Of a stretch of 64,000 nucleotides of DNA, positions 1 to 64,000 are shown in pieces. The stretch spans positions 1,194-65,193 of the forward strand of contig DBEYWP010000003.1 of assembly GCA_048183675.1 (NCBI GenBank). Reading direction: 5' to 3'. This stretch comes from Collinsella sp. (GTDB lineage Bacteria; Actinomycetota; Coriobacteriia; Coriobacteriales; Coriobacteriaceae). The position numbers were made by a program, and so were the translations under genes. The stretch's first letter is position 1, and each line of letters starts with the position of its first letter. The notes under the pieces are model-generated. The model worked only from the letters and a program-made list of their open reading frames with translations, made no database searches and was not told the DNA's origin.

Positions 1-208
1 GCTTGTCGCGCATGGCGGGACTCCTTTATGTGCGTGAAGGCGAAAATCGGCAGAGTTGATGGGGCGCGCGGCGCCACTGCGGGGGTAAGCCCAGCTAGAA
101 CATGTCGATCTTCAGATACATGCGCATCCCTTCGCGTATGAGGTACATAGTTGCGGTCTAACCCATACATGATAGCGTGCGCAGGCATACCTGCATATAA
201 CCCGCACG

Positions 209-236
209 GAATGCGACAAAGGGTCAGTCTCTTTCC
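209..236. repeat. degenerate copy of palindromic repeat family 1 (GTGACAAAGGGAC-N-GTCCCTTTGTCAC)
   Basis: gaatgcgacaaagggtcagtctctttcc resembles the left half and part of the right half of the consensus seen intact at 20421, 23952, 25500, 36121 and 53804. Confidence 0.4.
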
Positions 237-429
237 TTGAATACAACTTCATCCGAACGCCTCCCGCATTCATCCGCACATATACGGATAAATTTGGGAA
301 TCCGATACCCTGAGGGCCGGATCGGCCGGCCCCGGGAGATCGGAGGACGCCATGTCCGGAAAGGGCGGGAAGGGCGCCGCGAGGGCGGTCCCGAGGACCC
401 ACGGCAGGCTCACCGGGTACGAGCGGGAC

Positions 430-680
430 ACGGTCCAGAGGATGCTGAAGCGCAGGGTTCGCTCGGCCACTTCCTCGAGAGGTTCAAGGGCGTATCGACC
501 CGCAGGCTCCACAGCTGCCTGATGTGGTTCAGATGGCTGCGCGAGGCCGCACGCGTCGGGGACAGGACGTCGCTCATGCGCGAGCAGCTCGACGACGGGC
601 GCTACGAAAAGATCCGGAAGAAGATGATGGAGCCGGAGTACGAGTTCCATCTGGAGCCGGACGTGCAAACGGCGGGTTAA
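430..680 (+). pseudogene. possible C-terminal remnant of an IS1595-like DDE transposase
   Basis: The ORF 237..680 tail ...HFLERFKGVSTRRLHSCLMWFRWL... fits the G-x-S-x-x-x-L-x-x-(Y/C)L-x-x-F-x-W tail I remember for IS1595/ISXO2-type transposases. No catalytic region lies upstream. The upstream part of the ORF is R/G-rich and looks non-coding. Confidence 0.3.
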
Positions 681-761
681 CATAGCCTTTCACCAAAAAG
701 GGCGAGCGGCCGCGCCCTGCGACCACCCGCCCTCAATCAAAGCCCTTCTCGGCCGCCGTAG

Positions 762-3700
762 CTACCGGTTCCGGCGCCGCAGGATAACGCCTGCGGCGAT
801 CAGCACCACCGCGCCGCCCGCGATGCCACCCAGGGCCATCGGCGACAAGCTGGTATCGCCCGTATACGGCAGACCCGGCTTCTCCTCCTTCGGCACCGGT
901 GACTTGCTCGGCGGATTGGTGGGCGGCTCCGTCGGCGGGGTGGTCGGCGGCGTGTACGTGTTCTTGAACACCGGCGCCACGGCGCCGTCATAGGTTACCG
1001 TCGCCACCAGATGGCCCGCACCGTCGTCCGTCACCGTCACCGTTACCCGGTGCTCGGCCGCGTCGTACGTCACGTTCTTCTGACCGTCGTCCACCTCGGA
1101 GATGCTGTAGGCGTACGTTCCGGGCTTGTCGTACGAGATCGCCTCGAAGCCCACCGTGCCGTCCGCCGCGTTCTTTGCGGTCTGCAGCACCTTGCCGTCG
1201 GCATCCTTCAGCTGGAAGGAGAACTGCCCTTCCTTCAGGTCCTCGCCGCTCAGCACCTTGGAGGCCCCCAGCTTCACCTCAGTCGCGGCCGGCGCGTAAC
1301 TGTTGCTGAACGCCACCGCATCCGCAGCCTTGCCGCCCTTGCTGTAGGCAACCTGCGCCTCCAGCGCGTGCGTCTCCGCATTCTCCGTCACCGTCACCGT
1401 CGCGGTAAAGACCGTCGTGTCGTAGGTGACGCCGTTCGCCGTCGCCCCTGCCCGCTCGGACACGGTGTAGACGTACGTCCCCACCTTGTCCAGCTGCAGC
1501 GGCGCGAAGCCGAACGTGCCGTCGGCGCCGTTCTGCACCGTCTGCACCACGTTACCGTCGGCGTCCTTCAGGTCGAAGAAGAACTCACCCTCGGCCAGGT
1601 CGCGGCCGGTCAGAGCCTTCGTTCCGGTAATCGTCGCCGTCGTTGCCGTCGGCGTGTAGGTGTTGGTGAAGGTCAGATCCGCAGCCGTCTTGTTCGCCGT
1701 CGCGGTCAGCTGGCCGCTGCCGTCATCGGTCACGTTCACCGTTACGTCCAGCACCGCATCGCTGTAAGTGATGGTGCCATCTTGGCCCGCAACCTCCTTC
1801 ACCTGGTACGTATGCGAACCAGTTGCGGTGTACGAGATGGCCTTGAAGGTAAACGCTTTACCCACGTTCGTGGTCCGGTCGATCTCCTGCCCGGTGGCCA
1901 CGTCAATCAGCGCGAATGTGAACTCGCCATCGGCGGGCGTCCGCGTGGTGGCCGGGTCGGCATTCTCAAGCACCTTGGTGCCAGAGATCTGGTAGGAGGT
2001 CTGACCCGGCTGGTAGCTGTTCGCAAACGTCATGGTATTGGGGGTGACGCCGTTCTCGGTGCCCTCGCTCGGTTTCACCGTAGAGCTCTCTACCACCAGC
2101 TTGCCGTCGTTGTTGTCCTTCACCACGTAGGTCAGGGTGTACGTCTTGCCGGTGTAGGTCACGCCCGGCACGCCCGGCGCGCCGTCCGTCGGCTGCACCT
2201 CACGGACCGTGAAGGGAAAGGTGCCCGCATGGTCGAAGGTCAGCTCGTTAAAGTAAACCTTGCCCTTGGCGTCGTTCTTCTGGGTCTGGAGCACCGTACC
2301 GTCAGACCCCACCAGCTCGAAGGCGAAGTCTCCCGCCTTTAGCTGATAGCTGCCGTCGTGCACGTCAACGCTCTTGGTGAGGGCGATCGCGCCGGAGTTC
2401 GTCGCCTTCGCCTTGTAGGTGTTGGTGAAGGTGGGCTTCGTGGCGTCCGCGCCGTCGTAGGCGACGCTCGCCTGCAGCGTGCCGGCATTGTCCACAACCG
2501 TCACCACGGCATGATGCACCGCGTCGTCGTAGGTCACGTAGGCCAGATCACCCTTCCGCTCCACGATAGTGTACTCGTACGTGCCCGGCTTCGCGTAGGA
2601 GAAGGCGTCGAAGTTAACACTTCCGTCCGCGCCGTTGGTCGCGGTCCGGACGGGCTTGGCCCCGGCAAGCTGCTCAGCAGTCATTTTGCCCTCGTACACA
2701 TCGAAGGTGAACTCGCCGTCCTTGGGGACGATCGGCGTGTTGTCGTCCTTCTTCACATAGCTCTTCTGCGCACCAAGGGCCAGACCGGTCGCGGCCGGCT
2801 GGTAGGTGTTGGTGAAGGTATCCGAGCCGGATGCGCTCGTCACGATCGCCTTCGCATTCAGTGCTCCGTTCCCGCCGTCTGTGACCGTCACCGTATAGGT
2901 GAGGGCATGATTGTCATAGACCATGCCCGGCTCCGCGCCCGGCTGCTCCACGATGGTGTAGGTGAAGTCCTTGCTCGCGGCGCCGTCCAAGTCGGAGAGC
3001 TGGAACTCGCGCGTGAAGCAGACCTTGCCGTTTGCATCGTTCTTCGCGGTGGCGATCACGTTGCCGGCAGCGTCCTTCAGGTCGAAGGTGAACTCGCCGT
3101 CCGCAGGCTTCGTCGTGTGATCGAAGCCGTCCGCAACCTTGATGGTCTTGGTCGCCGTCAGCTCCACGGATCCCTTTGCGGTGTAGGTGTTGTTGAAGGT
3201 GGGAGCCGTAGCGGCACCGTCATAGGTGACGGTCACCTTCGTCTTATTGTTGTCGTCCTGGTTCTGCTCTACCTTGACGTGGACCTTGACTTCCTTGGCG
3301 TCGTAGACCACGCCGTCGACGGTTTGGCCCGCTTTCTCCTCCTTGAGCGTGTAGTCGTACTCACCCAGGTTCAGGCCCTTGACGGTCAGCTTGACCTTGC
3401 CGCCCTGGTCGTTGGTGCCGCGGGCAACCTCGTTGCCAGCCTGGTTGTACAGGCCGAAGGTAAACGCGTCGGACGTCAGGTCCTTGCCCGCGAGAACTTT
3501 CATGGCCTCGACGGTAACGTCCGTCGTCGGCTTCGAGTTGGTGAAGGTCGGCACGGCCTTCTCGCCGTCGTAGGTGGCGACCGCCTTCAGCTCGCCCTTC
3601 TCGTCGGTGACCTTGACGTGGACCTTCACGTCCTTCGCGTCGTAGACGATGGTCGAGTCGTTGCCGGCAACCTCCTTGATGGCGTAGTCGTGATCGCCCG

Positions 3701-6700
3701 GCGTAGCGTAGTCGATGGCTGCAAAGGCGACCTTGCCGTCCTTGTCGTTTTGGACAGCCTGGAGCTCTTTGCCGTCGTTGTCGAGCAGCTGGAACGTGAA
3801 GTCGTTCCCTGCGAGCTCACCACCTGTGAAGCGCTTCTTCGCCTTGAGCGTTACCGAGGTCCCCTTCGGTCGGTACGTGTTCGTGATCTTGGCGATTTTG
3901 TCAGCGACCTTGATCGGGTTGTCCTCATGGCTCACGCCGTCGTCGGTGTAGGTCTGCTCCATCTTGACTGCCGGCTGCGACAGCGTGCCGTCGCCGTTAT
4001 CGCTCACCGTCACCGTGACGCGGTAGGAAGCGCTTGAATACCCGAACCCGGGCAGCCAGCTAGCGTCGTTTTGAGACGGCGTGGCCTCGGCGATGAGATA
4101 GGTGTAGGTGCCGGGCTTGGTGTACTCAATCTCGCCGAAGTCGAACTTGTCCCCGTTCTCAACGGTCTTCACAACCTGCTTCATACCACTCACGGGTGCA
4201 TTCTCGGCACCGTCGGGCATCGGCGTGCCCTTGTCCGCGCGCAGGTAAATCTTGAAGCTATCGCCATCTTTCCAGTCACGGCCCTGGAGCACCTTCTGCG
4301 CCCAGAACGCATTGGTGAGCGTCACCGGCGACTTTACGCTGTAGGTGTTCGTGAATACCAGCTTGTTGGCGTCGGCCAGTGTGCCGTCGGCGTTCTGCTT
4401 TGCGATCGTGCCGGAGATGCTGTCGCCCTCGCCACTCAGGGCGTTGCCGCCCTGCTCGCGCTTGGTCAGCGTGAAGCCGGCCGGCATCTTGTCCGTACCG
4501 GTCAGCTCCTGCACCGTGTAGGCGTCGTGCTCGGCGAGGCCGTACACGCGGATCGTCTGGCCGGCCGTGATGGTCTGCTCGCGACCGTTCGTCAGGTCGA
4601 ACATATCGCCGACCTGCTTCTCGCTTGCGGCCCCAGCGTTCTTGAACACTGCAGCCTTGTAGGTCTTCCCATCAGGCACGGTGAACTTGAAGGTGAACTT
4701 TGCGTCCTTATTGCCCGTCAGGCCATTGGGCACGACAACCTTCTTCGTCACCTCAAGGCTCGCCTCGCGTTCGTTCGCCACGCGCACGCAGGTGGCGCCC
4801 GTGAACAGGGCGTTCAGGTTCATGTCGCCCAGATTGGCACGGGCACCTTTCGACGTGGTCCCCTTGGGCCGCTCGTCCTGCATGATACCCATACGTATCC
4901 AGCCCGTCTCGGTCTCCAAGCGATAAGGTTTACCCTCCTCGGTGGGCCCATACTGGTAGACACGTCCGTTGGCGCCGTACTTGAGGTGCACCTCATCCTC
5001 GCCGCCCTTGGCGTCATTGTTCCAGGAAAGGTTGTCGTTGCCGTCGAGCTTGCCGTCGGACGTCTGGCGCGTACCCTTGATCCACGTGAGCGTGTTGTCG
5101 ATGTCGCCCTCTGCGCCAAACTGGTCCAGACTCTTCATGAGCGCGCCCGGGCCCACGAACGTCGAAACGCCGTCATCGTCCGTACCAGCATCGGCATGGA
5201 CGCCGCAATCGTCCACAATCACCTTGGTGAGCGTGTCGTTAAGCAGGAAGCCCTTGGGAGCCGAGACCTCCTTTAGGAAGTAAGTTCCATTCACGAGCGG
5301 CCTGTTACCGTCGCTTGTATTCGGGAATATGCCCGCACCTTCGAGCGGGACCGGGTTGCCGACCGACCCCGTCCTCAGGGTGTCGTAGGGGTCCTGGCCG
5401 TCCTTGAGCACGACCTTGCCGTTCGCATCCGTAGTCACCTGGGTGGACTTGTACAGGCCGAACTTCGCGCCGTCTACGGGGTTGCCCTCGGTATCGGTCT
5501 TCTGCACGAACAGGCGGTTCTGGATGTTCGTGACGAGCAGGCGCGTGGCGAACTGTCGCTGGAAATTCTTCTCGCCGCTGGGGAGGTCATCGCTGAACAC
5601 GTGGACCGTGTTGTCCGTATTCGCGTTGGCGATGGAACTCGCCGTTGTGTGGTAGATGGCCACCGTGTACTCGGCATCCTTGCGGTCATTACCGCTCAGC
5701 AGGTAGTAGTACTTGGAGATGTCGCCGGGCAGATTTTGAATCTCTACCTGGTACTGGCCGCTCGTGTTGAGCGTGAAGGCGTGCAGGTCCTTCTTCGCCG
5801 CCTCGATAGCGCCGGCTTTGCTCGGCTTCTCGGCGAGGGTGTACCCCATTCCCGTCGATGGGTCGCCCGACACGGCGTACCAATTGTTCTGATTTTTGAT
5901 ATCTGCGTTTGCGCTTTTATCGCGCTTGAGCACCACAGCGAACAGTATGCCAGACTTCAGGTTGACGGTCTCGTCGGACTTCGTCAGGTCATCATTCGCC
6001 TTGTACACGTTCACCGGTGCGGTGATGGTCTCCTTCGCGCCGGCAAACGCACCAGTCTTCCACACGACGCTGTCCGCATCCATACCGCCGCGGTTGATGA
6101 TGACGCCGCCCGCGCCGTTCTCAGCGCTCGCGGGCACGTACTCGAGCTGCATGCTGCCACCTGTCGCCGTGAGACTCGAGCGGTATCCCTCCGGCACGCG
6201 CGTCTCCTTCAGGAGGTAGTACTTGTTACCGTGATTCTTGTTGTAGAGATCGTCGAAGTTGATGACGCCGTTGTCATCGTCGTTCGTGAGCGTTAGGTGG
6301 CCGGCCTCGTCCGTGGTGCCGGAGCCGAGGAGCGCGTTCTTGTCATTGGTCGTATCTGTAAAGTTCTCGTCTGTTTTGTACAGCGCGAACTCGGCGCTCT
6401 GTACGAACTTGCCGTCCTGGTCGAACTTTATGATGTCGGACTCGGGCACCGTCACGAGGTTGAACTTGAGCTCCATGTTGGAGTCGGTGGCGCCGCGCTC
6501 CAGGTAGAAGAACTTGAGGGTGTGGTTGGTGTCGTCGGCGAAGGTGTTGTCTTTCCAGCTCGTCTCGCCGGCCTTGCCCGCCTCCTGGTACTTGCTCTTC
6601 AGCGTGCCGTTGTAATTGTCGTTTACCTTAATGTCGCCCGTATGAAAGTTGATGCTCAGACTCGCGCGGTTGTGAATACCGCCGATATCACTCACGAGGA

Positions 6701-7520
6701 CATCATCGATGAACACCCAGACGTCATCATCGCCGGCGAACTCGAACACCATGTCGTCGCCCGCGTTCATCTTGCCGCCAGCAGGCTGCACGAATCGCGT
6801 GGACATTGAGAGGCCGAAGTGGTGGTTGACGGGGCGGCCGCCGTTGTAGCGCGAATCACCGGTGTTGTCTGCCTTGATGCCGGTTTGGACGAGCTGGCCG
6901 TTTTCCTCTTTGAACACCTTGTCTGCCGCGTCGAACGGGAAGAACTGACCCTGGTGGGACGAATCGCCCACTTTGTCAATGCCCCAGGTGTCATAGATGT
7001 CGAAGGCATTCTTGTCAGCGTTGTAGGCTGCGTAGTTTTCGGAGCTGTCATAGACGTAGTAGCCGCCCTGAACCTTGAGGAGGCCCGTCACGCCAAAATG
7101 GGACGTCTTGCCGGTCTGGGCAGAGGAATCGAACAGGTAGCGGAGGGACTCGTCGCCCAAGGCTTCGGAAAGCTTCGGGTAGCCGTCTGAAAGCGTGTTG
7201 TTGACGATGCCGGGCCGCGGGCTCGTGCTGCCCGTCCATTGGTTGAGCGGCTCATCACCCTTGCCGTCGTTAAACTGGAACTTGTGGCCTGCGTTGACGC
7301 CGCCGCTGCCGGAAACCGACAGATGGTCATCGGGATTCACCCAGTAATCAAACAGGTTGATCGTCGTCCCCGAGGGCGAGGTCGTCGGAACCGTGTGGTC
7401 GGAGATCGCCGCCTCGGCACGAAGCGGCAGGAAGAAGCTCGCCGTCAGCGCGACGGCGAGGGCCAGAACAATCGCATATGGCGAAACCGGGCGCAGCCCA
7501 CGACGGCGGCCATAAGACAT
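762..7520 (-). CDS. giant LPXTG-anchored surface adhesin: signal peptide, fibro-slime/PA14-like domain, SpaA/CnaB-like domains, nine tandem Spy0128-type pilin-isopeptide domains
   Basis: Start moved to the ATG at 7520 (MSYGRRRGLRPVSPYAIVLALAVALTASFFLPLRAEA, a signal peptide). The N-terminal TINLFDYW...FFPFD...GDDDVWVFIDDVLVSDIGGIH matches the fibro-slime domain signature. LKETRVPEGY and FLKEVSAPKGF are CnaB/SpaA-type motifs. Nine repeats follow the pattern GEFTFxLxDxxGxxxxTxxNxxxGxVxFxxIxYxxxGTYxYxIxE...VTVTDxGxGxL...FTNTY. The C-terminus has LPYTG, a hydrophobic helix and RRRNR. Confidence 0.85.
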   Translation of the reverse strand: MSYGRRRGLRPVSPYAIVLALAVALTASFFLPLRAEAAISDHTVPTTSPSGTTINLFDYWVNPDDHLSVSGSGGVNAGHKFQFNDGKGDEPLNQWTGSTSPRPGIVNNTLSDGYPKLSEALGDESLRYLFDSSAQTGKTSHFGVTGLLKVQGGYYVYDSSENYAAYNADKNAFDIYDTWGIDKVGDSSHQGQFFPFDAADKVFKEENGQLVQTGIKADNTGDSRYNGGRPVNHHFGLSMSTRFVQPAGGKMNAGDDMVFEFAGDDDVWVFIDDVLVSDIGGIHNRASLSINFHTGDIKVNDNYNGTLKSKYQEAGKAGETSWKDNTFADDTNHTLKFFYLERGATDSNMELKFNLVTVPESDIIKFDQDGKFVQSAEFALYKTDENFTDTTNDKNALLGSGTTDEAGHLTLTNDDDNGVINFDDLYNKNHGNKYYLLKETRVPEGYRSSLTATGGSMQLEYVPASAENGAGGVIINRGGMDADSVVWKTGAFAGAKETITAPVNVYKANDDLTKSDETVNLKSGILFAVVLKRDKSANADIKNQNNWYAVSGDPSTGMGYTLAEKPSKAGAIEAAKKDLHAFTLNTSGQYQVEIQNLPGDISKYYYLLSGNDRKDAEYTVAIYHTTASSIANANTDNTVHVFSDDLPSGEKNFQRQFATRLLVTNIQNRLFVQKTDTEGNPVDGAKFGLYKSTQVTTDANGKVVLKDGQDPYDTLRTGSVGNPVPLEGAGIFPNTSDGNRPLVNGTYFLKEVSAPKGFLLNDTLTKVIVDDCGVHADAGTDDDGVSTFVGPGALMKSLDQFGAEGDIDNTLTWIKGTRQTSDGKLDGNDNLSWNNDAKGGEDEVHLKYGANGRVYQYGPTEEGKPYRLETETGWIRMGIMQDERPKGTTSKGARANLGDMNLNALFTGATCVRVANEREASLEVTKKVVVPNGLTGNKDAKFTFKFTVPDGKTYKAAVFKNAGAASEKQVGDMFDLTNGREQTITAGQTIRVYGLAEHDAYTVQELTGTDKMPAGFTLTKREQGGNALSGEGDSISGTIAKQNADGTLADANKLVFTNTYSVKSPVTLTNAFWAQKVLQGRDWKDGDSFKIYLRADKGTPMPDGAENAPVSGMKQVVKTVENGDKFDFGEIEYTKPGTYTYLIAEATPSQNDASWLPGFGYSSASYRVTVTVSDNGDGTLSQPAVKMEQTYTDDGVSHEDNPIKVADKIAKITNTYRPKGTSVTLKAKKRFTGGELAGNDFTFQLLDNDGKELQAVQNDKDGKVAFAAIDYATPGDHDYAIKEVAGNDSTIVYDAKDVKVHVKVTDEKGELKAVATYDGEKAVPTFTNSKPTTDVTVEAMKVLAGKDLTSDAFTFGLYNQAGNEVARGTNDQGGKVKLTVKGLNLGEYDYTLKEEKAGQTVDGVVYDAKEVKVHVKVEQNQDDNNKTKVTVTYDGAATAPTFNNTYTAKGSVELTATKTIKVADGFDHTTKPADGEFTFDLKDAAGNVIATAKNDANGKVCFTREFQLSDLDGAASKDFTYTIVEQPGAEPGMVYDNHALTYTVTVTDGGNGALNAKAIVTSASGSDTFTNTYQPAATGLALGAQKSYVKKDDNTPIVPKDGEFTFDVYEGKMTAEQLAGAKPVRTATNGADGSVNFDAFSYAKPGTYEYTIVERKGDLAYVTYDDAVHHAVVTVVDNAGTLQASVAYDGADATKPTFTNTYKAKATNSGAIALTKSVDVHDGSYQLKAGDFAFELVGSDGTVLQTQKNDAKGKVYFNELTFDHAGTFPFTVREVQPTDGAPGVPGVTYTGKTYTLTYVVKDNNDGKLVVESSTVKPSEGTENGVTPNTMTFANSYQPGQTSYQISGTKVLENADPATTRTPADGEFTFALIDVATGQEIDRTTNVGKAFTFKAISYTATGSHTYQVKEVAGQDGTITYSDAVLDVTVNVTDDGSGQLTATANKTAADLTFTNTYTPTATTATITGTKALTGRDLAEGEFFFDLKDADGNVVQTVQNGADGTFGFAPLQLDKVGTYVYTVSERAGATANGVTYDTTVFTATVTVTENAETHALEAQVAYSKGGKAADAVAFSNSYAPAATEVKLGASKVLSGEDLKEGQFSFQLKDADGKVLQTAKNAADGTVGFEAISYDKPGTYAYSISEVDDGQKNVTYDAAEHRVTVTVTDDGAGHLVATVTYDGAVAPVFKNTYTPPTTPPTEPPTNPPSKSPVPKEEKPGLPYTGDTSLSPMALGGIAGGAVVLIAAGVILRRRNR

Positions 7521-7814
7521 GACGGACCACCGCTCGCGCGGCCGGTGTTCACCAGGAAGTTCCCTGCTTAGACACCCCCCGGTAGCAATATTCACGAGTC
7601 GAAACGTCGTCTCTCTGAGCTCCTGCATTATTTCCTCCCCAGTCACACGGCGACCTGCCCGGGTGCTCCCCGGGGGCCGAGGCAGTCTGGCACATGCCCG
7701 CAGTCGTTCAAGGAATACCAACCCCAGCATATGTCTCTTAAGATATCTTAGTCTTTTTCTATAACAATTTTTGTCTCATTACCGATGAAATCGGCTCAGT
7801 CCCCTTGTCGCATT

Positions 7815-9242
7815 CTAGAGCGTGTGGAGCAGGGCGATGAGGAAGCGGATGCCTTGGAGGTAGGCGCGACGGGTGATGCGCTCGTTGGTGCCGTGGACGC
7901 CGCGGTCGCATTCGTCATCGTCGACCACAAAGGCGGAGAAGCGGATGCACTCGTGGCAAATGCGCTGGTAGTTGGCGGCATCGGTTGCACCAATCACGGT
8001 CGAGGGCACGATGCTCATCGGCTCTTGACCCACCGCAGACGATCTGTTTTCCTCCATCCCCTTGGGATTACGGAAATAGCGGGCGGCGATGGCGCGGACG
8101 GCCTCGAGCCCCGGACCGCCCACGCGCGGGGACGGTGAGGGCTCGGAGCTGCCGGGGCCCAGCTCGACCTCGACTCGGCCAGCGAGCCCAGCGGTGGCAA
8201 CGGCCTCGCGGCAGCAGGCCACGACATCGGCCACGCTCGTACCCTCGAGCATGCGGAAGTTGACATTGGCCCACATATCCTGCGGCATTACGTTGGCACC
8301 GGTACTGCCGCCTTCGATTTGCGTGGGCGCGCAGGTGGTGGTCACAAGCGGGCACAGCTTTTTGCTGGCGAGGCAGTCGCGCACGATGGCATCCTTGCTG
8401 GTAGCAATCTCGTCTGCGGTATAAAGCCCCAGCTCGACGAGCTGCGCGGCAAGCAGATAGGTCACACGCGCCGGCCACTCGATATCGCAAATCGCGGTAA
8501 TAGCGCGGCTGAGCACTTCGAGCGACGTGCCACCGTAAGGGTTGGAAGAATGCCCGCCCTCGCTCTTCGTCCTGAGCACGATATCGGCATAGCCCTTCTC
8601 GGCAAGATCGGCATGCATAAGCCAACCCTCGCCTGCGCCGTACTCGGCAGCCGGAACGATACGATAGTCGCCCTCGTCAATCAGGTACTCAAGCTCAACG
8701 CCGCGCTCCTCGAGCACGCGGCCAATGGCACCCGCGCCGCACTGCGTGGTCTCCTCATCCTGGCCAAAGGCCAGCAGCAGGGTTCGTTCGTGTTGCCAGC
8801 CGTGCGCCAGCGCATACTCAACGGCCTCCAGGATGCCTGCGACCTGATCTTTCATATCGATGGCGCCGCGACCCCAAATATAGGTGTCGTCCACGTGCCC
8901 GCTAAAGGGATTGTGCGTCCAGTCTGTCTCGGTGCCCGGCACCACGGGAACCACGTCCATGTGGCCCATGAGCATGACCGGCTTGAGGGCGGGGTCGATG
9001 CCGGCAAGCGTCACGAGCAGCGAATGGTCGATGAGCTCGACCTCGCCCGCCGCAAACACGCGCGGCCAGGCCTGCTGCATATAGGCGCGCAGGTCGGCAA
9101 ACGCCTGCCAGTCCACCGTCTGGGCATCCATGCTCGAAATCGTCGGAAACGACAGCACGCGGCCCAGGCGCTCGCACGCGCCGACCTCGTCGATATCGGC
9201 AAAATCATCCTCGTGCGCAAAGAAGCGCCAAACCTCGGCCAT
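7815..9242 (-). CDS. M20/M25/M40 family metallopeptidase
   Basis: LMGHMDVVPV...WTHNPFSG...IWGRGAIDMKD...AFGQDEE are typical M20 metal-ligand blocks. Start set at MAEVW (ATG at 9242) with GGAGGAAGG 3 nt upstream. The longer ORF start would run into the palindrome at 9259..9291. Confidence 0.8.
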   Translation of the reverse strand: MAEVWRFFAHEDDFADIDEVGACERLGRVLSFPTISSMDAQTVDWQAFADLRAYMQQAWPRVFAAGEVELIDHSLLVTLAGIDPALKPVMLMGHMDVVPVVPGTETDWTHNPFSGHVDDTYIWGRGAIDMKDQVAGILEAVEYALAHGWQHERTLLLAFGQDEETTQCGAGAIGRVLEERGVELEYLIDEGDYRIVPAAEYGAGEGWLMHADLAEKGYADIVLRTKSEGGHSSNPYGGTSLEVLSRAITAICDIEWPARVTYLLAAQLVELGLYTADEIATSKDAIVRDCLASKKLCPLVTTTCAPTQIEGGSTGANVMPQDMWANVNFRMLEGTSVADVVACCREAVATAGLAGRVEVELGPGSSEPSPSPRVGGPGLEAVRAIAARYFRNPKGMEENRSSAVGQEPMSIVPSTVIGATDAANYQRICHECIRFSAFVVDDDECDRGVHGTNERITRRAYLQGIRFLIALLHTL

Positions 9243-9258
9243 GCCTTCCTCCAAAAAC

Positions 9259-9291
9259 AACGTGGCAAAGAGGCGGTCCCTTTGCCACGTT
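9259..9291. repeat. variant copy of palindromic repeat family 1
   Basis: aacgtggcaaagaggcggtccctttgccacgtt has a 12-bp perfect stem and shares GGCAAAG...GTCCCTTTGCC with the family consensus. It lies 9 nt downstream of the ABC ATPase stop. Confidence 0.6.
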
Positions 9292-9299
9292 CGCTTGCA

Positions 9300-10082
9300 T
9301 TATTTGTCGTTGAGATAACGCGAGAGGAACTCGCGGGTGCGCTGGTGCTTAGGATTGCCAAAGAGCTCAGCCGGCGCGGCGTCCTCGAGCACCACGCCCT
9401 GGTCCATAAAGACCACGCGGTCGGACACGGTACGCGCGAAGGCCATCTCGTGGGTAACGACGACCATGGTCATGCCGTCGGCGGCGAGCTTGCGCATAAC
9501 GTCGAGCACCTCGCCCACGATCTCGGGATCGAGCGCAGAGGTAGGCTCGTCAAACAGCATGATCTGCGGGTTCATGCACAGGGCGCGGGCGATGGCAACG
9601 CGCTGCTTTTGGCCACCGGACAGGCGACCAACCGCGGCATGGGCGAATTTTTCGAGTCCCACGCTCGCCAGATGCTCCATCGCGACCTGTTCGGCCTGAT
9701 CTTTGCCCATCTTTTTGAGCGTGACGGGCGCGAGCGTGCAGTTGTCGAGCACATCCATGTTGTTGAACAGGTTGAAGCCCTGGAACACCATGCCGATGTC
9801 CTCACGCAGCTTGTTAATGTTGCAGCGCTCGGCCGTGAGATCCTGGCCGTGGAACCAGATGTGACCCGTGTCCGGAGTCTCGAGCAGGTTGAGGCAGCGC
9901 AGAAAGGTCGATTTGCCCGAGCCTGAGGCGCCGATGATGGTGACGACCTCGCCGGGGCTAACGGCCAGGTCGATGCCCTTGAGCACCTCGAGCGAGCCAA
10001 AGCTCTTGCGCAGGCCCTCAACGCGGATGAGCGGCTCTTTGGTTTGCGCGGCCGCAGCGCCGGTAGTAACGGTATCTGCCAT
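9300..10082 (-). CDS. amino-acid ABC transporter ATP-binding protein (GlnQ/HisP-like)
   Basis: Walker [10 protein letters not shown], signature [15 protein letters not shown] and Walker [13 protein letters not shown] are present. Start set at MADTV (ATG at 10082). Confidence 0.9.
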
Positions 10083-10104
10083 GATGAATCTCCTCGTCTT
10101 GCGC

Positions 10105-11253
10105 CTAGTTGGAGCTGGGCAGCGTGGCCGGAGCCTCGGCACCGAGCTTTTTGCCAAAGGCCTCGAGCAGGCGGCTCGCCACGAGCGTCAGGATCAGGTA
10201 GACCACGAGCGCCACGCAGTAGACCTCCATCTGGCGGTAGTACACGCCGGCGACGGTGGTGGTAGCGTACATGAGGTCGAACACGCCGATGACCGAAAGC
10301 ACTGACGAGTCCTTGATGTTGATGATGAGTTCGTTGGTGAGTGCGGGGATCGCGTTTTTAATGCCCTGCGGGAACACGACCTTGCGCATGGCCTGCCATT
10401 GCGACAAGCCCAGCGAGCGCGCCGCCTCGGCCTGGCCGGGGTCGATGGACTCGATACCGCCGCGCAGGACCTCCATCATATAGGCGGTGGAGTTGAGCGA
10501 AATGGTGACAAGACCCGCGGTAAAGGTGCTCCAGATCTGGTTGGCCTGCGCCGTCTCGAAGCCCATGCCGCGCAGAACGGTAAAGCCCGCGTAGTAGATG
10601 AGCAGGCCCTGCACCATCATGGGCGTGCCGCGTACGATGGTGGAGTAGACGGTCGCAAAGCCGCGGCCGATACTCTTAAAGAAGCGCACCAGGTCGTTAT
10701 CCACGCGGTCGAACGTCTGAATGCGTAGGAACACGAAGAGCAGCGCCAGGAAGAATGCGACGACGGTGCCGAAGGTGGCAAGCGCGATGGTGATCTCGAT
10801 ACCGCGGATAAAGAAGTCCCCGCTCTTGTAGGTCATGTAGACCAGGCTCGACAAAAAGTCGCTGGGGTTGGAATCCGAGACAATGCTCACCTGTACCAGG
10901 TCGATAAATGACATGACGCAGCGGTCCACGAAAAAGATCGCCGCGATTGCGACCACGACGTAGCTGCCCAGGCGTGCGCCACGGCGGCAACGCTCGGAGG
11001 CGAACGGCGACGTTTCGCGATAGTCGTTCCAGTGCATGAGCTTGGTGACCAGCGCCGCCGCCGACACGACGAGCCAGGCCCAAAGAATCGCCCAAAGGCA
11101 ATCTTGGAACACGCCCGTGGGGACCAAGAAGCTCAGCGGCGTGGGGTTGCGCTGGCTAAACGCCAGGCCGAGCGCCGCGATGACGCTCGTGCCCAGGTAT
11201 ACATAACGGTGGTCGGCCTTGATAAAGGAGGCCAGGCGATTAATGGTTTTCAT
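10105..11253 (-). CDS. amino-acid ABC transporter permease with extended N-terminal membrane domain
   Basis: The EAA-loop [21 protein letters not shown] and multiple TM segments are present. GGGAGG lies upstream of the ATG. Confidence 0.85.
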
Positions 11254-11262
11254 GCTGCCTCC

Positions 11263-12189
11263 CTATGCCGGCTGACGGTCGAGGCACGCGTCCCACATTT
11301 GGTCGCGCTCCTCTTGGCTAATGCCCTTGAGTGTCTTGTCGATGAGCTTAAGCAGCTTGTCCGAGCCCTTGCGGCAACCGACATTTGCCGCGACCTCCTG
11401 CTTAAAGCCCTCGCCCTCGGCAAAATGGATGGGGACGATACCGGGATTTTGGGCCATATAGCCCTTCTCATTCTCGGTGTTGTAGGTCACGGCGTCGCAC
11501 GTGCCCTGCAGCAGGTTCGAGAACACCGTGGGGACGGAGTCGACCGGGTTCTTGTGCACAACGCCCGGGATCTCGTCGATGACGGTGTCGAGCATGGTGT
11601 CCTTTTGGCCGAGTACCGTGGCACCGCTAAAGTCGCTAAGCTTGGTGGCGTTTTGGTAGGGAGAGCCCTCTTTTACGAACAGGCCAAAGTAGCCAATGAA
11701 GTACGGGTCGGAAAAGCCGACCGACTCCTCGCGCTCGGGCGTGGCGCTCATGCCGGCGATGATGAGGTCGATCTGGCCGTTGTTGAGCGAATCGATAAGG
11801 CCCGAGAAGCTCTGCTTGACGGCAACGGGCTCGCCACCGAGGGCCTTGCAGACGATCTTGGCGATCTGTACGTCGTAGCCATCGGCATAGGCGCCCTGCA
11901 CGTTGTCGATGGGGATGGTGTACTCACTGGCTTCGGAAACCTGCCAGTTGTACGGGGCGTAGGCCGCCTCCATGCCAATGCGGATCTTGTCCTTGCCGAT
12001 CACGGAATCGGACAGGTCGTCGCGACCGCCGCCCGTCGTGGGCTGAACCACTTTGAGCGTGGACGGACGCTGACAGCCGGCGAGCGCGCCGGCGACGACG
12101 GAAGCGCTCGCAGCGAGAGCGCTACCCAAAAAGATGCGACGGCTGCATACCGGCTGGCGCTGCGCATCGCACTGTTGGGGAGAATGCAT
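11263..12189 (-). CDS. amino-acid ABC substrate-binding lipoprotein (family 3)
   Basis: Start at MHSPQQ (ATG at 12189). The signal RRIFLGSALAASASVVAGALAGC has a lipobox Cys. The IGMEAAYAPYNW fold is typical of polar amino-acid binding proteins. Confidence 0.85.
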   Translation of the reverse strand: MHSPQQCDAQRQPVCSRRIFLGSALAASASVVAGALAGCQRPSTLKVVQPTTGGGRDDLSDSVIGKDKIRIGMEAAYAPYNWQVSEASEYTIPIDNVQGAYADGYDVQIAKIVCKALGGEPVAVKQSFSGLIDSLNNGQIDLIIAGMSATPEREESVGFSDPYFIGYFGLFVKEGSPYQNATKLSDFSGATVLGQKDTMLDTVIDEIPGVVHKNPVDSVPTVFSNLLQGTCDAVTYNTENEKGYMAQNPGIVPIHFAEGEGFKQEVAANVGCRKGSDKLLKLIDKTLKGISQEERDQMWDACLDRQPA

Positions 12190-12256
12190 AATCTGCCTTC
12201 CCTGTTGAATCGTATGCTGATAACTTAACAGGATACCGCTCAGCGCCACCTCCAGC

Positions 12257-12280
12257 AAATGCATATATAAATGCATATAT
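12257..12280 (-). promoter_or_regulatory. perfect tandem 12-mer (aaatgcatatat x2) in the ABC-importer upstream region
   Basis: Seen directly, 68-91 nt upstream of the binding-protein start. It is AT-rich with TATAT-like -10 candidates on the minus strand. Confidence 0.3.
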
Positions 12281-12307
12281 ACAAGTTTACGAACTGAAAA
12301 CGATTGG

Positions 12308-12363
12308 TAGTCGTTGGGGACGTTCTTAAACGACTAGTCAAACAAGAACGTCCCCAACGACTA
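12308..12363. repeat. 20-bp perfect inverted repeat with 16-nt loop
   Basis: tagtcgttggggacgttctt / aagaacgtccccaacgacta, verified base by base. It lies between the epimerase terminator and the ABC-importer promoter region. Confidence 0.7.
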
Positions 12364-12369
12364 GGCATG

Positions 12370-12410
12370 AAAAAGGCAAGGCATAGACCTTCTGGTCATG
12401 CCTTGCCTTT
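12370..12410 (-). terminator. intrinsic terminator after the aldose epimerase gene
   Basis: A 13-bp perfect stem aaaggcaaggcat / atgccttgccttt is followed by a U-run on the minus strand. Confidence 0.65.
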
Positions 12411-12482
12411 TGAATGACAAATTGTCGCTCTGGGTGGCGCGCAGCGTCGACCGGTTCGCCGTTCGTTAGAACGGCGGAACAC

Positions 12483-13376
12483 CTAAAGCAGCGTAACCTC
12501 GAAGGTACGCTTGTCGGTAGCGCCGGGGGCCAAGGTGATGGTGTTGACCTTGTGCTCAAAGACGTCGTCCTCGGTGTCCATAGTGGTGTGACCGGTCCAG
12601 GGCTCGAGCGCCACAAACGGAGCGTCGTTGGCGGCAGACCACACGCCGATGTACTTAAAGCCCTCAAAGTCGATCTTGACGCCGTGGCCCGACTTGCGGC
12701 CGCGCAGCGTGAGCGTGGAGCCCGGGGTATCGGTGAACATGATGGCGTCGTTATCGAAGCTGCGGTGCGTGATGGGCAGCACGTCCGAGTTATCGGGAGC
12801 CTTGTAGCTACCCTCGAACGTCATAAGGCCATCGGGCGTGATGACGGGGGCCTCGTTAGTCCAAGCCTCGGTAAACGCCAGCTCGTAATCCTCGAACGCC
12901 TCGTCCTCGGCGCCGGGGGCGGGCACGTTAAATGCGGGGTGGCCGCCCACCGAGAACGGCAGGTCCACGTCGCCGGTGTTGGTGACGGCAAAGGTCTGCG
13001 TAAGGGTGGCGTCGCCGGTCAGGGCATAGGTCATGTTGAGCTTAAAGTGGAACGGAAACGCCTTGAGAGACTCGGACGTGTCGGTGAGCTCATAGATAAC
13101 GGACGAACTGTCCTCCGACACCTCGACGATCTTGTGCTCGACAATGCGTGCGATGCCGTGGCGCGCCATCTCGCAGGTGCCGGCGGCAGACGTCGCCGTG
13201 TTGTTGCGCAGCGATCCCACGATGGGGAACAGGATGGGCGCGTGCTTGCCCCAAAAGGCCGGGTCGCCCTGCCACAGATACTCATTGCCGTTGAGGGCAA
13301 GGCTCGTGAGCTGGGCGCCCATGGAATCGATGGCCGCGGTGAGGCCGCCGCGCTTGATGGTAGTGACGGTGGACAT
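12483..13376 (-). CDS. aldose 1-epimerase family protein (LacX/YihR-like)
   Basis: MSTVTTIKRGGLTAAIDSMGAQLTSL...EYLWQGDPAFWGKHAPILFPIVG...GGHPAFN are typical mutarotase-fold motifs. Start at the ATG at 13376. Confidence 0.85.
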   Translation of the reverse strand: MSTVTTIKRGGLTAAIDSMGAQLTSLALNGNEYLWQGDPAFWGKHAPILFPIVGSLRNNTATSAAGTCEMARHGIARIVEHKIVEVSEDSSSVIYELTDTSESLKAFPFHFKLNMTYALTGDATLTQTFAVTNTGDVDLPFSVGGHPAFNVPAPGAEDEAFEDYELAFTEAWTNEAPVITPDGLMTFEGSYKAPDNSDVLPITHRSFDNDAIMFTDTPGSTLTLRGRKSGHGVKIDFEGFKYIGVWSAANDAPFVALEPWTGHTTMDTEDDVFEHKVNTITLAPGATDKRTFEVTLL

Positions 13377-13455
13377 GCTACTTCCTCCAAAAGTAAACAA
13401 CAGTGTCGAGGGTTATTGTCCCACTCTTGGCAGCAGGGCTGAGCGACAGGCGCAG

Positions 13456-14325
13456 TTATTGAGCAATAGCGTAAAGGTCAAACCCGCCCTGCGGAGTGCT
13501 ATCGACCGTATCGGGCGCCTGCGAGTTAAAGCTCACGGGAACCATGCGCTTTGAGGCGCGGAAGCGCGTGCCGTCGGTGGCGACGGGCGGTTCGTCGACG
13601 GTGAGCTCGTAGTCGCCGGGCTTGAGCTCGATGCCGTCACCAGCGGAATTGACGTATTGATACTCGTCAATCGTCTGCCCTTTGAGCGTACGCCCCACGA
13701 TGTGGATGAGCATTTGGCTGTCGCCACGCGCGGTGTCCCACATCGCGCCGTCCTTGACCTCGACCGACACATGTACCGAGCGCGTGCGGCTGAGCGATTG
13801 CTCGACAGACATCTCGACCTTGGCGGCGTCTTGACGCTGCTGCTCGACATGGCTCCAAACGCTACCGATTGCCGAGCAGGCGATAACGCCGGCCATGAAG
13901 GCGATGAGGATGGGGCCGAGCGGAGAACGGCGGCCCGCGTCTTCCTCACGAGCCAGGTCGGGGCGATGTGTGGGCGCAGGCGCCTGGGCGCCTTGCGCGG
14001 GCACGTCGAGAATGCTGAAGGATGCCGTGCTGTCGGGGTCGATGGTGTGACGCGGCTGCGGGATCTTTGCCGGCGAGATGGACATGTCCGCCGGCTCACC
14101 GAGTGTGGCCGTGGCATCGGCCTTAGCTTCATCGGCCTCGGCTTGGGCCCAAGCCTGCTCAAAGGTCAGGGGCTCGGCGGCATCGGAGGCGGCATCAGGC
14201 TCGACAGCGGCATCGTTGCCGGTCTCGTCCTCGTCGCTCGACACGTCACGCGACGCGGGCTCGTCCCACTCCTCGTCCGGAGCCTCGCCCTCGCTATACC
14301 ACCATTCAAAGTTATCGATATCCAT
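13456..14325 (-). CDS. hypothetical single-pass membrane protein
   Basis: It has an acidic, low-complexity N-terminus, one TM (PLGPILIAFMAGVIACSAIGSVW) and a C-terminal region of about 130 aa. AAGGGG lies upstream of the ATG. I recognise no family. Confidence 0.55.
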   Translation of the reverse strand: MDIDNFEWWYSEGEAPDEEWDEPASRDVSSDEDETGNDAAVEPDAASDAAEPLTFEQAWAQAEADEAKADATATLGEPADMSISPAKIPQPRHTIDPDSTASFSILDVPAQGAQAPAPTHRPDLAREEDAGRRSPLGPILIAFMAGVIACSAIGSVWSHVEQQRQDAAKVEMSVEQSLSRTRSVHVSVEVKDGAMWDTARGDSQMLIHIVGRTLKGQTIDEYQYVNSAGDGIELKPGDYELTVDEPPVATDGTRFRASKRMVPVSFNSQAPDTVDSTPQGGFDLYAIAQ

Positions 14326-14400
14326 ACGGGGCGCCCCTTAGGCCTCGCAAATAAACACTTGTTAGCCTTATACCCGCAGATGGCGCTGGAGCTCGCACGG

Positions 14401-14432
14401 AATGCGATAAAGGGACTGCTCCTTTGTCGCAT
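14401..14432. repeat. palindromic repeat family 1 copy (slightly diverged)
   Basis: aatgcgataaagggactgctcctttgtcgcat lies 70 nt downstream of the MerR stop. Confidence 0.8.
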
Positions 14433-14501
14433 CGAAGTTGCGGTGGAATAGTTCCTGTTTGCACGCCCACTCGAGCTATTTAGGGACTATTTCACCGCAA
14501 G

Positions 14502-15368
14502 TTATTTGAGGGCGACGGGGATTTGGATACAGCAGAAGTCCTCTTGGTGAGACTCGTCGTAGCTCGTGGTGTCCAGGTAGCAAAAATCGAAAGCATTGCC
14601 GATGGGCTGGAGCGCGTGCCTGTCCATGCAGGCCACGATGGCGCGGATACCCTCGGGCTCGTACGGCATGCCCCAGCGACTCATGCACAGGTACGTGCCC
14701 TCGGGCAGCACCTCGACGCCAATCTCCGCCAGCTCGGCAGGATCGCTCGGCAGTATTTCCTCGGCACCACGCGGCAACACGGCAAAGGAACCGGCACCGG
14801 CGATGGGGTCGTCGGAATGCAGCGCCTCGCGACGCAGCATGGCGCCCCAACCGCGCATGGGGCGTGTGCCCGTGAGCGCACGCATGCGCAGAATCGCCCG
14901 CATGAGCGTGGGGTGCAGCATCGAGCGGCCACGCTCGATATCGCTCGGGAACTCCTCAAAGACCACGTAGCGGCGCTCGAATTGCTTGAGCTCCGGTTTG
15001 CCCTCGCGCTCGCGCCAATAGACCGCCTCGTCGTAAAAACTCAGCCGCTCCTGCACGCTCGCGCGCTCGGCTTTGAGCCCGGCAATCTGCTCGTCGAGCG
15101 CCTGCACCCGCGAGCGCAGGTGATCGGTCATCTCTCCAATGTCGAACGTCGAGGTCAGGCGATCGATCTCATCGAGTTCCAGTCCCAAGTCGCGCAGCAT
15201 GCAGATCAGACGCATGAGCGGGATCTGCGTGGGCGAATAGAAACGGTAGCTTTTTTCGTTAACCACGGCGGGTTTAAACAGACCGATCTTGTCGTAGTAG
15301 ATGAGCGTTTGGCGCGAAACGTTAAACAAGCTCGCCATCTCGCTAATCGCATACATACCCGTCTGCAT
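14502..15368 (-). CDS. MerR family transcriptional regulator with GyrI-like effector-binding domain
   Basis: The N-terminal HTH is MYAISEMASLFNVSRQTLIYYDKIGLFKP...YRFYS. A coiled coil and a C-terminal domain of about 150 aa resemble BmrR/GyrI-like regulators. Start at the ATG at 15368, with GGAGG immediately upstream. Confidence 0.8.
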   Translation of the reverse strand: MQTGMYAISEMASLFNVSRQTLIYYDKIGLFKPAVVNEKSYRFYSPTQIPLMRLICMLRDLGLELDEIDRLTSTFDIGEMTDHLRSRVQALDEQIAGLKAERASVQERLSFYDEAVYWREREGKPELKQFERRYVVFEEFPSDIERGRSMLHPTLMRAILRMRALTGTRPMRGWGAMLRREALHSDDPIAGAGSFAVLPRGAEEILPSDPAELAEIGVEVLPEGTYLCMSRWGMPYEPEGIRAIVACMDRHALQPIGNAFDFCYLDTTSYDESHQEDFCCIQIPVALK

Positions 15369-15459
15369 AGGTCCTCCCGACACACCCTTTGACACGAAAA
15401 GCCCGCCGCCCACAGGGGCAGCGGGCTCAAACACTACTCGTATCCTACCCTAAAGATGC

Positions 15460-16038
15460 CTATGACCAGCGCTTATAGTTGGCGCACGACACGCCGACGG
15501 CCTCGAGTGCCTTGGCGGCGATGTGATGCACCGCCTCATCGAGCGTGGCGGGGCCGTTGTAAAACGTGAGCATGGGCGGCATGAGCATGACACCCGGCAC
15601 GCGCGCCAGGCGTGCCATGTTGTCGACATGGATCGCACTGAAGGGCGTCTCGCGCACCATAAGCACCAGGCGGCGCTGCTCTTTCATCTGCACATCGGCC
15701 GCACGCAGCAACAGGTTTTCGCTGTAGCCGCTCGCGATGCCGGCGAGCGTCTTCATGGAGCAGGGAGCCACGATCATGCCGTCGACCGGATAGGTGCCGC
15801 TTGCGATGGCAGCGCCAATGTTCTTGTTGTCGTAGACCACATCGGCATAGCACGCAAACTCGTCGAGCGTCATGCCGAGCTCCTGCTCGATGGTGATCTC
15901 TCCCCCGCGCGTGACGACAAGCGCCGACTCAGCGCCGGCCTGGCGCAGGCATTTGAGGCATTCAAGGCCCAGTGCCGCACCGCTGGCGCCAGACACGCCA
16001 ACGACAATGCGACGGGGACGAACAGAAGACTCAGGCAT
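15460..16038 (-). CDS. ubiX: UbiX-family flavin prenyltransferase
   Basis: RIVVGVSGASGA...VAPCSMKTLAGIASG...L, with length 192 aa. AAGGAG lies upstream of the ATG. Confidence 0.9.
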   Translation of the reverse strand: MPESSVRPRRIVVGVSGASGAALGLECLKCLRQAGAESALVVTRGGEITIEQELGMTLDEFACYADVVYDNKNIGAAIASGTYPVDGMIVAPCSMKTLAGIASGYSENLLLRAADVQMKEQRRLVLMVRETPFSAIHVDNMARLARVPGVMLMPPMLTFYNGPATLDEAVHHIAAKALEAVGVSCANYKRWS

Positions 16039-16071
16039 GACAACTCCTTAACTACTTGGTAGGGCTACTTA

Positions 16072-17559
16072 CTAGAAGGCGAGCTCGGCGGCCCACTTGT
16101 CCTTGTCGATCTCCATGAACTGCGAGCGGATGAAGTTCTTCTTGAGGTTAAACGGAACCGTGCAGTCGAAGATGGCCTTGCAGGCGATACCGTGCTCGCG
16201 GATCGAAGGATCGAACGCGGGGTCGTTGGACGGATCGAGCACGTGGCAGTGGCAACCGGGGATGGTGATGAGGTCCACGTCGGCCTGGAAGCGCGTGGTC
16301 ATGGCCCACATCACGTCGCTCATATCGAAGATGTCGACATCCTCGTCGACAAGGATGACGTGCTTGAGCTCGGAGAACGCCGAGAAGGCGAGCATGGCGG
16401 CGTTGCGCTGACGGCCCTCGTCATTTTTGCTCGACTTCTTGAACTGCATGATGGCAACGAACTTGCCGCCACCGCAGGGAGCGGCGTGAACGTTGAGCAG
16501 GCGGCCCGGGATAGCGGTCTCGACCATCTTGTAGATGGAGGCCTCGGTGGGGATACCGGCCATGGACACGTGCTCGTGCGAAGGGCCGATGCAGCTCTCC
16601 ATAATGGGGTTGACGCGCGTGGTGACGGCGGTGATCTTGATCACCGGGCAGACCTTGGCGCCACCGGTGTAGCCGGGGAACTCGGGCATGGCGTAGCCGT
16701 GGCCGTTGACATCCTCGTTGATGGTCTCGTCGTGCATGAGGTAGCCCTCGAGCACGTACTCGGCATTGGCAATGCACTTCTGCGGAACGGTGACGCAGTC
16801 GGCAAGCTCGACGGCGCGGCCGCGCAGGGCGCCGGCGATCTGCAGCTCGTTGAAGCCGAGCGGCGTGGTGGGAGCCTCGAAGCCGCAGCACATGTACACG
16901 GCGGGGTCCAGGCCGATGGAGATGGAGATGGGCATATCCTCGCCGCGCTGGCAGTACTCGTCAAAGAACGCACCCAGGTGACGGCTGCCCGGGGTGATCC
17001 ACATGGCGAGCTTGTCCTTGTCGACGCAGGAGAAGCGGTGGATGGTTACGTCGGACTGGGTGCCATCGGGGCTCGTGCCATAGGCGAGGCCCATGGTGAT
17101 GTAGGGGCCGCCGTCAACGGGCGTGTTGGTGGGAGCGGGAACGATCTTGCGCAGGTCAAAGCCCTCGTCGGTCGCCTTGTACACGACCTCCTGGCAGTCG
17201 ACGTGCTTGCCCTCGGCGATCTGCTCGGGGGCGATCAGGTTCTCGAAGCGCTTGCCGATCTCGAGGCCCAGGTGCTCCTCGTCCAGGTCGAGCAGGGCGG
17301 CAACGCGCTTGCGGCTGGCAAGCATACCGATGCAGACCTTGGCGTCGTCAAAGCCCTTGACGTTGTTGAAGACCATCGCCGGACCCTCTTTGGTCGGGCG
17401 CATGACGGTGCCGCCAGCACCGACATGACGGTAGACGCCCGAGACCTCGGCATCGGGATCGACCTGGGTGTCGGTCTCGAGCAGCTGGCCCGGCATCTCA
17501 CGCAAAAAGTCGAGCGCGGAACGCAGGTCGTGGATCTGGGAAGCATCGGTAGTGGACAT
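16072..17559 (-). CDS. UbiD-family (prFMN-dependent) decarboxylase, hydroxyarylic-acid decarboxylase C-subunit-like
   Basis: VSGVYRHVGAGGTVMRPTKEGPAMVFNNVKGF, VVYKATDEGFDLRKIV, PEFPGYTGG and SMAGIPTEASI are blocks I associate with the LpdC/BsdC/VdcC clade (from memory, not searched). Start at the ATG at 17559, with AGGAG upstream. Confidence 0.9.
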   Translation of the reverse strand: MSTTDASQIHDLRSALDFLREMPGQLLETDTQVDPDAEVSGVYRHVGAGGTVMRPTKEGPAMVFNNVKGFDDAKVCIGMLASRKRVAALLDLDEEHLGLEIGKRFENLIAPEQIAEGKHVDCQEVVYKATDEGFDLRKIVPAPTNTPVDGGPYITMGLAYGTSPDGTQSDVTIHRFSCVDKDKLAMWITPGSRHLGAFFDEYCQRGEDMPISISIGLDPAVYMCCGFEAPTTPLGFNELQIAGALRGRAVELADCVTVPQKCIANAEYVLEGYLMHDETINEDVNGHGYAMPEFPGYTGGAKVCPVIKITAVTTRVNPIMESCIGPSHEHVSMAGIPTEASIYKMVETAIPGRLLNVHAAPCGGGKFVAIMQFKKSSKNDEGRQRNAAMLAFSAFSELKHVILVDEDVDIFDMSDVMWAMTTRFQADVDLITIPGCHCHVLDPSNDPAFDPSIREHGIACKAIFDCTVPFNLKKNFIRSQFMEIDKDKWAAELAF

Positions 17560-17701
17560 GGCGTACTCCTTTCGGGAGAGTGTCCGGCGACGGGGTGCCG
17601 CCGGACGGGGTAACGTAATGGGGCCGCGGCGCTCACAAATGGAGCGCTCGACCACTCGAAGTTCAAGCGCTTGGCTGCTTACAGCCGGGGCGCTCGACCG
17701 C

Positions 17702-19159
17702 TTACATCAGGCCAAAGAGGTGGAACCAGGCGGCCTCGACCAGCACGACGACAAAGACGACCGCGGTGAGGGGGATGCCCATGCGCATAGCCTCTTTGGA
17801 GGTGTAGCCGCCGGCGTCCTTGCCTTCGCCGATAAGGATCGGCAGGTTATGGAACGGCAGGATGTAGTGGATGTTGATGGACGTGAAGACGATGAGCGCC
17901 ACGGCGAGTGGGCTCACGCTGGAGCCGGCGGCAAAGCTGATAAATGCCGGCACGCACACGCCGAGCACGGCCATGACCGAGCCCATGAACATGTGGATGA
18001 TCATGGAAAGCGCGGCGACGAGCAGGGCGAACAGGAAGATGTTCTCAGGCACGGAGCTGGGGAGCACGACGTCGGCGATCCAGGCGTTCATGCCGGTGGC
18101 ACCGCCCACGGAGCCCACGGCCATGGCGGCCGTCAGGAACATGAGGGACTTGATGTCGACAGCGTTCCAGCTGGCGGGAGTGAGGACTTCGCCGATGATG
18201 GGCATGGCGAGAGCAACGCCAATGGCCAGGGTGACCCAGCCGATATAGTCGCCCGAGACGGTGAGCCACAGCGCGATGGCGATGACAAGCCACACGATGG
18301 TGCGGATCTCCTTGACGGAGAGCTTGCCGAGCGCGGCCTGCTTGGCCACGATCTGCTCGCGATCGTAGACGAGCTCCTTGCTGGGCTTAAAGAGGAAAAG
18401 GCCCAGGAACAGGGTGCACAGCAGCGCAACCAGCATAGGCACGCTCATGTACAGGAACCAGTCGACGAAGGACGGGCTCATGCCGCCGGCCTCGGCACTG
18501 TACTGCGCAACGAGCGGGTTAAGCGTGGAGTCGCCCGTCAGGAAGAACATGGAACCCGGGGCGGCAGCGGCAAACACGAGGAAGCCGAGCTTGCCCTTGT
18601 CGTCGTCACCGTAGCCGGCGGACTCGGCGATGACCGAGACGACGGCGAGGATGAGGAAGGCGCGGGGGAACGGATGCGGGATCAGCAGCGACAGCACAAA
18701 GGTGAGCGCGAAGATCGAGATGATGAGCGACTTGGCGTCGCGCACGAACTTGAGCATGAACGCGTAGGCGATGCGCTCGCCCAGGCCCGACTCCTTGACC
18801 GCGCTGGCGATGAGGTAGGCGCCGATGACGAGCCACATGGTGGCCTTGGTCCACGAGCTAAACGTGGAGGCGACCGTCGCCGAGATGCTCGCGGCGCCCG
18901 TGTCGTCCACGCACACCTTGAACAGGACGAGCAGTGCGCAGTAGAGCAGGCCCACAAAGCCCGGCTGTGCCACGCCGCATGCCCAGAACACCACCGTGGC
19001 GAGCGTCAGTGCCAGACAGGTCTGACCGCCGACCGTGAGCTCGACCGTCGAGCTCAGCTCCGCCAAAGGAAGAAACTTCACCAGCAAAAAGACAACGATA
19101 CCCAGCACAAAGCCAATTTCGCGCTTGGTGATCTTAAACGCCTTCTTTTCCGCTTCCAT
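17702..19159 (-). CDS. anion permease of the ion-transporter (DASS/SLC13- or ArsB/NhaD-like) superfamily
   Basis: 485 aa with about 12-14 TM segments and an internally duplicated architecture. GGGGAG lies upstream of the ATG. The subfamily was not resolved by eye. Confidence 0.65.
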   Translation of the reverse strand: MEAEKKAFKITKREIGFVLGIVVFLLVKFLPLAELSSTVELTVGGQTCLALTLATVVFWACGVAQPGFVGLLYCALLVLFKVCVDDTGAASISATVASTFSSWTKATMWLVIGAYLIASAVKESGLGERIAYAFMLKFVRDAKSLIISIFALTFVLSLLIPHPFPRAFLILAVVSVIAESAGYGDDDKGKLGFLVFAAAAPGSMFFLTGDSTLNPLVAQYSAEAGGMSPSFVDWFLYMSVPMLVALLCTLFLGLFLFKPSKELVYDREQIVAKQAALGKLSVKEIRTIVWLVIAIALWLTVSGDYIGWVTLAIGVALAMPIIGEVLTPASWNAVDIKSLMFLTAAMAVGSVGGATGMNAWIADVVLPSSVPENIFLFALLVAALSMIIHMFMGSVMAVLGVCVPAFISFAAGSSVSPLAVALIVFTSINIHYILPFHNLPILIGEGKDAGGYTSKEAMRMGIPLTAVVFVVVLVEAAWFHLFGLM

Positions 19160-19212
19160 CTCCCCACCTTTCTTGTTGGGGGCGCTCCGAATTCGCAGCC
19201 ATGTTGCCGCTT

Positions 19213-19242
19213 AAAAAGGGGCGCCCGTTATCGGACACCCCT
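19213..19242 (-). terminator. terminator- or attenuator-like hairpin about 55 nt upstream of the permease start
   Basis: On the minus strand AGGGGUGUCC-gauaac-GGGCGCCCCU (two G-U pairs) is followed by UUUUU. Confidence 0.4.
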
Positions 19243-19310
19243 TACGTTGCGCTGTGTTGCGGCAATACAGTCAAGCGGATTTTTTGGATGAGAAGCGATT
19301 CCCTAGACAA

Positions 19311-19375
19311 AAACCGTCACAACATTCGACGCTTTTCCTCGTTTTCGAGATTTTCGCCGAATGTTGTGACGGTTT
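19311..19375. repeat. 18-bp perfect inverted repeat with 29-nt loop
   Basis: aaaccgtcacaacattcg / cgaatgttgtgacggttt, verified base by base. It lies between the fusion-gene stop (19401) and the permease start (19159). Confidence 0.8.
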
Positions 19376-19378
19376 GGA

Positions 19379-19400
19379 TGTGGCAAAGGGACTGTCTTTT
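19379..19400. repeat. half-copy of palindromic repeat family 1
   Basis: tgtggcaaagggactgtctttt directly abuts the stop codon at 19401. Only the left arm is retained. Confidence 0.4.
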
Positions 19401-20348
19401 TTACATAGCGAGGGCCGTGCGGATGAATGGGTCGCCGAGGGCCTCGCGGAGCCAGGGGGCCAGCTGCTCGGGGTGACCCTGCAGGTAGCCTTTGAGCTCG
19501 GACGGAGCCACGCGACGCACTTCCGAGATCTCCTCTTGGTTGATATGCAGCTCGCCCGGCTCAACATGGGCAAGGTAGACCTCGCACCATTCGCACTCGC
19601 AGCGACCGTCGCCGTGGTCCTCGCGGTACACCACGTGTCCGAGGTGCTTGAGCTGATCGGGCTCGCGCGTAATGCCGAGCTCTTCGTTGATGCGGCGCGC
19701 CGTGGCGGCCGCGACGTCTTCCCCGGGGAGCGGATGGCCGGCGCAGCTATCGGCCAGCACCCCGCCCCACAGGCGCTTGAGCGGACTGCGGCGACAGAGC
19801 AGCAGGCGCGCGTCTTCGCCCCGGCCCTTGACCAAAAGCGTCAGAAATGCCTGATGCAGGATGCCCTCACCAGCATGGGCCTCGATGCGGTCGACGGGGC
19901 CAAGCGCCTCGCCGGTCGCAGCATCGACCGCCACGACCTCGGCGCCCGCACCGCCCTCATCCCAGCCGGCGCGCAGAATGCGGGCTGCGGCTTCCTCGAG
20001 CGCGGCGATGAGCTCCTTGGTGGTGTCGAGCACGCGCTGCAGGTCGTCACCGCTCGCTTGTTCAACATGAAAACCCGTGCTTGCAACTACCGGCACGCCA
20101 AAGCGCGTGGCCAGCGCCGCCGCGATATCGTGCGCCGGGATCTCGTCTCGATGGCACGGAACGGCTAGGATGCTCACCGTTGCCGTACGGCCGGGCTCGG
20201 GGCGCGGAATGGCCTGCGCCGTGGCGCCCAGGTGCGCAAACTCCGGCGAGCAGGCGTACACCGCCATGCCTCGCGGCGTCACCGTCAGCTGGGCCTCGAG
20301 CGCAAACTTGCCCTCGCCCACTGCAACCTTTGTCGTGTGCATACCCAT
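19401..20348 (-). CDS. two-domain protein: N-terminal LpdD-like (putative prFMN chaperone) domain fused to a type-1 isopentenyl-diphosphate isomerase (Nudix) domain
   Basis: Start set at the ATG at 20348 (AGGAG 5 nt upstream). The longer ORF would translate the palindrome at 20421. The C-terminal half carries AHAGEGILHQAF, RRSPLKRLWGGVLADSCAGHPLPGEDVAAATARRINEELGI (Nudix/IDI box), ECEWCEV and APW, which is colinear with E. coli Idi as I remember it. The N-terminal ~125 aa (..ACSPEFAHLGA..ILAVPCHRDE..VVASTGFHVE..) resembles LpdD-type proteins. That assignment is from memory only. Confidence 0.7.
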   Translation of the reverse strand: MGMHTTKVAVGEGKFALEAQLTVTPRGMAVYACSPEFAHLGATAQAIPRPEPGRTATVSILAVPCHRDEIPAHDIAAALATRFGVPVVASTGFHVEQASGDDLQRVLDTTKELIAALEEAAARILRAGWDEGGAGAEVVAVDAATGEALGPVDRIEAHAGEGILHQAFLTLLVKGRGEDARLLLCRRSPLKRLWGGVLADSCAGHPLPGEDVAAATARRINEELGITREPDQLKHLGHVVYREDHGDGRCECEWCEVYLAHVEPGELHINQEEISEVRRVAPSELKGYLQGHPEQLAPWLREALGDPFIRTALAM

Positions 20349-20420
20349 GGGATCTCCTGCCGCCCGCGATGTACCTGAGACCATCTTCGCCTGTATTGCG
20401 ACTATACAGGCAAGCCCTCC

Positions 20421-20452
20421 ATGTGACAAAGGGACTGCCCCTTTGTCACATT
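20421..20452. repeat. palindromic repeat family 1, intact copy
   Basis: atgtgacaaagggactgcccctttgtcacatt lies in a divergent promoter region between the starts at 20348 (-) and 20501 (+). Confidence 0.9.
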
Positions 20453-20500
20453 CTGTTAGAGTTGCAGGAAGTGAATCCCGCTTATTCATGCGACATTGGA

Positions 20501-21763
20501 GTGACAACCTTGACCGCTGCAACCACGCCTAAAAGTAAGTCAACCGCTGCCGCGCTCTCCCCCGCGCGCACCAAGCTCTGCCTGGCACTGCTCGTGCTGT
20601 TGGGATTCTCGCTCGGCTGCTCCGAGTTCGTGGTCATCGGCATCGAAAGCGACTTGGCGACGGAGCTCGGCATCTCGCTTGCCACCGCGGGCCAGCTTAT
20701 CAGCGTGTTCGCGCTTGTCTACGCTATCGCCACGCCGGTGCTTGCGCTCAGCACGGGGCGTTTTCGCCGCTACCAGCTGCTCGTGTGCTACAGCATCGTC
20801 TTTGTGCTCGGCAACCTGGTCATGGCGTTGGCGCCCAACTTCCAGGTGCTGTTTATCTCACGCATTGTCCTGGGCTCCGTCTCGGGCGCACTGCTCGCCG
20901 TTGGTGTGACGTACATCCCCGAGCTGCTGTCCCCGCAGCAAACTTCGCTTGCCATCTCGGTGGTATATGGTGCGTTTTCCGTAGCAATGGTCTTTGTGAC
21001 CTCGATTGGCAAGTTTGTGGCCGACACGCTCGATTGGCACGTGGCCATGTACGGCACGCTGACCTTTGCCGTTTTGATCTGCGGAGCGCTCGTGGCGTTT
21101 ATGCCGCGCGCCGGGCAAACCGACGAGCCTGCCACCTTTCGCGAGCAGGCGGGTCTGCTACGCGAGCCGAGCATCATCACCGGCATGCTCATCTTTTTGT
21201 TTGGCGTGGGATCGGTCTACGTATTCTACGGCTACGTGACGCCTTATCTTGAGCAGGTGCTGGGTATGGGCACCGTTCAGACAAGCACCACGCTTATGGC
21301 CTACGGCGTGTTCTGTCTGATCTCGAACATCCTGGGCGGATGGATCGATGCACGCTTTGGCATGAAGGCGCTGCTTGTGACGTTTGTGCTGCAGGCTGCG
21401 GCGCTACTCGGGCTGTTTGCTGTGGGCGGCACCATGCCGCTCGCACTTGTCTTTGTCTTTAGCTTGGCGCTGCTCATGTACCTGTTCTCGGTATCGTGCA
21501 TCACGCACTTTATGGACGTAGCACGCAGCCGCCATCCCAAGTCGATGGTTCTCGCAAGTTCGGTTGAGCCCATGGCGTTTAACGTCGGCATCTCGTTTGG
21601 CACCGCAGTGGGCGGCGCCGTGGTAAGCAGCGTTGGCATTGCGTACGTGGGCGCAGTGGGCGCCGCGTTCTCGCTTGTCGCCTGGGCGCTTACGCTGGTG
21701 ACGATTAAGCTGGCTCGTTGGGAGCGCCGTCGTCAATCAGCACAGCCCCGGATGCAGGCATAG
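20501..21763 (+). CDS. MFS transporter (DHA1-like efflux type)
   Basis: 12 TM segments, and the N-terminal LGFSLGCSEFVVIGIESDLATELGISLATAGQLISVFALVYAIATPVLA is typical. There is no in-frame ATG near the N-terminus, so the GTG at 20501 (or TTG at 20510) was chosen. The upstream part of the ORF covers the palindrome and an antisense gene. Confidence 0.8.
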   Translation: MTTLTAATTPKSKSTAAALSPARTKLCLALLVLLGFSLGCSEFVVIGIESDLATELGISLATAGQLISVFALVYAIATPVLALSTGRFRRYQLLVCYSIVFVLGNLVMALAPNFQVLFISRIVLGSVSGALLAVGVTYIPELLSPQQTSLAISVVYGAFSVAMVFVTSIGKFVADTLDWHVAMYGTLTFAVLICGALVAFMPRAGQTDEPATFREQAGLLREPSIITGMLIFLFGVGSVYVFYGYVTPYLEQVLGMGTVQTSTTLMAYGVFCLISNILGGWIDARFGMKALLVTFVLQAAALLGLFAVGGTMPLALVFVFSLALLMYLFSVSCITHFMDVARSRHPKSMVLASSVEPMAFNVGISFGTAVGGAVVSSVGIAYVGAVGAAFSLVAWALTLVTIKLARWERRRQSAQPRMQA

Positions 21764-21848
21764 GGGCGAACATAGCCCAAGGTGGCGAGCAACCGGTGAA
21801 AACCGTCCCATACGAGTAGTGTTTATCCGCCTGCAAGCTCCAGCAGTG

Positions 21849-21945
21849 CAATTTCGTGTACTTCAGATACACACTTTTCCACTATTTCGTGTATTCCAAG
21901 TACATGAAATCGTACTAAACTATGTATCTGAAGTACACGAAATTG
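21849..21945. promoter_or_regulatory. nested palindrome: 22-bp perfect outer inverted repeat plus an inner imperfect inverted repeat, four copies of ATTTC(G/A)TGTA
   Basis: The outer arms are caatttcgtgtacttcagatac (21849..21870) and gtatctgaagtacacgaaattg (21924..21945). The inner pair is atttcgtgta (21884..21893) and tacatgaaat (21901..21910). The segment is AT-rich and ends 13 nt before the ATPase start codon. Confidence 0.6.
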
Positions 21946-21958
21946 GAAAGGCGGCCCC

Positions 21959-23329
21959 ATGCGCAGATCAATCGAATCCGTTATCGAATCATGGGCGACA
22001 AAGGACGCGTCGCGCCCCATCCTCATCCGTGGTGCGCGACGCGTAGGCAAAACGTACGTTGCCGAGGAAATCGGCAGACGAATCGCCGGCGATGCGTTTG
22101 TCAAACTCGACTTTCAGACCGATCTTGAGCTGATCGCTCCGCTGTTCGACTGTCCCACCGACGACGTTGACGCCATCGTGGCGCGAATCTCAGACTATAA
22201 ACGCACCCCCATTCGCAAAGAAACCGCCTTCATCCTGTTTGACGAGGTGCAGCTCTGCGAACGGGCGCTCAACTCGCTTCGCTTTTTTTCGGGTTCGGGC
22301 TGGCGCATATGCGCGACCGGCAGTCAGCTCGGCGTCGCCACGCGCAAGCGCAAGTTGCCTTTTCCCAGCGGCGTTCGTCAAGAGACCATGCATCCTATGT
22401 CGTTCGAGGAGTTTCTCTGGGCGCTCGACGAGGAGCAGATGGCCAATGCCATTCGTACCCACGCCGGCACGCTCGAGACCTACGCCGCGCACCAAGCCGC
22501 GCTCAGCCTGTTTCATCGATACCAGATCGTGGGCGGCATGCCCGCCGCCGTCAACGCATATCGCAAGACGTTATCCATCGAGGATGCGCGCGTCGAGCAG
22601 CGCGAAATCGACGAGACCTATACCGCCGATATGACCGACCCCGAAAACGGGATCAGCGGCGTGGCGGCGCGCAAGGTCTGGCGCTCCATTCCGTCCCAGC
22701 TGTTGAGATCGTCCACAAAAAAATTCAAGTACTCCGAGGTCGAACGCGGAGGCCGTCGCGCCAAGCTTATCGAGCCGCTCGACTGGCTCGAAGGCGCCGG
22801 CATCATATCGGTCAACAACCTGACCGAAGGCATCGAGCCTCCCCTCGTTCCCTTCGACGACGAAGATGGAAGTTTCTTTAAGGTCTATCTTCTCGATACC
22901 GGCCTCATGTTCTACAAACTCGGCATCAACCCGCGGCTCTGGCTCGACCTCAAAGAGGATTCCGCCATAGCGCTATCTTCCGACTTCCGAGGCGCCCTGG
23001 CGGAAAACTCGGTCATGCAAGCATTTTCGGGCAATAGCTTGCAGACGTATTACTGGGTGCCGCCGTCGTCTTGGAAGACGACCGGCGAGCTCGATTTTTT
23101 ACTTCAGACCGACCGTATGGAAATTGTGCCCGTCGAAGTAAAGTCCGCACGTAACGTGCGCGCGAGAACCCTCAGGTCGTTTATGGACAAAGCCCGATCG
23201 CCATATGCCTACATTTTGTCCGAGAACAATTTTTCCCGCAGCGAAACCGATGACGGGCGCGAGCTGCGCCACCTCCCCTTGTACGCAGCGGGCTTTATTG
23301 GAGCAAACTGCCTCAAGAGCAGTCTGTAA
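21959..23329 (+). CDS. AAA+ ATPase with C-terminal DUF4143-type domain
   Basis: Walker A is ILIRGARRVGKTY and Walker B-like is ILFDEVQ. The C-terminal GELDFLLQ...VPVEVKS is typical of the AAA_14/DUF4143 architecture. Confidence 0.8.
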   Translation: MRRSIESVIESWATKDASRPILIRGARRVGKTYVAEEIGRRIAGDAFVKLDFQTDLELIAPLFDCPTDDVDAIVARISDYKRTPIRKETAFILFDEVQLCERALNSLRFFSGSGWRICATGSQLGVATRKRKLPFPSGVRQETMHPMSFEEFLWALDEEQMANAIRTHAGTLETYAAHQAALSLFHRYQIVGGMPAAVNAYRKTLSIEDARVEQREIDETYTADMTDPENGISGVAARKVWRSIPSQLLRSSTKKFKYSEVERGGRRAKLIEPLDWLEGAGIISVNNLTEGIEPPLVPFDDEDGSFFKVYLLDTGLMFYKLGINPRLWLDLKEDSAIALSSDFRGALAENSVMQAFSGNSLQTYYWVPPSSWKTTGELDFLLQTDRMEIVPVEVKSARNVRARTLRSFMDKARSPYAYILSENNFSRSETDDGRELRHLPLYAAGFIGANCLKSSL

Positions 23330-23362
23330 GCCCTGCACGACCGCCTAGAAAGGAAGCCGCTC

Positions 23363-23809
23363 ATGCAACGCATTCTTTTTATCTGCTATGGAAATATCTG
23401 TCGCTCGACGATGGCTGAGTCGGTGTTTACCGAGCTCGTGCGCCGCGCTGGGCGCGAGGCGGAGTTTGTCATCGATTCCGCTGCGACCTCGACCGAGGAG
23501 ATCGGCAACCCGCCACACCACGGTACCGTTGCCAAGCTGAGCGAGGTTGGGATTCCCGTCGTCGCACATCGTGCACGTCAGGTGCGTCGCGCGGAGTATG
23601 GCGACTGGGACCACATTGTCTATATGGACGACGAGAACGCCCGCGGCCTGTACCGAATTTTTGGGAAGGACCCCGATGGCAAGATCTCGCGCCTGCTCGA
23701 TTGGACCGATCGCCCCGGCGACGTGGCCGATCCCTGGTACACCGGCAATTTCGACGCCACCTACCGCGATGTACTCGCCGGTTGCACCGCTATGCTCGAG
23801 CAGCTGTAG
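23363..23809 (+). CDS. low-molecular-weight protein-tyrosine phosphatase
   Basis: The P-loop ILFICYGNICRSTMAE (CX5R-S/T) and the DPWY aspartate loop are present. Length 148 aa. Confidence 0.9.
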   Translation: MQRILFICYGNICRSTMAESVFTELVRRAGREAEFVIDSAATSTEEIGNPPHHGTVAKLSEVGIPVVAHRARQVRRAEYGDWDHIVYMDDENARGLYRIFGKDPDGKISRLLDWTDRPGDVADPWYTGNFDATYRDVLAGCTAMLEQL

Positions 23810-23852
23810 GCGCTCGGGCGGCGCGGGCACACGGGCCACGCCATCGGCATAA

Positions 23853-23948
23853 AACGAGCGTGGATTTTCTCCCACTTTGAGCGTTCGAGCGCGCTCTAAA
23901 CGGGAGAAAATCCACGCTCGTTATCTCGGTGGGAGAAAATCAACGCTC
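23853..23948. repeat. 21-bp perfect inverted repeat plus a third partial arm copy
   Basis: aacgagcgtggattttctccc (23853..23873) pairs with gggagaaaatccacgctcgtt (23902..23922). The loop contains the palindrome gagcgcgctc. A third arm-like copy, gggagaaaatcaacgctc, sits at 23931..23948. Confidence 0.8.
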
Positions 23949-23951
23949 ATG

Positions 23952-23983
23952 AATGTGACAAAGGGACTGTCCCTTTGTCACAT
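23952..23983. repeat. palindromic repeat family 1, intact copy
   Basis: aatgtgacaaagggactgtccctttgtcacat lies 13 nt downstream of the stop of the minus-strand ATPase gene. Confidence 0.9.
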
Positions 23984-23995
23984 CCGGGACTGACC

Positions 23996-25357
23996 CTAGA
24001 CCGGCTTGACCTCCAGCTTAATCCCCTTGGCACAGGAGTCGCCCAAAACATCCGAAAGGGCCCAGGTCGCATATAGCGGCAAATAGAGAACCGCTCCGTT
24101 GCGCTCAACGTTGCCTCTCGAGAAAACAATCCCGAGCCTTACGCCATATTCAGCCGTATCAAGCACATGACCGAGCGCAGCGTGCGCGTGGTAATAGGAG
24201 CCCGATTTAACCTCGATCGGAACAGCCGTCCCATCCGGTCCATCGACCACAAAGTCCACTTCACCGCGCTTTTTTGTCTGATAGTAGTAAAGCTGGCGAT
24301 TTTGGGCAGCCAGCTGCTGGGCCACCACGTTTTCGTAAATGCCGCCCAGATTGGGCTCCTTGCTATCAAGATACGCCGCTTGGGCGACTCCAACGGGGTA
24401 GCGCGCCATCAACATGCCCGTATCCGATTGATATAGCTTGAACTGCGATGGCCGTGCCGTCTTGAGCAGGGGCGATTTTGGCTCGGTTACGATATCGGCT
24501 TTGAGGGCAACGCCGGCATCGACAAGCCATACAAAATCTCGCTGATACTTCTCGTAGTGAGCCTTGGGGTCAATGGAATTGAGCACGAAGCGCTTGTTTT
24601 CGCCCCCGAGCATAATAGGGAGCTGATCGTAGATGCTCTGCACCTGAAGGGCTCGCCCGCTTGCATACTTGGAGATATCCCGTCGGTACTGTTCGTTGAG
24701 CTCTGACTGCAGCTGACGAACAGAGGCAAGGTCGCCCCGCGTGTCAAGGAAACGCTGCACGACCTCTGGCATTCCGCCGACAACGGTATAGGTCCTGAAG
24801 TTTGCCATCATCGCGTCATGAATGTAACCAGGAATGGGCTTCTCGTTGATGCACGCGTCGCGTATCGTTTGGCGAGCCCCTTCGCTCACCCCGATTGCCC
24901 AGCAAAACTCCTCAAAATCGAGCGGGAACATCCTAAGCTCGTGGACATACCCCACGGGATAGGACCTGACGCCCTTGAACTGGGTCCCGAGCATTGACCC
25001 CGAAAACGCCCAGCGGCACCTCCCGTCCTCAACAAGGAACTTTGCCATCGTCATGATGTCGGGGGCCTCTTGGACCTCATCGATAAACACGAGCGTTTTG
25101 CCTGGTGCAATCGACTTTCCCGAAAGAAGCGTCACTCTGCTGATGAAATCATCGGCATCCCGCGCCTCGAGAAGAGCATCTTTTGCCTGGCGATTTTCCA
25201 TGAGGTTAAGCTCGATGTAGGTTGCATGGCTGGCTTTGCCAAACGCGCGAATCGAATAGCTTTTGCCGATCTGGCGAGAACCCGTGATGAATAAGGCCTT
25301 TTGCTCGGTAGACTTCAGCCAACGCTCCAGCTCTGCCGCTATTTTCCTACGCAGCAT
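23996..25357 (-). CDS. AAA+ ATPase with C-terminal DUF4143-type domain (paralog of 21959..23329)
   Basis: Walker A is ITGSRQIGKSY and Walker B-like is VFIDEVQ. The C-terminus has GEVDFVV...VPIEVKSG. Start at MLRRK (ATG at 25357), with GGGGAGAG upstream. Confidence 0.8.
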   Translation of the reverse strand: MLRRKIAAELERWLKSTEQKALFITGSRQIGKSYSIRAFGKASHATYIELNLMENRQAKDALLEARDADDFISRVTLLSGKSIAPGKTLVFIDEVQEAPDIMTMAKFLVEDGRCRWAFSGSMLGTQFKGVRSYPVGYVHELRMFPLDFEEFCWAIGVSEGARQTIRDACINEKPIPGYIHDAMMANFRTYTVVGGMPEVVQRFLDTRGDLASVRQLQSELNEQYRRDISKYASGRALQVQSIYDQLPIMLGGENKRFVLNSIDPKAHYEKYQRDFVWLVDAGVALKADIVTEPKSPLLKTARPSQFKLYQSDTGMLMARYPVGVAQAAYLDSKEPNLGGIYENVVAQQLAAQNRQLYYYQTKKRGEVDFVVDGPDGTAVPIEVKSGSYYHAHAALGHVLDTAEYGVRLGIVFSRGNVERNGAVLYLPLYATWALSDVLGDSCAKGIKLEVKPV

Positions 25358-25379
25358 AGGCTCTCCCCTCAGTGTCATC

Positions 25380-25467
25380 AAATGAAATGCAAAGTTTATA
25401 CGCTTGATTATCGATGAAACGCAGAATTTTTAGAACCTAAAATCGGATGAAATGCAGAGATTTTAGA
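25380..25467 (-). promoter_or_regulatory. three phased direct repeats (~21-23 nt, period 32-33 bp) upstream of the second ATPase gene
   Basis: aaatgaaatgcaaagtttata (25380), cgatgaaacgcagaatttttaga (25412) and ggatgaaatgcagagattttaga (25445). The segment is AT-rich. Confidence 0.55.
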
Positions 25468-25499
25468 TTACAAGCACAATAGAAGGAACGCCACCGGCG

Positions 25500-25532
25500 A
25501 ATGTGACAAAGGGACTGTCCCTTTGTCACATT
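25500..25532. repeat. palindromic repeat family 1, intact copy
   Basis: aatgtgacaaagggactgtccctttgtcacatt lies 9 nt downstream of the stop at 25541. Confidence 0.9.
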
Positions 25533-25540
25533 GCGCTCAA

Positions 25541-25876
25541 CTACTCGTCGACGATCTCGGCGAGCCAGACGTTCAGCGTATCGACTTCGGGGCAGCAGAA
25601 CTTTGCCGTGCCGGGCTCGTTGCCAGGCACGGTTCCGCCATAGCGCAGGATATCGATATAGGGAAAGCCCACATGGCAGGCCATGGCGCACATCTTGCCG
25701 CGGTCGCGGTCGAAGTCGAAGACGTCACCCGGCTTGTGCCCGTGATGGCAGCGGCATGTGCCCAGCTGGTCCACGCAGCTAATGCGAATACGTGGGCGCT
25801 TGCCGCGCGGGGCACCGAGCGGCTTGTTCTCGCCCGCTGCCCCGGTGCCGCCCTCGCCGGCGCTACTCATGGTCAA
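25541..25876 (-). CDS. small Cys/His-rich protein, TIGR04076-like
   Basis: CRCHHGHKPGDVFDF...KMCAMACHVGFPYIDILRYGG...KFCCPE matches my memory of the TIGR04076 pattern (C..H..GD.f...C..A...P....l.yGg....CPD). Its start overlaps the pdxK stop by 14 nt. Confidence 0.7.
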   Translation of the reverse strand: MTMSSAGEGGTGAAGENKPLGAPRGKRPRIRISCVDQLGTCRCHHGHKPGDVFDFDRDRGKMCAMACHVGFPYIDILRYGGTVPGNEPGTAKFCCPEVDTLNVWLAEIVDE

Positions 25877-26687
25877 TCACATCCAGGCAGGCCTCGATGG
25901 GAAGGCCGGCGGACTTATCCTCCTGGTCGGCATTGCGCTCGATGAGCTCCGCTACCACGCGCATGGCATCGCTCGTCGCGCGCTGAAGGCTCCAACCGGC
26001 CATAACGCGGCCGACGAGCACCGCCGAGAACGTGTCGCCCGTGCCCGGGAAGTAGACCGGGATCAGGTCGAAGGGAATCGTAAAGTACTCCCCCGCCACA
26101 TGGTCGTAACCGATGACGACATTCGCACCGTCGACCACAGCGCTCGTAATGACCACCGACTTGGCGCCCAGGGCACGCACGGCATCCACAAGAGTGCGGC
26201 CCTCATCGGGCGTGATTTGCTCGGCAATGGGCGTATCGGTGAGCAGGCACGCCTCGGTGTAGTTTGGCACCGCATAGTCGGCGCACTCGAGCAGGCTGCG
26301 CATGAGACCGATCGTGGACTCGGGCACGCCGGCGTAGAGCTTGCCGTTGTCGCCCATGATGGGGTCGACGAACACCTTGGTGCCCTTTTGCGCACGGCGG
26401 TGGCAAAAGTCCGAGATGATACGCGTCTCTTCCTCGGTCACGATAAAACCAGTCGAGATGGCGTCGAACTCAAAGCCGAGCTCTTCCCAGATGGCAAGAC
26501 TCTGACGCACGTACTCCGTGGTGTCGTGGATGTAGAACTTGGGGTAGTTGAGCGTATCGGACACAAGCGCCGTCGGCAGGTTGTGGATGCGATAGCCCAT
26601 GTGCGACAGCATCGGCAGCATGGCAGAAAGCGCGACCTTGCCGTAGCCGCACATGTCGTTGATCAGCAGCAGCTGAGTGTTCTTCAT
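25863..26687 (-). CDS. pdxK: pyridoxal/pyridoxamine kinase (ribokinase superfamily)
   Basis: MKNTQLLLINDMCGYGKVALSAMLPMLSHMGYRIHNLPTALVS...DPIMGDNGKLY...PGTGDTFSA. Start at the ATG at 26687, with GGGAG upstream. Confidence 0.8.
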   Translation of the reverse strand: MKNTQLLLINDMCGYGKVALSAMLPMLSHMGYRIHNLPTALVSDTLNYPKFYIHDTTEYVRQSLAIWEELGFEFDAISTGFIVTEEETRIISDFCHRRAQKGTKVFVDPIMGDNGKLYAGVPESTIGLMRSLLECADYAVPNYTEACLLTDTPIAEQITPDEGRTLVDAVRALGAKSVVITSAVVDGANVVIGYDHVAGEYFTIPFDLIPVYFPGTGDTFSAVLVGRVMAGWSLQRATSDAMRVVAELIERNADQEDKSAGLPIEACLDVIDHE

Positions 26688-26771
26688 GAGGATCTCCCTT
26701 GGTTCGGGCACGGCGCAGCAGCGCCACAGTGCGACTAAGTGTAGCGCAGGGGACGTTTGCAGCGTCGAGCG

Positions 26772-26799
26772 GTTACGGCGTTTGGCAAAACGCCGTAAC
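26772..26799. promoter_or_regulatory. 12-bp perfect palindrome with 4-nt loop in the pdxK/marR divergent region
   Basis: gttacggcgttt-ggca-aaacgccgtaac lies 18 nt upstream of the predicted -35. Confidence 0.4.
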
Positions 26800-26816
26800 T
26801 TAATAAGTTTGGTACC

Positions 26817-26845
26817 TTGACATTGATTTCTCACGCTCCTAAATT
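26817..26845 (+). promoter_or_regulatory. candidate sigma-70-type promoter for the marR-ABC operon
   Basis: TTGACA (26817..26822), a 17-nt spacer and TAAATT (26840..26845). An imperfect inverted repeat TTGGTTAGG-N18-CCTAACTAA follows immediately and may be a MarR operator. Confidence 0.45.
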
Positions 26846-26900
26846 GGTTAGGCACAAAACAATTCCACTACCTAACTAAAGAAAGGAGCAACACTAATTC

Positions 26901-27407
26901 ATGTGCGATGAACCTCTTAACCTTTGTTCGCACGAGCCCGGCGGTGACCCGTCGCAACCGGTAGACATACCCGAAGCGGTCAGCGCCGAAGACAAACTCG
27001 CCAAGCGCATCCTGAGCGGCCTGGGTTTTTGCGGCCATTACATGCATTTTCATGGCGGAGGCGTGTCCGGCAAGGCGCCCATCATCTGCCTGCTGGCCAA
27101 GCAGCCCGGCGGCGAGATGTCGCAGCAGGAACTCGGCATGCACTTTGACCTCAAGCCGGGGTCGCTTTCCGAGATCCTGTCCAAGCTCGAGGTCAACGGC
27201 CTCATCGAGCGCAGCCGTAACCCCAAGGATCGACGGCAACTCACCATTCGCCTGACCGAAACCGGCCGGGAAAACGCCCGCATCGACCAGGCGGCCCGCA
27301 TCCGCTTTAGAGAACGGGCCTTTAGTGCCCTCACTCACGACGAGCGCGAGCAGCTCGCCGAAATGCTCGAGAAAATCCGTGTAACCTGGGAGGAACTGGA
27401 TGATTAA
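26901..27407 (+). CDS. MarR family transcriptional regulator
   Basis: The winged-helix block is MSQQELGMHFDLKPGSLSEILSKLEVNGLIERSRNPKDRRQLTIRLTETG. The exact start is uncertain. Confidence 0.85.
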   Translation: MCDEPLNLCSHEPGGDPSQPVDIPEAVSAEDKLAKRILSGLGFCGHYMHFHGGGVSGKAPIICLLAKQPGGEMSQQELGMHFDLKPGSLSEILSKLEVNGLIERSRNPKDRRQLTIRLTETGRENARIDQAARIRFRERAFSALTHDEREQLAEMLEKIRVTWEELDD

Positions 27408-29214
27408 AACCCTCATGGGCAGCATCCGCGACTATATGAAAGTCACTGTTGCCACGCCATTGCTCGTGCTTGGCGAGGTGCTCTGCGAGATGCTGATTCC
27501 ATTTATCACCGCCAACCTGATCGACGCTATCAAAGACGGCGCCACCGTAGCCGAGATGCTTCCCACCGCAGGCTTTTTGGTGCTCATCGCGCTAACATCC
27601 CTTGCTTTTGGCGCCGCTGCCGGCGTTACCTGCAGCCATGCGAGCTGCGGCTTCGCCAAGAATCTGCGTCACGACCTGTTCTACAAGATCCAGACGTTCA
27701 GCTTTGCCAACATCGATGAGTTCTCGAGTTCCTCGCTCGTCACGCGTCTGACCACTGACATCAACAACGTGCAGCAGGCCTTTATGATGATCATCCGTAT
27801 CGCCGTGCGCGCACCGCTGGTATTGATCTTCGCCTTTACCATGGCGTTTATCATGGGCGGCAGCGTCGCCATGGTCTACCTGGTCATCATTCCGCTGCTG
27901 GGCTTTGGACTGTTCTTTATCATCTTTAAGGTGCGCCCCATCTTCTCGCGCGTGTTCCACAAGTACGACGCACTTAACGAGTCTGTCGAGGAAAACGTCA
28001 CCGGCATGCGCGTGGTCAAGAGCTATGTGCGCGAAGACTTTGAGAAGGAGAAGTTCGCGACCGCCGCGCGCGACGTCCAGATGGACTTCACCCGCGCCGA
28101 GAAGCTGCTCGCCTTTAACAACCCCATGATGAACATCTGCGTCAACGGCGCGTTTGTCGTCATCATCTACCTGGGCTCCAAGCTCATCATCACGAGTCAG
28201 GGCACGCTGTTCGACGTGGGCCAGCTCTCCTCGACCTTTACCTATGGTTTCCAGATTCTCATGAGCCTGATGCAGCTGTCGATGATCTTTGTCATGGTGA
28301 CCATGGCCGACGAATCGGCACACCGCATTGCCGAGGTGCTGGCCGCCGAGCCCACGATCGCCGATCCCGCCGAGCCCGTGCTCGAGGTTGCCGACGGTTC
28401 CATCGACTTTGACCACGTGAGCTTTAAGTATTCCGCACATGCGAAGCGCCAGGCGCTCGACGATATTGACCTGCACATTAAGAGCGGCGAGACCATCGGC
28501 ATCATCGGCGGCACCGGCTCGGCCAAGTCCACGCTTGTAAACCTCATCGCCCGCCTGTACGACGCCACCGAAGGCACCGTGCGCGTGGGCGGCATGGACG
28601 TGCGCGACTACGACCTGGACGCACTGCGTTACCAAGTGGCCATGGTGCTACAGAAAAACGTGCTGTTTAGCGGCACCATCGCCGAGAACCTGCGCTGGGG
28701 CGACCCGAACGCCACCGACGAGGAAGTCCGCGAGGCGGCACATCTGGCCTGCGCCGATGAGTTTGTCGACGGCTTCCCCAAGGGCTATGACACCTGGATT
28801 GAACAGGGCGGCTCCAATGTCTCGGGCGGTCAGAAGCAGCGCCTGTGCATTGCGCGCGCCCTGCTGCGTCGCCCCAAGATCTTGATCCTGGACGACTCCA
28901 CCAGCGCCGTCGACACCAAGACCGACGCCAAGATTCGCGCAGGGTTGGCAAGCTATCTGCCCAACACGACCAAGCTCATCATCGCCCAGCGCATTAGCTC
29001 CGTGCAGGACGCAGACCGCATCATCGTCATGGAGGGCGGCCGCATCGCTCAGATCGGCAGCCACGACGAGCTGCTCAAGACGAGCGAGATCTACCGCGAG
29101 ACCTTCACCTCGCAAAACAAGATGTCTGCCGAGGGCGAAGGGGCCGTCGAGGCCGACACCGAGGCATCCGCAACACAAGCTCAGACCCAGGAAGGAGGCG
29201 AGGCACATGAGTAA
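27400..29214 (+). CDS. ABC exporter, fused permease/ATPase (half of a heterodimer)
   Basis: Six-TM exporter domain, Walker A GGTGSAKST, signature VSGGQKQRLCIARAL and Walker B ILILDDSTSAVD. GGAGGAA lies upstream of the ATG. Confidence 0.9.
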   Translation: MIKTLMGSIRDYMKVTVATPLLVLGEVLCEMLIPFITANLIDAIKDGATVAEMLPTAGFLVLIALTSLAFGAAAGVTCSHASCGFAKNLRHDLFYKIQTFSFANIDEFSSSSLVTRLTTDINNVQQAFMMIIRIAVRAPLVLIFAFTMAFIMGGSVAMVYLVIIPLLGFGLFFIIFKVRPIFSRVFHKYDALNESVEENVTGMRVVKSYVREDFEKEKFATAARDVQMDFTRAEKLLAFNNPMMNICVNGAFVVIIYLGSKLIITSQGTLFDVGQLSSTFTYGFQILMSLMQLSMIFVMVTMADESAHRIAEVLAAEPTIADPAEPVLEVADGSIDFDHVSFKYSAHAKRQALDDIDLHIKSGETIGIIGGTGSAKSTLVNLIARLYDATEGTVRVGGMDVRDYDLDALRYQVAMVLQKNVLFSGTIAENLRWGDPNATDEEVREAAHLACADEFVDGFPKGYDTWIEQGGSNVSGGQKQRLCIARALLRRPKILILDDSTSAVDTKTDAKIRAGLASYLPNTTKLIIAQRISSVQDADRIIVMEGGRIAQIGSHDELLKTSEIYRETFTSQNKMSAEGEGAVEADTEASATQAQTQEGGEAHE

Positions 29215-31126
29215 GGCAACGACCGCCGAGCGCGCACTCAACCGCAAGGGTGGCACCATGTCGCGCCTCATCAAGACGCTCTTTGGCTTCTACCCCGTGC
29301 TTTTGCCCCTCGTCGTCGTCGGCGTGGTACTCTGCGCCATCATCAACTCCATCGGCGCGACCTTCCTTCAGAGCGCCCTGCAGATTATTAGCGAATCGTG
29401 GCAGTCGGGCGATTGGACGACCGCGCAGCCCAAGATTCTGCAGCTTGTGACCACCCTCGCCTGCATCTACGGCATCGGCATCCTGTCCTCACTGTTCTGG
29501 AACCGCGCCATGGCCATCGTCACGCAGGGCTCACTCGAGAAGCTGCGCGAGAAGATGTTCAACCGCATGCAGGACCTGCCGATTCGCTACTTCGACACGC
29601 ATCAGCGCGGCGACATCATGAGCCACTACACCAACGACATCGACACGCTGCGCCAGATGATCAGCCAGTCGCTGCCCAACCTGCTCATGACGACCATCGT
29701 CATCGTCACGGTGTTCTTTATCATGCTGTACTACAGCGTTTGGATGTGCCTGGTCATTGTGGCCGGTGTCGCCTTTATGACCTTTATGACCAAGCTGCTC
29801 GGCTCCAACTCCGCGCGCTTCTTCATTGCGCAGCAGACCGAGCTCGGCGTGGTCGAGGGCCATATCGAGGAAGTCATGAACGGCCAGAAGGTCGTCAAGG
29901 CATTCTGCCACGAGTCTGCCGCCGAGGCCGATTTTGACGAGCGCAACGAAAAGCTCTTCGAGGTCTCGCAGAAAGCCAACATGTACGCCAACATCCTCAT
30001 GCCCATCCTTATGAACCTGGGCAACCTGCTCTACGTGCTGGTCGCACTGGCAGGCGGCATTTTCCTGGCGCTGGGCGTGCCCAACCTGAGCATCTCGGGC
30101 ATGGCGCTGTCCATCGCCGTCGTAGTGCCGTTCCTCAACATGACCAAGCAGTTCTGCGGACAGATCGGCCAGATCTCGCAGCAGATCAACGCCGTGGTCA
30201 TGGGCCTCGCCGGCGCCGACCGTATCTTTGAGCTCATCGACGAGGAGCCCGAAGCCGACGAAGGCTATGTGACGCTCGTCAACGCTCAGGTGAACCCCGA
30301 TACCTGGCAGCTCGAGGAGGCCGACCACCACACTGGCATGTGGGCGTGGAAACATCCGCACCGCGCAACCGGCGAGATCGAGTACGTGCCGCTGCGTGGC
30401 GACCTGGTCATGGACAACGTCGACTTTGGCTACACGCCCGACCACGAGGTGCTGCACGGCGTGTCCGTGTTTGCCAAGCCGGGCCAGAAGGTCGCGTTTG
30501 TCGGCGCCACCGGTGCCGGTAAGACGACCATCACCAACCTCATCAACCGCTTCTATGACATCGCCGACGGCAAGATTCGCTACGACGGCATCAACGTCAA
30601 CAAGATCCGCAAGGCCGACCTGCGCCGCTCGCTGGGCGTCGTGCTACAGGACGTGAACCTGTTCACCGGCACCGTGATGGATAACATCCGCTACGGCAAT
30701 CTGGACGCTACCGACGAGGAGTGCATCGCGGCGGCCAAGCTCGCGGGCGCGGACGACTTTATCACCCGCCTGCCCGACGGCTACGACACCATGCTCACCG
30801 GCAACGGCGCACAGCTGTCGCAGGGCCAGCGCCAGCTGATCTCGATCGCACGCGCCGCCGTCGCCGATCCGCCGGCGATGATCCTGGACGAGGCCACGTC
30901 GAGCATCGATACCCGCACCGAGGCCATCGTGCAAGCCGGCATGGACAAGCTCATGGAAGGCCGCACGACGTTTGTCATCGCGCACCGCCTGTCCACCGTG
31001 CGCAACTCCGACGCGATCATCTGTCTGGATCACGGCCGCATCATCGAGCGCGGCAACCACGACGAGCTGATCGCCAAGCGCGGGTATTACTACCAGCTCT
31101 ATACCGGAGCGTTTGAACTGGAGTAG
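29207..31126 (+). CDS. ABC exporter, fused permease/ATPase (second half)
   Basis: Walker A GATGAGKTT, signature LSQGQRQLISIARA and Walker B MILDEATSSID. The start overlaps the upstream stop (ATGA-type coupling). Confidence 0.9.
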   Translation: MSKATTAERALNRKGGTMSRLIKTLFGFYPVLLPLVVVGVVLCAIINSIGATFLQSALQIISESWQSGDWTTAQPKILQLVTTLACIYGIGILSSLFWNRAMAIVTQGSLEKLREKMFNRMQDLPIRYFDTHQRGDIMSHYTNDIDTLRQMISQSLPNLLMTTIVIVTVFFIMLYYSVWMCLVIVAGVAFMTFMTKLLGSNSARFFIAQQTELGVVEGHIEEVMNGQKVVKAFCHESAAEADFDERNEKLFEVSQKANMYANILMPILMNLGNLLYVLVALAGGIFLALGVPNLSISGMALSIAVVVPFLNMTKQFCGQIGQISQQINAVVMGLAGADRIFELIDEEPEADEGYVTLVNAQVNPDTWQLEEADHHTGMWAWKHPHRATGEIEYVPLRGDLVMDNVDFGYTPDHEVLHGVSVFAKPGQKVAFVGATGAGKTTITNLINRFYDIADGKIRYDGINVNKIRKADLRRSLGVVLQDVNLFTGTVMDNIRYGNLDATDEECIAAAKLAGADDFITRLPDGYDTMLTGNGAQLSQGQRQLISIARAAVADPPAMILDEATSSIDTRTEAIVQAGMDKLMEGRTTFVIAHRLSTVRNSDAIICLDHGRIIERGNHDELIAKRGYYYQLYTGAFELE

Positions 31127-31253
31127 TTCGGCCCGCCGAGATGGCCGATTTGTCGCTCATTCGTCGGGCATGACCCTAAGGTCAATGCCCTCCTCTTTCG
31201 GGGCAAATCGACTCATCTCAGCGACCCAAACACAATGCGCCGCAACGAATAAA

Positions 31254-31288
31254 GCCTCCGCAGCTACACGAACTGCGGAGGCTTTTTT
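31254..31288 (+). terminator. intrinsic terminator of the ABC exporter operon
   Basis: gcctccgcag-ctacacgaa-ctgcggaggc followed by tttttt. Confidence 0.8.
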
Positions 31289-31296
31289 CATGCCGG

Positions 31297-31470
31297 CCGG
31301 AAACCGTATCCCACTTTTCGGGCCAAAAATGGGATGCCGTTTCCCGCTGGGCCCCCTCCGGGAAACGGCATCCCATTTCAAGGGCATAAACCGGGATGTG
31401 GTTTCCCCTAACGGCACCTTTGGGAAGCCGCATCCCACTCTGTACGCACAAAACGGGATGAGCTTTCCCA
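31297..31470. repeat. palindromic repeat family 2: array of six ~21-nt units in alternating orientation (three hairpin modules, period ~62 nt)
   Basis: The units are ccggaaaccgtatcccactttt, aaaaatgggatgccgtttcccg, cgggaaacggcatcccattt, aaaccgggatgtggtttcccc, tgggaagccgcatcccactc and aaaacgggatgagctttccca. The pair 31327..31346 / 31359..31378 is a 20-bp perfect hairpin. Confidence 0.8.
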
Positions 31471-31659
31471 TGGTGATCCAAGACCAGAAGCATGTCCGAT
31501 AGCGCGGCCAGGTCAAGAACAACAAGGCAAGCGTCACGCCAATTTGGACGAGCGTCTGCTGCAGTTTAAGGCTGCTGGCCCATATGGTAGAGTTAACCAC
31601 CCATGAATTTCAGCACACTGCGTGCTACCTGTTCTTTTGTCATTTAGGGAAGTGAACTT

Positions 31660-32751
31660 GTGAATACTTCTGTCGCCAAGAAGGCCAGCCAGGCGGTGCG
31701 CCTGCTCATGATGGTGCTCACGGCAGTTCTCATCTTCTTCTTCATCAATGTCATGCTGCTCGTCTCCGATATCCAGGGCACGGCGCGTATGGTCAACTAC
31801 GCCGGCCTGGTGCGCGGCACCACGCAGCGAATCGTTAAGCTCGAGGACGCGGGCCAGCCTCAAGATGACCTGCTCAAAGCCGTGGATTCATACATCAACG
31901 GTTTGCGTTACGGAAGTGACGACCTCAACCTCGTCCGTCTCGACGACGATGAGTATCAGGCAAAAATGACCGAGCTTGCAAATTATTTTGATGAGCTTTG
32001 CACCGAGATTGCCTGTGTGCGTGAAGTCGGCTACGAGAACACCGATATCATCGCGATGAGCGAGGAGTTCTTTGGTATTTGTGACGATGCTACACGACTC
32101 GCGGAGGACTACTCTCAGGAGAAGGCGTCGGCGCTCAACTATCTCGAGGGCCTGGTGATCATCGACATCATGGGCTTGGTGGCGACCTTTGCGGTCGAAC
32201 TTGTTCGCGCGGTGCGAACTGCCGCGCTCAATCGCGAACTGCAGAACAAAGTCTATCTCGACGAAGCCACAGGACTGCCCAACAAGAACAAGTGCGAGGA
32301 GGTCTTGGGGCAGGAGCAGCCTGTCTCCGCGGAGGCGCCCGTTGCGGTGTGCGTCTTCGACCTTAACAATCTGCATACGGTCAATAACAACTTCGGTCAT
32401 GAGAAGGGCGATGAATACATTCGCTCTTTTGCCCAACAACTGGGAAGTGTGGCATCCGAGACGTGCTTTGTGGGCCGCGACGGCGGCGATGAGTTTATCG
32501 CGGTGCTGCGGGATTCCGATCGGGCTGCCGTGGAGTCCTGTCTCGCTCGGGTCCGTGCGAACGTGAACGAGTATTCCGAGGCTCACCCCGACATGCCCAT
32601 CAGCTATGCGGTGGGCTTCGCGCTTTCCAGTGATTTTGATGAACCGCCTACGATGCGCGAGCTCTTTTCCCAGGCCGACAAGAACATGTACGTCGATAAG
32701 AACCGCGTAAAGACAGCCGAGGCAGCCGGGCCGCAACGCGAGGACCGCTAA
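31660..32751 (+). CDS. GGDEF-domain diguanylate cyclase with N-terminal membrane-anchored helical sensor region
   Basis: GTG start at 31660, with AGGGAAG upstream. There is an N-terminal TM. VNYAGLVRGTTQRIVKLE resembles the PilJ/NarX P-box. The catalytic block is GHEKGDEYI...VGRDGGDEFIAVL. Confidence 0.85.
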   Translation: MNTSVAKKASQAVRLLMMVLTAVLIFFFINVMLLVSDIQGTARMVNYAGLVRGTTQRIVKLEDAGQPQDDLLKAVDSYINGLRYGSDDLNLVRLDDDEYQAKMTELANYFDELCTEIACVREVGYENTDIIAMSEEFFGICDDATRLAEDYSQEKASALNYLEGLVIIDIMGLVATFAVELVRAVRTAALNRELQNKVYLDEATGLPNKNKCEEVLGQEQPVSAEAPVAVCVFDLNNLHTVNNNFGHEKGDEYIRSFAQQLGSVASETCFVGRDGGDEFIAVLRDSDRAAVESCLARVRANVNEYSEAHPDMPISYAVGFALSSDFDEPPTMRELFSQADKNMYVDKNRVKTAEAAGPQREDR

Positions 32752-32762
32752 ACCCGTAGCAA

Positions 32763-32800
32763 AGGGTAGCTAATTTGGGACGGGACTCTTTTGGCTACTT
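32763..32800. repeat. ~36-nt element shared with 63957..63995, overlapping a minus-strand stop codon
   Basis: gggtagctaatttgggacgggactcttttggctactt versus aaggtagctaatttgggacggagcttttttgactactt, about 85 percent identity by eye. Confidence 0.4.
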
Positions 32801-33673
32801 GAGGAGTTGGGCCATGGCGTTGACGAATTTTTGTACTTGGAGGGTTGGCTCGAGCGGGTAGTGCAGGTAGACCGGCACCTCGCGGCCGCATAGGAACGGC
32901 ACGCCCATAAAGGCTGGATGTACGCCCGACCATGCGCCGCAGGTGAGCACCGCGTCGCCTTTTTCCTCGGCCTCGTTAAAGAGTGCGAAGTCGAAGCTGT
33001 CCACGTCGATGACATCCACGCCGCCATCGGCCAAAAGGTCGATGCGCAGGCTGTCCATGGCGTCGTTGCCGTGACGCAGCACGCGCAGGCGCATACCCTC
33101 CAGATCGGCAACCGTGATACGGCTCTTGCGCGCAAGCGGGCTCGTGCGCGGCACATCGATATAAAACGGCACGTTGACGATAAGGAGCTTTTGGCATGCG
33201 TCGCCCCAGCGCGGGGTCGAAAAACTCGACTGCACCACGTCGACCTCGCGGCCCAAGCTGCGCATGACGGTCTCGCGCTCGTCGTAGAGGTCGCTCACCG
33301 GCACGATCTCAAAACGCAGCGACGGCTCCAGCTCGTGCACGCCCGTCCACATCGAAAGCGTCTGGCGGCCCGGGCACATCATCGACACGCCCAGGCGCAC
33401 CGCACCGTCATCGCCCGCCGCGCGTCGGGCACGGCGCAGGGCATCCTCGGACTGACGCATGATCGAGCGCGCATCGTCCACCAGTAGCGCCCCCGCCGGC
33501 GTCACCTTAACGCCCGAATGCGAGCGCTCAAACAACGTAATACCGAACTCGGCCTCGAACCCCGATACCTGCTTGACGAGCGCCGGCGTCGACACGCGTA
33601 ATTTTGCCGCGGCGCGTGAGAAGCTTCCCAGCTCCGCGGCGGCCGAAATAGCCTCAAGTCGTCGATCGTACAC
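32795..33673 (-). CDS. LysR family transcriptional regulator
   Basis: The N-terminus is (V)YDRRLEAISAAAELGSFSRAAAKLRVSTPALVKQV. The GTG at 33673 with GGAGAG 6 nt upstream is preferred over the GTG at 33694. Confidence 0.85.
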   Translation of the reverse strand: MYDRRLEAISAAAELGSFSRAAAKLRVSTPALVKQVSGFEAEFGITLFERSHSGVKVTPAGALLVDDARSIMRQSEDALRRARRAAGDDGAVRLGVSMMCPGRQTLSMWTGVHELEPSLRFEIVPVSDLYDERETVMRSLGREVDVVQSSFSTPRWGDACQKLLIVNVPFYIDVPRTSPLARKSRITVADLEGMRLRVLRHGNDAMDSLRIDLLADGGVDVIDVDSFDFALFNEAEEKGDAVLTCGAWSGVHPAFMGVPFLCGREVPVYLHYPLEPTLQVQKFVNAMAQLLK

Positions 33674-33906
33674 GTCATCTCTCCGTTTTCGCACGTACGG
33701 CCACGCGGAGCCGCAGGGGGTTGTTTTCGCAGGTCACATGCTCAATCAGGTACAAATCGCATCATACAGCGTAAACCTATGGTTAACGCCATTCTAACAA
33801 ATATGCAATTCACCTGCGCAAATGCAAAGCATACGATAACCAGCGAAAACCACGTGGGTCGGTTAATGGGAACGACCCACAGGGAGGCACAAGAAGGGAA
33901 GTTCCT

Positions 33907-34788
33907 ATGAGCAACTGGCTTAAGCTCGAGGGCGATGTCTGCGCCGTGACCGGTGCACTCGGCGGTATGGGCGTCGAGATTTGCCGCGAGTTCGCCCGCA
34001 ACGGCGCCAACGTCGTCCTGCTCGATCTGGACGAGGAAAAGGTCAAGGCCGCAGCCGCCGACCTCGCCGCCGAGTTTGGCATCCACGCCGAGGGCTACAA
34101 GATGAACGCCACCGACGAGGCCGAGGTTCAGGCCGCCGTCGATGCCACCATCGCCGACTTCGGCCGCGTCGACGTTCTCGTCAACACCGCCGGTATCCTG
34201 CGCTTCGCAGCCATGGAAGACCTGCCGCTCTCCGACTGGAACGAGGTCATCAACGTCAACCTCACCGGTTACTTCATCACCTCGCAGCGCTTTGGTCGCG
34301 AGATGATCAAGGCCGGCCAGGGCCGCCTAGTGCACATCTCGACCGTTGCCAGCCACTCCCCCGAGACGTTCTCGGGCGTGTACAGCTCCACCAAGGCGGG
34401 CGTCAACATGATGTCCAAGATGCTGGCTGCCGAATGGGGTCCCTACGGCGTGCGCTCCAACTGCGTCGAGCCCTGCTTCGTTAAGACCCCCATGTCGGCC
34501 AACTTCTACGCCGACCCCGAGGTCGAGAAGAGCCGCAGCCGCCTCATCGCCACGCGTCGCATCGGCGAGGTCAGCGATATCGCCAACGCCGTCATGTTCC
34601 TGGCGTCCAAGCGCTCGGACTTTACCACCGGCGATGCCATCAAGGTCGACGGCGGCTTCTCCAACATGATGGGCGACCTCACCGCCAAGCCCGGCGGCCG
34701 TCGCGCCTATGCCGACAACTACCTTAAGAACAAGGGTGTCGAGCTTTGGTCCGATGAGTCCGGCGTCGCCAAGCCGACTGACCAGTAA
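33907..34788 (+). CDS. SDR family oxidoreductase
   Basis: TGALGGMG Rossmann motif, NTAG and the catalytic YSSTK. Confidence 0.85.
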   Translation: MSNWLKLEGDVCAVTGALGGMGVEICREFARNGANVVLLDLDEEKVKAAAADLAAEFGIHAEGYKMNATDEAEVQAAVDATIADFGRVDVLVNTAGILRFAAMEDLPLSDWNEVINVNLTGYFITSQRFGREMIKAGQGRLVHISTVASHSPETFSGVYSSTKAGVNMMSKMLAAEWGPYGVRSNCVEPCFVKTPMSANFYADPEVEKSRSRLIATRRIGEVSDIANAVMFLASKRSDFTTGDAIKVDGGFSNMMGDLTAKPGGRRAYADNYLKNKGVELWSDESGVAKPTDQ

Positions 34789-34854
34789 ACCAACCTGACA
34801 GGGAGGCCCCGCGGACACGCCCGCTCCTCCCCCGCATCGATTAGAAAGAGTCCA

Positions 34855-36111
34855 ATGGCTTCCACCAACTCCAACAAGGGTCGCGCCGTCGTGCTTTCCG
34901 CCGCGTGCGTCACCATGTTCTTCATCAGCTCCATCGCGCTGTATTCCGTCGTGAGCAAGAACCTGCTCGCCGTCTACCCCGAGTGGTCGAGTGCCCTTAC
35001 CTGGGCTTTCCCCGTCTTTCAGACCATCATGGCCGTGACGGGCATCTTCGCCGGCCGCATCTCCGATAAGATCGGCCCGCGCAACGTCGTGATCGCCGCC
35101 GCCGCGTGCTACGGCCTGGGCTGGTTCATGTCCGGCACCGTCACCGAGCCGTGGCAGTTCTACCTGTGGTTCTCGCTCGTCGCCGCCATCGGCAACGGCC
35201 TGGGCTACAATCCCGCGCTCACCACCGGCCAAAAGTGGTTCATCGACAAGAAGGGTCTCGCCTCCGGCATCACCCTGGCCGCTTCGACCGCCGGCCCCGC
35301 CGTGCTGTCCCCGGTGCTCGCCTCGCTACTCATCCCGAGCCTGGGCATCTTTGGCGCCCTTAAGGCGCTCGGCGTCATCTTCTTTGTAATGATCGCCGCC
35401 TCCGCCCTGTTCCTGAAGGCCCCCGAGGCCGGTTGGCTGCCCGAGGGCTTCGAGGCCCCCAAGGGCGGCGCACACGCCGGCACCTTCGGCGACCTCACCC
35501 CGGGCGAGATGGTCAAGACCCCGCGCTTCTGGGTCCTCATCATCACCTTCGCCTTTGCCGCCACCGCGGGCACCCTGCTCGTCGGCAAGGTTGCCTCCAT
35601 CGCCGCCGTCCAGCTCTTCACCGACCCCACGAGCGCCGCGGCCGTCGCCCTCGGCGGCGTGGTCGTCTCCGTCAACACCTGCGCCAACCTGGTTGGCCGC
35701 CTGTCCTTTGGCCAGATCATCGACAAGCTCGGCGCCTATAAGTCGCTGCTAATCAGCCTTGTCGTCACCATCGTCGCGCTCGTCATCATGTCGATGAGCT
35801 TTACGCAGACCATGTTCTTTGTGGCGCTCGCCCTGCTCGGCTTTAGCTTTGGCGCCCTGCTCGTCATCTACCCGCCGCTCACCGGCGGCGCCTTCGGTAC
35901 CAGCAACATCGGCGTCAACTACGGCATCATGTTCCTGGGCTACGCCGCTTCCACCTGGATCAGCCAGCCCATCACTGCCGTGCTGTATCACGCCGAGGCC
36001 GGCAGCGCCGCCTACCAGCAGTCCTTCTACGGCGCCATTGTGATCGCCGCCATCGCCGTCGTGCTCACCGTCTACATGATGGTCTCCGACAGCAAGAAGA
36101 AGTCTGCCTAG
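34855..36111 (+). CDS. MFS transporter (oxalate/formate antiporter-like)
   Basis: 12 TM segments, with the GRISDKIGPR loop motif between TM2 and TM3. Confidence 0.85.
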   Translation: MASTNSNKGRAVVLSAACVTMFFISSIALYSVVSKNLLAVYPEWSSALTWAFPVFQTIMAVTGIFAGRISDKIGPRNVVIAAAACYGLGWFMSGTVTEPWQFYLWFSLVAAIGNGLGYNPALTTGQKWFIDKKGLASGITLAASTAGPAVLSPVLASLLIPSLGIFGALKALGVIFFVMIAASALFLKAPEAGWLPEGFEAPKGGAHAGTFGDLTPGEMVKTPRFWVLIITFAFAATAGTLLVGKVASIAAVQLFTDPTSAAAVALGGVVVSVNTCANLVGRLSFGQIIDKLGAYKSLLISLVVTIVALVIMSMSFTQTMFFVALALLGFSFGALLVIYPPLTGGAFGTSNIGVNYGIMFLGYAASTWISQPITAVLYHAEAGSAAYQQSFYGAIVIAAIAVVLTVYMMVSDSKKKSA

Positions 36112-36120
36112 TTTTACCGA

Positions 36121-36151
36121 CGTGACAAAGGGACTGCCCCTTTGTCACATT
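36121..36151. repeat. palindromic repeat family 1, intact copy inside an operon
   Basis: cgtgacaaagggactgcccctttgtcacatt lies 10 nt after the MFS stop and 30 nt before the next start codon. Confidence 0.9.
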
Positions 36152-36180
36152 CCACCGGCCACCAGTATTAAGGAGTCGAA

Positions 36181-37221
36181 ATGTCTGAGCTCAATCCCGT
36201 CCGCATTGCCGTTATCGGCGCCGGCGCCATGGGCCGCAACCACATCCGCTTTGTCACCGAGGAGCCCGAGGCCGAGCTCGTCGCCATCGCCGACGCCTTT
36301 GAGGGCGCCCGCGCCACGGCCGAGGCCGCCGGCGTGCCGTTCTTTACCGATCCCGCCCAGATGATGGACGAGGTCAAGCCCGAGGCCGTCATCATCGCCA
36401 CCCCCAACGACCTACACCTGGGCGTTGCCCGCGAGGCCGTAAAGCGCAACATCGTGCCGCTGGTCGAAAAGCCGATCTCCAACGACCTGGAAGATGCCCA
36501 GGCCTTCGCCGCCGAGGCCGAGACCGCCGGCGTGCCCGTGCTCGTGGGTCAGCACCGTCGCCACAACCCCTTCGTCAACAAGGCCAAGGAGATCATCGAG
36601 TCCGGCGAGCTGGGCAAGCTCACCGTGTCGAGCTTCCACTACATGATCTATAAGAATGACGAGTACTTCGACGTCGAGTGGCGCCGTAAGAAGGGTGCCG
36701 GCCCGATCCTGGTCAACCTGGTTCACGACGTCGACCTGCTCCGCTACCTGCTGGGCGAGCCCGTTGCCGTCCAGGGTATGCAGTCCAGCGCCGCCCGCGG
36801 TTTTGAGACCGAGGACTCCGCCGTGGTCAACGTCCGTTTTGCCGATGGCGCGCTCGCAAGCATGACCATCTCCGACGCCACCGCCAGCCCCTGGAACTGG
36901 GAGGCAACCGCTCGCGAGGATCCGCAGTACCGCCCCTTCGACGCCGACGCCTACTTTATCGGCGGCACTAAGGGCGCCCTGTCGCTGCCCCGCCTGCACC
37001 AGTTCTCTTACGACGGCGCCTCCAACTGGCACAAGCCGCTGCAGATGGAGATTCCGGCCGTGGACCCGGCGCTGCCGCACAAGATGCAGCTCAAGCACTT
37101 TGTGAAGGTCGTCCGCCGCGAGGTCGAGCCCGTCGTGACCCCCGCCGATAACGTCAAGACGCTCACGCTTCTCAACGCCATCAAGGAGGCCGCCGAGACC
37201 GGCCAGCTCGTCGAGCTGTAA
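36181..37221 (+). CDS. Gfo/Idh/MocA family oxidoreductase
   Basis: RIAVIGAGAMGRNH Rossmann motif and the EKP motif (VEKPIS). AAGGAG lies upstream of the ATG. Confidence 0.85.
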   Translation: MSELNPVRIAVIGAGAMGRNHIRFVTEEPEAELVAIADAFEGARATAEAAGVPFFTDPAQMMDEVKPEAVIIATPNDLHLGVAREAVKRNIVPLVEKPISNDLEDAQAFAAEAETAGVPVLVGQHRRHNPFVNKAKEIIESGELGKLTVSSFHYMIYKNDEYFDVEWRRKKGAGPILVNLVHDVDLLRYLLGEPVAVQGMQSSAARGFETEDSAVVNVRFADGALASMTISDATASPWNWEATAREDPQYRPFDADAYFIGGTKGALSLPRLHQFSYDGASNWHKPLQMEIPAVDPALPHKMQLKHFVKVVRREVEPVVTPADNVKTLTLLNAIKEAAETGQLVEL

Positions 37222-37282
37222 TGCTGTATTAGGGCAGGCCTCGGCAGAAACCCCATGCCGAGCCCTTCGGTCCGCCACCAAC

Positions 37283-37333
37283 AAGCCCCTCTTCTTTGCC
37301 CTGCGAGCAGCCTCCTGCCCGCGGGGCTTTTTG
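37283..37333 (+). terminator. weak terminator candidate after the Gfo/Idh/MocA gene
   Basis: aagcccc...ggggctt closes a GC-rich loop and is followed by ttttt. The stem is short. Confidence 0.35.
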
Positions 37334-37392
37334 CTACCTTGCCGACGATTATTCTGGAGCGAGGCTATTTTGCGCCTCAGCTTGGTTCGTTC

Positions 37393-37552
37393 GCCACGAA
37401 ATGGGCCTATCTACTACGTTTAACCGATCGCCCTCAAGCATGCCGAATTTCGCGAGATAAAAACCGCAGGTAAACGGCTTGCCGACTTTCGGAAAACCCA
37501 GGTATGGTCAGCCCCTACGGGTAAAACGTAGTAGATAGGCCGTTTTCGTGGC
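37393..37552. repeat. 29-bp inverted repeat (2 mismatches) flanking a 102-nt core, upstream of tex
   Basis: gccacgaaatgggcctatctactacgttt (37393..37421) pairs with aaacgtagtagataggccgttttcgtggc (37524..37552). Confidence 0.7.
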
Positions 37553-37634
37553 GCGGCCCCAAAACAGCCTTTTGGGACGGGTGGTATCCTTGGTAGCCCT
37601 GTGCTGCAAACGCACCTTAAACGCAAGGAGTCCC

Positions 37635-39782
37635 ATGGATCTTATCGCCCAGCTCGCCCACGAGCTCAACCTTAAGGCCGCCAACATCGAGGCGGCCGTC
37701 AAGCTCATCGACGAGGGCAACACCATCCCCTTTATCTCGCGCTACCGCAAGGAAGCCACGGGCGGCATGGACGACGTCGCCCTGCGCGCACTCGACGAGC
37801 GCCTGTCCTACCTGCGCAATCTTGAACAGCGCAAAGAGGACGTCATTCTGCTCATCGACGCCCAGGGCAAACTTACGCCCGAGCTCGAACAGCAGATTCG
37901 CGAGGCCACGCAGCTCCAGCGTGTCGAGGACCTCTACAAGCCCTACCGCAAAAAGCGCATGACCCGCGCGCAGAAGGCCCGCGAGGCAGGTCTGGAGCCG
38001 CTTGCCAACATGATCATCATGCAGGCATCCGCCAAGGGCAGCGCGCTCGACGCCGCCGCGGCCTACGTCAACGAGGAGGCTGGCTTCGACACGCCCGAAA
38101 AGGCGCTTGCCGGCACCGCCGACATCGTGGCCGAAACGGTGGCCGAGGACCCGGAGAACGTCGCCGACCTGCGCGCCTTTACGCAAAACACTGCCGATAT
38201 CGTCGTCGAAGCCACCGACCCTGCGGAGAAGACCCCCTACGAGCCCTACTACAACTTTGACGAGCCGCTGCGCCGTATACCCAACCACCGCGTGCTGGCT
38301 ATCGACCGCGGTGAGCACGAGGGCAAGCTCCGTGTGCGCGTGAACGTCGACGGCGCCGCCGCCACGGCGCGCCTCGGCAGCCGCTGGCCCCGTCGCCAAG
38401 GCGTCTTCGCTCCCGTCTTTGACGCCGCCATCGCTGACGGTTACAAGCGCCTGATGGCCCCTTCGCTGGAGCGCGAGGCCCGCGCCAAACTCACCGTTCG
38501 CGCCCAGACCGAGGCCATCAACGTCTTTGCCAAGAATCTCGAGGGGCTGCTCTCGGCACGCCCCGTGCGCGGTGCCCGCGTGCTCGCGCTCGATCCGGGC
38601 TACCGTACCGGCTGCAAGGTCGCCGTCATGGACGAGACCGGCAAGCTACTCGACCACGGCGTGGTCTACCCCACCAAGCCGCGCCACGACGTCGCCGGCA
38701 CCAAGCGCGAGCTCGCCCGCCTCGTCAAGAAGGACGGCGTCAACACCATCGTCATCGGCAATGGCACTGCCAGCCGCGAGACCGAGGAAGTCGTCTCGGA
38801 GTTCATCGCCGAGCAGGCTCCTGGGCTGCGATACACCATCGTCAACGAGGCCGGCGCATCGGTGTACTCCGCCTCCGAGCTCGCAAGCCAGGAGTATCCC
38901 GACCTGGATGTCACTGTGCGTGGCGCCATGAGCCTGGGCCGCCGCCTGCAAGACCCGCTGGCAGAGCTCGTCAAGATTCCGCCCCAGTCCATCGGCGTTG
39001 GCCAGTACCAGCACGACCTTGACCAGGCCGAGCTTTCGCGCACCCTGGGCCACGTGGTGGAAGACGTCGTCAACCGCGTGGGCGTCGACGTCAACACCGC
39101 GAGCGCGAGCCTGCTGGGATACGTATCGGGCATCACGCCAAGCGTGGCCAAGAACATCGTGGCCTACCGCGAGGAAAACGGTGCCTTTACCGATCGCCGC
39201 CAGCTCAAGAAAGTCCCCAAGCTGGGACCCAAGGCATATCTCAACGCCGCGGGCTTCCTGCGCATCAGCGGTGGCAAGAACCCGCTCGACGCGACAAGCG
39301 TCCACCCCGAGAGCTACGAGGTGGCCACGGCCGTCCTGGAGCGCGCAGGCGTTAAAGCCAGCGAGCTCAGCCGCGGCGGCGTGCCCGACATCGAGCGCCG
39401 CTTGGGCAGCATCTCGGCGCTGGCAAGCGACCTGGGCTGCGGCACCCTCACGCTCATCGACATTGTCAACGAGCTCAAGAAGCCCGGTCGCGACCCGCGC
39501 GACGACGCGCCCGAGGTGGTCTTTAGCCGCTCGGCGCTTTCCATCGACGACCTGGAGCCCGGCATGGAACTCAAGGGCACGGTGCGCAACGTCGTCGACT
39601 TTGGTGCCTTCGTCGACGTGGGCGTGCACCAGGACGGCCTCGTGCATATCTCCAAGCTGGCCAACCGCTTCGTCAAGCACCCCAGCGACGTGGTGCGCGT
39701 CGGCGACACGGTCAAGGTGTGGGTCGAGAGGGTCGATCGCGACCGCAAGAAAATCTCCCTCACCATGGTGCAGGGGAAGTAA
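37635..39782 (+). CDS. tex: Tex-like transcription accessory protein (YqgF/HhH/S1 domains)
   Basis: The N-terminus is MDLIAQLAHELNLKAANIEAAVKLIDEGNTIPFISRYRKE. The C-terminal S1 domain is GMELKGTVRNVVDFGAFVDVGVHQDGLVHISKL. Start at the ATG at 37635, with AAGGAG upstream. Confidence 0.9.
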   Translation: MDLIAQLAHELNLKAANIEAAVKLIDEGNTIPFISRYRKEATGGMDDVALRALDERLSYLRNLEQRKEDVILLIDAQGKLTPELEQQIREATQLQRVEDLYKPYRKKRMTRAQKAREAGLEPLANMIIMQASAKGSALDAAAAYVNEEAGFDTPEKALAGTADIVAETVAEDPENVADLRAFTQNTADIVVEATDPAEKTPYEPYYNFDEPLRRIPNHRVLAIDRGEHEGKLRVRVNVDGAAATARLGSRWPRRQGVFAPVFDAAIADGYKRLMAPSLEREARAKLTVRAQTEAINVFAKNLEGLLSARPVRGARVLALDPGYRTGCKVAVMDETGKLLDHGVVYPTKPRHDVAGTKRELARLVKKDGVNTIVIGNGTASRETEEVVSEFIAEQAPGLRYTIVNEAGASVYSASELASQEYPDLDVTVRGAMSLGRRLQDPLAELVKIPPQSIGVGQYQHDLDQAELSRTLGHVVEDVVNRVGVDVNTASASLLGYVSGITPSVAKNIVAYREENGAFTDRRQLKKVPKLGPKAYLNAAGFLRISGGKNPLDATSVHPESYEVATAVLERAGVKASELSRGGVPDIERRLGSISALASDLGCGTLTLIDIVNELKKPGRDPRDDAPEVVFSRSALSIDDLEPGMELKGTVRNVVDFGAFVDVGVHQDGLVHISKLANRFVKHPSDVVRVGDTVKVWVERVDRDRKKISLTMVQGK

Positions 39783-39786
39783 ACCG

Positions 39787-40008
39787 TCAAAGCAAGGGTA
39801 CCCCCTGCAGCGACGTGCAAAATCGCGAGTATTCTGCAAATTCCGCCGTTCCGGATGTCCCTCAGAGACGAAAAAGCAAAAAAACAGCCCCCGTTTTAGC
39901 GTCATCAGAGCCAAAACGGGGGTCGTTCCGTGCTTCGATTAACTGGTAAAAGCCTTTACCTTGCTGAATACTCTCAATTTTGCACGTCGCGGGCGGGGGT
40001 ACCTTTGA
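39787..40008. repeat. imperfect ~45-bp inverted repeat flanking a ~130-nt core containing a terminator hairpin
   Basis: The left arm tcaaagcaagggtaccccctgcagcgacgtgcaaaatcgcgagtattc pairs with the right arm gaatactctcaattttgcacgtcgcgggcgggggtacctttga. Shared blocks are ggtaccccc, gcgacgtgcaaaat and agtattc. Confidence 0.55.
39888..39922 (-). terminator. hairpin terminator (U-run on the minus strand) between tex and the transaldolase gene
   Basis: cccccgtttt / aaaacggggg. On the minus strand it is followed by ctgtttttttgcttttt. Confidence 0.6.
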
Positions 40009-40062
40009 ACACGGCAGGATATGGAAGCCGATTACCAACCTACTGGCAAGCTCGTGCCGGCA

Positions 40063-40140
40063 GCCCCGGCCTTCCCTTTCCCTAGCGCAACTCTCGCAAA
40101 GCGCGTGAGCGATAGGGAAAGGGAAAGGGAAGGCCGGGGC
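40063..40140. repeat. long GC/purine-rich hairpin downstream of the transaldolase gene
   Basis: gccccggccttccctttcccta pairs with tagggaaagggaaagggaaggccggggc. The right arm carries one extra gggaaa unit. Confidence 0.7.
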
Positions 40141-40170
40141 GAACAGCCCACGGCGCAGCCAGTGTTCGCC

Positions 40171-40875
40171 CTACGGCAGAATATGGAAGCCCAAAGCGGC
40201 GATATCCTTAGCGAAACCGCGCACGGTATCGAGCGAGACCTCGTACGGGTCGCGGCCGATGTTCTTGCGCTTGGCCAGAATACTGTTGGGCGCCGTGATG
40301 ATCTGGCAACCGCATCCTTCCGCCTGGTAAATGTTGATGAGCTCGCGCGTGGACGCCCACAGGACCTCGCAGTTGGGCTTGGCGGCGGCCTTCTTGACCG
40401 ACTCCGTCATAAACGGAATGGGATCGACGCCGGTATCGGCGATGCGGCCGGCAAAGAGCGAGATGATGGACGGCGTCTCGACGTCAACGGCCTCGACCAT
40501 CTCATCGACCTGCTTAGGCGTAAAGATGGTAGTGACGTTGACCTTGATGCCGTCGGCCGAAAGCTTGCGGACCAGCTCGGCGGTGGACTCGCCCTTGGTG
40601 GTCACGCACGGAATCTTGACGTAGACGTTCTCGGCCCAGGTAGCGATCTCGCGAGCCTCGACCTCCATGGTCTCGACGTCATCGGCAAAGACCTCAAACG
40701 AGACGGACACATCGATGATGTGGGCCAGGACCTCCTTGGCAAACGCGCGGTAATCCGTCACGCCGCCCTTCTTCATAAGGGACGGGTTAGTCGTGAAACC
40801 CTGAACGTTGCCGTTCTCGTACATGTCGAGCATGCCCTCGAGGTTTGCACCGTCAGCGAACACCTTGATTGCCAT
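40171..40875 (-). CDS. transaldolase-family class I aldolase (short FSA/TalC-like type), copy 1
   Basis: MAIKVFADGANLEGML..GFTTNPSLM..., with the Schiff-base lysine context VYVKIP. Length 234 aa. Start at the ATG at 40875. Confidence 0.85.
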   Translation of the reverse strand: MAIKVFADGANLEGMLDMYENGNVQGFTTNPSLMKKGGVTDYRAFAKEVLAHIIDVSVSFEVFADDVETMEVEAREIATWAENVYVKIPCVTTKGESTAELVRKLSADGIKVNVTTIFTPKQVDEMVEAVDVETPSIISLFAGRIADTGVDPIPFMTESVKKAAAKPNCEVLWASTRELINIYQAEGCGCQIITAPNSILAKRKNIGRDPYEVSLDTVRGFAKDIAALGFHILP

Positions 40876-41104
40876 CTGCCTGATTCCTTTCGTCTGCATA
40901 CGGCCGGTAAGCTGCTAAACACTTTACCTGTGTTTATCAAGGCTTAAACTGCGGGTTTTTATCTTCTCGGCGAACGGTTTTGCAGATTTACCATTTTTAT
41001 ATCGACGCCCCAGCGGCAAAACGTTTTTGCCGATCATCGCGGTTGATTCCGTTCACGGAACAGAAGCAGCGCCTTGCCGGCTCGTTTTCACAATCGCCCC
41101 AAAG

Positions 41105-41142
41105 CAAAAAGCGGTGACGCCTCATTTGAGACGTCACCGCTT
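41105..41142 (-). terminator. intrinsic terminator after the PTS IIC gene
   Basis: aagcggtgacg / cgtcaccgctt, with a U-run on the minus strand. Confidence 0.7.
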
Positions 41143-41199
41143 CCGTGTAGGAGCCGGTTATCGGAGCTCCGCCCGATCAGGGCTTAACGTACGCCTGGA

Positions 41200-42591
41200 T
41201 TACTCTTCCTCAACGTGGTTAATCACAGCACCCTTGGTGTGGATGAAGTTGGGGACGAAGGCGACGACCAGAAGGACAGCGAGAATCGCGTAGACACCGG
41301 TGGTACCGAAGGCCTCGGCAGCGCGGCCGAGCGTAATACCAATGACAGAGAAATCGAAGTCGCCGAACGTAGTGTTCTTGAAGCCAAAGACGTCAAGAAC
41401 GGGCAGGAGCAGGGCCGGGGCAAAGGTGATGAGCAGGCCGTTGACGAAAGCGCCAAGAGCTGCGCCCTTGCGACCGCCAGTAGCATTGCCGTAGATGCCG
41501 GCGGTAGCACCGCAGAAGAAGTGGGGAACCGTGCCCGGGATGATGAAGATGCCCAGGGTAGCGCCCACGATGAACATACCGACTACGCCGCCGATGAAGG
41601 AAGCGACAAAGCCGAGGATGACGGCGGTGGGAGCATAGGGGAAGAAGACGGCGCAGTCGACGGCGGGGATGGCGCCAGGGATCAGCTTGTTGGAGATGCC
41701 CTGGAAAGCCGGGACCAGGTCGGCGAGGATCATACGAACGCCGTTGTAGACGATGGTGACACCAACGGCGAAGGACAGGGCACAGGTCAGGGCATAGACG
41801 ATTACATTGTCGCCGCCAGCGGTCTTGGTAACGACCGCAGGATCTGCGATGTAAGCGGCGAAAGCGGTAACCAGGTAGAAGAAGGCCATGGTAAGAGCCG
41901 TGGAGATGGTGGTGTCGCGCAGGAAGGAGAACTTCTCGGGAACCTCGATCTTCTCGGTGCTGTTCTCCTCGGCGTCCTTAGCAAAAAGCGTACCGACTGC
42001 AGCGGAGATGTAATAGGCGAGTGAACCGAAGTGGCCCATGGCGATTTCATCGCCATCGGTAACCTTCTCGGTGAAACGCTGACCAACGGCGGGAAGCATA
42101 GCGCTCACGAGACCCAGGAACATGCCGCCCACGATGACAAGCTGGACATCCTGGAAGCCAGATGCCTGCAGAACGGCAGACAGCAGGCAAGCCATGAACA
42201 TGCTGTGATGGCCCGTCAGAAAGATGTACTTAAACTTGGTAAAACGGGCAATGATAATGTTCACGACGTAGCCGAGAATCAGGATCATCATGGTCTGAAC
42301 GCCGAGGACGCTCTGAGCCATCGAAACGACGACCTCGTTGTTGGGCACGACGCCGGTGATGTGGAAACCGGTCTCGATGAAGGTACCCAGCGGAGCAAGG
42401 TTCTCCTGAACAACAGCAGCGCCGGCAGACAGCATGATGTAACCAAGAATGGGCTTCAGGGTTCCCGTCATCACCTTGTGGGCAGGGCGCTTGAGCGCAA
42501 CAAGGCCCACAAAGGCAAACAGACCCATGATCCACGCTGGCTTAGTCAGAATCGATTGGATAAACTCAAGTATGGGAAGGATGGCTTGCAT
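41200..42591 (-). CDS. PTS ascorbate-family (UlaA/SgaT-like) EIIC permease
   Basis: 463 aa and polytopic. The N-terminus MQAILPILEFIQSILTKPAWIMGLFAFVGL is typical of SgaT/UlaA. Start at the ATG at 42591, with AAAGGAAG upstream. Confidence 0.9.
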   Translation of the reverse strand: MQAILPILEFIQSILTKPAWIMGLFAFVGLVALKRPAHKVMTGTLKPILGYIMLSAGAAVVQENLAPLGTFIETGFHITGVVPNNEVVVSMAQSVLGVQTMMILILGYVVNIIIARFTKFKYIFLTGHHSMFMACLLSAVLQASGFQDVQLVIVGGMFLGLVSAMLPAVGQRFTEKVTDGDEIAMGHFGSLAYYISAAVGTLFAKDAEENSTEKIEVPEKFSFLRDTTISTALTMAFFYLVTAFAAYIADPAVVTKTAGGDNVIVYALTCALSFAVGVTIVYNGVRMILADLVPAFQGISNKLIPGAIPAVDCAVFFPYAPTAVILGFVASFIGGVVGMFIVGATLGIFIIPGTVPHFFCGATAGIYGNATGGRKGAALGAFVNGLLITFAPALLLPVLDVFGFKNTTFGDFDFSVIGITLGRAAEAFGTTGVYAILAVLLVVAFVPNFIHTKGAVINHVEEE

Positions 42592-42662
42592 CTGCGCTTC
42601 CTTTCTCTCTAACGTGGGCGCGTTTCCCTCTTCCACAGGGAACCGCCCTTTTTCGTGCCGCT

Positions 42663-42938
42663 TTAGGCGTTAGCGGCGGCCGCCTTGATTGCCTCGAGGG
42701 CGTCTTCGCGGATCTTCTTCTTGTTCACATAGCTGCGAACGATCACAACGTTGCCGTGGAGCTCGGGGGCGAGCTCCTTAACGGTGATGAACAGATCCGG
42801 ATTTGCGGAAGAAGCACCGTTCAGGTCCATAGACTCAACGTCGGCCTTGATGCCCTCCTCCTCGCAAAGCTCCTCGACTTTGCCAGCGAGCATCAGGCTA
42901 GACCCGATGCCGTTTCCGCATACGGTGATGATATGCAT
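42663..42938 (-). CDS. PTS EIIB (UlaB/SgaB-like)
   Basis: MHIITVCGNGIGSSLM with the phospho-Cys motif. Length 91 aa. Confidence 0.85.
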   Translation of the reverse strand: MHIITVCGNGIGSSLMLAGKVEELCEEEGIKADVESMDLNGASSANPDLFITVKELAPELHGNVVIVRSYVNKKKIREDALEAIKAAAANA

Positions 42939-43013
42939 GGCAACCTTCCTCTCCTACACGTGACGGTTTTCCGTCTATCCAAAAGCGGCGACGCATCGCC
43001 GTGCCATTAAGGC

Positions 43014-43460
43014 CTAAAAGAATGAACGCATGGTCTCCAAAACCTGCTCGGGCGTATCGCATGCGCTGAGCTTGGCAACGCAGTCCTCGTCCTCGAACAT
43101 CTGCGAAAGCTCCGCCAAGCAGCCAAGATGAGCCTTGGGGTCGGGTGCGCAAATACCCACGAGCACGTGAACCGGATCGAAATCCTCGTGTCCAAACGCA
43201 ACGGCAGGGTCAAGCGTAACGATACAGATTCCCGCTTCACTCACATTGCCATCTGCCTGGGCGTGGGGCATGGCGATGCCCTCTTCCAAGACCATATAGG
43301 GGCCGAATTTGTGAACCGATGAAATCATGGCGTCAACATAGCTCTGGTCGCATTTGCCAGCGTCTACGAGCAATTTACCGCATGCCCTGATCGCTTCCTC
43401 CCAGTCGGAGGCCTCGACGTGGCAGGCAACAAGCTCGGGTTTAAGAAGATCGGTCAGCAT
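43014..43460 (-). CDS. PTS EIIA (mannitol/fructose/UlaC type)
   Basis: GIAMPHA with the active-site His. Length 148 aa. Confidence 0.85.
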   Translation of the reverse strand: MLTDLLKPELVACHVEASDWEEAIRACGKLLVDAGKCDQSYVDAMISSVHKFGPYMVLEEGIAMPHAQADGNVSEAGICIVTLDPAVAFGHEDFDPVHVLVGICAPDPKAHLGCLAELSQMFEDEDCVAKLSACDTPEQVLETMRSFF

Positions 43461-43469
43461 GCTCGTCCC

Positions 43470-44180
43470 CTACTCCTCGGGCAAGATATGAAAACCAAGC
43501 GCCTGAACGTCGCGGGCAAAGCCCTTGACCGTATCAAGCGAGTACTCAAGCAAATCTTTCCCGAAATTCTTGCGCTTGGCAAGAATGGCATTGGGGACCG
43601 TAATGATCTGGCATCCAACGGACTCTGCCTGGAAGATATTGAGGACCTCGCGCGTAGACGCCCAGAGAACCTCGGCAGCAGGCTTAACGGCAGCCTTCTT
43701 TACGGACTCCGCCATGAGGGGCAGCGGATCGACGCCGGTATCGGCAATGCGACCGGCAAAGATGGACAGAATAGAGGGGGTCTCGGCAGAAACGGCATCG
43801 ACGAACTCGTCGACCTGCTCGGGCGTGAAGATAGTGGTGACATTCACCTTGATGCCGTCGGCAGAAAGGCGCTTGACCAACGCGGCAGTAGACTCGCCCT
43901 TGGTGTTGAGCGCCGGGATCTTAACGTAGACGTTGTCTGCCCAGGTTGCGATCTCGCGAGCCTCGGCTTCCATACCAGCCTCGTCATCAGCGAAAACCTC
44001 AAAAGAGACCGACACATCGGTAATGTGCTCAAGAACCGTCTTGGCAAAAGCGCGGTAGTCGGTCACGCCGCCGGCCTTCATAAGGGAAGGATTGGTCGTG
44101 AAGCCCTGAACGTTGCCATTGTCATGCATGTCAAGCATGCCTTCGAGGTTAGCGCCGTCGGCAAACACCTTGATCGCCAT
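43470..44180 (-). CDS. transaldolase-family class I aldolase, copy 2 (close paralog of 40171..40875)
   Basis: MAIKVFADGANLEGMLDMHDNGNVQGFTTNPSLM...VYVKIP. It is colinear with copy 1 over its whole length. Start at the ATG at 44180. Confidence 0.85.
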   Translation of the reverse strand: MAIKVFADGANLEGMLDMHDNGNVQGFTTNPSLMKAGGVTDYRAFAKTVLEHITDVSVSFEVFADDEAGMEAEAREIATWADNVYVKIPALNTKGESTAALVKRLSADGIKVNVTTIFTPEQVDEFVDAVSAETPSILSIFAGRIADTGVDPLPLMAESVKKAAVKPAAEVLWASTREVLNIFQAESVGCQIITVPNAILAKRKNFGKDLLEYSLDTVKGFARDVQALGFHILPEE

Positions 44181-44528
44181 GTTCGGTCCTTTCTCATCTA
44201 ACACTATTGCTATCGAAAGCCTTCTTCTTTGTTTCAAAAGCTTTTCGGTTTTCTTTTATAAACCATTTCAAAAGCTATCGAAAGCTCAATTGTCAACTTT
44301 CCGTGAACGGTCGAATATCGGGTGTGAACGTGCTTCTTTTGGGCGGCACCTCCAGAACAAGCCCCTCTATACGCTATTTAAGTGCGAACTATCTGCTACA
44401 TATGCATTCGGGACATGCCATTCCGTTCATTTGATTCATACGATTTTGCCTTGTGCTTTTCATATCGATACGTTATATTTCGATTACGAAAGGCGCATCT
44501 TTTGCCTTTTGTTCAAAAGGAGCGGCAT

Positions 44529-45320
44529 ATGGCATCTACTTCAGACCTTTCACCGGCCGAGCGTCAGCGATTTATCATGAATTGGCTGGCCGAAAAACCA
44601 AATATCTCGGTATCCGACATCGTTCGCCGTTTTTCGGTTTCGGAAGTCACCGCACGACACGACCTCGTCTCGCTGGAATCCGAGGGCAAGCTGCGTCGCG
44701 TACGCGGTGGAGCGGTATCGCTTTCTCGCTCCAACGCAATCTCGTATCCCGAGGAGCGCATCAATGTCCAAGTCGAGGCCAAGGAGGCCATCGCCGCAAC
44801 CGCAGCAACTCTTGTTGATGATGGCGATGTTCTGGTAATTGATATCGGCACCACGGGCTTTTACTTCGCTAAGGCCCTCATGGACAAGCGTGAGATCACC
44901 ATTATCACCGGCGATCTTGCAATCGCGAACTACGCCAGCTTCAATCTCCCCAATGCTTCGGTAGTGCTGCTGGGCGGCTCCGTGCGCAAGGGTCACCTCT
45001 ATCTCGCGGGCGCACTAACGCTCGACTGTATGAGCAAACTACATGCCGACAAGGCGTTTGTCAGTGCCGACGGATTCCACCCCGACCACGGTTTTACCGT
45101 CGAGCACGACTTCTCGGCCATGATCAAGCATATGTACCTGACCAACTCAAACCAGGGTTACATGATGGTTGACCAGGGAAAGTTCAACAAGACCAGTTTT
45201 TATCAGTCCGCGCAGATCGATGACCTCGATGGCATCATCGTTGACGGAGACGACGAGGGCATCATGACGGCGGCGATCGAGAGCAGCCGCAATCATCCCA
45301 AGCTCTATATTGCAAAATAG
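44529..45320 (+). CDS. DeoR/GlpR family transcriptional regulator
   Basis: ERQRFIMNWLAEKPNISVSDIVRRFSVSEVTARHDLVSLESEGKLRRVRGGA, plus a C-terminal sugar-phosphate-binding domain. Start at the ATG at 44529, with AAGGAG upstream. Confidence 0.85.
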   Translation: MASTSDLSPAERQRFIMNWLAEKPNISVSDIVRRFSVSEVTARHDLVSLESEGKLRRVRGGAVSLSRSNAISYPEERINVQVEAKEAIAATAATLVDDGDVLVIDIGTTGFYFAKALMDKREITIITGDLAIANYASFNLPNASVVLLGGSVRKGHLYLAGALTLDCMSKLHADKAFVSADGFHPDHGFTVEHDFSAMIKHMYLTNSNQGYMMVDQGKFNKTSFYQSAQIDDLDGIIVDGDDEGIMTAAIESSRNHPKLYIAK

Positions 45321-45323
45321 CCC

Positions 45324-45365
45324 AAATGGCCGGGTCGCCCCCCACTGCGGGCGACCCGGCCATTT
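45324..45365. terminator. bidirectional hairpin filling the convergent gap
   Basis: A 17-bp perfect stem aaatggccgggtcgccc / gggcgacccggccattt with A/T runs on both sides. It sits between the stops at 45320 (+) and 45367 (-). Confidence 0.75.
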
Positions 45366-45366
45366 A

Positions 45367-46194
45367 TTAAATCAACCCAAAGTGGTGCATGGCGGTGACG
45401 GTGCCGTCGTGTGCGACATCGTCGGTCACGTAGTCGGCGACCGCCTTGACCTCGGGCATGGCGTTGCCCATGGCGACAGCCGTCTCGACCGCAGCGAGCA
45501 TGCCCAGGTCGTTACCCGAATCGCCGAAGCCAAAGGTGCGCGCGTTGCCGGTGCGACCCAGGTATTCCAGCGCTCGCGCCACGCCCACGCCCTTGTCAAT
45601 GCCCTTGGGGCTCAGCTCGCGATTCTGGCCACCGGTGTTGCAGGCCTCAAAATAGCGCTCGATAAAGCCGTCATCGTTGGCTACGCGAGCCAAACTGGGC
45701 ACACTGAGGCATACCTTGCCCACGCGCAGACTGCCGTCGACGCGCATTTCCTCGGTGCTGTGCACCACAGAAGTGCCGATCAGAGACGACTGCTCAACAC
45801 CCGCGGGTTCCAGGGCAAAAGTAGCCACGTTGGTCTCGAAAAAGGCCTCAATTCCTGCCGCGACCATACGGCGCGCAAGCTCCTCAATAACGTCCTCGTC
45901 AAAGCAGTCCTCATGCACCACGCGGCCCTCGACCTCGAGCGTCGCTCCCGCCATGGCAACGACACCCGCCGGGTTCAGCGCGCGCAGGCCATCGGCAATC
46001 AGCCACAAGGGACGACCCGTGCAGATAAATGCATGGTGTCCCGCGTCGCGCAGACGATGAAACGCCTCGACGACCGCCTGCGAGGGGTGAACCGCCGAAA
46101 AGTCCTTGTCGGTCATGTTGTCGGGATCGAACGACGTCAGTGTGCCGTCCACGTCAAAAAAGAGCACGGCGGAATCGGGGCACGCATCAATCAT
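45367..46194 (-). CDS. Cof-type HAD-IIB phosphatase
   Basis: The FFDVDGTL motif I and the GDSGNDLGML motif IV are present. Start at the ATG at 46194. Confidence 0.85.
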   Translation of the reverse strand: MIDACPDSAVLFFDVDGTLTSFDPDNMTDKDFSAVHPSQAVVEAFHRLRDAGHHAFICTGRPLWLIADGLRALNPAGVVAMAGATLEVEGRVVHEDCFDEDVIEELARRMVAAGIEAFFETNVATFALEPAGVEQSSLIGTSVVHSTEEMRVDGSLRVGKVCLSVPSLARVANDDGFIERYFEACNTGGQNRELSPKGIDKGVGVARALEYLGRTGNARTFGFGDSGNDLGMLAAVETAVAMGNAMPEVKAVADYVTDDVAHDGTVTAMHHFGLI

Positions 46195-46269
46195 ATGAGT
46201 TCCTTTCGAGGATAAGGGCAAACGAAGCATCCATCATATAATGGAGCGACGCAACCAGAGAGGTCACCC

Positions 46270-48834
46270 ATGGAATTTTACGCAAGCTGCCCCGAGGGCT
46301 TTGAGTCCGCACTCGCCGATGAGCTTAAACGCCTCGGGCTTTCGCATGTTCGCCGGCTGAAGGGCCGCGCCACGTTTGAGGGCGAGCTCGAAGAAGGCTA
46401 CCGCGCCTGTCTGTGGTCGCGCCTGGCGAGCCGCGTGTTTGCGGTGCTTGGGCGCTTTGAGGCGCAGGATGCCGACGAGCTGTACGATAGCGTTTACGAC
46501 ATCGCCTGGGAGACCGTCATCCGCCCCGGCGCCACCATCGCCATCACCGCCCGCGGCGTGACCGAGCAGCTGCGCAACACGCGCTTCTCGGCCCTGCGCG
46601 CCAAGGACGCATTGTGCGACCGCTTGGCCGAAACCACGGGCCGTCGTGCCGATGTCAACGCCACCGATCCCGATGTTCACCTGCTGCTTTCGCTGCGTCA
46701 GCGCCGCGCGAGCATCAGCCTGGACCTTTCGGGCGATCCGCTGTTCAAGCGTCTGCCGCCCGCAGCGACCCGCGCCGGCGAGGGCGCGCACGTGCTGCGC
46801 CCCGACTACGCCGCCCTGGTGCTGGCGCAGGTCGGCTGGACCGCACTGTGCGAGCGCGAGCTGACGGCCGATGATTACGAAAACGAAGCGCTGCCTACGC
46901 TGATCGACGCCTCGTGCGCCGGCGGCGGTCTGCTGCTGGAGGCCGTGAACATTCTGACCGACCGCGCCCCGGGCGCCGCACGCGAGCGCTGGGGCTTTGA
47001 GGGCTGGCAGCTGCACGACGCCGCCCTGTGGGAGCAGCTGCTTGCCGAGGCGCGCGAGCGCGAGACCGCGGCGCGTGAGCGCCAGGCGCGCATCGTCGCC
47101 GTGGACATTGACCCCGCCGCCCGCAAGACTGCCGAGCGCATGGTCAAGTGCGCCGGCTACAAGCGTTTTGTCGACTTTTGCGCTGCCAAGCCAGCCACCG
47201 TGCTGGACCACGCGGGCGCCGTCGCCGGTGCCGCCGTGGTCGCGGACACCACCGAGACCCCGCTTTCGCTCATGCACGACGCCATGACGCTGGTCGGTGA
47301 GCTGCGCCGCGCGCCCGAGCTTTCCGCGGCGCCGGTCGCCGCGCTCACCCGCGATGGATTGCTGGCCCGCGCGCTCCACGCCGAGCCCGAGCGCTCGATC
47401 GCCGTCATGCCCAATAACGAGGAGGCAACTATTGAGGTTTGGCCCTCGCTCGACCACGCCGCCGCGGCGTTTGAGGCTTCGACCAGTGCGGATGCCGAGG
47501 CCGAGGTTGCGGATGCCAACGAAGTCAACGACAACGCCGCCAACACCCCCATGCCCGAACCTGCCGCCATGCTCGACCTGGGCGACGGCAAGCCGCTGCC
47601 CGTGCTCATCCCCGAGTCCGAGCAGTTCGCCAACCGCCTGCGTAAGAATGCCCGTCTGCGTCGCAAGTGGGCCAAGCGCGAGGGCGTGAGCTGCTACCGC
47701 GTCTACGATGCCGACCTACCCGACTACTCCGCCGCCATCGATCTGTACGAGGGCTGCCCGCAGACGCCGGGCCGCTGGCTCGTCATCGCCGAGTACGCCG
47801 CGCCTAAGACCATCGATCCCGCGCTAGCCCAGGCCCGCATGCTCGACATCTTGGCCATCGCGCCGCGCATCCTGGATGTTCCGGCCGAGCATGTGCACGC
47901 CAAGGCCCGCATGCGCTCGCGTGGCGGCTCGCAGTACGGCAAGCAGGGCGCCGGTAAGGGCGCATCAGGCGAGCGCGCCAACATCGCTCGCCGTCGCCTG
48001 CCGCTCATCGAAGAGGGCGGACTCACCTTTGCCGTCAACTTTGACGATTATCTGGATGTGGGCATCTTCCTGGATCACCGCGTCACCCGCAACCTGGTGC
48101 GCGAGCACGCCAAGCAGGCGCGTCGCTTCCTCAACCTGTTTGCCTATACCGGCACCGCCACCTGCTACGCGGCGGACGGCGGCGTCGAGGAGACCGTGAC
48201 GGTCGACCTCTCCAACACCTACCTGGACTGGGCCGAGCGCAACATGCGCCAAAACGGCTTTGTGGGACCGCGGCATCATTTTGTGCGCGACGACGTGCTC
48301 GCCTGGATTCGCGACCAACGCCAGACGCGCAACCGCTGGGACCTGATCTTTGTCGACCCGCCCACGTTCTCGAACTCGTCCAAGATGGGCCGCCGTACCT
48401 GGGATGTCCAACGCGACCATGTTGAGCTTTTGGCCGGCGTATCGCGCCTGCTCGCACAGGGTGGACATGCCATCTTTAGCTGCAACCTGCGTGGCTTCCG
48501 TCCCGAGACGCGCAAGCTCGCACGCGCGGGCGTGGTGCTGGAGGACATTACGGCACAGACCATCCCCGAGGACTTCGCGCGCAACCAGAAGGTGCACCAC
48601 TGCTATATCGTGCGCCGCCTGCCCATCGAGGATGCCATGGCCGAGGTCGGCTTTAGCGCCGAGGAGATTGCAGAGCGAACCGAGGAACTGCGCAATCCCG
48701 AGGCCCGCAAGCCCCGTGCGGCAGTACCCGCGCACGCGCAGGCCGGCAACGGCAAGTCGAACTTTGCCGGCAAACCCTCTCCTGCCGGCAAGCTCAAAAA
48801 GAAGAAGTTCTACGCCAGCAAGCCCAAGGGCTAA
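46270..48834 (+). CDS. THUMP-domain bifunctional 23S rRNA methyltransferase, RlmKL-like
   Basis: The N-terminal THUMP plus methyltransferase begins MEFYASCPEGFESALADELKRLG. The C-terminal methyltransferase has FLNLFAYTG...IFVDPPTFSNS. There is a low-complexity insertion and a Lys-rich tail. Confidence 0.8.
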   Translation: MEFYASCPEGFESALADELKRLGLSHVRRLKGRATFEGELEEGYRACLWSRLASRVFAVLGRFEAQDADELYDSVYDIAWETVIRPGATIAITARGVTEQLRNTRFSALRAKDALCDRLAETTGRRADVNATDPDVHLLLSLRQRRASISLDLSGDPLFKRLPPAATRAGEGAHVLRPDYAALVLAQVGWTALCERELTADDYENEALPTLIDASCAGGGLLLEAVNILTDRAPGAARERWGFEGWQLHDAALWEQLLAEARERETAARERQARIVAVDIDPAARKTAERMVKCAGYKRFVDFCAAKPATVLDHAGAVAGAAVVADTTETPLSLMHDAMTLVGELRRAPELSAAPVAALTRDGLLARALHAEPERSIAVMPNNEEATIEVWPSLDHAAAAFEASTSADAEAEVADANEVNDNAANTPMPEPAAMLDLGDGKPLPVLIPESEQFANRLRKNARLRRKWAKREGVSCYRVYDADLPDYSAAIDLYEGCPQTPGRWLVIAEYAAPKTIDPALAQARMLDILAIAPRILDVPAEHVHAKARMRSRGGSQYGKQGAGKGASGERANIARRRLPLIEEGGLTFAVNFDDYLDVGIFLDHRVTRNLVREHAKQARRFLNLFAYTGTATCYAADGGVEETVTVDLSNTYLDWAERNMRQNGFVGPRHHFVRDDVLAWIRDQRQTRNRWDLIFVDPPTFSNSSKMGRRTWDVQRDHVELLAGVSRLLAQGGHAIFSCNLRGFRPETRKLARAGVVLEDITAQTIPEDFARNQKVHHCYIVRRLPIEDAMAEVGFSAEEIAERTEELRNPEARKPRAAVPAHAQAGNGKSNFAGKPSPAGKLKKKKFYASKPKG

Positions 48835-48835
48835 T

Positions 48836-48907
48836 AAAAAAGTTGCGGTGGAATACGGACTGTTTTGCCTGGAATGAGGCAAATTTAGACCGTATTTCAC
48901 CGCAACT
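48836..48907 (-). terminator. compound hairpin terminator downstream of kdpE
   Basis: agttgcggtggaatacgg pairs with ccgtatttcaccgcaact (1 mismatch), with an inner hairpin ttgcct..aggcaa. There is a U-run on the minus strand. Confidence 0.6.
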
Positions 48908-48931
48908 CATATTGGGATGGTGGTTGACGAT

Positions 48932-49645
48932 CTAGCCTTGGGTGACCAGTCGGTAACCGATGCCCACGTGCGTTTGGATATAGCGCGGATGCGCGGGGTC
49001 GGACTCGATCTTCTTGCGCAGCGTGCCCATAAAGACACGCAGGCTCGCCAGGTCGCTCTTAGTTGCCGTACCCCAAATCTCGTGCAAAATAAACTGGTGC
49101 GTCAGCACCTTGTCGGCGTTGTGCGCCAGCAGGCACAGGAGCTTGTACTCGATCGGCGTCAGATGCAGCTCCTCGCCATCCATCGTGGCGATGCCGGCAT
49201 CAAAATCGATATGCAACTCGCCGGTATCGAACGAGCCCTCGGAGGCAACGCCGCCCGTTTGCGCATACGAAAGACGCCTGAGCGTCGTGCGAATGCGCGC
49301 GAGCAGCTCCTCGACCGAAAACGGCTTGGTCAGGTAGTCGTCGGCACCGGCATCGAGCGCACGGATCTTGTCCGCATCCTCGCTGCGCGCCGAGACCACA
49401 ATGATCGGCATGCCCGACCATGTGCGCACCGACTCCACCACCTTGACGCCGTCCATATCGGGCAGGCCCAAATCGAGCAGCACAATGCTCGGCGTCTGCG
49501 ATGAGGCGGCGGCGATGGCGGCATGGGCGGTCTCCACGGCCATATGGCGCAAGCCGTGCGCCTCGAGCGCGGCAACGATAAGGTTACGAACGGCGGGGTC
49601 GTCCTCAACGACCAAGATGAGCGGTTTTACGGCAGAGTTCGGCAC
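48932..49645 (-). CDS. kdpE: OmpR-family response regulator, KdpE-like
   Basis: LILVVEDDPAVRNLI...LLDLGLPDMDG...SARSEDADKIRALDAGADDYLTKPF, plus a winged-helix C-terminus. The GTG start at 49645 has AAGGAG 7 nt upstream, inside the end of the kinase gene. Confidence 0.8.
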   Translation of the reverse strand: MPNSAVKPLILVVEDDPAVRNLIVAALEAHGLRHMAVETAHAAIAAASSQTPSIVLLDLGLPDMDGVKVVESVRTWSGMPIIVVSARSEDADKIRALDAGADDYLTKPFSVEELLARIRTTLRRLSYAQTGGVASEGSFDTGELHIDFDAGIATMDGEELHLTPIEYKLLCLLAHNADKVLTHQFILHEIWGTATKSDLASLRVFMGTLRKKIESDPAHPRYIQTHVGIGYRLVTQG

Positions 49646-49649
49646 AGCG

Positions 49650-51275
49650 TTACTCCTTATCAAACGAAACGTCGGCGACGGGAAGCTCAATCGTAAAGAC
49701 CGAGCCGTGCGGGTCCGCCGCGGCAACCTCTATGCTACCGCCATGCGCCAGCGCAATGGAGCGGCAGAGCGAAAGACCCAGGCCCACGCTGCGATGGCTG
49801 TCGGCAAGACCGTGGTTGGCGGTATAGAACGACTCGAAGATCCGCTCGCGGTCCTCGGGCGCAATACCCGGCCCGTCATCGGCCACCGAGCACGTCACGT
49901 GCCCATCGTCGACGCCAATCGAAATCACGATATGCGAGCCTGCGGGCGTATAGGTGATGGCGTTGTTCACCAGATTGACCACCAGCTGCACCATCAGGCG
50001 CGCATCGACATTGACGAGCGCCGGCTCATCGCACGCCACCACCTTAAGGTCGTGCTCGCGCACAGCCGGATTTACGTGGCGCAGCGCCTCCTCGACGATA
50101 TCGTCCATGAGCTCGAGCGTAGTCGACAGATGCATGCCGTCGCCCTCGAGCTTGGTGATGGCAAGCAGGTTCTCGACGGTGGCGTTGAGCCATTGCGCAT
50201 CCGAGCGAATGGACAGGAGCAGGCCGCGACGCGTCTGGGCGTCGAGCACGGCGGTGCCGGTCGAGCCCTGGTCGAGCAGCACGTCGGCATTACCCGAAAT
50301 ACTGGTGAGCGGTGTGCGCAGGTCGTGCGAGATGGAACGCAGCAGGTTGGCGCGCAGCTGCTCGTTTTTGGCGAGCACCGCCGCCTCCTCGCGGGCCTCC
50401 ATGGCGCGGGCGCGATCGAGTGCCAGCTCGCCTTCGCTCACGATGGCATCGGCAAGTGTCCGCTCCTCGTGCGTCAGCACGTCGGGCTCGGCAACGATAG
50501 CCAGCACGCCCACCACCGAGGCGGGGTCGCCCGAGCGCACGAAGCCGTCGCCCGTGCGAACCGTCAGGTAGATGCCATAAAACGCCGAACCGCCAAACGT
50601 GGCGTCGAGCGGCGTTCCCACGTAGGCGGACGCCGAGAGCCTCGGCGGCATCTGCGGCGCCAGCTCGTGCACCGGGACGGCATCGCCCACGGCCGTGTAC
50701 GTCGCACGCGGCAGCAGGTCATCGCCCTCGGCGTCGGCGCTGTACCACACAACCGGACAGCCCGAAAGACGCGCCAGCTGCGTGGCCATGGCGTGAACGA
50801 TCTGATGCTGATCGGCGCACCGCTGCAGCATGCGGTTGGTCTCGAGCACCATATGCGTGCGGCGGTCGCTGGCGGCAGCCTGTGCCAAGGCGCGGCGCAG
50901 GGCCAACGCAATCGAGCTCGACACAAGCGAAACCACGAACATGATGAAGAACATGCCGGGATAGCCGCGGTCGATAAGCGACAGCGAGTAGCGCGGGTCG
51001 ACAAACAAAAAGTTGTAGAGCGCCACGGCGGCAGCCGAGCTCAGCAAGCAATACAGGCGACTCCAGGTAAAGAATGCGCACAGCTGAACGGCGAACACAT
51101 AGACGATCATGATGCTCGGCGCGAGACCCGGATGGTCGAGCAGCGCGCCCACAATCGTCGCCGCGACCAGCAGCCCCACCGATACGCAGGCGTCATACAG
51201 AGGAGTGCGGCGCGTCAGCGTTGTGCGCCGCCACCAAAAGCTATCGGCAATATCGCCGTCCGTACGGACGTCCAT
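49650..51275 (-). CDS. kdpD: KdpD-type sensor histidine kinase lacking the N-terminal KdpD/Usp sensor module
   Basis: It starts directly with a four-TM DUF4118-like block (..LFVDPRYSL..). A GAF-like region follows, then the HisKA box SISHDLRTPLTSI and a HATPase domain with DDGPGI. At 541 aa it is far shorter than the roughly 900 aa of full-length KdpD. Confidence 0.8.
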   Translation of the reverse strand: MDVRTDGDIADSFWWRRTTLTRRTPLYDACVSVGLLVAATIVGALLDHPGLAPSIMIVYVFAVQLCAFFTWSRLYCLLSSAAAVALYNFLFVDPRYSLSLIDRGYPGMFFIMFVVSLVSSSIALALRRALAQAAASDRRTHMVLETNRMLQRCADQHQIVHAMATQLARLSGCPVVWYSADAEGDDLLPRATYTAVGDAVPVHELAPQMPPRLSASAYVGTPLDATFGGSAFYGIYLTVRTGDGFVRSGDPASVVGVLAIVAEPDVLTHEERTLADAIVSEGELALDRARAMEAREEAAVLAKNEQLRANLLRSISHDLRTPLTSISGNADVLLDQGSTGTAVLDAQTRRGLLLSIRSDAQWLNATVENLLAITKLEGDGMHLSTTLELMDDIVEEALRHVNPAVREHDLKVVACDEPALVNVDARLMVQLVVNLVNNAITYTPAGSHIVISIGVDDGHVTCSVADDGPGIAPEDRERIFESFYTANHGLADSHRSVGLGLSLCRSIALAHGGSIEVAAADPHGSVFTIELPVADVSFDKE

Positions 51276-51292
51276 CAGCGTCCCGCCCCTCT

Positions 51293-51342
51293 CTCAAAAG
51301 CAAAAACCACCACAAAGGGGACAGGCACCCTTGTGGTGGTTT
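51293..51342 (-). terminator. intrinsic terminator between the small ORF/kup and the kinase gene
   Basis: On the minus strand aaaccaccacaaggg-ugccugu-ccccuuugugguggUUU (one bulge) is followed by UUGCUUUU. Confidence 0.65.
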
Positions 51343-51388
51343 CCCCTTGTGGTGGTTCCAAGTGTAAAGCCTTTGCAACCTGCGGTCG

Positions 51389-51583
51389 TTAGACAAACAG
51401 CACGTGCGCGAGCAGTGCGCACACGCACGCCGCGACAAGCACCGTCACCACGATCGAAATCACGCGGTCGGCCATATCCATGTTGGCCCGATTCGTAAAG
51501 AACCGATCTTCGGCAGCATCGGCGCGTACCTCACGCACCAGCTCGGTCGCAAGATCGCAACCGTCAAGCACCTTTGCATCCAT
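51389..51583 (-). CDS. small hypothetical tail-anchored membrane protein
   Basis: MDAKVLDG... with a C-terminal TM (VISIVVTVLVAACVCALLAHVLFV). A strong GGGAGGAA lies upstream of the ATG at 51583. No family recognised. Confidence 0.4.
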   Translation of the reverse strand: MDAKVLDGCDLATELVREVRADAAEDRFFTNRANMDMADRVISIVVTVLVAACVCALLAHVLFV

Positions 51584-51652
51584 GGTTTCCTCCCAGGACT
51601 CAATCCCCGTCAATACAAACCCGCCCGTTCGCAGACAAACCTCGAGCGTCGA

Positions 51653-53680
51653 CTACGGCCGCTCGTTGGGGGCCAGGCGTTGCATCTTGTTCACAGCCTT
51701 GAACTTGGTGAACAGCGGCACATACTCAAAGCTCACGTTGGAGTTCTCCAGGCCGTACCAGCGTGCAGGCGTGCCGGCGGCGCGGCGGATGATGTACTTG
51801 AGCGTGATGGCCGTACGCTCGCTGGGCTCCACATCGCTTTCGGGCGCCAGAAGCTTACGGATCAGGACGAACTTGAACGTGCCGATGTTACCCGGATCCT
51901 TGTAGACCGAGTAGTCATGCGTCTGCGGCGGCAGCTCGCCGGTGGCAGCCAGGTCCTGAACAACCTGACGCAGGTAAGCATTGACGCGCTGGTTGATCTT
52001 GTAGCCCAGGTACAGATGCACGCGGAACACGTAGTCGGTGCCGAACGTCTCGACCGAATAGGCAAAGGTGTGCGGTTCGTCCATGGTCTCGACATTCACA
52101 AACCACCAGGCGCGGGCGCGCTTGGGATGCTTATCCAAGATCGAGTAAACGATATCGCGGTCGATGTAGTCGGTATGGGTGTCCTTGGTCAGGTACACGA
52201 TGTTGTCGCTCACGAGCTCGTAACGGTCGTCGTCGCGCAGGCGCTTGAGCTGCGGCAGGTAGCTGCGCAGCGGCAGTAGCGTAAACTGGCGCTGCTCGAC
52301 CGCCGTGCCGTTGTACCAGCACACCATAATGCCCATGATGAGTGCAGCCATAAGGATGGTGAAATAGCCGCCGTGGAAGAACTTGGTGAGCGAACTCACA
52401 AAGAAGAAGCCTTCGAGCAAAAGGAAGAAGGCCACGAAGATCCACGGAGCAACCTTGAGCTTGCGTTCCTCGTGCAGGTAGAAGAAGAGCAGCAGCGTGG
52501 TGCACATCATGGTCAGCGTAATGGCAAGGCCGTAGGCGGCTTCCATATGCGCCGAGTTCTGGAACAGCAGCACCACGATGACGCAGCCCACGAGCATGAC
52601 GTTGTTGACCATGGGAATATAGAGCTGGCCCTTGGTCTCGGCAGGATAGAAGACCTGCATGTGCGGCATAAGGTCCAGACGGCTGGCCTCGGACACCAGC
52701 GAGAATGCGCCGGTGATGAGCGCCTGCGAGGCAATGATGGCCGCGACGGTGGAAAGGCCGACGGCAAAGGGACGCAGGCCCGGGGTGAGCATCTGGTAGA
52801 AGGGGTTGAGGTCGGCGATACCCATGAGCTCGGGGTTGGCGGCGTTGTTGATAAGCCACGCGCCCTGGCCCATATAGGAAAGCAGCAGACAGCACTTAAC
52901 GAACGGCCAGGTGGCGTAGATGTTGCCGCGGCCCACGTGGCCCATGTCGGAATAGAGCGCCTCGGCACCGGTGGTGGCAAGGAAGCAGCTGCCCAGAATC
53001 ATGATGCCCGCGTGGTTGTTGGGGCTCAACAAAAAGCCGATGCCACGCAGCGGGTTGAGGCACAGCAGCACCGCGGGGTGCTGGAAGACAAAGAACAGAC
53101 CCGTGCCGCCCAAGAACAGGAACCACAGCGTCATGATGGGGCCAAAGGCGTGACCGATCTTGGCCGTACCGATACGTTGTACCAAGAAGAGCGCGATGAT
53201 GATGGCAAGCGTGATGGCCACGACACGGCCCTGATCGTCACCCAACACAGCATGGACCGCCGGGATGGTGCGCAGGCCCTCGATGGCCGTGGTAACGGTA
53301 ACGGCGGGCGTCAGGATGCCGTCAGCGAGCAATGCGGCGCCGCCCAGCATGGCGGGGATGATGAGCCACTTGCCGCAACGCTTGACCAGGCTGTACAGAG
53401 CAAAGATACCGCCCTCGCCGTGGTTGTCGGCGCGCAGCGAGATCAGCACGTACTTGACGGTCGTCAGCAGCGTGACCGTCCACACGACAAGGGAGAGCGC
53501 GCCGAGCACGAACTCCTCCGTGACGCTTCCGATGCCGCCGTTGCCGGCAACGAGTGCCTTGGTTACATACATGGGGCTGGTGCCGATATCGCCATACACC
53601 ACGCCCAGCGTGACGAGCATCGCCGAGATGCTCACAGGAATCGCAGCGTGCGAGGCTGCCTCCTTGGCCTTTTGTTCCAT
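51653..53680 (-). CDS. kup: KUP/HAK/KT potassium transporter
   Basis: LGVVYGDIGTSPMY, the signature N-terminal motif, is present. There are 12 TM segments and a cytoplasmic C-terminal domain. Start at the ATG at 53680, with GGGAGGAA upstream. Confidence 0.9.
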   Translation of the reverse strand: MEQKAKEAASHAAIPVSISAMLVTLGVVYGDIGTSPMYVTKALVAGNGGIGSVTEEFVLGALSLVVWTVTLLTTVKYVLISLRADNHGEGGIFALYSLVKRCGKWLIIPAMLGGAALLADGILTPAVTVTTAIEGLRTIPAVHAVLGDDQGRVVAITLAIIIALFLVQRIGTAKIGHAFGPIMTLWFLFLGGTGLFFVFQHPAVLLCLNPLRGIGFLLSPNNHAGIMILGSCFLATTGAEALYSDMGHVGRGNIYATWPFVKCCLLLSYMGQGAWLINNAANPELMGIADLNPFYQMLTPGLRPFAVGLSTVAAIIASQALITGAFSLVSEASRLDLMPHMQVFYPAETKGQLYIPMVNNVMLVGCVIVVLLFQNSAHMEAAYGLAITLTMMCTTLLLFFYLHEERKLKVAPWIFVAFFLLLEGFFFVSSLTKFFHGGYFTILMAALIMGIMVCWYNGTAVEQRQFTLLPLRSYLPQLKRLRDDDRYELVSDNIVYLTKDTHTDYIDRDIVYSILDKHPKRARAWWFVNVETMDEPHTFAYSVETFGTDYVFRVHLYLGYKINQRVNAYLRQVVQDLAATGELPPQTHDYSVYKDPGNIGTFKFVLIRKLLAPESDVEPSERTAITLKYIIRRAAGTPARWYGLENSNVSFEYVPLFTKFKAVNKMQRLAPNERP

Positions 53681-53803
53681 AAGCCGGTTTCCTCCCAACT
53701 TTAATGTTCGAAGGGATTATAGATAATCGGCCCATGTTTGAATGGCACTGTTTTCCCAGCTAGATAAACATTTATACGGCCTTTAGGCCACCGCGGCGAT
53801 ATG

Positions 53804-53836
53804 GAATGTGACAAAGGGACGGTCCCTTTGTCACAT
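53804..53836. repeat. palindromic repeat family 1, intact copy
   Basis: gaatgtgacaaagggacggtccctttgtcacat lies 4 nt downstream of the nitroreductase stop codon. Confidence 0.9.
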
Positions 53837-53839
53837 CCG

Positions 53840-54712
53840 TCATTTTCCGAGCCAGTTTTTGAACCACCACTCCATGGAGCGGCTCATCTCGGCCATAAAG
53901 GGACTCGTGTGCTTGCGGGTATAGATGTCCACGACGCGCTCCCCCACATCGCGGGCGTGCGGACGGAACATCGCGTCCATCTCGGCCACCTGCGCGTCCA
54001 TGGTCGCGGCATCCGCACGGCAGTAGCGCTCCTCGTGCACCAGGTTCACCACGGGGTGTGCGATCGCCGGACGCTCCTTACGGGGCGTGCCGATGATGAG
54101 CATCGATAGCGGCATGGTATAGGGCGGCAGATCGAGCAGCTCGGCGACTTCCTCGGCATTCTCGACGATATCACCGATGTAGCAGCTCCCCAGCCCCAGG
54201 GCCCCAGCGGCAACCACGGCGTTTTGCGCGGCGATCACGGCGTCCTGGGCCGCGATGGCAAAGTCGCCTAAACCCGGCGCGCGGCGGGGCGCCTTGCCCG
54301 TGCGCTCGACAAACTCGGGCTCAAAGCAGCCCACGTGCTCAAACAGATCGATCCACTTTGCATAATCGACCACAAATATCAGTGCCCAGGGAGCCTTGGC
54401 GATCATGGGCTGATGGTCGCACAGGTCGGCCAGGCGGTCGAGCGTAGCCTGCTCGCGGATGCTCACGATGGAATACATCATCATGGCGCCCGCCGACGGC
54501 GCGCGACTCGCCGCATGCAAAATCGCTGCACGCTGCTCGTCGGTCACCGCCACGGGACGGTCATTGTCATCGCGCGCAAAAGCGCGCGTGGACGAACGGC
54601 GCTCCAAGATGTCCAGCACCGTGTTGCCCGTAGTCTCGACCGGATAGCCGCACGTATCCACGCCCGCAGCTCCGCCGCCGCCCATGTCCGCCTTGCAAAC
54701 CTGCTCGTTCAT
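53840..54712 (-). CDS. nitroreductase family protein (NfsA-like)
   Basis: The ILERRSSTRAF motif is present, and the length and layout resemble NADPH-dependent nitroreductases. Confidence 0.85.
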   Translation of the reverse strand: MNEQVCKADMGGGGAAGVDTCGYPVETTGNTVLDILERRSSTRAFARDDNDRPVAVTDEQRAAILHAASRAPSAGAMMMYSIVSIREQATLDRLADLCDHQPMIAKAPWALIFVVDYAKWIDLFEHVGCFEPEFVERTGKAPRRAPGLGDFAIAAQDAVIAAQNAVVAAGALGLGSCYIGDIVENAEEVAELLDLPPYTMPLSMLIIGTPRKERPAIAHPVVNLVHEERYCRADAATMDAQVAEMDAMFRPHARDVGERVVDIYTRKHTSPFMAEMSRSMEWWFKNWLGK

Positions 54713-54926
54713 CGCCCTGCCCTCGCCATTTCTTTAAGAAGCCTTTACGTTTCCGTGTAATTCCCGTCCATTATCGCGCAGGTCGCCACTACATTGCGCC
54801 ACACCGCCGCACATGCGCGTTAATATGGCTGGTTGTTGTGCGCAGCCCGCAAATGCAGCGCATATTTAGGTAACAATCGGGTAAACCCCCGCTTTCGTAG
54901 GTTTTAAGTTTGTGAGGAGTCTCAGC

Positions 54927-57227
54927 ATGTTCGCTGCCGCCATCTCGCTCGTCGGCCTTGCGGCGACCGTCTACCTTGTTTTGCGCGAGGCCAAGGCCAT
55001 TCGCGCTCAGTCGGGCACCGTCACCAAGGGCGCCTTCGCCTGGAGCGTCGCCTTCGGCCTGTTCCAGCTCTTTTTGACCGTCTGGGGCGCTATTGGCCTC
55101 GTCGCGCAAAACGAGCCGCTCGCCTTTGTGATGCTCATCCTGACCAACGCCATCCTCACCGGGTGCGCCTGGGCCAGCATCGCCCGCGACCGCATCGCCC
55201 CACGCGTCTTTGCGTTCGCTGCTACCGATGCCCCCACTCCCACCGGCAAGCTCGCCCGCCTGCGCGGCGCCTTTGTGGGCAAACCGCTCGTCGCCGCCGT
55301 CCTGTGCCTGCTGCTCGCCGGCGTCTTTGCGCTGCTGGGCATGGAGGTCTCGTCCAACCACGACTTTACCTGGGTCTACCCCCTGTGCATCCTGCTCGAG
55401 TGGGCCATCATCACCACGCTCATGGTCGGCCTGTTCTTCCTGTTCCAGCGCCACGGCGCAGCTCCCGCGGTCCTGGCCTTTGCCCTCTTTGTCCTGGGCA
55501 TTGCCGAGTTCTTCGTCATCACGTTTAAATCCATGCCCATCCAGCCGGGCGACCTTTCGGCCATCTCCACCGCCGCTGCGGTCGCCGGCACCGGCTACAC
55601 CTTCTCGATCTCGCTGTTCTGTGTGCTGTCCATGGGCTTTACCGCCATCGCCATGCTGCTATGCGAGTACGCCGGCCTGGTGGCACCGCACCGTCAGAAG
55701 GGCGCCGCCAACGCCAAGCGCATGCTGCTCACCAACCTGCTCGTGGCAGTGCTGTGCCTGGGCGGCGTGACCGCACACGTCACGCTCATCGACTACTACA
55801 ACACCCTCGGCATCACCGTCTACACCTGGCGCCCGCTCGAGAGCTACTGGCGCGAGGGCTACCTGCCCGCTTTCATTAGCGCAGCGCAGTCCATCAAGCC
55901 GCCCAAACCCGCCGACTACTCCGTCGACGATGCCAAAGCCACGCTCAAAAAGTACGCCAAGGCCTACGACAAGTCCGACGCTGCCAAGAGTGACGAGCGC
56001 ACCGCCGCAAAGGAGCAGTTCGACAGCGAGAAGCCCACGGTCATCGCCATCATGAACGAGACCTTCTCGGATCTGTCGATCTACCAGAACATGCGCGCCG
56101 GCTACGAAGGCCCGCAGTACTTTAAGAACCTGTCCAACTGCCTCAGCCGCGGCAAGCTCTACGTGAGCGCCTACGGCGGCGGCACCGCCAATACCGAGTT
56201 TGAGTTTATGACCGGCAACTCCATGGCCAACCTGGGCTCGGGCGTGTACCCCTACACCATCTACAACATGGAAACGACCGGGAATCTGGCAGAGCAGTTC
56301 AAGTCGCTCGGCTATTCCACCACCGCCATGCACCCCAACCACGCGACCAACTGGAACCGCGAGAACGTGTACAAGGACTTTGGCTTTGACCAGTTCCTGT
56401 CCATCAACGACTTCCAGGGAGCCGACACCCTGCGCGGTATGGTGACCGACCAGGCGACCTACGACAAGATTCTTGAGCTGCTCGACCAGAACGCCGATCC
56501 GCAGTTTATCTTCGACGTGACCATGCAGAACCACTCGGGCTACGACACGGGCCTGCTGCCGGCCGACAAGCAAATGCACCTGAACATCGACACGACCGAC
56601 CTGGACACCAAGACCGTCGAGGACGGCACACTGTCCGATGTCGACGAGTACGTCTCGTGCATCGAGCAGTCCGACCAGGCGCTGCGCTACTTCCTCAACG
56701 CCTTGAGCAAGCTCGACCGCAAGGTGGTCGTGGTGTTCTGGGGCGATCACCAGCCGTTCTTCCCGTCCAAGTTCAACGACAAGTGGTTTACCGGCGAGGA
56801 CGACGCCACGCACCAGGAACGTCTGTGGCAGACCGATTACATCATCTGGGCCAACTACGACGTTGCCGGCTGCGACCAGACGAGCGAGACCGACGACCTG
56901 TCCACCAACTACCTGTCCACGCAGCTTATGCAGCTGATCGGCGCCCCGCTGACCGACTACCAGAAGGCGCACATGACGCTGCGCGAGTCGCTGCCCGCCA
57001 TCAACTCGGTGGGCTACGAGGACGCCAGCCTGCGTTGGGCGCTCTCCTCCAACGTCACCGGCGACGACGCCGCCGCAGCAGCCGCCACCAAGGCGCGCGA
57101 GGATTACGCCAAGATGCAGTACTACGAGATGTTCCGCGACGGCAAGAACGTGTACACCGAGCACTTCCAGACCGAGGCCAACGAGACCGATCCCAACCTG
57201 GCGCCGGGCACGACCAAGATCAAGTAG
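54927..57227 (+). CDS. LTA-synthase/sulfatase family membrane protein (phosphoglycerol-transferase-like)
   Basis: An N-terminal block of about 8 TM segments is followed by an extracellular alkaline-phosphatase-superfamily domain (MNETFSDLS...GTANTEFEFMTGNS...HPN...GDHQP). Start at the ATG at 54927, with GAGGAG upstream. Confidence 0.85.
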   Translation: MFAAAISLVGLAATVYLVLREAKAIRAQSGTVTKGAFAWSVAFGLFQLFLTVWGAIGLVAQNEPLAFVMLILTNAILTGCAWASIARDRIAPRVFAFAATDAPTPTGKLARLRGAFVGKPLVAAVLCLLLAGVFALLGMEVSSNHDFTWVYPLCILLEWAIITTLMVGLFFLFQRHGAAPAVLAFALFVLGIAEFFVITFKSMPIQPGDLSAISTAAAVAGTGYTFSISLFCVLSMGFTAIAMLLCEYAGLVAPHRQKGAANAKRMLLTNLLVAVLCLGGVTAHVTLIDYYNTLGITVYTWRPLESYWREGYLPAFISAAQSIKPPKPADYSVDDAKATLKKYAKAYDKSDAAKSDERTAAKEQFDSEKPTVIAIMNETFSDLSIYQNMRAGYEGPQYFKNLSNCLSRGKLYVSAYGGGTANTEFEFMTGNSMANLGSGVYPYTIYNMETTGNLAEQFKSLGYSTTAMHPNHATNWNRENVYKDFGFDQFLSINDFQGADTLRGMVTDQATYDKILELLDQNADPQFIFDVTMQNHSGYDTGLLPADKQMHLNIDTTDLDTKTVEDGTLSDVDEYVSCIEQSDQALRYFLNALSKLDRKVVVVFWGDHQPFFPSKFNDKWFTGEDDATHQERLWQTDYIIWANYDVAGCDQTSETDDLSTNYLSTQLMQLIGAPLTDYQKAHMTLRESLPAINSVGYEDASLRWALSSNVTGDDAAAAAATKAREDYAKMQYYEMFRDGKNVYTEHFQTEANETDPNLAPGTTKIK

Positions 57228-57254
57228 CGACTAGCTGCGAGTTCATAACTGAAA

Positions 57255-57384
57255 CGTCTGTCCGGGCGGAGGCATATAAGGTTCCCTGCTCGGACAGTCC
57301 TGCGCAAGACGGAGGCCACATTAAGTGGCCTCCTTTGCGTGCGGAACTCGCGATGAACCTTATATGCCTCCGCCCGGACAGACG
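57255..57384. mobile_element. MITE-like element: 29-bp perfect terminal inverted repeats around a 72-nt core
   Basis: cgtctgtccgggcggaggcatataaggtt (57255..57283) pairs with aaccttatatgcctccgcccggacagacg (57356..57384). The core holds a 9-bp hairpin ggaggccac-atta-agtggcctcc. No coding capacity and no obvious target-site duplication. Confidence 0.4.
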
Positions 57385-57437
57385 CCCTGTTGTTGGAGCG
57401 CGGCTTGTCATGGGGATACCCGCAGCATATACAAGTT

Positions 57438-57464
57438 AAAGGCCACGTCATGTGGCCTTTTTTG
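57438..57464 (+). terminator. intrinsic terminator
   Basis: aaaggccac-gtcat-gtggccttt followed by tttg. Confidence 0.7.
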
Positions 57465-57467
57465 AAT

Positions 57468-57674
57468 CCGGAAACCGTGTCCCAGAATTCACGTCCGGAG
57501 TGGGATGCAGTTTCCGCTTACGGCCCCGTTGGGAAACTCCATCCCACTCCGATCGCAAATTCCGGGTCGCATTTTCCACCAGATCCCTCAATCGGAAATT
57601 GCATCCCACTCCAAAGGCAAATTCTGGGACGCACTTTCCGAAACCCCATCCATCAGGAAAGCCCTTCCCACTCT
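57468..57674. repeat. palindromic repeat family 2: second array, seven units in alternating orientation (period ~62 nt)
   Basis: The units are ccggaaaccgtgtcccagaatt, ggagtgggatgcagtttccg, tgggaaactccatcccactcc, aaattccgggtcgcattttcc, ggaaattgcatcccactcc, aaattctgggacgcactttccg and aggaaagcccttcccactct. Like the array at 31297, it starts with ccggaaaccgt a few nt after a terminator T-run. Confidence 0.75.
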
Positions 57675-57854
57675 GAATACATCCAGCGAACGTATGCGAG
57701 CGTGTTGTCCAGAACGGCCTCGTCATCGAGGTGATGGAAAATGTCACCCCAAACGCTTGCCACGGTTGCGTCCACAAGTGTCAAGAAAAAAGCCTCGAGA
57801 ATCTCGAGGCTTTCACGTTTGTACGATTGAACGCGCGGCACCGCGAGCGACGGT

Positions 57855-58412
57855 CTACTCGCCCAAAACGGCCTTCTTGGCGGCTGCGGCCATGTTGTCC
57901 AGGTCTTCCTTGGTGGGATGGTCCTTCGCGGCAACCCAGTTGTCGAGCAGCATCTTATAGCGAGCGTTGTCGGGATCTTGCTCGAGCATGGCCTCGTAGC
58001 GCTGCTTGACCGCGGGGCCCATCTTGCCCTGGCACATCGCCCAGCCCGCAAGCTCGGCATCCCCAGCCAAATTGGAAGTCACGCGATCAATAATCTGCTG
58101 GTAATAGCTCTGGTCGGCGCCAAAACCGCAGGTGCCAAACAGGAAGACGCGCTTGCCGTGCAAGGCGGAGAGCAACGCCGCGACCGAAGGCGTGCACGCG
58201 CCCTTGTCGCACCAAAAACCGACGAGCACCGTGTCGGCCGTGCAGGCGCCCTGCGCCTCGAGCGCAACCTGATCTGCATCCGCATCATCGCTCAACGCCG
58301 CGGCATGGACAAACTCAACACCCGCAGCCTGCAGAGCGCGCTTGATCGCGCCCGAAACCATCCTAGTATTACCGCTCTTGCTGTTAACCACCAAAGAGCA
58401 CGTCATAGTCAC
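57855..58412 (-). CDS. flavodoxin-like fold protein
   Basis: The N-terminal LVVNSKSGNTRMV (flavodoxin phosphate loop) is present. Length 185 aa. Start at the GTG at 58412 or the ATG at 58406. Confidence 0.65.
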   Translation of the reverse strand: MTMTCSLVVNSKSGNTRMVSGAIKRALQAAGVEFVHAAALSDDADADQVALEAQGACTADTVLVGFWCDKGACTPSVAALLSALHGKRVFLFGTCGFGADQSYYQQIIDRVTSNLAGDAELAGWAMCQGKMGPAVKQRYEAMLEQDPDNARYKMLLDNWVAAKDHPTKEDLDNMAAAAKKAVLGE

Positions 58413-58517
58413 GTTGCCTCGTTTCCCCCAAAACTAAAGCCACTAATGCAATTTATTAGATGAATATCTTAGTACTAACGACGCAGATGTAAACCATCTG
58501 CCGCCAATCGGTGGCCC

Positions 58518-60377
58518 CTACTGGGCAAACTGGCTGCGGTAGAGTTCGGCGTAGAAGCCGCCTGTCGCTAGCAGCTTGTCGTGTGTACCGCGCTCGATAA
58601 TCTGGCCGTCGCGCATCACCAGGATGCAGTCGGCGTTGCGAATCGTGCTCAGGCGATGCGCCACGACAAAGCTTGTGCGACCTGCTATGAGCTCGTCGAA
58701 TGCCACTTGCACCTGTAGCTCGGTGCGCGTATCGATGCTCGAGGTCGCCTCGTCCAGCAGCAGAATCGCCGGGTCGGTGAGCATGACGCGCGCGATGCAC
58801 AGCAGCTGTTTTTGACCCTGGCTAAACGTGCCACCGTCCTCGCCGATGACCGTATCGTAGCCGCTTGGCAACTGCACGATAAACTTGTGCGCGTGCGCGC
58901 GCTTGGCGGCTTCGACAACCTGCTCGCGCGTAGCTCCTGGGCAACCGTAAGAGATGTTGTCCGCCACCGTGCCCTCGAACAGCCAAGTGTCCTGCAGCAC
59001 TATGCCAAAGGCGCGGCGCAGGCTTGCGCGCGTGTAGTCACGCGAGGAACGGCCATCGACCGCAATGCGACCGGCATCGATATCGTAAAAACGCAGTAGC
59101 AAATTGATGAGCGTCGTCTTGCCACAGCCCGTAGGACCGACCAGGGCAAAGCGCATGCCGGGCTTAGCCTCGATGCAGATGTCCTGCAGCAGCCTGCGGT
59201 CGGGCACGTAGCTAAAGTCCACATGCTCAAGGGCGACCTCGCCCTGCGGTGCGGCAAGTTCCACGGCATCTGGCGCATCGGGCTCCTGCTCGCGCGCATC
59301 GAGCAGCGCAAACATACGGCGCGCCGAGGCATACGCCGTCTGGATCTGCGTAATGACGTTGGTGATCTCGTTGAACGGCTTGGTGTACTGGTTAGCATAG
59401 GACAGGAAAATCTGCACGCCGCCCACCGTAAGCGTCGCCGGCACGCCCGTGATCACGCCCACGCAGCCGATCACAGCGACCACGGCATAGATGATGTTAT
59501 TGATAAAGCGTGTGCCGGGGTTGGAGAGCGAACCCATAAACTGCGCGCGCTCGCCCGCGGTGTAGAGCTCGGCATTGAGGGCATCGAAGCGCTGCTGAGC
59601 GTTGGGGCCATAGGAAAAGGCGTCGACAAGCTTTTGCTCGCCTACGTACTCCTCGATATGACCGCCGAGCTGCCCTTGAATACGCTGCTGCGTCGTAAAG
59701 CTTTTGTTGGAAAGCTTGGCAATAGCACCGGCTGCAAAAATGGAAAGCGGCGTGACGAGTACCACCACAAGCGTCATGGTCAGGTTAATGGAGAGCATAA
59801 ACGCGAGCGTGCCCACGATGGTGATAACGCCGGTGAAGAGCTGCGTGAAGCCCTGCAGCAGACCGTCGCCCACCTGGTCGACGTCGTTGACCACACGGCT
59901 CATAAGGTCGCCGTGAGCATGGCTGTCGATAAAGCTGAGCGGCATACGGCTGAGCTTATCGCTCGCCTCCACGCGCATGTCGCGCACCGTTTCGTAGGAC
60001 AGGCGGTTAACGCAATAGCCCTGTAGCCACTGGAAGGCCGCGGCCCCCACCACGACGAGCGCGAGTTTGGTAACAAGCGGCAGCAGCGCGTCGAAGTCCA
60101 CCTGCCCGGCGGCGACGATAAGGTCGATGCCCTCGCCGATGAGAATGGGCGTATAGAGTTGCAAAATCACCGAGACGGCGGCACTCACAAACGACGCTAC
60201 AAACGAAATGCGATGCGGGCGAACATAGCCCAGCAGGCGGCGGGTCACCGCACCCACGGGATAGCGCTCGGGATCGCCGGGCTGGCGCGGACCGTCGCCC
60301 AGGTCGTTGAGGTTATCGTTACCGGACACGTTGGCCGTCATCGTGGCGACCGAACCGGAGGAAGTGTACGGATTCAT
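58518..60377 (-). CDS. ABC exporter, fused permease/ATPase
   Basis: Walker A GPTGCGKTT, signature FSQGQKQLLCIARV and Walker B LLLDEATSSID. The start abuts the upstream stop. Confidence 0.9.
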   Translation of the reverse strand: MNPYTSSGSVATMTANVSGNDNLNDLGDGPRQPGDPERYPVGAVTRRLLGYVRPHRISFVASFVSAAVSVILQLYTPILIGEGIDLIVAAGQVDFDALLPLVTKLALVVVGAAAFQWLQGYCVNRLSYETVRDMRVEASDKLSRMPLSFIDSHAHGDLMSRVVNDVDQVGDGLLQGFTQLFTGVITIVGTLAFMLSINLTMTLVVVLVTPLSIFAAGAIAKLSNKSFTTQQRIQGQLGGHIEEYVGEQKLVDAFSYGPNAQQRFDALNAELYTAGERAQFMGSLSNPGTRFINNIIYAVVAVIGCVGVITGVPATLTVGGVQIFLSYANQYTKPFNEITNVITQIQTAYASARRMFALLDAREQEPDAPDAVELAAPQGEVALEHVDFSYVPDRRLLQDICIEAKPGMRFALVGPTGCGKTTLINLLLRFYDIDAGRIAVDGRSSRDYTRASLRRAFGIVLQDTWLFEGTVADNISYGCPGATREQVVEAAKRAHAHKFIVQLPSGYDTVIGEDGGTFSQGQKQLLCIARVMLTDPAILLLDEATSSIDTRTELQVQVAFDELIAGRTSFVVAHRLSTIRNADCILVMRDGQIIERGTHDKLLATGGFYAELYRSQFAQ

Positions 60378-62234
60378 TTAGCAGCCCTCCTTTGCGCAGA
60401 CAGATGCGGGGACGGTCGGAGCGGACGCGGGCGTCGTGCTCCCCTGCTGGCCCTCGAGTTCCTCGCGGCGCAGCTGCGACTGGCAAATCTCGCGATAGAG
60501 CTGGCAGGTCGTGTACAGCTCGTCATGCGTGCCCAGGCCCGCAACCGAGCCGTGGTCGAGTACGCAGATCATGTCGGCGTCGCGCACGGTCGAGACGCGC
60601 TGGCTCACAATGACGGTCGTGAGCGGCAGCCCGCCCTCGACGGCACCGCGCACGCTGCGCTCGCGAATGGCATGGCGAAGCGCCGCGTCGGTCTTAAAGT
60701 CGAGCGCCGACGCGGAGTCGTCCATGATCAGAACCTGCGGCGAGCCCACCAGGGCACGCGCGATGGTCAGGCGCTGGCGTTGGCCACCGCTGAAGTTCTT
60801 ACCGCCCGCCTCGACCGGGGCATCGAGCCCCTGCGGCTTGTTGCGCACGAACTCGCTCGCTTGCGCCATATCGAGCGCTGCCCAGAGCTCCTCGTCGGTC
60901 GCCGACTCGTCACGCCAGGTCAGGTTGCTGCGGATTGTGCCGCTCACCAGCGATGCGCGCTGCGGAACGGTCGCGACCACATGGCGCAGCTGATCGAGCG
61001 GCCAGGTGCGCACGTCGGCGCCCATCACGCTCACGCTGCCGGTGCTCGCATCGTACAGGCGCGGGATGAGCGAGACGAGCGTGGACTTGCCGCTGCCCGT
61101 GCCGCCGATAATGCCGAGCGTTTTGCCCAGCGGCAGCTCCAGGGTCACATCGCTCACGGCATTTGCCGCGCCGGCGCCAAACGAGAAGCTCGCATGGTCA
61201 AAGCTCAGCGCAGGGACCGGAACAGCGCCACCCGTCAGGTCGCTCGGCTCAGACAGCGCGACCGGCTGGTTGCCCTCGTCAGCGATGCTCGGCACGCAAT
61301 TGAGCACCTCGTTGATACGCGACGCGCTGGCGCTCGCCTTGGTAAAGACCACGACCAGGTTGGCGACGTACACGATGGAGGTGAGCGTCTGCGTCATGTA
61401 GTTCACAAACGCCATGACCTGACCCTGCGTGAGCTCGCCCACGTTGACCTGGATGCCGCCCACCCACAGGATGGCGCACACGCCCAGGTTCATCACAAGA
61501 AACGTGACGGGATTAAGGATCGACGAGAGCTTGCCCACCGCGATGGCAGTATTGGCCTGGTCATCGGCGGCTTGGGCAAAACGCTCGCGCTCGTGGTCCT
61601 CACGCACAAAGGCGCGAACAACGCGGGCGCCCGAAAGCCCCTCGCGGCAGATAAGCGCGATGCGGTCGAGCTTTGCCTGCAGCTGCCTGTAATACGGGAT
61701 ACAGCGCGCCATGACAAACCAAAACACCAGGCCGATAGCGGGCGTGCAGATCAAGAAGATCATGCCGAGCTTAAGGTCGATGGCAAGGGCCGCGCACATA
61801 GAGCCCACCGCCAAGAAGGGCCAGCGGATGAGCATGCGTACGCCCAGCGCCACAGCGAGCTGCACCTGGTTGACGTCGTTGGTGATGCGGGTGATAAGCG
61901 ACGGCGTGCCAAAGCGGTCGAGTTCGGCATAGCTCAACTTGTTGATGTGCTGGTAGAGCGCACCGCGGATATCGGTGCCCATGCCCTGCGAGGTGAGCGC
62001 CGCCATCTTTTGGCAGACGAGCGTAAACGAGATGCCGATCACAGCCATGGCGCCAAGCAGCATACCGTAGTGGACGACGGCGTTGACATCGTGTGCGCCA
62101 ATACCCTTATCGATCATCTGGGCAATCACCAGCGGCGTCAGCAGGTCAAAGATCACTTCGATCAGCTTACACGCAGGGCCAATCACCATATACCGGCGAA
62201 ACTTACCACCAAAACGCCTGAGCAGCTCAATCAT
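60378..62234 (-). CDS. ABC exporter, fused permease/ATPase (partner)
   Basis: Walker A GGTGSGKST, signature FSGGQRQRLTIARAL and Walker B LIMDDSASALD. Start at MIELL (ATG at 62234), with GGGAG upstream. Confidence 0.9.
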   Translation of the reverse strand: MIELLRRFGGKFRRYMVIGPACKLIEVIFDLLTPLVIAQMIDKGIGAHDVNAVVHYGMLLGAMAVIGISFTLVCQKMAALTSQGMGTDIRGALYQHINKLSYAELDRFGTPSLITRITNDVNQVQLAVALGVRMLIRWPFLAVGSMCAALAIDLKLGMIFLICTPAIGLVFWFVMARCIPYYRQLQAKLDRIALICREGLSGARVVRAFVREDHERERFAQAADDQANTAIAVGKLSSILNPVTFLVMNLGVCAILWVGGIQVNVGELTQGQVMAFVNYMTQTLTSIVYVANLVVVFTKASASASRINEVLNCVPSIADEGNQPVALSEPSDLTGGAVPVPALSFDHASFSFGAGAANAVSDVTLELPLGKTLGIIGGTGSGKSTLVSLIPRLYDASTGSVSVMGADVRTWPLDQLRHVVATVPQRASLVSGTIRSNLTWRDESATDEELWAALDMAQASEFVRNKPQGLDAPVEAGGKNFSGGQRQRLTIARALVGSPQVLIMDDSASALDFKTDAALRHAIRERSVRGAVEGGLPLTTVIVSQRVSTVRDADMICVLDHGSVAGLGTHDELYTTCQLYREICQSQLRREELEGQQGSTTPASAPTVPASVCAKEGC

Positions 62235-62322
62235 GTATAGGCGCTCCCTATCATCATCCACATTCAATTCGAACCATGATAGTACCGCCACCCCAAAAGA
62301 AGCGTAAACAACTCGTCATTTC

Positions 62323-62340
62323 TAATGGGATTCGGTTTCC
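62323..62340. repeat. possible solitary degenerate unit of repeat family 2
   Basis: taatgggattcggtttcc compared with the consensus aaatgggatgccgtttcc. Confidence 0.3.
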
Positions 62341-62449
62341 AAAGAAGCGGAAAGGCACGCGCACACCCAGCCAGTGTCGGGTCGACCGCCTGATATACTT
62401 ACATTAGTGCTACCAAGTTAGTCACCGACCCTTGAAATGAGGTGCCGAG

Positions 62450-63463
62450 ATGAACGACATTCTCGCAAGAAGAGCAAGACGAGCAACTGTGGGCATCGCC
62501 CTTTCCGCGGCACTTGTCGCGGGAATCGCCCCCGTAGCGGCGATCGCGGCAGAAACCAGCTCCCCCACCGGTGCAGTTGCCTTGCAGACGGAAGATGCGG
62601 CCGCCGCAAAAGAAAAAGCGTATGCAGCCATGCAGGAAGCGCTCAAAAACCTCGAGGCCGCAAAAGACGCCGCAAGTCCCGAGAAACTTGCGGAAATCGA
62701 TGATGACATTGCCGCTTTTCAAGAGATCTACGACATGGTGGTGACGGAAGCCGCCAAACGGAGGGAACCCCTTCCCGCCATGCAAGCGAACGTCGATGCA
62801 GCCCAAGCCAAATACGATGAGGCCCACAACCGGACAAGCGGCCTTCAGGCAGAATTAGATAAGGCACTTGAAGCACTCGGCGACGAGGAGCCCAGCACAG
62901 CTATTAAGGAGCATATTAAGCAGTTGCGCATGGAGATCATGACGGCACAAAGGCGAGAAGAATCTTGTGAAGATGATCTTCACCGCTACCAACGCCGGCT
63001 CGAAAGCCAGGAAAAACAGGTTCAGTATTTCGAAAGTAAGGCAAAGGAAGCTAAAGCCCACATCGACGAGGACATAGCCAAGCGAAATGCGCTCCTTAGC
63101 GATTTGGAAAAGGCGCAAGCGGCCTATGACGACGCCTGCAAGGCATACGAAGAGGCGAAAGCCGCGGCAGACAAGGCCGCCTCACCCGAGATAACGCAAG
63201 CGACCGAGACGACGCCTCCCTCCAACTCAGCGCAACCGGCCGAGACGGCACAGCCCGCCAGCTCGCCCGCGACCGGCAAAAATACCCCGCCAAGCTCCAC
63301 CAAGCAGGCGAACTCGAGCAGCGGCAAGCAAGCAGATACGACCGCCGGCAAGCTCGCGAACACGGGCGACACAGCACCGAGCGCAATAGCACTCGCAGGA
63401 ATCGCCGCCATGGGGCTCGGAATAACCGCCACAGCCACACGCCGCATCAGGAACTCAAAATAG
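62450..63463 (+). CDS. coiled-coil cell-wall-anchored surface protein (LANTG sorting signal)
   Basis: Signal peptide MNDILARRARRATVGIALSAALVAGIAPVAAIAAE, a long heptad-like A/E/K-rich region, a P/S/T-rich stalk, and LANTG followed by a hydrophobic helix and RRIRNSK. Confidence 0.8.
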   Translation: MNDILARRARRATVGIALSAALVAGIAPVAAIAAETSSPTGAVALQTEDAAAAKEKAYAAMQEALKNLEAAKDAASPEKLAEIDDDIAAFQEIYDMVVTEAAKRREPLPAMQANVDAAQAKYDEAHNRTSGLQAELDKALEALGDEEPSTAIKEHIKQLRMEIMTAQRREESCEDDLHRYQRRLESQEKQVQYFESKAKEAKAHIDEDIAKRNALLSDLEKAQAAYDDACKAYEEAKAAADKAASPEITQATETTPPSNSAQPAETAQPASSPATGKNTPPSSTKQANSSSGKQADTTAGKLANTGDTAPSAIALAGIAAMGLGITATATRRIRNSK

Positions 63464-63506
63464 CCGCCAACGGCTATTGGCTCCGCCAATCCACAAGTCC
63501 AGAGAC

Positions 63507-63549
63507 AAAATGAGGTCCGTTTCCCCAACCCAGGGAAACGGGCCTCTTT
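63507..63549. repeat. single hairpin module of repeat family 2, acting as a probable 3-prime hairpin of the surface-protein gene
   Basis: aaaatgaggtccgtttcccc-aaccc-agggaaacgggcctcttt. The left arm matches aaaatgggatgccgtttccc at about 16 of 20 positions. Confidence 0.6.
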
Positions 63550-63956
63550 AACTGCAAAAATTCAAGCAACAGCACCGCCGCCTCTTGAACCACGTAGCCA
63601 TCAATGCCCAGACAACGCCAGCAAGCCGCATTCCGCAAGGGATAGATTAAATTAGATAAACGCGCCTTTACGGGTGATTTTTGGACGACGGGGCCCGGCC
63701 GGCGGCGAGGTGTTTGGTAGTCGAGCGATCCCGCAGGCAAAGCCGAGGACCAGCGAGACACCAAACAGCCCGCCGGCACCGGGACCGCATCGCGGCACCA
63801 AAAAAGCGCCCGTGCGCTCGATGGATTCGGATGCCCGACAGAGGCTCCTTATGGCTGCTTCCTTCCGGACCTGACCAGATTCGGAACATGTCGTCATCCG
63901 AACCCATCGAACGCGCTAGGCGCTCGGTATATCTTACCTGCTCCCGCCCGCCAGAG

Positions 63957-63995
63957 CAAGGTAGCTAATTTGGGACGGAGCTTTTTTGACTACTT
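63957..63995. repeat. second copy of the element at 32763..32800
   Basis: See 32763..32800. The element again overlaps a possible minus-strand stop (cta at 63990..63992) of a gene that would run off the window end. Confidence 0.4.
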
Positions 63996-64000
63996 TTGCA

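Follow-up and report, generated by a model that had tools for sequence, protein, structure and literature searches.

REP elements are reported to act as barriers to 3′-exonucleases and as weak attenuators. Translation is reduced when a REP lies no farther than about 15 nt from a stop codon, and REP copies are substrates for inter-copy recombination. The SMAG repeats of Stenotrophomonas maltophilia are sequence-conserved stem-loops with a GTAG head that follow many genes. In the actinobacterium Mycobacterium tuberculosis, TRIT is a conserved terminator-like hairpin without a classical U-tail. Inverted pairs of the Neisseria DNA uptake sequence (DUS) act as terminators; DUS are also found as single copies and within genes, and they serve transformation. 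Integron attC sites and the Vibrio VCRs are 57–141 bp long and imperfect, with extrahelical bases. The REP/BIME elements of Escherichia coli and Salmonella are covered by the background literature (PMC3337134). The REPIN–RAYT systems of Pseudomonas and other bacteria couple inverted REP doublets, each with an internal spacer, to a flanked single-copy RAYT gene (PMC3116915, PMC5581495).

The window analysed here is a 64-kb stretch of Collinsella DNA. It carries copies of a palindrome with the consensus AATGTGACAAAGGGAC-N-GTCCCTTTGTCACATT, whose 5′-end reads A/G-ATGTGAC. The unit was rightly called a perfect palindrome in a preliminary description, which gave its length as 32 nt; it is 33 nt long, with two 16-nt arms around one unpaired central nucleotide (16+1+16). 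Five near-perfect copies, two diverged copies, two decayed copies, and one half copy were found in the window:

210..242, minus strand: decayed copy on one side of a split hairpin, with the arm at 210–225 intact and the inner arm degraded
7799..7814, minus strand: half copy (single arm) on the other side of the split hairpin, abutting the stop codon of an M20 peptidase gene (7815–7817)
9259..9291, minus strand: diverged, paired copy in which the changes at positions 3 and 7 are compensated (dG −24.3)
14401..14433, minus strand: diverged, paired copy of the C5/G29 subtype, at the left border of a variable 6-kb block
19377..19409, minus strand: decayed copy; its 5′ arm extends over the final codons and stop codon (19401–19403) of a PAC_bac/NUDIX gene
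20420..20452, unstranded: near-perfect copy bordering the variable 6-kb block on its right
23952..23984, minus strand: perfect copy at a convergent site, 11 nt past the stop codon of a DUF4143/AAA_14 ATPase gene (23996..25381)
25500..25532, minus strand: perfect 16+1+16 copy, 8 nt past the stop codon of a 111-aa gene (25541..25876)
36119..36151, plus strand: full intercistronic copy, 7 nt past the stop codon of an MFS gene (34855..36111)
53805..53837, minus strand: full copy, 2 nt past the stop codon of a nitroreductase gene (53840..54712)

All five near-identical copies of the preliminary description were recovered, three of them with starts corrected by 1–2 nt, and its diverged copies at 9259 and 14401 are still paired. 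The partial copies reported at 209 and 19379 are present as the decayed copies 210–242 and 19377–19409, and the half copy at 7799–7814 had been overlooked. The distances to stop codons, given earlier as 4–13 nt, were measured as 8 (9259), 11 (23952), 8 (25500), 7 (36119), and 2 nt (53805). Copy 9259 follows an ABC ATPase gene (9300..10157) and, in the sense of this gene, is followed by GUUUUUGG and then by the ribosome-binding site of the peptidase gene; other lineages have an unrelated GC-rich hairpin at this position instead. Copy 14401 is located 68 nt past the stop codon of a MerR-family gene (14502..15434). The ATPase gene starts 118 nt downstream of copy 25500, and an oxidoreductase gene starts 30 nt beyond copy 36119. 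All 10 copies lie in the non-coding 11% of the window, in agreement with the intergenic location first described, except that copy 19377 runs into the NUDIX gene; in other genomes this copy is intact and holds the TGA stop within the hairpin. Location at a gene 3′-end does not hold for copy 20420, which lies in a divergent region between a NUDIX gene (likely start 20384) and an MFS gene.

The 16-nt half-site, with up to three mismatches allowed, matched 15 times in the 64-kb window against 0.31 matches expected by chance, and none of 100 shuffled sequences had as many, which confirms the dispersed palindrome as real. The palindrome was present in more than 120 genome loci, nearly all labelled Collinsella. 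No match was found among the 2.9 million viral contigs of IMG/VR, and carriage by phages was rejected on this basis. Rfam held no family matching the palindrome, and the full-text literature search for its sequence returned unrelated eukaryotic papers only. Mapping across approximately 2 Mb of related sequence, which established that the motif extends beyond the window, gave 63 distinct flank-defined sites; effective sample sizes are small because the repeat served to recover many of the loci and because numerous sites are orthologues of one another. Loci totalling 1.07 Mb and picked independently of the repeat contained 132 copies, and the resulting density (approximately 0.12 copies per kb) is high, as first proposed. 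Most copies have 0–3 mismatches to the consensus.

The REP-like behaviour that had been suggested, namely that of a dispersed hairpin with a conserved stem, located at gene 3′-ends, was upheld by the 63 sites, their unconserved flanks, and the compensatory changes in the stem. The palindrome is a genus-specific dispersed repeat family of Collinsella, in the REP-like class of intergenic palindromes, and this family appears to be previously undescribed. A published human-microbiome catalogue of structured RNAs includes Collinsella motifs that may overlap with the palindrome. Collinsella is an abundant, medically studied, and extremely strain-diverse gut genus for which apparently no dispersed repeat family had been described. 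A 33-nt tag at about one gene in six provides a genus-specific marker for gene-end annotation, strain typing, and binning, and it flags likely assembly break points.

Like REP/BIME, the Collinsella palindrome is short, occurs outside genes in hundreds of copies, both at gene 3′-ends and within operons, and forms an RNA hairpin without a U-run. It is found in Coriobacteriia, whereas REP is found in Proteobacteria. Its stem is perfect where that of REP is imperfect with a bulge; it lacks the GTAG/CTAC head, its copies are solitary and not arranged in BIME clusters, and it lies much nearer the stop codon, which it often contains. SMAG and TRIT are likewise conserved stem-loops after genes, but their sequences, lengths, and taxa differ and homology is not implied. 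Neisseria DUS share the fixed short sequence, the inverted pair, and the position just past genes. In contrast to single and intragenic DUS, the Collinsella unit is almost always the full palindrome and lies outside coding sequence except for the stop codon. The attC sites and VCRs are also palindromic, lie directly past stop codons, and border variable cassettes, whereas the Collinsella palindrome has no integrase, attI, or one-directional array, and most copies follow core genes. REPINs, like the Collinsella palindromes, are vertically inherited, long-lived, near-identical populations with a master consensus and subtypes (PMC3116915, PMC5581495). The stem subtypes seen here are C5/G29 and G7/C27. 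The Collinsella copies occur singly, whereas REPINs are doublets with a RAYT, and approximately 2 Mb of loci yielded no flanked Y1 gene.

The position of the palindromes relative to genes is closely set. Thirty-eight of the 63 sites lie between −7 nt (inside) and +12 nt of a stop codon. At approximately 18 sites the stop codon is within the hairpin, either as the TGA of ATGTGAC or as a TAA/TGA straddling position 1; palindromes containing the stop codon are a feature outside the preliminary description. The sites comprise 28 tandem, 16 convergent, and at most six divergent ones, and the extragenic location is thus biased to gene 3′-ends and to convergent and tandem regions. Among the mapped sites, neither palindromes nor half-sites were found within coding sequence except at stop-codon overlaps. 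The loop base, read in the sense of the upstream gene, is more often A (27 sites) than T (8 sites; p = 0.002).

The consensus folds into a hairpin of −27.7 kcal/mol (z = −8). Intact copies form stable stem-loops with dG of −20 to −28 kcal/mol and z-scores of −3.8 to −8. Across 91 distinct copies, 91.8% of the cells are paired, double changes occur in 7 of the 15 pairs, and none of 500 shuffles reached the observed stem covariation. Variation had been described as confined to the central loop, which is not the case: positions 1 and 33 and pair 15/19 often vary, and positions 3, 4, 5, and 7 vary with compensation. The orthologues of copy 36119 keep pairing through differing compensatory changes. 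Those of copy 20420, in a divergent promoter region, have decayed and lost pairing, and copy 19377, which is followed by a canonical terminator, decays too. Stem diversity among orthologues (pi 0.07–0.13, two sites left out) is not below that of the flanks; purifying selection on the primary sequence is therefore not evident and was rejected. Stem pairs in the sense strand include 25 G.U against 13 A.C (p = 0.07), whereas the loop-adjacent pair 15/19 is A.C at 18 sites and G.U at 10, the opposite of what RNA-level selection predicts. This orientation test was set aside: it gives weak support to RNA-level pairing in the stem and is reversed at 15/19. Conversion by other copies, or repair in an extruded DNA hairpin, could be an alternative source of the compensatory-looking changes. 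The symmetry down to a 1-nt centre exceeds the need of an RNA hairpin, which hints at a constraint or origin at the DNA level.

Ordinary stranded RNA-seq coverage from a related strain showed the effect of the hairpin on transcription. At one copy followed by UUUUGU, the depth decreased from 420–490 to 74–170 (approximately 70%). At two expressed copies without a U-run, the drop past the hairpin was 20–45%, with mostly read-through and no reported pile-up of 3′-ends. The hairpin alone is a weak transcription attenuator, and the hairpin with a U-run coincides with a strong coverage drop at one site. The proposed relation to transcript ends thus finds weak support: the drop is strong where a U-run follows, and attenuation is weak elsewhere. 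Copy 36119 showed background-level expression, the 23952/25500 block is absent from the RNA-seq strain, and at L013 the sequence of this strain diverges just past the hairpin. A U-run directly after the stem is uncommon: C or G directly flanks the stem at 29 of 36 sites (sense), and at least 4 T occur in the next 8 nt at approximately 4 of 36. Copy 9259 is among the latter, so the earlier statement that no copy has a U-run applies to most copies only. Canonical GC-rich hairpin-plus-U terminators of unrelated sequence occur elsewhere in the window; the gene-end scan behind this result missed the 33-nt hairpins owing to its fixed window sizes and was used solely for the existence of canonical terminators. 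Outward promoters from the −35-like TTGTCA in the arm were also considered and rejected, as few sites (36119 and one other) have a −10-like hexamer at a suitable spacing.

We hold with moderate confidence that the palindromes are a genus-specific family of the REP-like functional class, which serves as a 3′-end mRNA hairpin and as rearrangement homology or a fragile site. The family would have reached hundreds of intergenic positions before the sampled lineages split, and its copies would since have been inherited vertically at fixed sites. The transcribed palindrome is predicted to fold into a 15-bp hairpin (approximately −25 kcal/mol) at the extreme 3′-end of the upstream coding region. By analogy with REP, it is probably a barrier to 3′-to-5′ exonucleases that defines and stabilises the mRNA 3′-end. 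Where the hairpin begins no more than approximately 12 nt from the stop codon, ribosomes that terminate there would have to melt it, and the hairpin could therefore, speculatively, tune termination or the coupling to the next gene. The stop-in-stem hairpins offer a natural system for studying what a strong hairpin does to the release of ribosomes, the decay of mRNA, and the polarity of operons in a Gram-positive bacterium of high GC content. Identical 33-bp palindromes may also act as portable homology and/or as fragile hairpin sites, so that recombination between copies and insertion into copies would create the borders of strain-variable gene blocks.

Several other explanations share part of this evidence. 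Ordinary intrinsic terminators, alike by convergence only, would account for the 3′-end position, often between convergent genes, and for the strong coverage drop at the copy with U's. This explanation is hardly credible: more than 60 sites share the same 33 nt with 0–3 mismatches and invariant length, most have no U-run and are followed by C or G, read-through is high without a U-run, and the canonical terminators elsewhere in the window are unrelated. Judged from the sequences, it is already contradicted by the identity among copies. A binding site for a dimeric protein (a regulator or a nucleoid or segregation protein), or an uptake signal like the inverted DUS of Neisseria, would fit the perfect symmetry, the strong primary-sequence conservation of most copies, and the outer motif TGTGA...TCACA, which superficially resembles a regulator half-site. 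We consider it very improbable. Symmetric changes are complementary (e.g., T5/A29 to C5/G29) and so preserve pairing without restoring symmetric-dimer binding, the 16-bp arms far exceed typical half-sites, and the copies lie at stop codons, not at promoters. Uptake sequences occur singly and inside genes, whereas isolated half-sites are rare here (9 against 162 full copies at comparable stringency), are mostly decayed palindromes, and are absent from coding sequence beyond stop overlaps. A selfish REPIN-like element without host function, moved through a single-stranded DNA hairpin by a single-copy RAYT or IS200-type Y1 enzyme, is doubtful yet accounts for more of the data: the copies are dispersed, near-identical, and strictly 33 nt long with unconserved flanks, their effect on transcription is weak, and strand-specific insertion could explain their biased orientation relative to genes. 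The 3′-end position would then merely reflect tolerated insertions, which alone leaves the peak at 0–12 nt past the stop codon unexplained. Pairing is kept at a 3′-end site and lost at a promoter-region site, which speaks against this reading. Collinsella does encode Y1 HUH transposases. However, the only Y1 genes in approximately 2 Mb of Collinsella loci, searched with an approximate IS608 TnpA query, were of the IS200 type (L046, L184); these elements end in hairpins unrelated to the palindrome, and IS200-type TnpA was rejected as the mobilising enzyme. No repeat-flanked Y1 gene was found. In the window, the Pfam scan of 46 gene-map ORFs and three alternative ORFs detected no Y1, RAYT, or other transposase and no integrase; the preliminary description was right about the missing RAYT gene, and its suggestion of a RAYT substrate found no support. 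No GTAG-type head is present beside the stem, and the flanks compared across sites showed no conservation outside the 33 nt. REPIN doublets and BIME clusters are absent as well: the palindromes are solitary, with the nearest pairs approximately 200 nt or more apart and unrelated spacers. Flank comparison at solo copies revealed no flank motifs, target-site duplications, or consistent flanking direct repeats, and no transposase-carrying relative was found, which does not fit a MITE; the arms of the palindrome are trivially inverted repeats in this comparison. Among lineages that are 5–12% diverged, solo copies almost never have a clean empty counterpart, which gives no indication of recent mobility.

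Under the preferred reading of a REP-like family, the palindromes may also matter for genome rearrangement. Three large strain-variable blocks in the window are bounded by hairpins or inserted into them:

235..7796, unstranded: 7.56-kb insertion in a hairpin apex, encoding a 2322-aa FctA/SpaA surface protein
14434..20419, unstranded: 6-kb block between two hairpins, with MerR regulator, flavoprotein, UbiD, transporter, and NUDIX genes
23921..25539, minus strand: block of hairpin, ATPase gene, and hairpin; PADLOC PDC-S01 candidate

The hairpins are associated with the borders of strain-variable blocks, a feature outside the preliminary description. The 7.56-kb insertion splits the hairpin of 210–242 and 7799–7814, of which an intact single form lies between the same flanks at L147:20108, and it duplicated approximately 10 nt of the hairpin apex. 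The 6-kb block is missing from at least 19 loci, which retain a single hairpin; its deletion left a chimeric hairpin behind. The ATPase block does not occur in the RNA-seq strain and is lacking at 43 of 79 metagenome loci, and a GAGCG duplication is present on both sides of it. The breakpoints of the 6-kb and 1.6-kb indels are 0–10 nt from hairpins.

These blocks also bear on a cassette-exchange site, at which a hairpin-recognising recombinase or nuclease would insert and excise cassettes by analogy with attC. The position after stop codons would follow because every cassette ends with a stop codon. Three variable blocks at or in hairpins within 64 kb agree with this, as do the apex and GAGCG duplications, the different cargo of one slot (in L188, a DUF4143 ATPase occupies the position of the window's 6-kb block), and several PDC-S01 candidate defence genes with hairpins at both sides. 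We nevertheless consider a dedicated exchange system quite unlikely. Most copies come after ordinary, stably placed housekeeping genes, further indels of this region lie away from hairpins, and the sample is partly hairpin-ascertained. The junctions of the three events differ (a single remaining hairpin, no remaining hairpin, or a hairpin that is split), which fits opportunistic recombination better than one dedicated enzyme. The arrangement is not that of an integron, as the window has no integrase, array, or common cassette orientation and the copies are on both strands among core genes, nor is it that of a CRISPR, as the copies are kilobases apart with genes between. The DUF4143 ATPase was rejected as a general partner gene since its paralogue (21959..23329) is hairpin-free and most hairpins have no nearby ATPase. 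That the palindromes are preferred, hairpin-targeted integration or exchange points for accessory genes, parallel to attC with no known integrase, we regard as unlikely. In this window, their cargo would then comprise candidate phage-defence ATPases (PDC-S01), a pilin-like adhesin of giant size, and a decarboxylase operon (UbiD/UbiX), and a hairpin- or cruciform-cutting nuclease might be involved.

If the link between hairpins and blocks holds genome-wide, the repeats would help to explain the gain and loss of accessory and defence genes in Collinsella. At one locus (L020), a partial copy of the palindrome adjoins a full copy.

The half-site AATGTGACAAAGGGAC (16 nt) had 15 matches in the window at up to 3 mismatches, against 0.31 expected, and none of 100 shuffled sequences came close. 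Together with the ten copies located by reading the sequence, this excess showed that the palindrome family 1 reported in the preliminary description is real. The single arm at 7799-7814, which abuts a stop codon, was absent from that description.

Family-1 copies in the window
210-242, decayed copy
7799-7814, single arm abutting a stop codon
9259-9291, diverged copy, still pairing
14401-14433, diverged copy, still pairing
19377-19409, decayed copy
20420-20452, near-perfect 33-nt palindrome
23952-23984, near-perfect 33-nt palindrome
25500-25532, near-perfect 33-nt palindrome
36119-36151, near-perfect 33-nt palindrome
53805-53837, near-perfect 33-nt palindrome

The unit length was strictly 33 nt in 162 of the 164 full copies of the first set, and flank comparison found no conservation beyond the unit. 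The base 3′ of the stem was mostly C or G and rarely T. RNA folding gave the consensus a 15-bp stem with a 3-nt loop (−27.7 kcal/mol, z = −8), and the window copies reached −20 to −25 kcal/mol. The most variable positions were 1, 33, the loop base and the loop-adjacent pair 15/19. The inner core is CAAAGGGAC-N-GTCCCTTTG. Hairpins that have only this inner core in common with family 1 (GGGGCAAAAGGGCAGTCCCTTTGCCCC; ACGGCGAAGGAACAGTTCCTTTGCCGT) were seen in related loci from other genomes, at L017:about 4690-4725 and, in L099 and L047, at a distance of about 500 nt from the hairpin that opens the locus. Such hairpins could belong to older or sister subfamilies.

The gene map was built by GC3-based choice of ORFs, and 46 gene-map ORFs and 3 alternative ORFs were checked against Pfam. 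The coding share of the window was 89%, and every family-1 copy was non-coding or merely touched a stop codon. In five window copies the gap from the upstream stop was 2-11 nt, and the 19377 copy overlapped the last codons and stop of a NUDIX gene. The 20420 copy was the exception, lying between divergently transcribed genes. Flank-based clustering of all related sequence examined gave 63 distinct sites, of which 16 were convergent, 28 tandem and at most 6 divergent, some of the latter being gene-calling artefacts. The hairpin lay between 7 nt inside and 12 nt past the stop codon at 38 of the 63 sites. About 18 sites had the stop codon within the hairpin, in one of two fixed registers, either as the TGA of A-TG-TGA-C or as a TAA or TGA formed by the preceding T and hairpin positions 1-2. 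One hairpin in L090 holds the ends of two convergent genes. The upstream genes were ordinary and mutually unrelated, including those for transporters, a peptidase, a nitroreductase, a HAD hydrolase, an FtsX-type permease and a methyltransferase.

Among 91 distinct copies, 91.8% of the cells were paired and two-sided changes occurred at 7 of 15 stem pairs (35 cells). The observed stem covariation was reached by none of 500 shuffles. At the post-stop site 36119, the orthologues had drifted to AATGCGGCAAGG...CCTTGCCGCAT-type sequences with pairing kept. The orthologues of the 20420 copy, in the divergent promoter region, were unpaired and decayed in 18 loci. The 19377 copy, which has a strong canonical U-run terminator (19311-19376) immediately after it, had decayed in the window as well as in several further lineages. 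The 9259 position was occupied by an unrelated GC-rich hairpin in other lineages. Taken together, these site contrasts suggest that a hairpin is favoured right after the stop codon and dispensable elsewhere.

In the orientation of the upstream gene, 27 sites had A as the loop base and 8 had T (p = 0.002), and G.U exceeded A.C in the stem (25 and 13, p = 0.07). Against a purely RNA-level reading, the palindrome symmetry reaches the 1-nt centre, A.C was commoner than G.U at pair 15/19, and the stem diversity of orthologues was not below their flank diversity. Copies of the C5/G29 and G7/C27 subtypes also exist, and conversion by such copies could be a source of the apparent double changes.

Transcription past the hairpin was followed in five regions with three stranded RNA-seq runs from a strain that shares about 95% identity with the window.

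Read depth across family-1 hairpins
L008:6704, U-run (UUUUGU) after the stem: 420-490 upstream, 74-170 downstream
Window 53805, no U-run: about 70-90 upstream, about 45-65 downstream, antisense background 20-40
L078:4958, no U-run: 530-720 upstream, 410-560 downstream over at least 200 nt

Expression at 36119 was low in this strain, which diverges at L013 and has no locus at 23952 and 25500. Unrelated canonical GC-rich hairpin-plus-U terminators are present elsewhere in the window. These terminators and the depths indicate that the palindrome by itself attenuates transcription weakly at best. At the one site covered where a U-run follows, it resembles an ordinary intrinsic terminator. The family differs from intrinsic terminators in having no U-run at most sites. 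The preliminary description had denied it to all window copies, which needs amending for 9259 alone, where GUUUUUGG follows in the sense of the upstream gene.

No transposase gene was found by Pfam among the window's 46 gene-map and 3 alternative ORFs. The genes between close hairpin pairs encode ATPases, membrane proteins, a UvrA paralogue and a 42-aa peptide, with no transposase among them. A tblastn search with an IS608 TnpA query returned IS200-type Y1 transposase genes at L046:6066-6566 and L184:about 2730-3180 (about 33% identity), and the end hairpins of these elements (CCACCCGCTACGCGGGTGG, CCACCCTTTTTAAGGGTGG) were unrelated to family 1. A diverged family-1-like hairpin was seen about 50 nt beyond the right end of the L184 element. 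The suggestion that family 1 is a RAYT substrate was not supported, there being no transposase in the window, no flanked RAYT gene found in about 2 Mb of Collinsella loci and no kinship with the IS200 ends; a RAYT gene may lie elsewhere in the genome. Family 1 also differs from REP/REPIN-RAYT systems in having neither the GTAG head nor doublets. No consistent target duplication was found at solo copies, and clean empty sites were almost absent among lineages 5-12% diverged. With no transposase partner, no target duplication and few empty sites, the family looks old and vertically inherited. By the usual criteria it is no MITE, and it is likewise neither an integron attC site nor a CRISPR repeat nor an uptake sequence.

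When the window was set against all syntenic loci, about nine indel loci emerged in the 14-40 kb stretch, and hairpins are involved in two of them. A third hairpin-associated block lies at the window start.

Strain-variable blocks at hairpins
Block a, 14434-20419: MerR regulator, flavoprotein, UbiD, transporter and NUDIX genes; missing from at least 19 loci
Block b, 23921-25539: hairpin, DUF4143/AAA_14 ATPase gene, hairpin
Block c, 235-7796: 7.56-kb strain-specific insertion with a gene for an FctA/SpaA-domain surface protein

The breakpoints of block a were 0-1 nt from the 14401 and 20420 hairpins. L079, which lacks the block, retains a single hairpin whose arms belong to two subtypes, the pattern that a crossover inside the palindrome would leave. 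In L188 the slot holds a different gene between the hairpins, encoding a DUF4143 ATPase. Block b was missing from the RNA-seq strain and from 43 of 79 metagenome loci, with no hairpin left in those 43, and the filled state showed a GAGCG duplication at the flanks. Block c interrupts a hairpin found whole in L147; the hairpin arms now lie apart, at 210-225 and 7799-7814, with about 10 nt duplicated at the apex. The 2322-aa protein of this block (762-7730, −) has nine FctA (Spy0128-like isopeptide) domains and a SpaA domain, and is a surface protein resembling pilins or adhesins.

Two AAA_14 + DUF4143 ATPase genes, at 21959-23329 (+, E = 1e-114) and 23996-25381 (−, E = 1e-188), matched PDC-S01, a candidate defence family in PADLOC. 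The presence of both varied between strains, and the 21959-23329 gene, which is not bordered by hairpins, was missing from at least 30 loci. The GGDEF diguanylate cyclase gene at 31660..32751 (indel 31132-32791) was missing from 18 syntenic loci, and its borders are not family-1 hairpins. Other regional indels also lay away from hairpins. Because the three junction types differ and other indels are not at hairpins, we read the blocks as the probable outcome of opportunistic recombination and insertion at a repeated hairpin-forming sequence. Such events are known for REP sequences and palindromes generally. The hairpin-bordered blocks do not by themselves establish dedicated cassette exchange, which is kept as an unlikely reading.

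Exact matching of the core against one genome per species gave at least 120 loci, nearly all labelled Collinsella; among the matches listed, a few were metagenome bins with other labels. The core had no match in 2.9 million viral contigs. Rfam gave no match at the gathering score, and relaxed thresholds returned only chance miRNA-like hairpins. Full-text literature searches with the sequence returned solely unrelated eukaryotic papers, and no description of family 1 was found in the literature on Collinsella repeats or terminators. To avoid ascertainment through the repeat itself, 80 metagenome loci were sampled with the PfkB-like protein (25863..26855) as anchor, and these held 132 copies in 1.07 Mb (0.12 per kb). 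Extrapolated from this density rather than counted, a genome of about 2.4 Mb would hold a few hundred copies. The REP-like character proposed earlier was borne out, since family 1 is dispersed and extragenic, lies at 3′ ends as a weakly attenuating hairpin without a U-run, and probably serves as a recombination substrate. Family 1 is best described as a new and genus-specific representative of the dispersed intergenic palindromes. It is unusual in being a perfect palindrome to its 1-nt centre, in adhering to or containing stop codons, and in bordering variable gene blocks, candidate defence genes included.

Other hairpins were also seen. A second repeated hairpin at 19311-19376 has a 21-bp stem (AAACCGTCACAACATTCGACG ... 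CGCCGAATGTTGTGACGGTTT) and a small inner hairpin (dG −47), with other copies at L007:355-420 and 5266-5330 and in L062, L079 and L088. Flanking A and T runs give it the look of a canonical bidirectional terminator, and at two separate sites it neighbours family-1 copies. A third family, with units GAGCGTGGATTTTCTCCC ... GGGAGAAAATCCACGC (dG −38.7), occupies 23857-23916 and the orthologous region in L121-L200, downstream of a 111-aa gene and an LMW phosphatase gene, and its number of tandem or partial units differs among genomes. A 56-nt imperfect palindrome unrelated to family 1 (TAGTCGTTGGGGACGTTCTTAAACGACTAGTC..., 12308-12363) lies in the 206-nt gap between an aldose epimerase gene and a solute-binding protein gene. 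The bacterial small SRP RNA was located at 63815-63910 (−) (Rfam RF00169, 62.5 bits). The GC content of the window was 57-64%, mostly about 61%. GC skew tracked gene orientation throughout, the coding strand being C-rich (negative for + genes, positive for − genes), so the skew turn near 20 kb is a gene-strand switch and not necessarily a replication landmark.

What the first reader, a model, noticed from the sequence alone, without database searches (positions are those of the whole stretch)
19401..20348. LpdD-like domain fused to a type-1 IPP isomerase (Nudix) domain at the head of a UbiD/UbiX cluster
Seen in the sequence:
- It is one 315-aa ORF with a good RBS.
- The C-terminal ~175 aa carry the IDI-1 landmarks in order: AH..G.LHQAF, RR...K..W.G......C.GHP..GE.......RR...ELGI, E-x-E and APW.
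- The N-terminal ~125 aa (ACSPEFAHLGA, ILAVPCHRDE, VVASTGFHVE) look to me like the LpdD-type partner proteins of hydroxyarylic-acid decarboxylases.

Established knowledge: UbiX builds prFMN from FMNH2 and a dimethylallyl (mono/di)phosphate donor. UbiD enzymes need prFMN delivered and matured. LpdD-type proteins have been proposed as prFMN chaperones.

Inference: a fusion would physically couple supply of the prenyl donor (IPP to DMAPP isomerisation, or Nudix-type hydrolysis of DMAPP to DMAP) with handover of the cofactor. I am not aware of such a fusion having been described. A sequence detail also stands out. The Cys preceding GHP is shifted by one residue relative to E. coli Idi as I remember it (SC-A-GHP versus VC-GHP), which could indicate altered chemistry.
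Basis: partly seen in the sequence, partly recalled or inferred. Interest (0 to 1): 0.78.

Follow-up and report, generated by a model that had tools for sequence, protein, structure and literature searches.

The report
LpdD chaperone fused to IDI-like domain
A gut bacterium (Collinsella) encodes one protein that joins a chaperone for the prenylated-flavin cofactor to an enzyme-like domain that handles the cofactor's five-carbon prenyl donor; the protein sits beside the decarboxylase and flavin prenyltransferase that use that cofactor, and I found no paper describing this link.

Summary
Window 20348..19401 (minus strand) is a real 315-aa gene. Residues 1-127 are an LpdD-type prFMNH2 chaperone, shown by Pfam PF21758, a profile hit to LpdD crystal structures, a Foldseek top hit to LpdD, and a conserved Mn2+ triad. 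Residues 129-315 have the type-1 IPP isomerase (IDI-1) fold with all metal, diphosphate, Glu/Tyr/Trp residues. The catalytic Cys67 position, however, is Ala; the Cys sits one residue earlier.

The gene heads a row: DASS transporter, AroY-type UbiD, UbiX, MerR. This row is kept in 68/68 Collinsella loci with enough flank and, with DUF554 in place of the DASS transporter, in Coriobacterium glomerans (54% identity).

The LpdD-IDI link recurs. More distant fusions lie after UbiX. One fusion (P0354) uses a canonical Cys-Cys IDI and probably arose independently. A split form has overlapping IDI-like and LpdD genes after UbiX.

The Cys-to-Ala variant is not specific to the fusion. It marks a Coriobacteriia clade that also occurs stand-alone in housekeeping contexts.

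Best reading: an accessory protein that couples prenyl-donor supply to prFMNH2 hand-over. Whether the C-domain is an isomerase or a DMAPP-to-DMAP hydrolase is open. No paper on the fusion was found. It is a new variant of a known kind and of moderate interest.

The parts
20401..20429 (-). Promoter-like site, TTGTCA-17 nt-TATAGT, about 50 nt upstream of the start codon
   Evidence: 10 of 12 consensus matches. It is the only such site in 14300-20800, where shuffles give a mean of 0.9, so it is suggestive only.
20353..20357 (-). Shine-Dalgarno AGGAG, 4 nt before ATG 20348
   Evidence: Read directly from the sequence.
19401..20348 (-). Fusion gene, 315 aa plus stop: LpdD-like domain joined to an IDI-1-like Nudix domain
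   Evidence: The ORF is intact in all 80 best genome loci, and homologues range from 52 to 96% identity.
19968..20348 (-). LpdD-type prFMNH2-chaperone domain (residues 1-127); metal triad His39, His66, Asp68
   Evidence: PF21758 E 3.9e-18. Profile A3 hits LpdD structures 8po5, 8pzh and 8p4w at E 2e-4 over nearly the full length. The AF2 model has pLDDT 94, and its Foldseek top hit is LpdD 8po5_A, TM 0.69-0.80 across LpdD chains. The triad aligns to LpdD H35/H61/D63 (PMC10865409) and is invariant in A2.
19941..19967 (-). Gly/Ala-rich linker (about residues 128-136); low model confidence; site of frameshift variants
   Evidence: pLDDT is below 50 at residues 130-135. Variants P0126 and P0121 go out of frame here.
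19404..19964 (-). IDI-1-fold Nudix domain (residues 129-315)
   Evidence: NF002995 scores 127.0 bits, exactly the cut-off of 127, while TIGR02150 scores 74 against 105.8. E. coli Idi structures hit at E 1.6e-14 by phmmer. Foldseek gives 1hx3 at E 6e-14, TMt 0.83.
19734..19745 (-). Codons TGC GCC GGC CAT = Cys202-Ala203-Gly204-His205; Ala occupies the catalytic Cys67 position of E. coli Idi
   Evidence: Gap-free alignments. The motif is conserved across the fusion family and the wider 'ADSCAGHP' clade.
19309..19375 (-). Strong hairpin (21-bp stem) followed by UUUUU: terminator-like element just after the fusion gene
   Evidence: -40.8 kcal/mol, z -7.5, and 0 of 200 shuffles fold as well. caught only part of it.
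17702..19159 (-). DASS / Na-sulfate-symporter-family anion transporter (485 aa)
   Evidence: PF00939 E 2.4e-34 and TIGR00785 E 2.5e-38. The same transporter family sits in the distant clusters L088, L093, L095 and L100.
16072..17562 (-). UbiD-family decarboxylase of AroY (protocatechuate decarboxylase) type; the ORF could start as far up as 17655
   Evidence: UbiD_N, UbiD and UbiD_C domains. The nearest solved structures are the AroY entries 5o3m, 5o3n and 5ny5, E 9e-167 to 7e-164.
15460..16038 (-). UbiX flavin prenyltransferase (192 aa)
   Evidence: NF004685 scores 214.5 bits against a cut-off of 188, and TIGR00421 scores 208.6 against 108.9.
14502..15434 (-). MerR-family transcriptional regulator with a long C-terminal extension
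   Evidence: MerR_1 E 2.6e-15. A MerR gene occupies the same position in Coriobacterium glomerans L087.

Best explanation
The gene encodes a two-domain accessory protein for a prFMN-dependent protocatechuate/gallate-type decarboxylase system in a Collinsella aerofaciens-like bacterium.

**Shown**
- The N-terminal domain is an LpdD-type chaperone with the LpdD metal triad.
- The C-terminal domain has the type-1 IPP isomerase fold, with the metal site, the diphosphate site and the Glu/Tyr/Trp set intact, but with Ala at the catalytic Cys position.
- The gene sits directly upstream of a DASS transporter, an AroY-type UbiD, UbiX and a MerR regulator.
- The LpdD plus IDI-like pairing recurs in different gene orders and in a probably independent fusion.

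**Inferred**
- When the decarboxylase genes are expressed, the IDI-like domain binds the C5 prenyl diphosphate pool and raises the supply of the dimethylallyl donor for UbiX, most simply by IPP-to-DMAPP isomerisation.
- UbiX then prenylates FMNH2.
- The LpdD domain, probably a dimer as in L. plantarum, captures the oxygen-sensitive prFMNH2 and passes it to the apo-decarboxylase.
- The fusion keeps the two steps that flank UbiX at a fixed 1:1 ratio and close together.
For: **Domain identity**
- N-terminal domain.
- C-terminal domain.
- LpdD binds prFMNH2 specifically and helps to activate UbiD enzymes; its H35/H61/D63 site is conserved (PMC10865409). These align to invariant H39/H66/D68 here.
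- All Idi residues except Cys67 are kept: H25, H32, H69, E114, E116, Y104, W161, R51, K55, R83, E87.

**Conserved synteny**
- 68 of 68 Collinsella loci with at least 6 kb downstream keep fusion-DASS-UbiD-UbiX-MerR.
- C. glomerans has fusion-UbiD-DUF554-UbiX-MerR at 54% identity.

**Recurrence of the LpdD-IDI link**
- L088: UbiD-EcdD-DASS-UbiX-fusion.
- L093: UbiD-EcdD-...-fusion.
- L091: DUF554-UbiX-fusion. Its IDI half has the canonical Cys-Cys motif and is nearest to stand-alone canonical IDIs, so this fusion is probably independent.
- L095: UbiX-NUDIX-LpdD as separate genes overlapping by 14 nt.
- L100: UbiX-LpdD-UbiD2-NUDIX.

**Background.** UbiX needs a dimethylallyl phosphate donor, and how cells supply DMAP is only partly known: NudJ/B/F/I acting on DMAPP, or ThiM acting on prenol, in E. 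coli (PMC12359138).
Against: - No activity was measured.
- The catalytic Cys67 of Idi is Ala here.
- TIGR02150 is below its cut-off, and NF002995 is exactly at its cut-off.
- The stand-alone members of the same Cys-to-Ala clade sit in housekeeping contexts (secA-prfB-tkt-NUDIX-ftsEX). In L100 the decarboxylase island simply abuts that gene, so one route to the fusion is a deletion between neighbours.
- A strong terminator-like hairpin separates the fusion gene from the transporter-UbiD-UbiX genes, so co-transcription is not assured.
- Variants lacking the LpdD core, or frameshifted in the linker, are common in Collinsella populations.
- The AF2 model gives no confident inter-domain interface (pTM 0.68; the linker is below pLDDT 50).
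Confidence: 0.6

Rival explanations
1. The C-terminal domain is not an isomerase. It is a Nudix-type phosphohydrolase that converts DMAPP (and perhaps IPP) to the monophosphate DMAP, the substrate bacterial UbiX actually uses. The fusion would then deliver DMAP to UbiX and collect prFMNH2 from it.
For: - Ala replaces the catalytic Cys67, while the diphosphate and Mg2+ ligands are kept.
- Among about 250 IDI-like representatives, loss of Cys67 goes almost perfectly with an acidic residue at position 63 or 64: 81 of 82 sequences without Cys67 have one, against 1 of 168 with Cys67. This looks like a changed catalytic set.
- The Nudix box is nearly canonical: G-x5-E-x7-R-R-I-N-E-E-L-G-I.
- One stand-alone clade member sits 3 nt after ribBA, a flavin biosynthesis gene.
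- In E. coli, DMAP is made by generic Nudix hydrolases (PMC12359138).
- From memory, not held in the library: Ishibashi et al. 2022, Biosci Biotechnol Biochem, described an IPP/DMAPP-specific Nudix hydrolase of Methanosarcina mazei and proposed that it feeds prFMN synthesis.
Against: - The 'EE' in the Nudix box is common in ordinary IDIs, so it does not discriminate (PMC5389931).
- Tyr104 and Trp161, which in Idi serve protonation and carbocation chemistry, stay invariant.
- The probably independent P0354 fusion uses a canonical Cys-Cys IDI. This suggests that ordinary IDI chemistry is what pairs usefully with LpdD.
- The NCBIfam model for the Methanosarcina hydrolase (NF041653) scores only 18 bits against a cut-off of 300.
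- The covariation count is not corrected for shared ancestry.
Confidence: 0.2
2. The fusion is a neutral accident. The IDI-like gene is the ordinary housekeeping IDI of Coriobacteriia. A decarboxylase island landed next to it, and a deletion joined lpdD to it, without any functional coupling of the two halves.
For: - Stand-alone clade members lie in a conserved housekeeping row, tkt-NUDIX-ftsE-ftsX-ctpA-rnr.
- In L100 the UbiD/UbiX/LpdD island abuts exactly that gene, and losing UbiD2 would fuse LpdD to NUDIX.
- prfB lies near the cluster in C. glomerans, as it lies near the stand-alone gene in L098.
- Deletion and frameshift variants circulate.
Against: - The pairing recurs in at least four arrangements, with the fusion placed at the head or at the tail of the cluster.
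- There is a separate overlapping NUDIX-LpdD pair in the opposite order.
- There is a fusion whose IDI half belongs to a different, canonical IDI lineage.
- The fusion is kept intact over a 52-96% identity range.
Confidence: 0.12
3. The IDI-like domain acts on the prenylated flavin itself. It would use the Glu/Tyr acid-base pair and the Trp cation-pi site on the prenyl moiety, for example to assist ring closure, C1' proton abstraction during maturation, or repair of mis-isomerised prFMN, rather than acting on free IPP or DMAPP.
For: - The domain is physically joined to a prFMNH2-binding domain.
- IDI chemistry is protonation of an isoprenoid double bond to a tertiary carbocation. From my own knowledge, this is the same type of step as the second half of the UbiX reaction.
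- The normal thiol base is missing.
- A clade member lies next to ribBA.
Against: - This is speculative.
- The diphosphate-binding Arg/Lys residues and the Mg2+ ligand are all kept, which fits a small prenyl diphosphate.
- Stand-alone members lie in housekeeping contexts.
- The canonical-IDI fusion P0354 fits the prenyl-donor reading better.
- Known prFMN maturases such as PhdC have a different fold (PMC13040415).
Confidence: 0.05
4. The single ORF is an assembly or frameshift artefact that joins two genes.
For: Some database entries at 92-99% identity are split or truncated: 168-aa LpdD-only forms and 215-221-aa Nudix-only forms.
Against: - All 80 best genome loci encode residues 1-315 in one frame, including complete genomes and isolates such as C. 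aerofaciens ATCC 25986.
- Full-length homologues extend down to 52% identity, including the finished genome of Coriobacterium glomerans PW2.
- The split forms are explained by a frameshift in the G-rich linker or by in-frame deletions.
Confidence: 0.01

Closest known systems
LpdD of Lactiplantibacillus plantarum (lp_0272), the prFMNH2-binding chaperone of the gallate decarboxylase LpdC; PDB 8po5, 8pzh, 8pzo, 8p4w; Pfam PF21758
   Same: - The fold matches: LpdD is the Foldseek top hit, with TM 0.69-0.80 across LpdD chains.
- The profile match runs over nearly the full length.
- The His/His/Asp metal triad is conserved.
- It sits next to UbiX and belongs to an AroY/LpdC-type decarboxylase system.
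   Different: - Sequence identity is only about 14%.
- Here the domain is covalently joined to a 187-residue IDI-like domain. L. plantarum LpdD is a free protein of about 120-130 residues, and PMC10865409 contains none of the words 'fused', 'Nudix' or 'isomerase'.
- The host is an obligate anaerobe of the gut (from my own knowledge).
Type-1 isopentenyl-diphosphate isomerase (E. coli Idi, PDB 1hx3 and 1nfs; human IDI1/2)
   Same: - Same fold (TMt 0.83).
- Same metal site, diphosphate site, Glu116, Tyr104 and Trp161.
- NCBI names the whole protein IPP isomerase.
   Different: - The catalytic Cys67 is Ala, and the only nearby Cys corresponds to the first, non-catalytic Cys of the common Cys-Cys motif.
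- Asn64 is Asp.
- It scores at or below the curated IDI cut-offs.
- It is fused to LpdD.
Generic Nudix DMAPP phosphohydrolases (E. coli NudJ, NudB, NudF, NudI) and the Methanosarcina mazei IPP/DMAPP-specific Nudix hydrolase (NCBIfam NF041653; the latter recalled from memory)
   Same: They belong to the Nudix superfamily, act on C5 prenyl diphosphates, and are proposed suppliers of DMAP for UbiX (PMC12359138).
   Different: - The window protein is far closer to IDI-1 than to these. NF041653 scores 18 bits against a cut-off of 300.
- None of them is known to be fused to, or clustered with, a prFMN chaperone.
VdcD / BsdD / EcdD small subunits of hydroxyarylic acid decarboxylases (PF26358)
   Same: They are small accessory proteins encoded in UbiD/UbiX clusters.
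   Different: This is an unrelated family of about 66-69 residues. It is absent from the window's cluster, and in related clusters it is present as a separate gene alongside the fusion or alongside LpdD.
PhdC / YclD prFMN maturases
   Same: They are accessory proteins of UbiD/UbiX operons that improve UbiD activation (PMC13040415).
   Different: They have a flavin-reductase-like fold and oxidise the prFMN radical. They share no homology with either half of this protein.

Membership tests
LpdD-type prFMNH2 chaperone (PF21758) | Match to the family profile above the curated threshold | tested here: met
   PF21758 scores 65.7 bits against a cut-off of 27, E 3.9e-18, covering residues 12-119 of the protein and 2-112 of the 115-position model.
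LpdD-type prFMNH2 chaperone (PF21758) | Fold of the LpdD crystal structure (six-stranded sheet plus two helices, Pba3/4-like) | tested here: met
   The AF2 model of residues 1-128 has pLDDT 94. Its Foldseek top hit is 8po5_A (LpdD) at E 1.3e-6; LpdD chains give TM 0.66-0.80; the next hits are Pba3/4 and PAC3.
LpdD-type prFMNH2 chaperone (PF21758) | Conserved Mn2+ site His35/His61/Asp63 (PMC10865409) | tested here: met
   In the profile alignment to LpdD, these residues align to His39, His66 and Asp68. All three are invariant in 15 fusion proteins.
LpdD-type prFMNH2 chaperone (PF21758) | Genomic association with UbiX and an AroY/LpdC-type UbiD | tested here: met
   and the distant loci.
LpdD-type prFMNH2 chaperone (PF21758) | Selective binding of reduced prFMN and activation of apo-UbiD | not testable with these tools
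   This needs anaerobic reconstitution with purified protein.
Type-1 IPP isomerase (IDI-1) | Match to curated equivalog models | tested here: inconclusive
   NF002995 scores 127.0 bits, exactly the cut-off of 127. TIGR02150 scores 74.3 bits, below its cut-off of 105.8.
Type-1 IPP isomerase (IDI-1) | IDI-1 fold | tested here: met
   Foldseek gives 1hx3_B at E 6.2e-14, TMt 0.83, rmsd 2.7 over 179 columns. Human IDI1/2 also match.
Type-1 IPP isomerase (IDI-1) | Metal ligands His25, His32, His69, Glu114, Glu116 | tested here: met
   These are His158, His165, His205, Glu251 and Glu253, all invariant.
Type-1 IPP isomerase (IDI-1) | Catalytic Cys67 (E. coli) / Cys139 (yeast), two residues before the metal-binding His | tested here: not met
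   The position is Ala203. Cys202 aligns to Val66, with no gaps in W-x-G-V-x-x-[DN]-S-x-x-G-H-P. The position is Ala or Ser throughout the fusion family and the 'ADSCAGHP' clade.
Type-1 IPP isomerase (IDI-1) | Glu116/Tyr104 acid pair, Trp161, and diphosphate and Mg2+ ligands Arg51, Lys55, Arg83, Glu87 | tested here: met
   The corresponding residues are Glu253, Tyr241, Trp299, Arg187, Lys191, Arg219 and Glu223. Lys21 is Arg154.
Type-1 IPP isomerase (IDI-1) | IPP/DMAPP isomerase activity | not testable with these tools
   This needs an enzyme assay.
Nudix pyrophosphohydrolase | Nudix box GX5EX7REUXEEXGU | tested here: inconclusive
   Residues 204-226 read G-x5-E-x7-R-R-I-N-E-E-L-G-I, so only the first Glu of 'RE' is replaced by Arg. 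The same RRxxEExG box is usual in canonical IDIs (PMC5389931), so it does not separate hydrolase from isomerase.
Methanosarcina-type IPP/DMAPP Nudix hydrolase (NF041653) | Match to the equivalog model | tested here: not met
   18 bits against a cut-off of 300.
VdcD/BsdD/EcdD decarboxylase D subunit (PF26358) | Match to the family; small protein of about 66-69 residues | tested here: not met
   Pfam gives no hit. A separate EcdD_BsdD gene coexists with the fusion or with LpdD in L088, L093 and L100.

The most novel reading that the evidence does not exclude
The IDI-fold domain has lost the isomerase thiol and gained an Asp at position 64. On this reading it is a dedicated enzyme of prFMN biosynthesis rather than of isoprenoid biosynthesis, most plausibly a DMAPP-to-DMAP phosphohydrolase. 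Tethered to the LpdD chaperone, it would form with UbiX a small assembly line: donor in, prFMNH2 out. The wider 'ADSCAGHP' clade, now annotated as IPP isomerase across Coriobacteriia, would then be the missing dedicated DMAP source for UbiX in these bacteria.
Probability: 0.2. Interest if true: 0.8.

Novelty: new variant of a known kind. Interest (0 to 1): 0.55.

Why it matters
**For UbiD enzymology and engineering.** UbiD-family decarboxylases are wanted for biocatalysis, for example protocatechuate to catechol on the way to muconate. They are often inactive when expressed elsewhere because prFMN supply and loading fail. LpdD was recognised as a prFMNH2 chaperone only in 2024 (PMC10865409). 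How cells provide the dimethylallyl phosphate donor to UbiX is still only partly known (PMC12359138).

**What the fusion adds.** A natural fusion, an apparently independent second fusion and a split adjacent form all join an IDI-type domain to LpdD next to UbiX. This is comparative evidence that donor supply and cofactor hand-over are functionally linked. It gives a ready-made construct to co-express with difficult UbiD enzymes.

**For annotation.** A whole clade annotated as 'IPP isomerase' lacks the catalytic cysteine. This matters for annotation, and possibly for finding a dedicated DMAP-forming enzyme.

**For the gut microbiome.** The system sits in Collinsella, an abundant human gut genus (from my own knowledge), where it probably decarboxylates dietary phenolic acids.

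Tried and rejected
1. **Nudix-box argument.** I first thought the 'EE' in RRxxEELG made the Nudix box more hydrolase-like than Idi. The motif table of 150 representatives shows that EE is the rule in ordinary IDIs and that E. coli's 'YE' is the exception (PMC5389931). I dropped the argument.
2. **Single-sequence search of the N-half against the PDB.** phmmer found nothing, even at E 10. Only the profile search and the fold search reach LpdD.
3. **Foldseek with the full-length model.** The first 50 rows were all IDI or Nudix structures, so the N-half needed a second model.
4. **The one genome-contig scan.** It was saturated by near-identical Collinsella genomes, with the best 80 at 99-100% identity, and gave no taxonomic breadth. 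Breadth came from the representatives search and the contig look-ups instead.
5. **Rfam scan of 14000-22000.** No riboswitch or other family appeared, only a chance miRNA hit at E 0.048.
6. **MerR-type promoter before the transporter gene.** I looked for one with a long spacer in 19160-19300 and found nothing convincing by eye.
7. **EcdD/VdcD-like small ORF.** None is present in the 241-nt gap after the fusion gene.
8. **Literature.** Searches for the fusion, for a Collinsella UbiD system and for the isoprenoid pathway of Collinsella found nothing relevant. The M. mazei Nudix paper is not held, so I cite it from memory only.
9. **Other limits.** I could not test whether Collinsella has another IDI or which isoprenoid pathway it uses. 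I also could not read the model coordinates to measure where Cys202 and Asp200 point.
Full report
**1. The observation**

The finding's coordinates hold one ORF on the minus strand. It runs from ATG 20348 to the stop at 19403-19401 and is 315 aa. AGGAG lies 4 nt before the ATG, and a second ATG two codons in could also be the start. GC3 is 0.79, like the neighbouring genes.

Pfam finds two domains. PF21758 covers residues 12-119 (E 3.9e-18, 65.7 bits against a cut-off of 27). NUDIX covers residues 165-298 (E 5.4e-16). This copy of Pfam calls PF21758 'PAC_bac'; the newer labels returned with contig look-ups call it 'LpdD_chaperone'.

NCBIfam's IPP isomerase equivalog NF002995 scores 127.0 bits, exactly its cut-off. 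TIGR02150 scores 74 bits, below its cut-off of 105.8.

The ORF is not an artefact:
- All 80 best genome loci encode residues 1-315 in one frame. They include complete Collinsella genomes and C. aerofaciens ATCC 25986.
- Full-length homologues run down to 52% identity, including the finished genome of Coriobacterium glomerans PW2.
- The window is therefore from a Collinsella aerofaciens-like bacterium.

**2. The N-terminal half is LpdD-like**

A single-sequence search of the PDB found nothing. A profile of 13 N-terminal halves hits the three LpdD sequences of L. plantarum (8po5, 8pzh/8pzo, 8p4w) at E 2e-4. The match covers profile positions 6-122 against LpdD residues 8-123.

An AlphaFold2 model of residues 1-128 has pLDDT 94. 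Its best Foldseek match in the PDB is LpdD 8po5_A (E 1.3e-6). LpdD chains give TM 0.66-0.80, followed by the proteasome assembly chaperones Pba3/4 and PAC3. The LpdD paper reports the same structural neighbours (PMC10865409).

That paper identifies a strictly conserved Mn2+ site, His35/His61/Asp63. H35A abolishes prFMNH2 binding in vitro. In the profile alignment these residues fall on His39 (AHLGA) and on His66 and Asp68 (CHRDE), all invariant in the 15-protein alignment.

VdcD/BsdD/EcdD is an unrelated family of 66-69 residues (PF26358). In related clusters it is encoded separately, alongside the fusion or alongside LpdD.

**3. The C-terminal half has the IDI-1 fold but lacks the catalytic cysteine**

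phmmer hits E. coli Idi structures at about 1e-14. The full-length model (pLDDT 84.9) matches 1hx3 with TMt 0.83, then human IDI1/2 and E. coli YfcD.

Aligned without gaps to E. coli Idi, the domain keeps these residues:

| Role in Idi | E. coli residues | State here |
|---|---|---|
| Metal ligands | His25, His32, His69, Glu114, Glu116 | kept |
| Acid partner | Tyr104 | kept |
| Cation-pi residue | Trp161 | kept |
| Diphosphate and Mg2+ ligands | Arg51, Lys55, Arg83, Glu87 | kept |

The exception is the catalytic Cys67. D-S-C-A-G-H-P aligns with N-S-V-C-G-H-P, so position 67 is Ala203 and the Cys (202) sits at position 66. Most IDI-1 proteins read C-C-[GS]-H-P. The retained Cys therefore corresponds to the first, non-catalytic Cys of that pair. 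It is better described as loss of the catalytic Cys.

I first thought the Nudix box (RRINEELGI) looked more hydrolase-like than Idi's. The motif table shows that 'EE' is normal in IDIs, so I dropped that argument (PMC5389931).

**4. Surroundings**

Downstream on the same strand lie four genes:

| Gene | Coordinates | Evidence |
|---|---|---|
| DASS-family anion transporter | 19159-17702 | PF00939, TIGR00785 |
| UbiD enzyme | 17562-16072 | nearest solved relatives are AroY protocatechuate decarboxylases, E about 1e-167 |
| UbiX | 16038-15460 | above both UbiX family cut-offs |
| MerR-family regulator | 15434-14502 | MerR_1 |

This is the LpdC/LpdB/LpdD type of system. All 68 Collinsella loci with at least 6 kb of downstream sequence keep the five genes in this order.

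The fusion gene has a promoter-like site at 20429-20401. A strong hairpin with a U-tract follows it at 19375-19309 (-40.8 kcal/mol, z -7.5). It may therefore be transcribed separately from the transporter-UbiD-UbiX-MerR genes. No riboswitch or other Rfam family lies in 14000-22000.

**5. The LpdD-IDI link recurs**

This is the main new evidence. The loci examined were:

| Locus | Gene order | Note |
|---|---|---|
| L087, C. glomerans | fusion-UbiD-DUF554-UbiX-MerR | 54% identity |
| L088 | LysR (divergent), UbiD-EcdD-DASS-UbiX-fusion | 43% identity in the C-half |
| L093 | UbiD-EcdD-...-DASS::flavoprotein-153 aa-fusion | |
| L091 | DUF554-UbiX-fusion (P0354) | IDI half reads T-C-C-S-H-P |
| L095 | DASS-UbiX-NUDIX(196 aa)-LpdD(130 aa) | separate genes overlapping by 14 nt, order reversed |
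| L100-102 | UbiD-EcdD-DASS-UbiX-LpdD-UbiD2-NUDIX | |

The IDI half of P0354 is closest to stand-alone canonical IDIs at 50-55% identity. No member of the Cys-to-Ala clade appears among its 25 best hits. P0354 is thus most likely an independent fusion.

Two probably independent fusions, a split overlapping pair and several gene orders argue for selection on keeping an IDI-type function beside LpdD and UbiX.

**6. The Cys-to-Ala variant is a clade feature, not a fusion feature**

A profile of the distant C-halves retrieves 45 stand-alone clusters of 180-218 aa that read 'ADSCAGHP'. Many come from Coriobacteriia MAGs and are annotated as IPP isomerase. In score they are sharply separated from canonical 'SNSCCSHP' proteins.

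- One such gene lies in a housekeeping row, secA-prfB-yitT-tktN-tktC-NUDIX-ftsE-ftsX-ctpA-rnr.
- Another stands alone.
- One sits 3 nt after ribBA.
- In L100 the decarboxylase island abuts exactly the NUDIX-ftsEX row. This suggests how the Collinsella-type fusion could have arisen, by loss of the intervening gene.

Across about 250 IDI-like representatives, absence of Cys67 goes with an acidic residue at position 63 or 64. This holds in 81 of 82 sequences lacking Cys67, against 1 of 168 sequences that have it. The count is not corrected for phylogeny. It hints at a changed catalytic set in all Cys-less IDI-like proteins.

**7. Mechanism**

Shown:
- The identity of the two domains.
- The state of the active-site residues.
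- The conserved neighbourhood.
- The recurrent pairing.

Inferred:
- The protein serves cofactor supply for the AroY-type decarboxylase.
- The IDI-like domain binds C5 prenyl diphosphate and provides the dimethylallyl donor for UbiX.
- The LpdD domain takes up prFMNH2 and passes it to the apo-enzyme, as shown for L. plantarum LpdD (PMC10865409).

The chemistry of the C-domain is open. Three points favour isomerisation:
- Tyr104, Glu116 and Trp161 are invariant.
- The clade also occurs in housekeeping contexts.
- A canonical IDI was recruited independently.

Four points favour DMAPP-to-DMAP hydrolysis:
- The thiol is lost.
- An Asp is gained at position 64.
- One clade member lies beside ribBA.
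- Generic Nudix enzymes make DMAP in E. coli (PMC12359138).

An IPP/DMAPP-specific Nudix hydrolase reported from M. mazei would be a further precedent. I recall that paper from memory only, it is not held in the library, and its NCBIfam model scores only 18 bits here.

My estimates are about 0.6 for the prFMN-supply accessory role overall. Within it, isomerase is somewhat more likely than hydrolase.

**8. Comparison with the known, and novelty**

Both domains belong to known families, and the cluster is a known type. What is new:
- the covalent and genomic coupling of LpdD with an IDI-type domain;
- the recognition that this domain, and a whole Coriobacteriia clade annotated as IPP isomerase, lacks the catalytic Cys.

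The LpdD paper contains none of the words 'fused', 'Nudix' or 'isomerase', and the PhdC paper likewise has none of 'fused', 'Nudix' or 'isomerase'. Full-text searches for prFMN, UbiX or LpdD together with Nudix or IDI terms, and for Collinsella with UbiD or AroY, found nothing on it. The proteins themselves are in public databases in hundreds of genomes.

I rate this a new variant of a known kind, with interest 0.55. It is a useful and testable lead for prFMN and UbiD specialists and for annotation, but it is not a new kind of system.

**9. Population variants**

Collinsella metagenome data hold several variants:
- an in-frame deletion that removes the LpdD core (residues 19-117), giving 215-aa proteins (P0064 and P0051, with 405 and 113 member sequences);
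- frameshifts in the G-rich linker, giving 168-aa LpdD-only products (P0126, P0121);
- other truncated or chimeric forms.

These may be real polymorphisms or assembly errors. They explain the 'split' entries in the searches, and they show that the locus is accessory.

Noticed in passing
Proteins P0064, P0051, P0126, P0121, P0060, P0112 (relatives of window 19401-20348): Collinsella population variants of the fusion. An in-frame deletion of residues 19-117, between two 'ALE' repeats, leaves a 215-aa IDI-like protein without the LpdD core (clusters of 405 and 113 member sequences). Frameshifts in the G-rich linker give 168-aa LpdD-only products. There is also a 236-aa internal deletion and a chimera with another domain (PF25137).
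   Followed up: partly
About 250 IDI-like representatives (P0227-P0477); window residues 199-205: Among IDI-1-like proteins, loss of the catalytic Cys67 goes almost perfectly with an Asp or Glu at position 63 or 64: 81 of 82 sequences without Cys67 have one, against 1 of 168 with Cys67. Roughly a fifth of the nearest 150 representatives lack Cys67 (motifs such as DGTVASHP and DISIATHP), yet several reach or come close to the NF002995 IPP isomerase cut-off.
   Followed up: partly
L090:239-2100: A stand-alone 'ADSCAGHP' IDI-like gene (P0236, 201 aa) starts 3 nt after ribBA (DHBP synthase / GTP cyclohydrolase II). This hints at a link to flavin biosynthesis. The contig is only 3.3 kb.
   Followed up: no
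L093:4425-6383: A 652-aa called gene combines a DASS transporter (Na_sulph_symp/CitMHS) with a UbiX-type Flavoprotein domain. It is either a transporter-UbiX fusion or a gene-calling merge.
   Followed up: no
L081-L083:7251-8396 and L084-L086:8001-8390: Stand-alone LpdD homologues of 129-131 aa, 73-77% identical to the window's N-half, lie with no UbiD or UbiX within 8 kb. One follows a HAD-family hydrolase and precedes an AIRC (PurE-like) gene and a pyruvate:ferredoxin-oxidoreductase-like pair. JGI names it 'IPP isomerase', probably by transfer from the fusion.
   Followed up: no
L100-L102:1146-7618: A Coriobacteriia cluster holds two UbiD paralogues (479 and 493 aa), EcdD, DASS, UbiX and LpdD, placed directly upstream of the housekeeping NUDIX-ftsE-ftsX-ctpA-rnr row.
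   Followed up: partly
window 19309-19375 (minus strand): There is a very stable 21-bp hairpin plus U-tract between the fusion gene and the transporter gene (-40.8 kcal/mol, z -7.5). The 241-nt intergenic region is identical in five Collinsella strains compared.
   Followed up: partly
window 762-7730 (minus strand): A giant 2322-aa ORF carries nine FctA (Spy0128-like isopeptide) domains and a SpaA prealbumin-like domain. It is probably a surface adhesin or pilin-like protein.
   Followed up: no
window 21959-25381: Two AAA_14/DUF4143 ATPase genes on opposite strands (21959-23329 on the plus strand, 23996-25381 on the minus strand) flank a low-molecular-weight phosphotyrosine phosphatase / ArsC-like gene (23363-23809). 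These, with an MFS transporter gene (within 20081-21763) and a phosphomethylpyrimidine-kinase-like gene (25863-26855, minus strand), separate the fusion gene from the MarR-ABC-ABC genes that directly adjoin it in C. glomerans.
   Followed up: no

Follow-up and report, generated by a model that had tools for sequence, protein, structure and literature searches.

Repeat Arrays in the Window

The window, a 64,000-nt stretch of Collinsella DNA, carries two intergenic arrays of a short repeat, each downstream of a protein-coding gene. Array 1 follows an ABC-transporter gene (29207-31126) with an intrinsic terminator-like hairpin and T-run (31251..31290, + strand; own scan, fold -23.1 kcal/mol, z = -5.7) that ends 8 nt before the first repeat. 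Array 2 lies past a sulfatase-family gene (54912-57227), and a terminator-like hairpin with T-run (57438..57464, + strand; -14.9 kcal/mol, z = -4.5) ends about 6 nt before it. A simple terminator scan reported neither hairpin (the loop of the first is 9 nt). On the far side of array 2 is a convergent flavodoxin gene (57855-58412, Flavodoxin_3) with a terminator-like hairpin at 57785..57814 on the - strand (-17.9 kcal/mol, z = -4.6), so that this array sits between two convergent terminators. Both arrays start with ccGGAAACCGT(A/G)TCCCA shortly after the hairpin and T-run, as stated in the original prediction, and folding supports this.

The core of the repeat is GGAAA-N5-TCCCA, present in six copies at 31299-31468 and seven copies at 57470-57670, with a start-to-start distance of exactly 31 nt throughout and strictly alternating orientation (F and R). 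In array 1, the 15-nt cores start at 31299 (F), 31330 (R), 31361 (F), 31392 (R), 31423 (F) and 31454 (R), giving three 46-bp modules (31299-31344, 31361-31406 and 31423-31468) joined by linkers of 16 nt each (31345-31360 and 31407-31422). The cores of array 2 start at 57470 (F), 57501 (R), 57532 (F), 57563 (R), 57594 (F), 57625 (R) and 57656 (F), the R core at 57563-57577 being degenerate with two mismatches, and are arranged as modules 57470-57515, 57532-57577 and 57594-57639, with a final F core, 57656-57670, left without a partner. Two alternating arrays of six and seven copies, with a same-orientation period of about 62 nt, had been proposed from inspection, and this was confirmed by the core scan, by shuffles and by TRF, which detected a 62-nt period. 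Within the window, GGAAANNNNNTCCCA with at most one mismatch occurs 15 times against 2.4 expected (reached by 0 of 100 shuffles), and the 16-mer 10 times against 0.8 expected. The unit, first put at about 21 nt, is better described as a conserved, bipartite 15-nt core within a 31-nt unit. Array 1 matches the family profile (nhmmer) with E-values down to 1e-17, and the RNA folds of arrays 1 and 2 have z-scores of -7.5 and -6.7, respectively. The best hairpin of the window, 31327..31378, does have the perfect 20-bp stem described earlier (31327-31346 with 31359-31378), is formed in the R-linker-F register and lies within the minimum-free-energy fold; the alternative pairing register between neighbouring units is also real.

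Two further sites had been linked to the family. The solitary unit suspected near 62323 corresponds to a core, TGGGATTCGGTTTCC, at 62326..62340 on the - strand, between divergent genes 60378-62291(-) and 62450-63463(+). It has no mismatches to the core pattern (by our own arithmetic, about 0.12 such chance matches are expected per 64 kb), but reaches only E = 0.1 with the family profile, and its membership is uncertain. The single hairpin at 63507..63549 is not a member by sequence or by profile. It has a 14-bp stem and a 7-nt loop (63512..63546, no strand assigned; -28.2 kcal/mol), lies between an LAxTG surface-protein gene and the SRP RNA gene, has only GGGAAACGG in common with the repeats, lacks the TCCCA half and goes undetected by the profile at E<=10; it is an ordinary terminator-like hairpin.

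Architecture of the Repeat Unit

The basic module is 46 bp long and consists of GGAAA-N5-TCCCA, a 16-nt asymmetric linker and then TGGGA-N5-TTTCC. Modules follow one another head-to-tail via linkers of 15-16 nt, giving a period of 61-62 bp, and array size ranges from 2 to 18 cores across sites. That the module is F-linker-R is indicated by the arrays themselves, which mostly begin with F and finish with R. A comparison of 1010 units puts conservation at 95-100% for every core position but A14 (76%), and shows N5 and the linkers to be variable. From F to R the distance is 31 nt for 395 of the 398 adjacent F-R pairs; the three deviating pairs (29 and 93 nt) are taken to be artefacts of near-palindromic or skipped cores. 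From R to F it is 31 nt in 236 pairs and 30 nt in 63. The inner linker, a, is fixed at 16 nt and has the asymmetric form GAAT...YCRRAR, which creates two unit flavours; linker b is 15-16 nt and TTGAG..CTCAA-like. Inside one core of the consensus only GGGA and TCCC can pair (3-4 bp, 7-nt loop), and long stems arise between neighbouring units.

Distribution and Genomic Context

A two-core pattern scan of 185,579 species genomes returned at least 120 loci, and the unit occurs beyond the window, across Collinsella relatives. Among the matches listed, all named records are Collinsella or Coriobacteriaceae by title, the few exceptions being bins: some labelled 'uncultured bacterium' and two labelled Ruminococcus sp. 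and Firmicutes bacterium. In this analysis the repeat family was seen only in Collinsella, a genus of gut bacteria, and a search for phage or viral copies found none. At the Rfam gathering score no family matches the arrays, the SRP RNA alone passing in the window, and E-value matches over the arrays are weak, scattered and far below threshold. Collinsella-1 (RF01700) was considered as the identity of the arrays and rejected, its seed sequence being unrelated. A literature search also found no paper describing these repeats; in agreement with the original prediction, which knew of no description of the unit, the family is previously undescribed.

The 136 arrays examined fall into about 17 orthologous sites, and the flanks of different sites are without homology. 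A 900-kb record of C. aerofaciens has 17 BLAST places with both strands counted. These indirect counts suggest some 20 arrays per genome (about 17-20 sites), with perhaps 100-250 units. Solitary cores outside arrays number 24 in 876 kb, which by our own estimate is about chance level; they are not enriched, and in this the family is unlike an ordinary regulon operator.

The arrays are intergenic and mostly at gene 3' ends, with 35 in convergent, 43 in tandem and 6 in divergent settings according to crude GC3-based gene calls. Many begin 5-21 nt past a terminator or right after a stop codon, the latter arrangement, without a separate terminator, being seen in array groups 2, 3 and 10. Genes scanned or called nearby include transporters, a GGDEF protein, a sulfatase, a flavodoxin and xdh, and an IS3 element lies 74 nt from one array. 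Arrays also border genes that only some of the genomes carry, and single genes bounded by arrays have been gained or lost independently of each other. A tblastn search with IS200 TnpA found no match at E<=1 in 1.02 Mb of partly redundant local Collinsella DNA, a single-sequence query being blind to distant RAYTs.

Copy Number and Sequence Conservation

Orthologues of array 1 are present in six related sequences, and a further one (L056) shows an exact, in-register deletion of 124 nt (2 x 62) within it. In another (L123) the array is absent, together with about 68 further nt beside it that are present in the window; this is the sole empty orthologous site found, and it is neither clean nor marked by an evident target-site duplication. 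The first ~108 nt of array 2 are orthologous to an array, B, in three sequences (L111, L016 and L101), a single alignment at 91.6-93.9% identity spanning from the upstream gene into the array. At this place the three carry array B, a gene for a 1378-aa fn3 protein and a 15-core array, A. Depending on the genome, the same site can hold 4-15 or 2-18 cores, and copy number varies in 62-bp steps. In this way arrays grow and shrink, by slippage or by unequal recombination between cores.

Rates of change were compared in eight orthologous alignments, comprising only alignable subgroups of closely related genomes. Changes per site were 0.018 in the core, 0.060 in the linkers, 0.083 in the flanks and 0.119 in N5. 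The ten core letters thus change 4.6 times less often than the flanks (Fisher p = 5e-8), and N5, at or above the flank rate, changes on one side only. Across 104 and 103 diverse modules, pairing at the variable positions does not exceed the level set by column composition in either register; the formal counts are 87.2% paired against 87.6% in shuffles for F-R and 76.2% against 77.5% for R-F. Watson-Crick pairs in N5 and linkers are as frequent as column composition predicts, complementarity of adjacent units is no higher than that of non-adjacent ones, and covariation, sought in both registers, was not detected. The idea that each period is one hairpin of 17-20 bp consequently holds for the best copies only, and not as a pairing maintained above composition across modules. 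What purifying selection maintains is the identity of the ten core letters and their 31-bp spacing, not base-pairing.

Discussion

The Collinsella repeat can be regarded, with a probability of about one half, as a dispersed minisatellite of BIME/REP-like architecture, the half-sites of which are read by a sequence-specific protein on duplex DNA. Selection on motif letters, and not on hairpin pairing, points to such a protein-binding platform. The two 5-bp half-sites are 10 bp apart centre to centre, which would be one helical turn, and the 31 bp between successive cores would be three; given this phasing, the arrays most likely function as double-stranded DNA. The predicted protein, sequence-specific in its binding, would contact two adjacent major grooves per core, and copies of it could stand in a row on one helix face, with predicted two-fold axes in the middle of both linkers. 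Candidate consequences of binding include domain boundary or insulation functions, supercoil handling (as by gyrase or IHF on BIMEs) and recombination. As a counterpoint, the invariant pairs of the core would also fit a hairpin in which two 5-bp helices enclose a 5x5 internal loop, so that recognition as folded single-stranded DNA or RNA is possible, and the strong fold potential (z = -6.7 to -7.5) runs counter to a duplex reading.

It could be speculated, with a good deal of doubt, that the arrays are the DNA half of a two-part system with a non-HUH protein half, maybe the product of a conserved 332-aa gene. This gene lies downstream of xdh, has the largest arrays (up to 17-18 cores) on either side, and specifies a protein whose N-terminus is an AbiEi-like winged helix and whose nuclease fold is of the PD-(D/E)xK type, Vsr/DUF559-like. 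If this or another Collinsella protein reads GGAAA-N5-TCCCA, the arrays could be a phased binding or cutting platform, and could mark where single-gene cassettes, each gained and lost independently, begin and end.

One tentative alternative is that the arrays act as RNA or single strands, in which case transcribed 3' extensions would fold into rows of hairpins that shield the upstream mRNA from 3' exonucleases or back up termination. Both mRNA 3' protection and termination backup have been shown for E. coli REPs. The location at gene 3' ends, the arrays that come right after a stop codon with no separate terminator, fold energies far better than those of shuffles, and the pairing potential of the core (about 13 of 15 positions on average if G-U is counted) would all agree with this. 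However, many arrays lie past a canonical terminator or between two convergent ones, there is no covariation in either register, one-sided changes in N5 are at least as frequent as changes in the flanks, and the F-to-R distance is kept to the exact base, a precision that a hairpin loop does not need.

Just as tentative is a selfish, REPIN- or MITE-like element without host function, in which the cores are kept for a trans-acting nuclease or transposase that copies the module. Candidates for the enzyme are a RAYT analogue that has gone unrecognised and the wHTH + PD-(D/E)xK protein, whose conserved gene has the largest arrays on both sides, as in a REPtron. As in a MITE, the 15-bp inverted cores could act as terminal inverted repeats, here around a 16-bp centre, and since the flanks of the roughly 17 sites are not homologous to one another, modules must somehow have spread to new places; the IS3 element close to one array may also be mentioned on this side. 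Against this, only a few sites are occupied and many species share them as orthologues, so spread must be rare, and the low core rate holds in vertical descent, which does not put copying ability to the test. Neither a target-site duplication nor a clean empty site was found, tblastn of 1.02 Mb (a weak test) revealed no IS200/RAYT-like gene, and arrays are missing beside a homologue of the 332-aa gene (46% identity) from another organism.

Independent structured small RNAs or a riboswitch-like element would explain the stable predicted folds but are very improbable, because no Rfam family matches at gathering score (RF01700 differs in sequence), a scan found no promoter-like site, covariation is lacking and a single site can hold 2 to 18 copies. 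Least credible of all is an array encoding a small protein, an alternative raised alongside the original prediction, or a CRISPR-like array. In favour, a gene caller sets a 70-aa ORF over array 1, several frames are open across the array and the spacing is regular. A period of 62 or 61 nt, however, is not divisible by 3 and shifts the frame with every unit, and no reading frame would survive the 124-nt indel or the 30/31-nt linker indels. CRISPRs have direct repeats and unique spacers, whereas these units alternate in orientation with semi-conserved 'spacers', and no cas-like gene is among the neighbours scanned or called.

For a protein-binding platform, close parallels are the 43-bp repeats of F sopC, R1 parC and plasmid iterons, which are likewise helically phased rows of short protein-binding motifs, with conserved motif letters and free sequence between them. 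Those arrays occupy one locus per replicon, adjoin the gene of their binding protein and are mostly direct repeats, whereas the Collinsella arrays occupy an estimated 20 or so chromosomal sites, alternate in orientation and have no known partner. MIRU-type minisatellites (VNTR) of Mycobacterium, from the same phylum, share tandem units of 40-100 bp, a few dozen dispersed intergenic loci and whole-unit copy-number differences between strains, as also found in Collinsella. MIRUs, however, are direct repeats oriented with the operon and often hold small in-frame ORFs; the Collinsella unit has two inverted cores and a period that is not a multiple of 3, and is without sequence similarity to them.

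The likeness to enterobacterial BIMEs (REP/PU types Y and Z), drawn in the original prediction, is borne out in part. Shared features are extragenic clusters at gene 3' ends and by terminators, strict alternation, two unit flavours, two alternating linker types with conserved motifs, presence in relatives, variable copy number and a role as recombination substrates. The unit itself is not a REP-like palindrome: a REP is an imperfect palindrome of 20-40 nt with a 5' GTAG, whereas the Collinsella unit has only 3-4 bp of internal complement, forms palindromes only between neighbouring units, and is spaced at a fixed 31 nt. Constraint falls on the letters and spacing of the bipartite 5+5 motif instead of on a stem, arrays number by indirect counts about 20 per genome compared to hundreds of REP sites, and the host is an actinobacterium in which no RAYT or IS200-type gene was seen in the 1.02 Mb searched, unlike the REP system with its REP-flanked Y1 HUH RAYT. 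REPINs resemble the 46-bp module in being doublets of inverted cores around a short spacer, and a repeat-flanked conserved gene recalls the REPtron. REPINs are mobilised by RAYTs, occur as hundreds of single dispersed doublets and keep their arms complementary; the Collinsella modules are tandem, at few sites and without arm covariation, and the flanked gene, with its putative link to the repeats, specifies a wHTH + PD-(D/E)xK-like protein and not an HUH Y1 transposase. Should that link be real, the arrays and their protein would be the actinobacterial equivalent of the REP-RAYT system, built on a non-HUH protein and somewhat integron-like.

Arrays in the Window

The window carries two arrays of a 15-nt core, GGAAA-N5-TCCCA, in which N5 stands for five central positions and the core alternates strictly between forward (F) and inverted (R) orientation. 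By reading and by pattern scan, the six cores of array 1 (31299–31468) start at 31299, 31330, 31361, 31392, 31423 and 31454, and the seven of array 2 (57470–57670) at 57470, 57501, 57532, 57563 (a degenerate copy), 57594, 57625 and 57656, the step from core to core being exactly 31 nt throughout both. With up to one mismatch allowed, the core pattern has 15 matches in the window against 2.4 expected, a number attained by 0 of 100 shuffles, and the 62-nt period was picked up by Tandem Repeats Finder. The original prediction had described an alternating unit here, and this is borne out, its 16-mer having 10 matches in the window against 0.8 expected. The perfect 20-bp stem that it reported is also present (31327–31346 pairs with 31359–31378), as are the alternative pairing register, seen by both reading and folding, and the common array start after a T-run, ccGGAAACCGT(A/G)TCCCA, which lies 8 nt (array 1) and ~6 nt (array 2) past a hairpin and T-run. 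The hairpins ahead of arrays 1 and 2 have folding energies of -23.1 and -14.9 kcal/mol, respectively; a simple terminator scan reported neither of these two visible hairpins, and folding was used in its place. Array 2 is situated between two convergent terminators.

Two further occurrences had been listed. At 62323, a solitary, degenerate unit was named as possible, and the core pattern does match exactly at 62326–62340, but the family profile gives only E=0.1. The family profile does not detect the hairpin at 63512–63546; with its 7-nt loop and no TCCCA half, this is an ordinary hairpin of the terminator-like type. The profile search of the window found nothing above noise besides the two arrays. 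The window itself belongs to a Collinsella chromosome; it has a G+C content of ~61%, and its gene content includes paired ABC exporters, a GGDEF protein, an LAxTG surface protein and a small bacterial SRP RNA gene (63815–63910, minus strand; Rfam RF00169, 62.5 bits), the latter being the only Rfam family above its gathering score.

Public gene calls include a 70-aa 'protein' over array 1 in two of the Collinsella or related DNA pieces used for comparison (designated by L numbers), at 2631–2843 in L001 and 765–977 in L124, equivalent to window ~31290–31502. Given a period of 62 nt and indels of whole units, the call is almost certainly false and caused by the repeat. Coding and CRISPR readings of the arrays are both ruled out by period, frame and orientation.

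Anatomy and Distribution of the Repeat

The anatomy of the unit was drawn from 1010 units (at least 120 loci listed), which give the consensus s-GGAAA-s-Y-G-Y-R-TCCCA, with 95–100% conservation at the core positions, except for A14 (76%), and with variable N5 and linkers. Of 398 adjacent F–R pairs, 395 have their cores spaced at 31 nt; the remaining three (29 and 93 nt) we regard as artefacts, due to cores that are near-palindromic or were skipped. From R to the following F the step is 31 nt in 236 pairs and 30 nt in 63. Given the fixed F–R spacing, and that most arrays have F first and R last, the module consists of F, a 16-nt linker and R (46 bp), and modules are joined through a second linker of 15–16 nt. 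The inner linker is asymmetric (GAAT...YCRRAR), so the units are of two flavours; the outer linker tends towards TTGAG..CTCAA. Array size ranges from 2 to 18 cores among the loci listed.

Together with its relatives, Collinsella aerofaciens counts among the most common Actinomycetota of the gut. One genome per species, from 185,579 species, was scanned for two cores 31 nt apart, for which we estimate that ~1 match would be expected by chance. The scan gave at least 120 loci. Among the matches listed, the record titles that carry a name point to Collinsella, for the most part to the C. aerofaciens complex, or to Coriobacteriaceae, except that some bins are titled 'uncultured bacterium' and two others bear the labels Ruminococcus sp. 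and Firmicutes bacterium. A phage or viral origin is rejected, as there were zero matches in the viral contigs and phage records searched. The sole real match in the plasmid collection was a 900-kb record, PLSDB NZ_OY725717.1 (C. aerofaciens TSDC17.2-1.1 'plasmid 6'; L127 is its 470001–520000), which bears ribosomal protein operons, secY and infA and is therefore chromosomal in fact. A 38-nt match (E=0.5) to an Escherichia marmotae plasmid looks like chance.

Among the matches listed, 136 arrays fall into only ~17 groups with common flanks, and since the arrays within a group share flanks they occupy orthologous sites. A genome would carry about 20 arrays, perhaps 100–250 units, a figure on which three indirect estimates concur: two arrays in the 64-kb window, ~17 sites over at least 120 loci, and 17 BLAST places in 900 kb of C. 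aerofaciens, both strands counted.

Selection on Letters, Not on Pairing

Many arrays begin 5–21 nt past a terminator or straight after a stop codon, and the single strands of arrays 1 and 2 fold strongly (z = -7.5 and -6.7). A role as RNA at gene 3' ends is unlikely in our estimation. Conservation of the hairpin by covariation was tested in both registers and is absent: in the F–R register of 104 diverse modules, 87.2% of cells were paired versus 87.6% when shuffled, in the R–F register of 103 segments the values were 76.2% and 77.5%, and covariation scores in both were at or under the shuffled means. The N5 of adjacent units are no more complementary than those of units two or three steps apart, and Watson–Crick frequencies equal the product of column frequencies, with linkers even below expectation. 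As the variable positions give no support for pairing, the stems are a side effect of a conserved motif being inverted, with the perfect 20-bp stem of the window as the exception.

Substitutions were compared in gap-free alignments of eight orthologous subgroups. Changes per site amount to 0.018 at the ten core letters, 0.060 in linkers, 0.083 in the 120-nt flanks and 0.119 in N5, and the core differs from both the flanks (p = 5e-8) and N5 (p = 5e-9), with no significant difference between N5 and flanks. It is thus the letters GGAAA and TCCCA, and not pairing, that purifying selection maintains, and, the 31 nt being invariant, we judge the spacing of cores to be under purifying selection as well.

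N5 is the fastest-changing part of the arrays (e.g., L016 165–612 and its orthologues), with changes that are nearly all C/T and A/G transitions and one-sided. It often toggles between CG and TG/CA, as in GCGTCCCA versus GCATCCCA, for which cytosine methylation followed by deamination is a possible cause.

Genomic Context and Dynamics

According to crude GC3-based gene calls, the neighbours of arrays are convergent genes in 35 cases, tandem in 43 and divergent in 6. The array 1 site holds three modules in six genomes and one in L056, where an exact 124-nt (2 x 62) deletion has its junction within a core. A search for empty sites that might reveal insertion boundaries gave one usable relative, the more distant L123 (GGDEF protein 88% identical), which has no array at this site but is also without ~68 nt beside it, an indel that is not clean, so that neither an insertion boundary nor a target duplication can be read.

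At the array 2 site, other genomes have an array B, a 4.3-kb segment with one gene for a 1378-aa fn3-domain protein, and a 15-core array A, whereas the window has a single array and no such gene. The gene is found in several Collinsella genomes, and in L111 (1182–5318, minus strand) it lies between arrays at 863–1092 and 5385–5832. At this site A (L016/L111), the sequence to the left of the 15-core array cannot be aligned between genomes, the other side is 85–100% conserved, and array A lies at a break in synteny. Downstream of xdh, arrays separate single genes (one encodes a 332-aa protein, the other a DUF234 AAA ATPase), each of which is present or absent independently, and in one strain an IS3 element is found 74 nt from the array at this xdh site. 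Such unit-step changes, together with the presence or absence of genes at arrays, show the arrays to be minisatellites in their behaviour and to act as substrates of recombination edging variable genes.

Other elements occur nearby. In NZ_OY725717.1, the array downstream of xdh has an AbiE toxin-antitoxin pair next to it, as well as elements of the types IS3 and IS21. Directly past the stop of the window gene at 54912–57227 is a MITE-like palindromic element (57260–57380), distinct from the arrays, in which two inverted arms of 25 nt match perfectly (GTCCGGGCGGAGGCATATAAGGTTC and the complement) and are ~70 nt apart; an 81%-identical inverted copy adjoins array A (L111 5890–6029). It may be what the original prediction called 'family 1'.

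Could the arrays be a purely selfish element, maintained by a trans-acting nuclease? The largest arrays stand on both sides of the 332-aa gene downstream of xdh (4900–5898, plus strand, in L079; 6001–6999 in L128, L129 and L130), a bracketing that recalls the REPtron. Sequence searches of Pfam, NCBIfam and PDB gave no match to the protein, and its family of distant relatives (3568 representatives at E<=0.001) has invariant D, E and K residues forming a D...ExDGxxK pattern; 2 of 65 relatives match AbiEi_4 weakly. Its AF2 model is confident (pLDDT 94), and in Foldseek it gave weak matches only (E>=0.17), mostly to PD-(D/E)xK nucleases, the best including McrC, the AdnAB nuclease, I-Bth0305I and the DUF559-like NGO0050. 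One genome (L074) has arrays at this locus in the absence of the 332-aa gene, and no arrays flank a 46%-identical homologue from another organism, so the link between protein and repeats stays a lead and is speculative. We consider a purely selfish element improbable.

Proposed Function

Within a core, 10 bp separate the centres of the two half-sites, and one core follows the next at 31 bp, distances equal to one and three helical turns. This geometry is as one would expect for a phased protein reader of duplex cores: the putative protein would read two neighbouring major grooves of each core, and the helical phasing would set such proteins in a row along one face of the duplex. We put the chance that the arrays are a protein-binding platform on duplex DNA at about one in two, and rivals beyond the RNA and selfish readings are minor. 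With its sharply defined two-part motif, exact phasing and selection on letters rather than on pairing, the family makes it directly testable which protein would read the motif and to what end. The arrays are also VNTR markers ready for use in strain typing, they give rise to spurious 70-aa gene calls, and they flag turnover of accessory genes, such as those for the 1378-aa surface protein, the DUF234 ATPase and the nuclease-like protein.

Comparison with Known Repeat Families

Rfam searches of the window and both arrays, by gathering score and by E-value, gave no family for the arrays, and the Collinsella-1 RNA motif is unrelated in sequence. The original prediction knew of no description of the unit, and we likewise found none in Rfam or in the literature searched on Collinsella REP, intergenic or inverted repeats; the family is real and, as far as can be told, undescribed. 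MIRUs of Mycobacterium are alike in behaviour, the Collinsella arrays being a dispersed 62-bp VNTR, but are unlike in sequence and structure. Centromere and iteron arrays have similar phased rows of motifs, but at one locus beside the gene for the binding protein. REPINs keep complementary arms and are singly dispersed, neither of which is true here, and the REP is a palindrome with a GTAG foot, whereas the Collinsella unit, tested for this, is not palindromic. The literature considered on REPs, BIMEs and RAYTs concerns mainly Proteobacteria. In 1.02 Mb of Collinsella DNA, tblastn with IS200 TnpA as query, a test of little power, detected no RAYT or IS200-like gene. The closest architecture is that of BIMEs, and the analogy originally drawn with them agrees in the alternation of units, the two linker types, the extragenic 3' location and the variable copy number; their Y and Z units can be likened to the two unit flavours of the Collinsella arrays. 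The arrays are best filed with intergenic repeats of the REP/BIME kind, from which they are set apart by four features: a selected bipartite core, base-exact helical phasing, stems that do not covary, and an apparently low number of sites.
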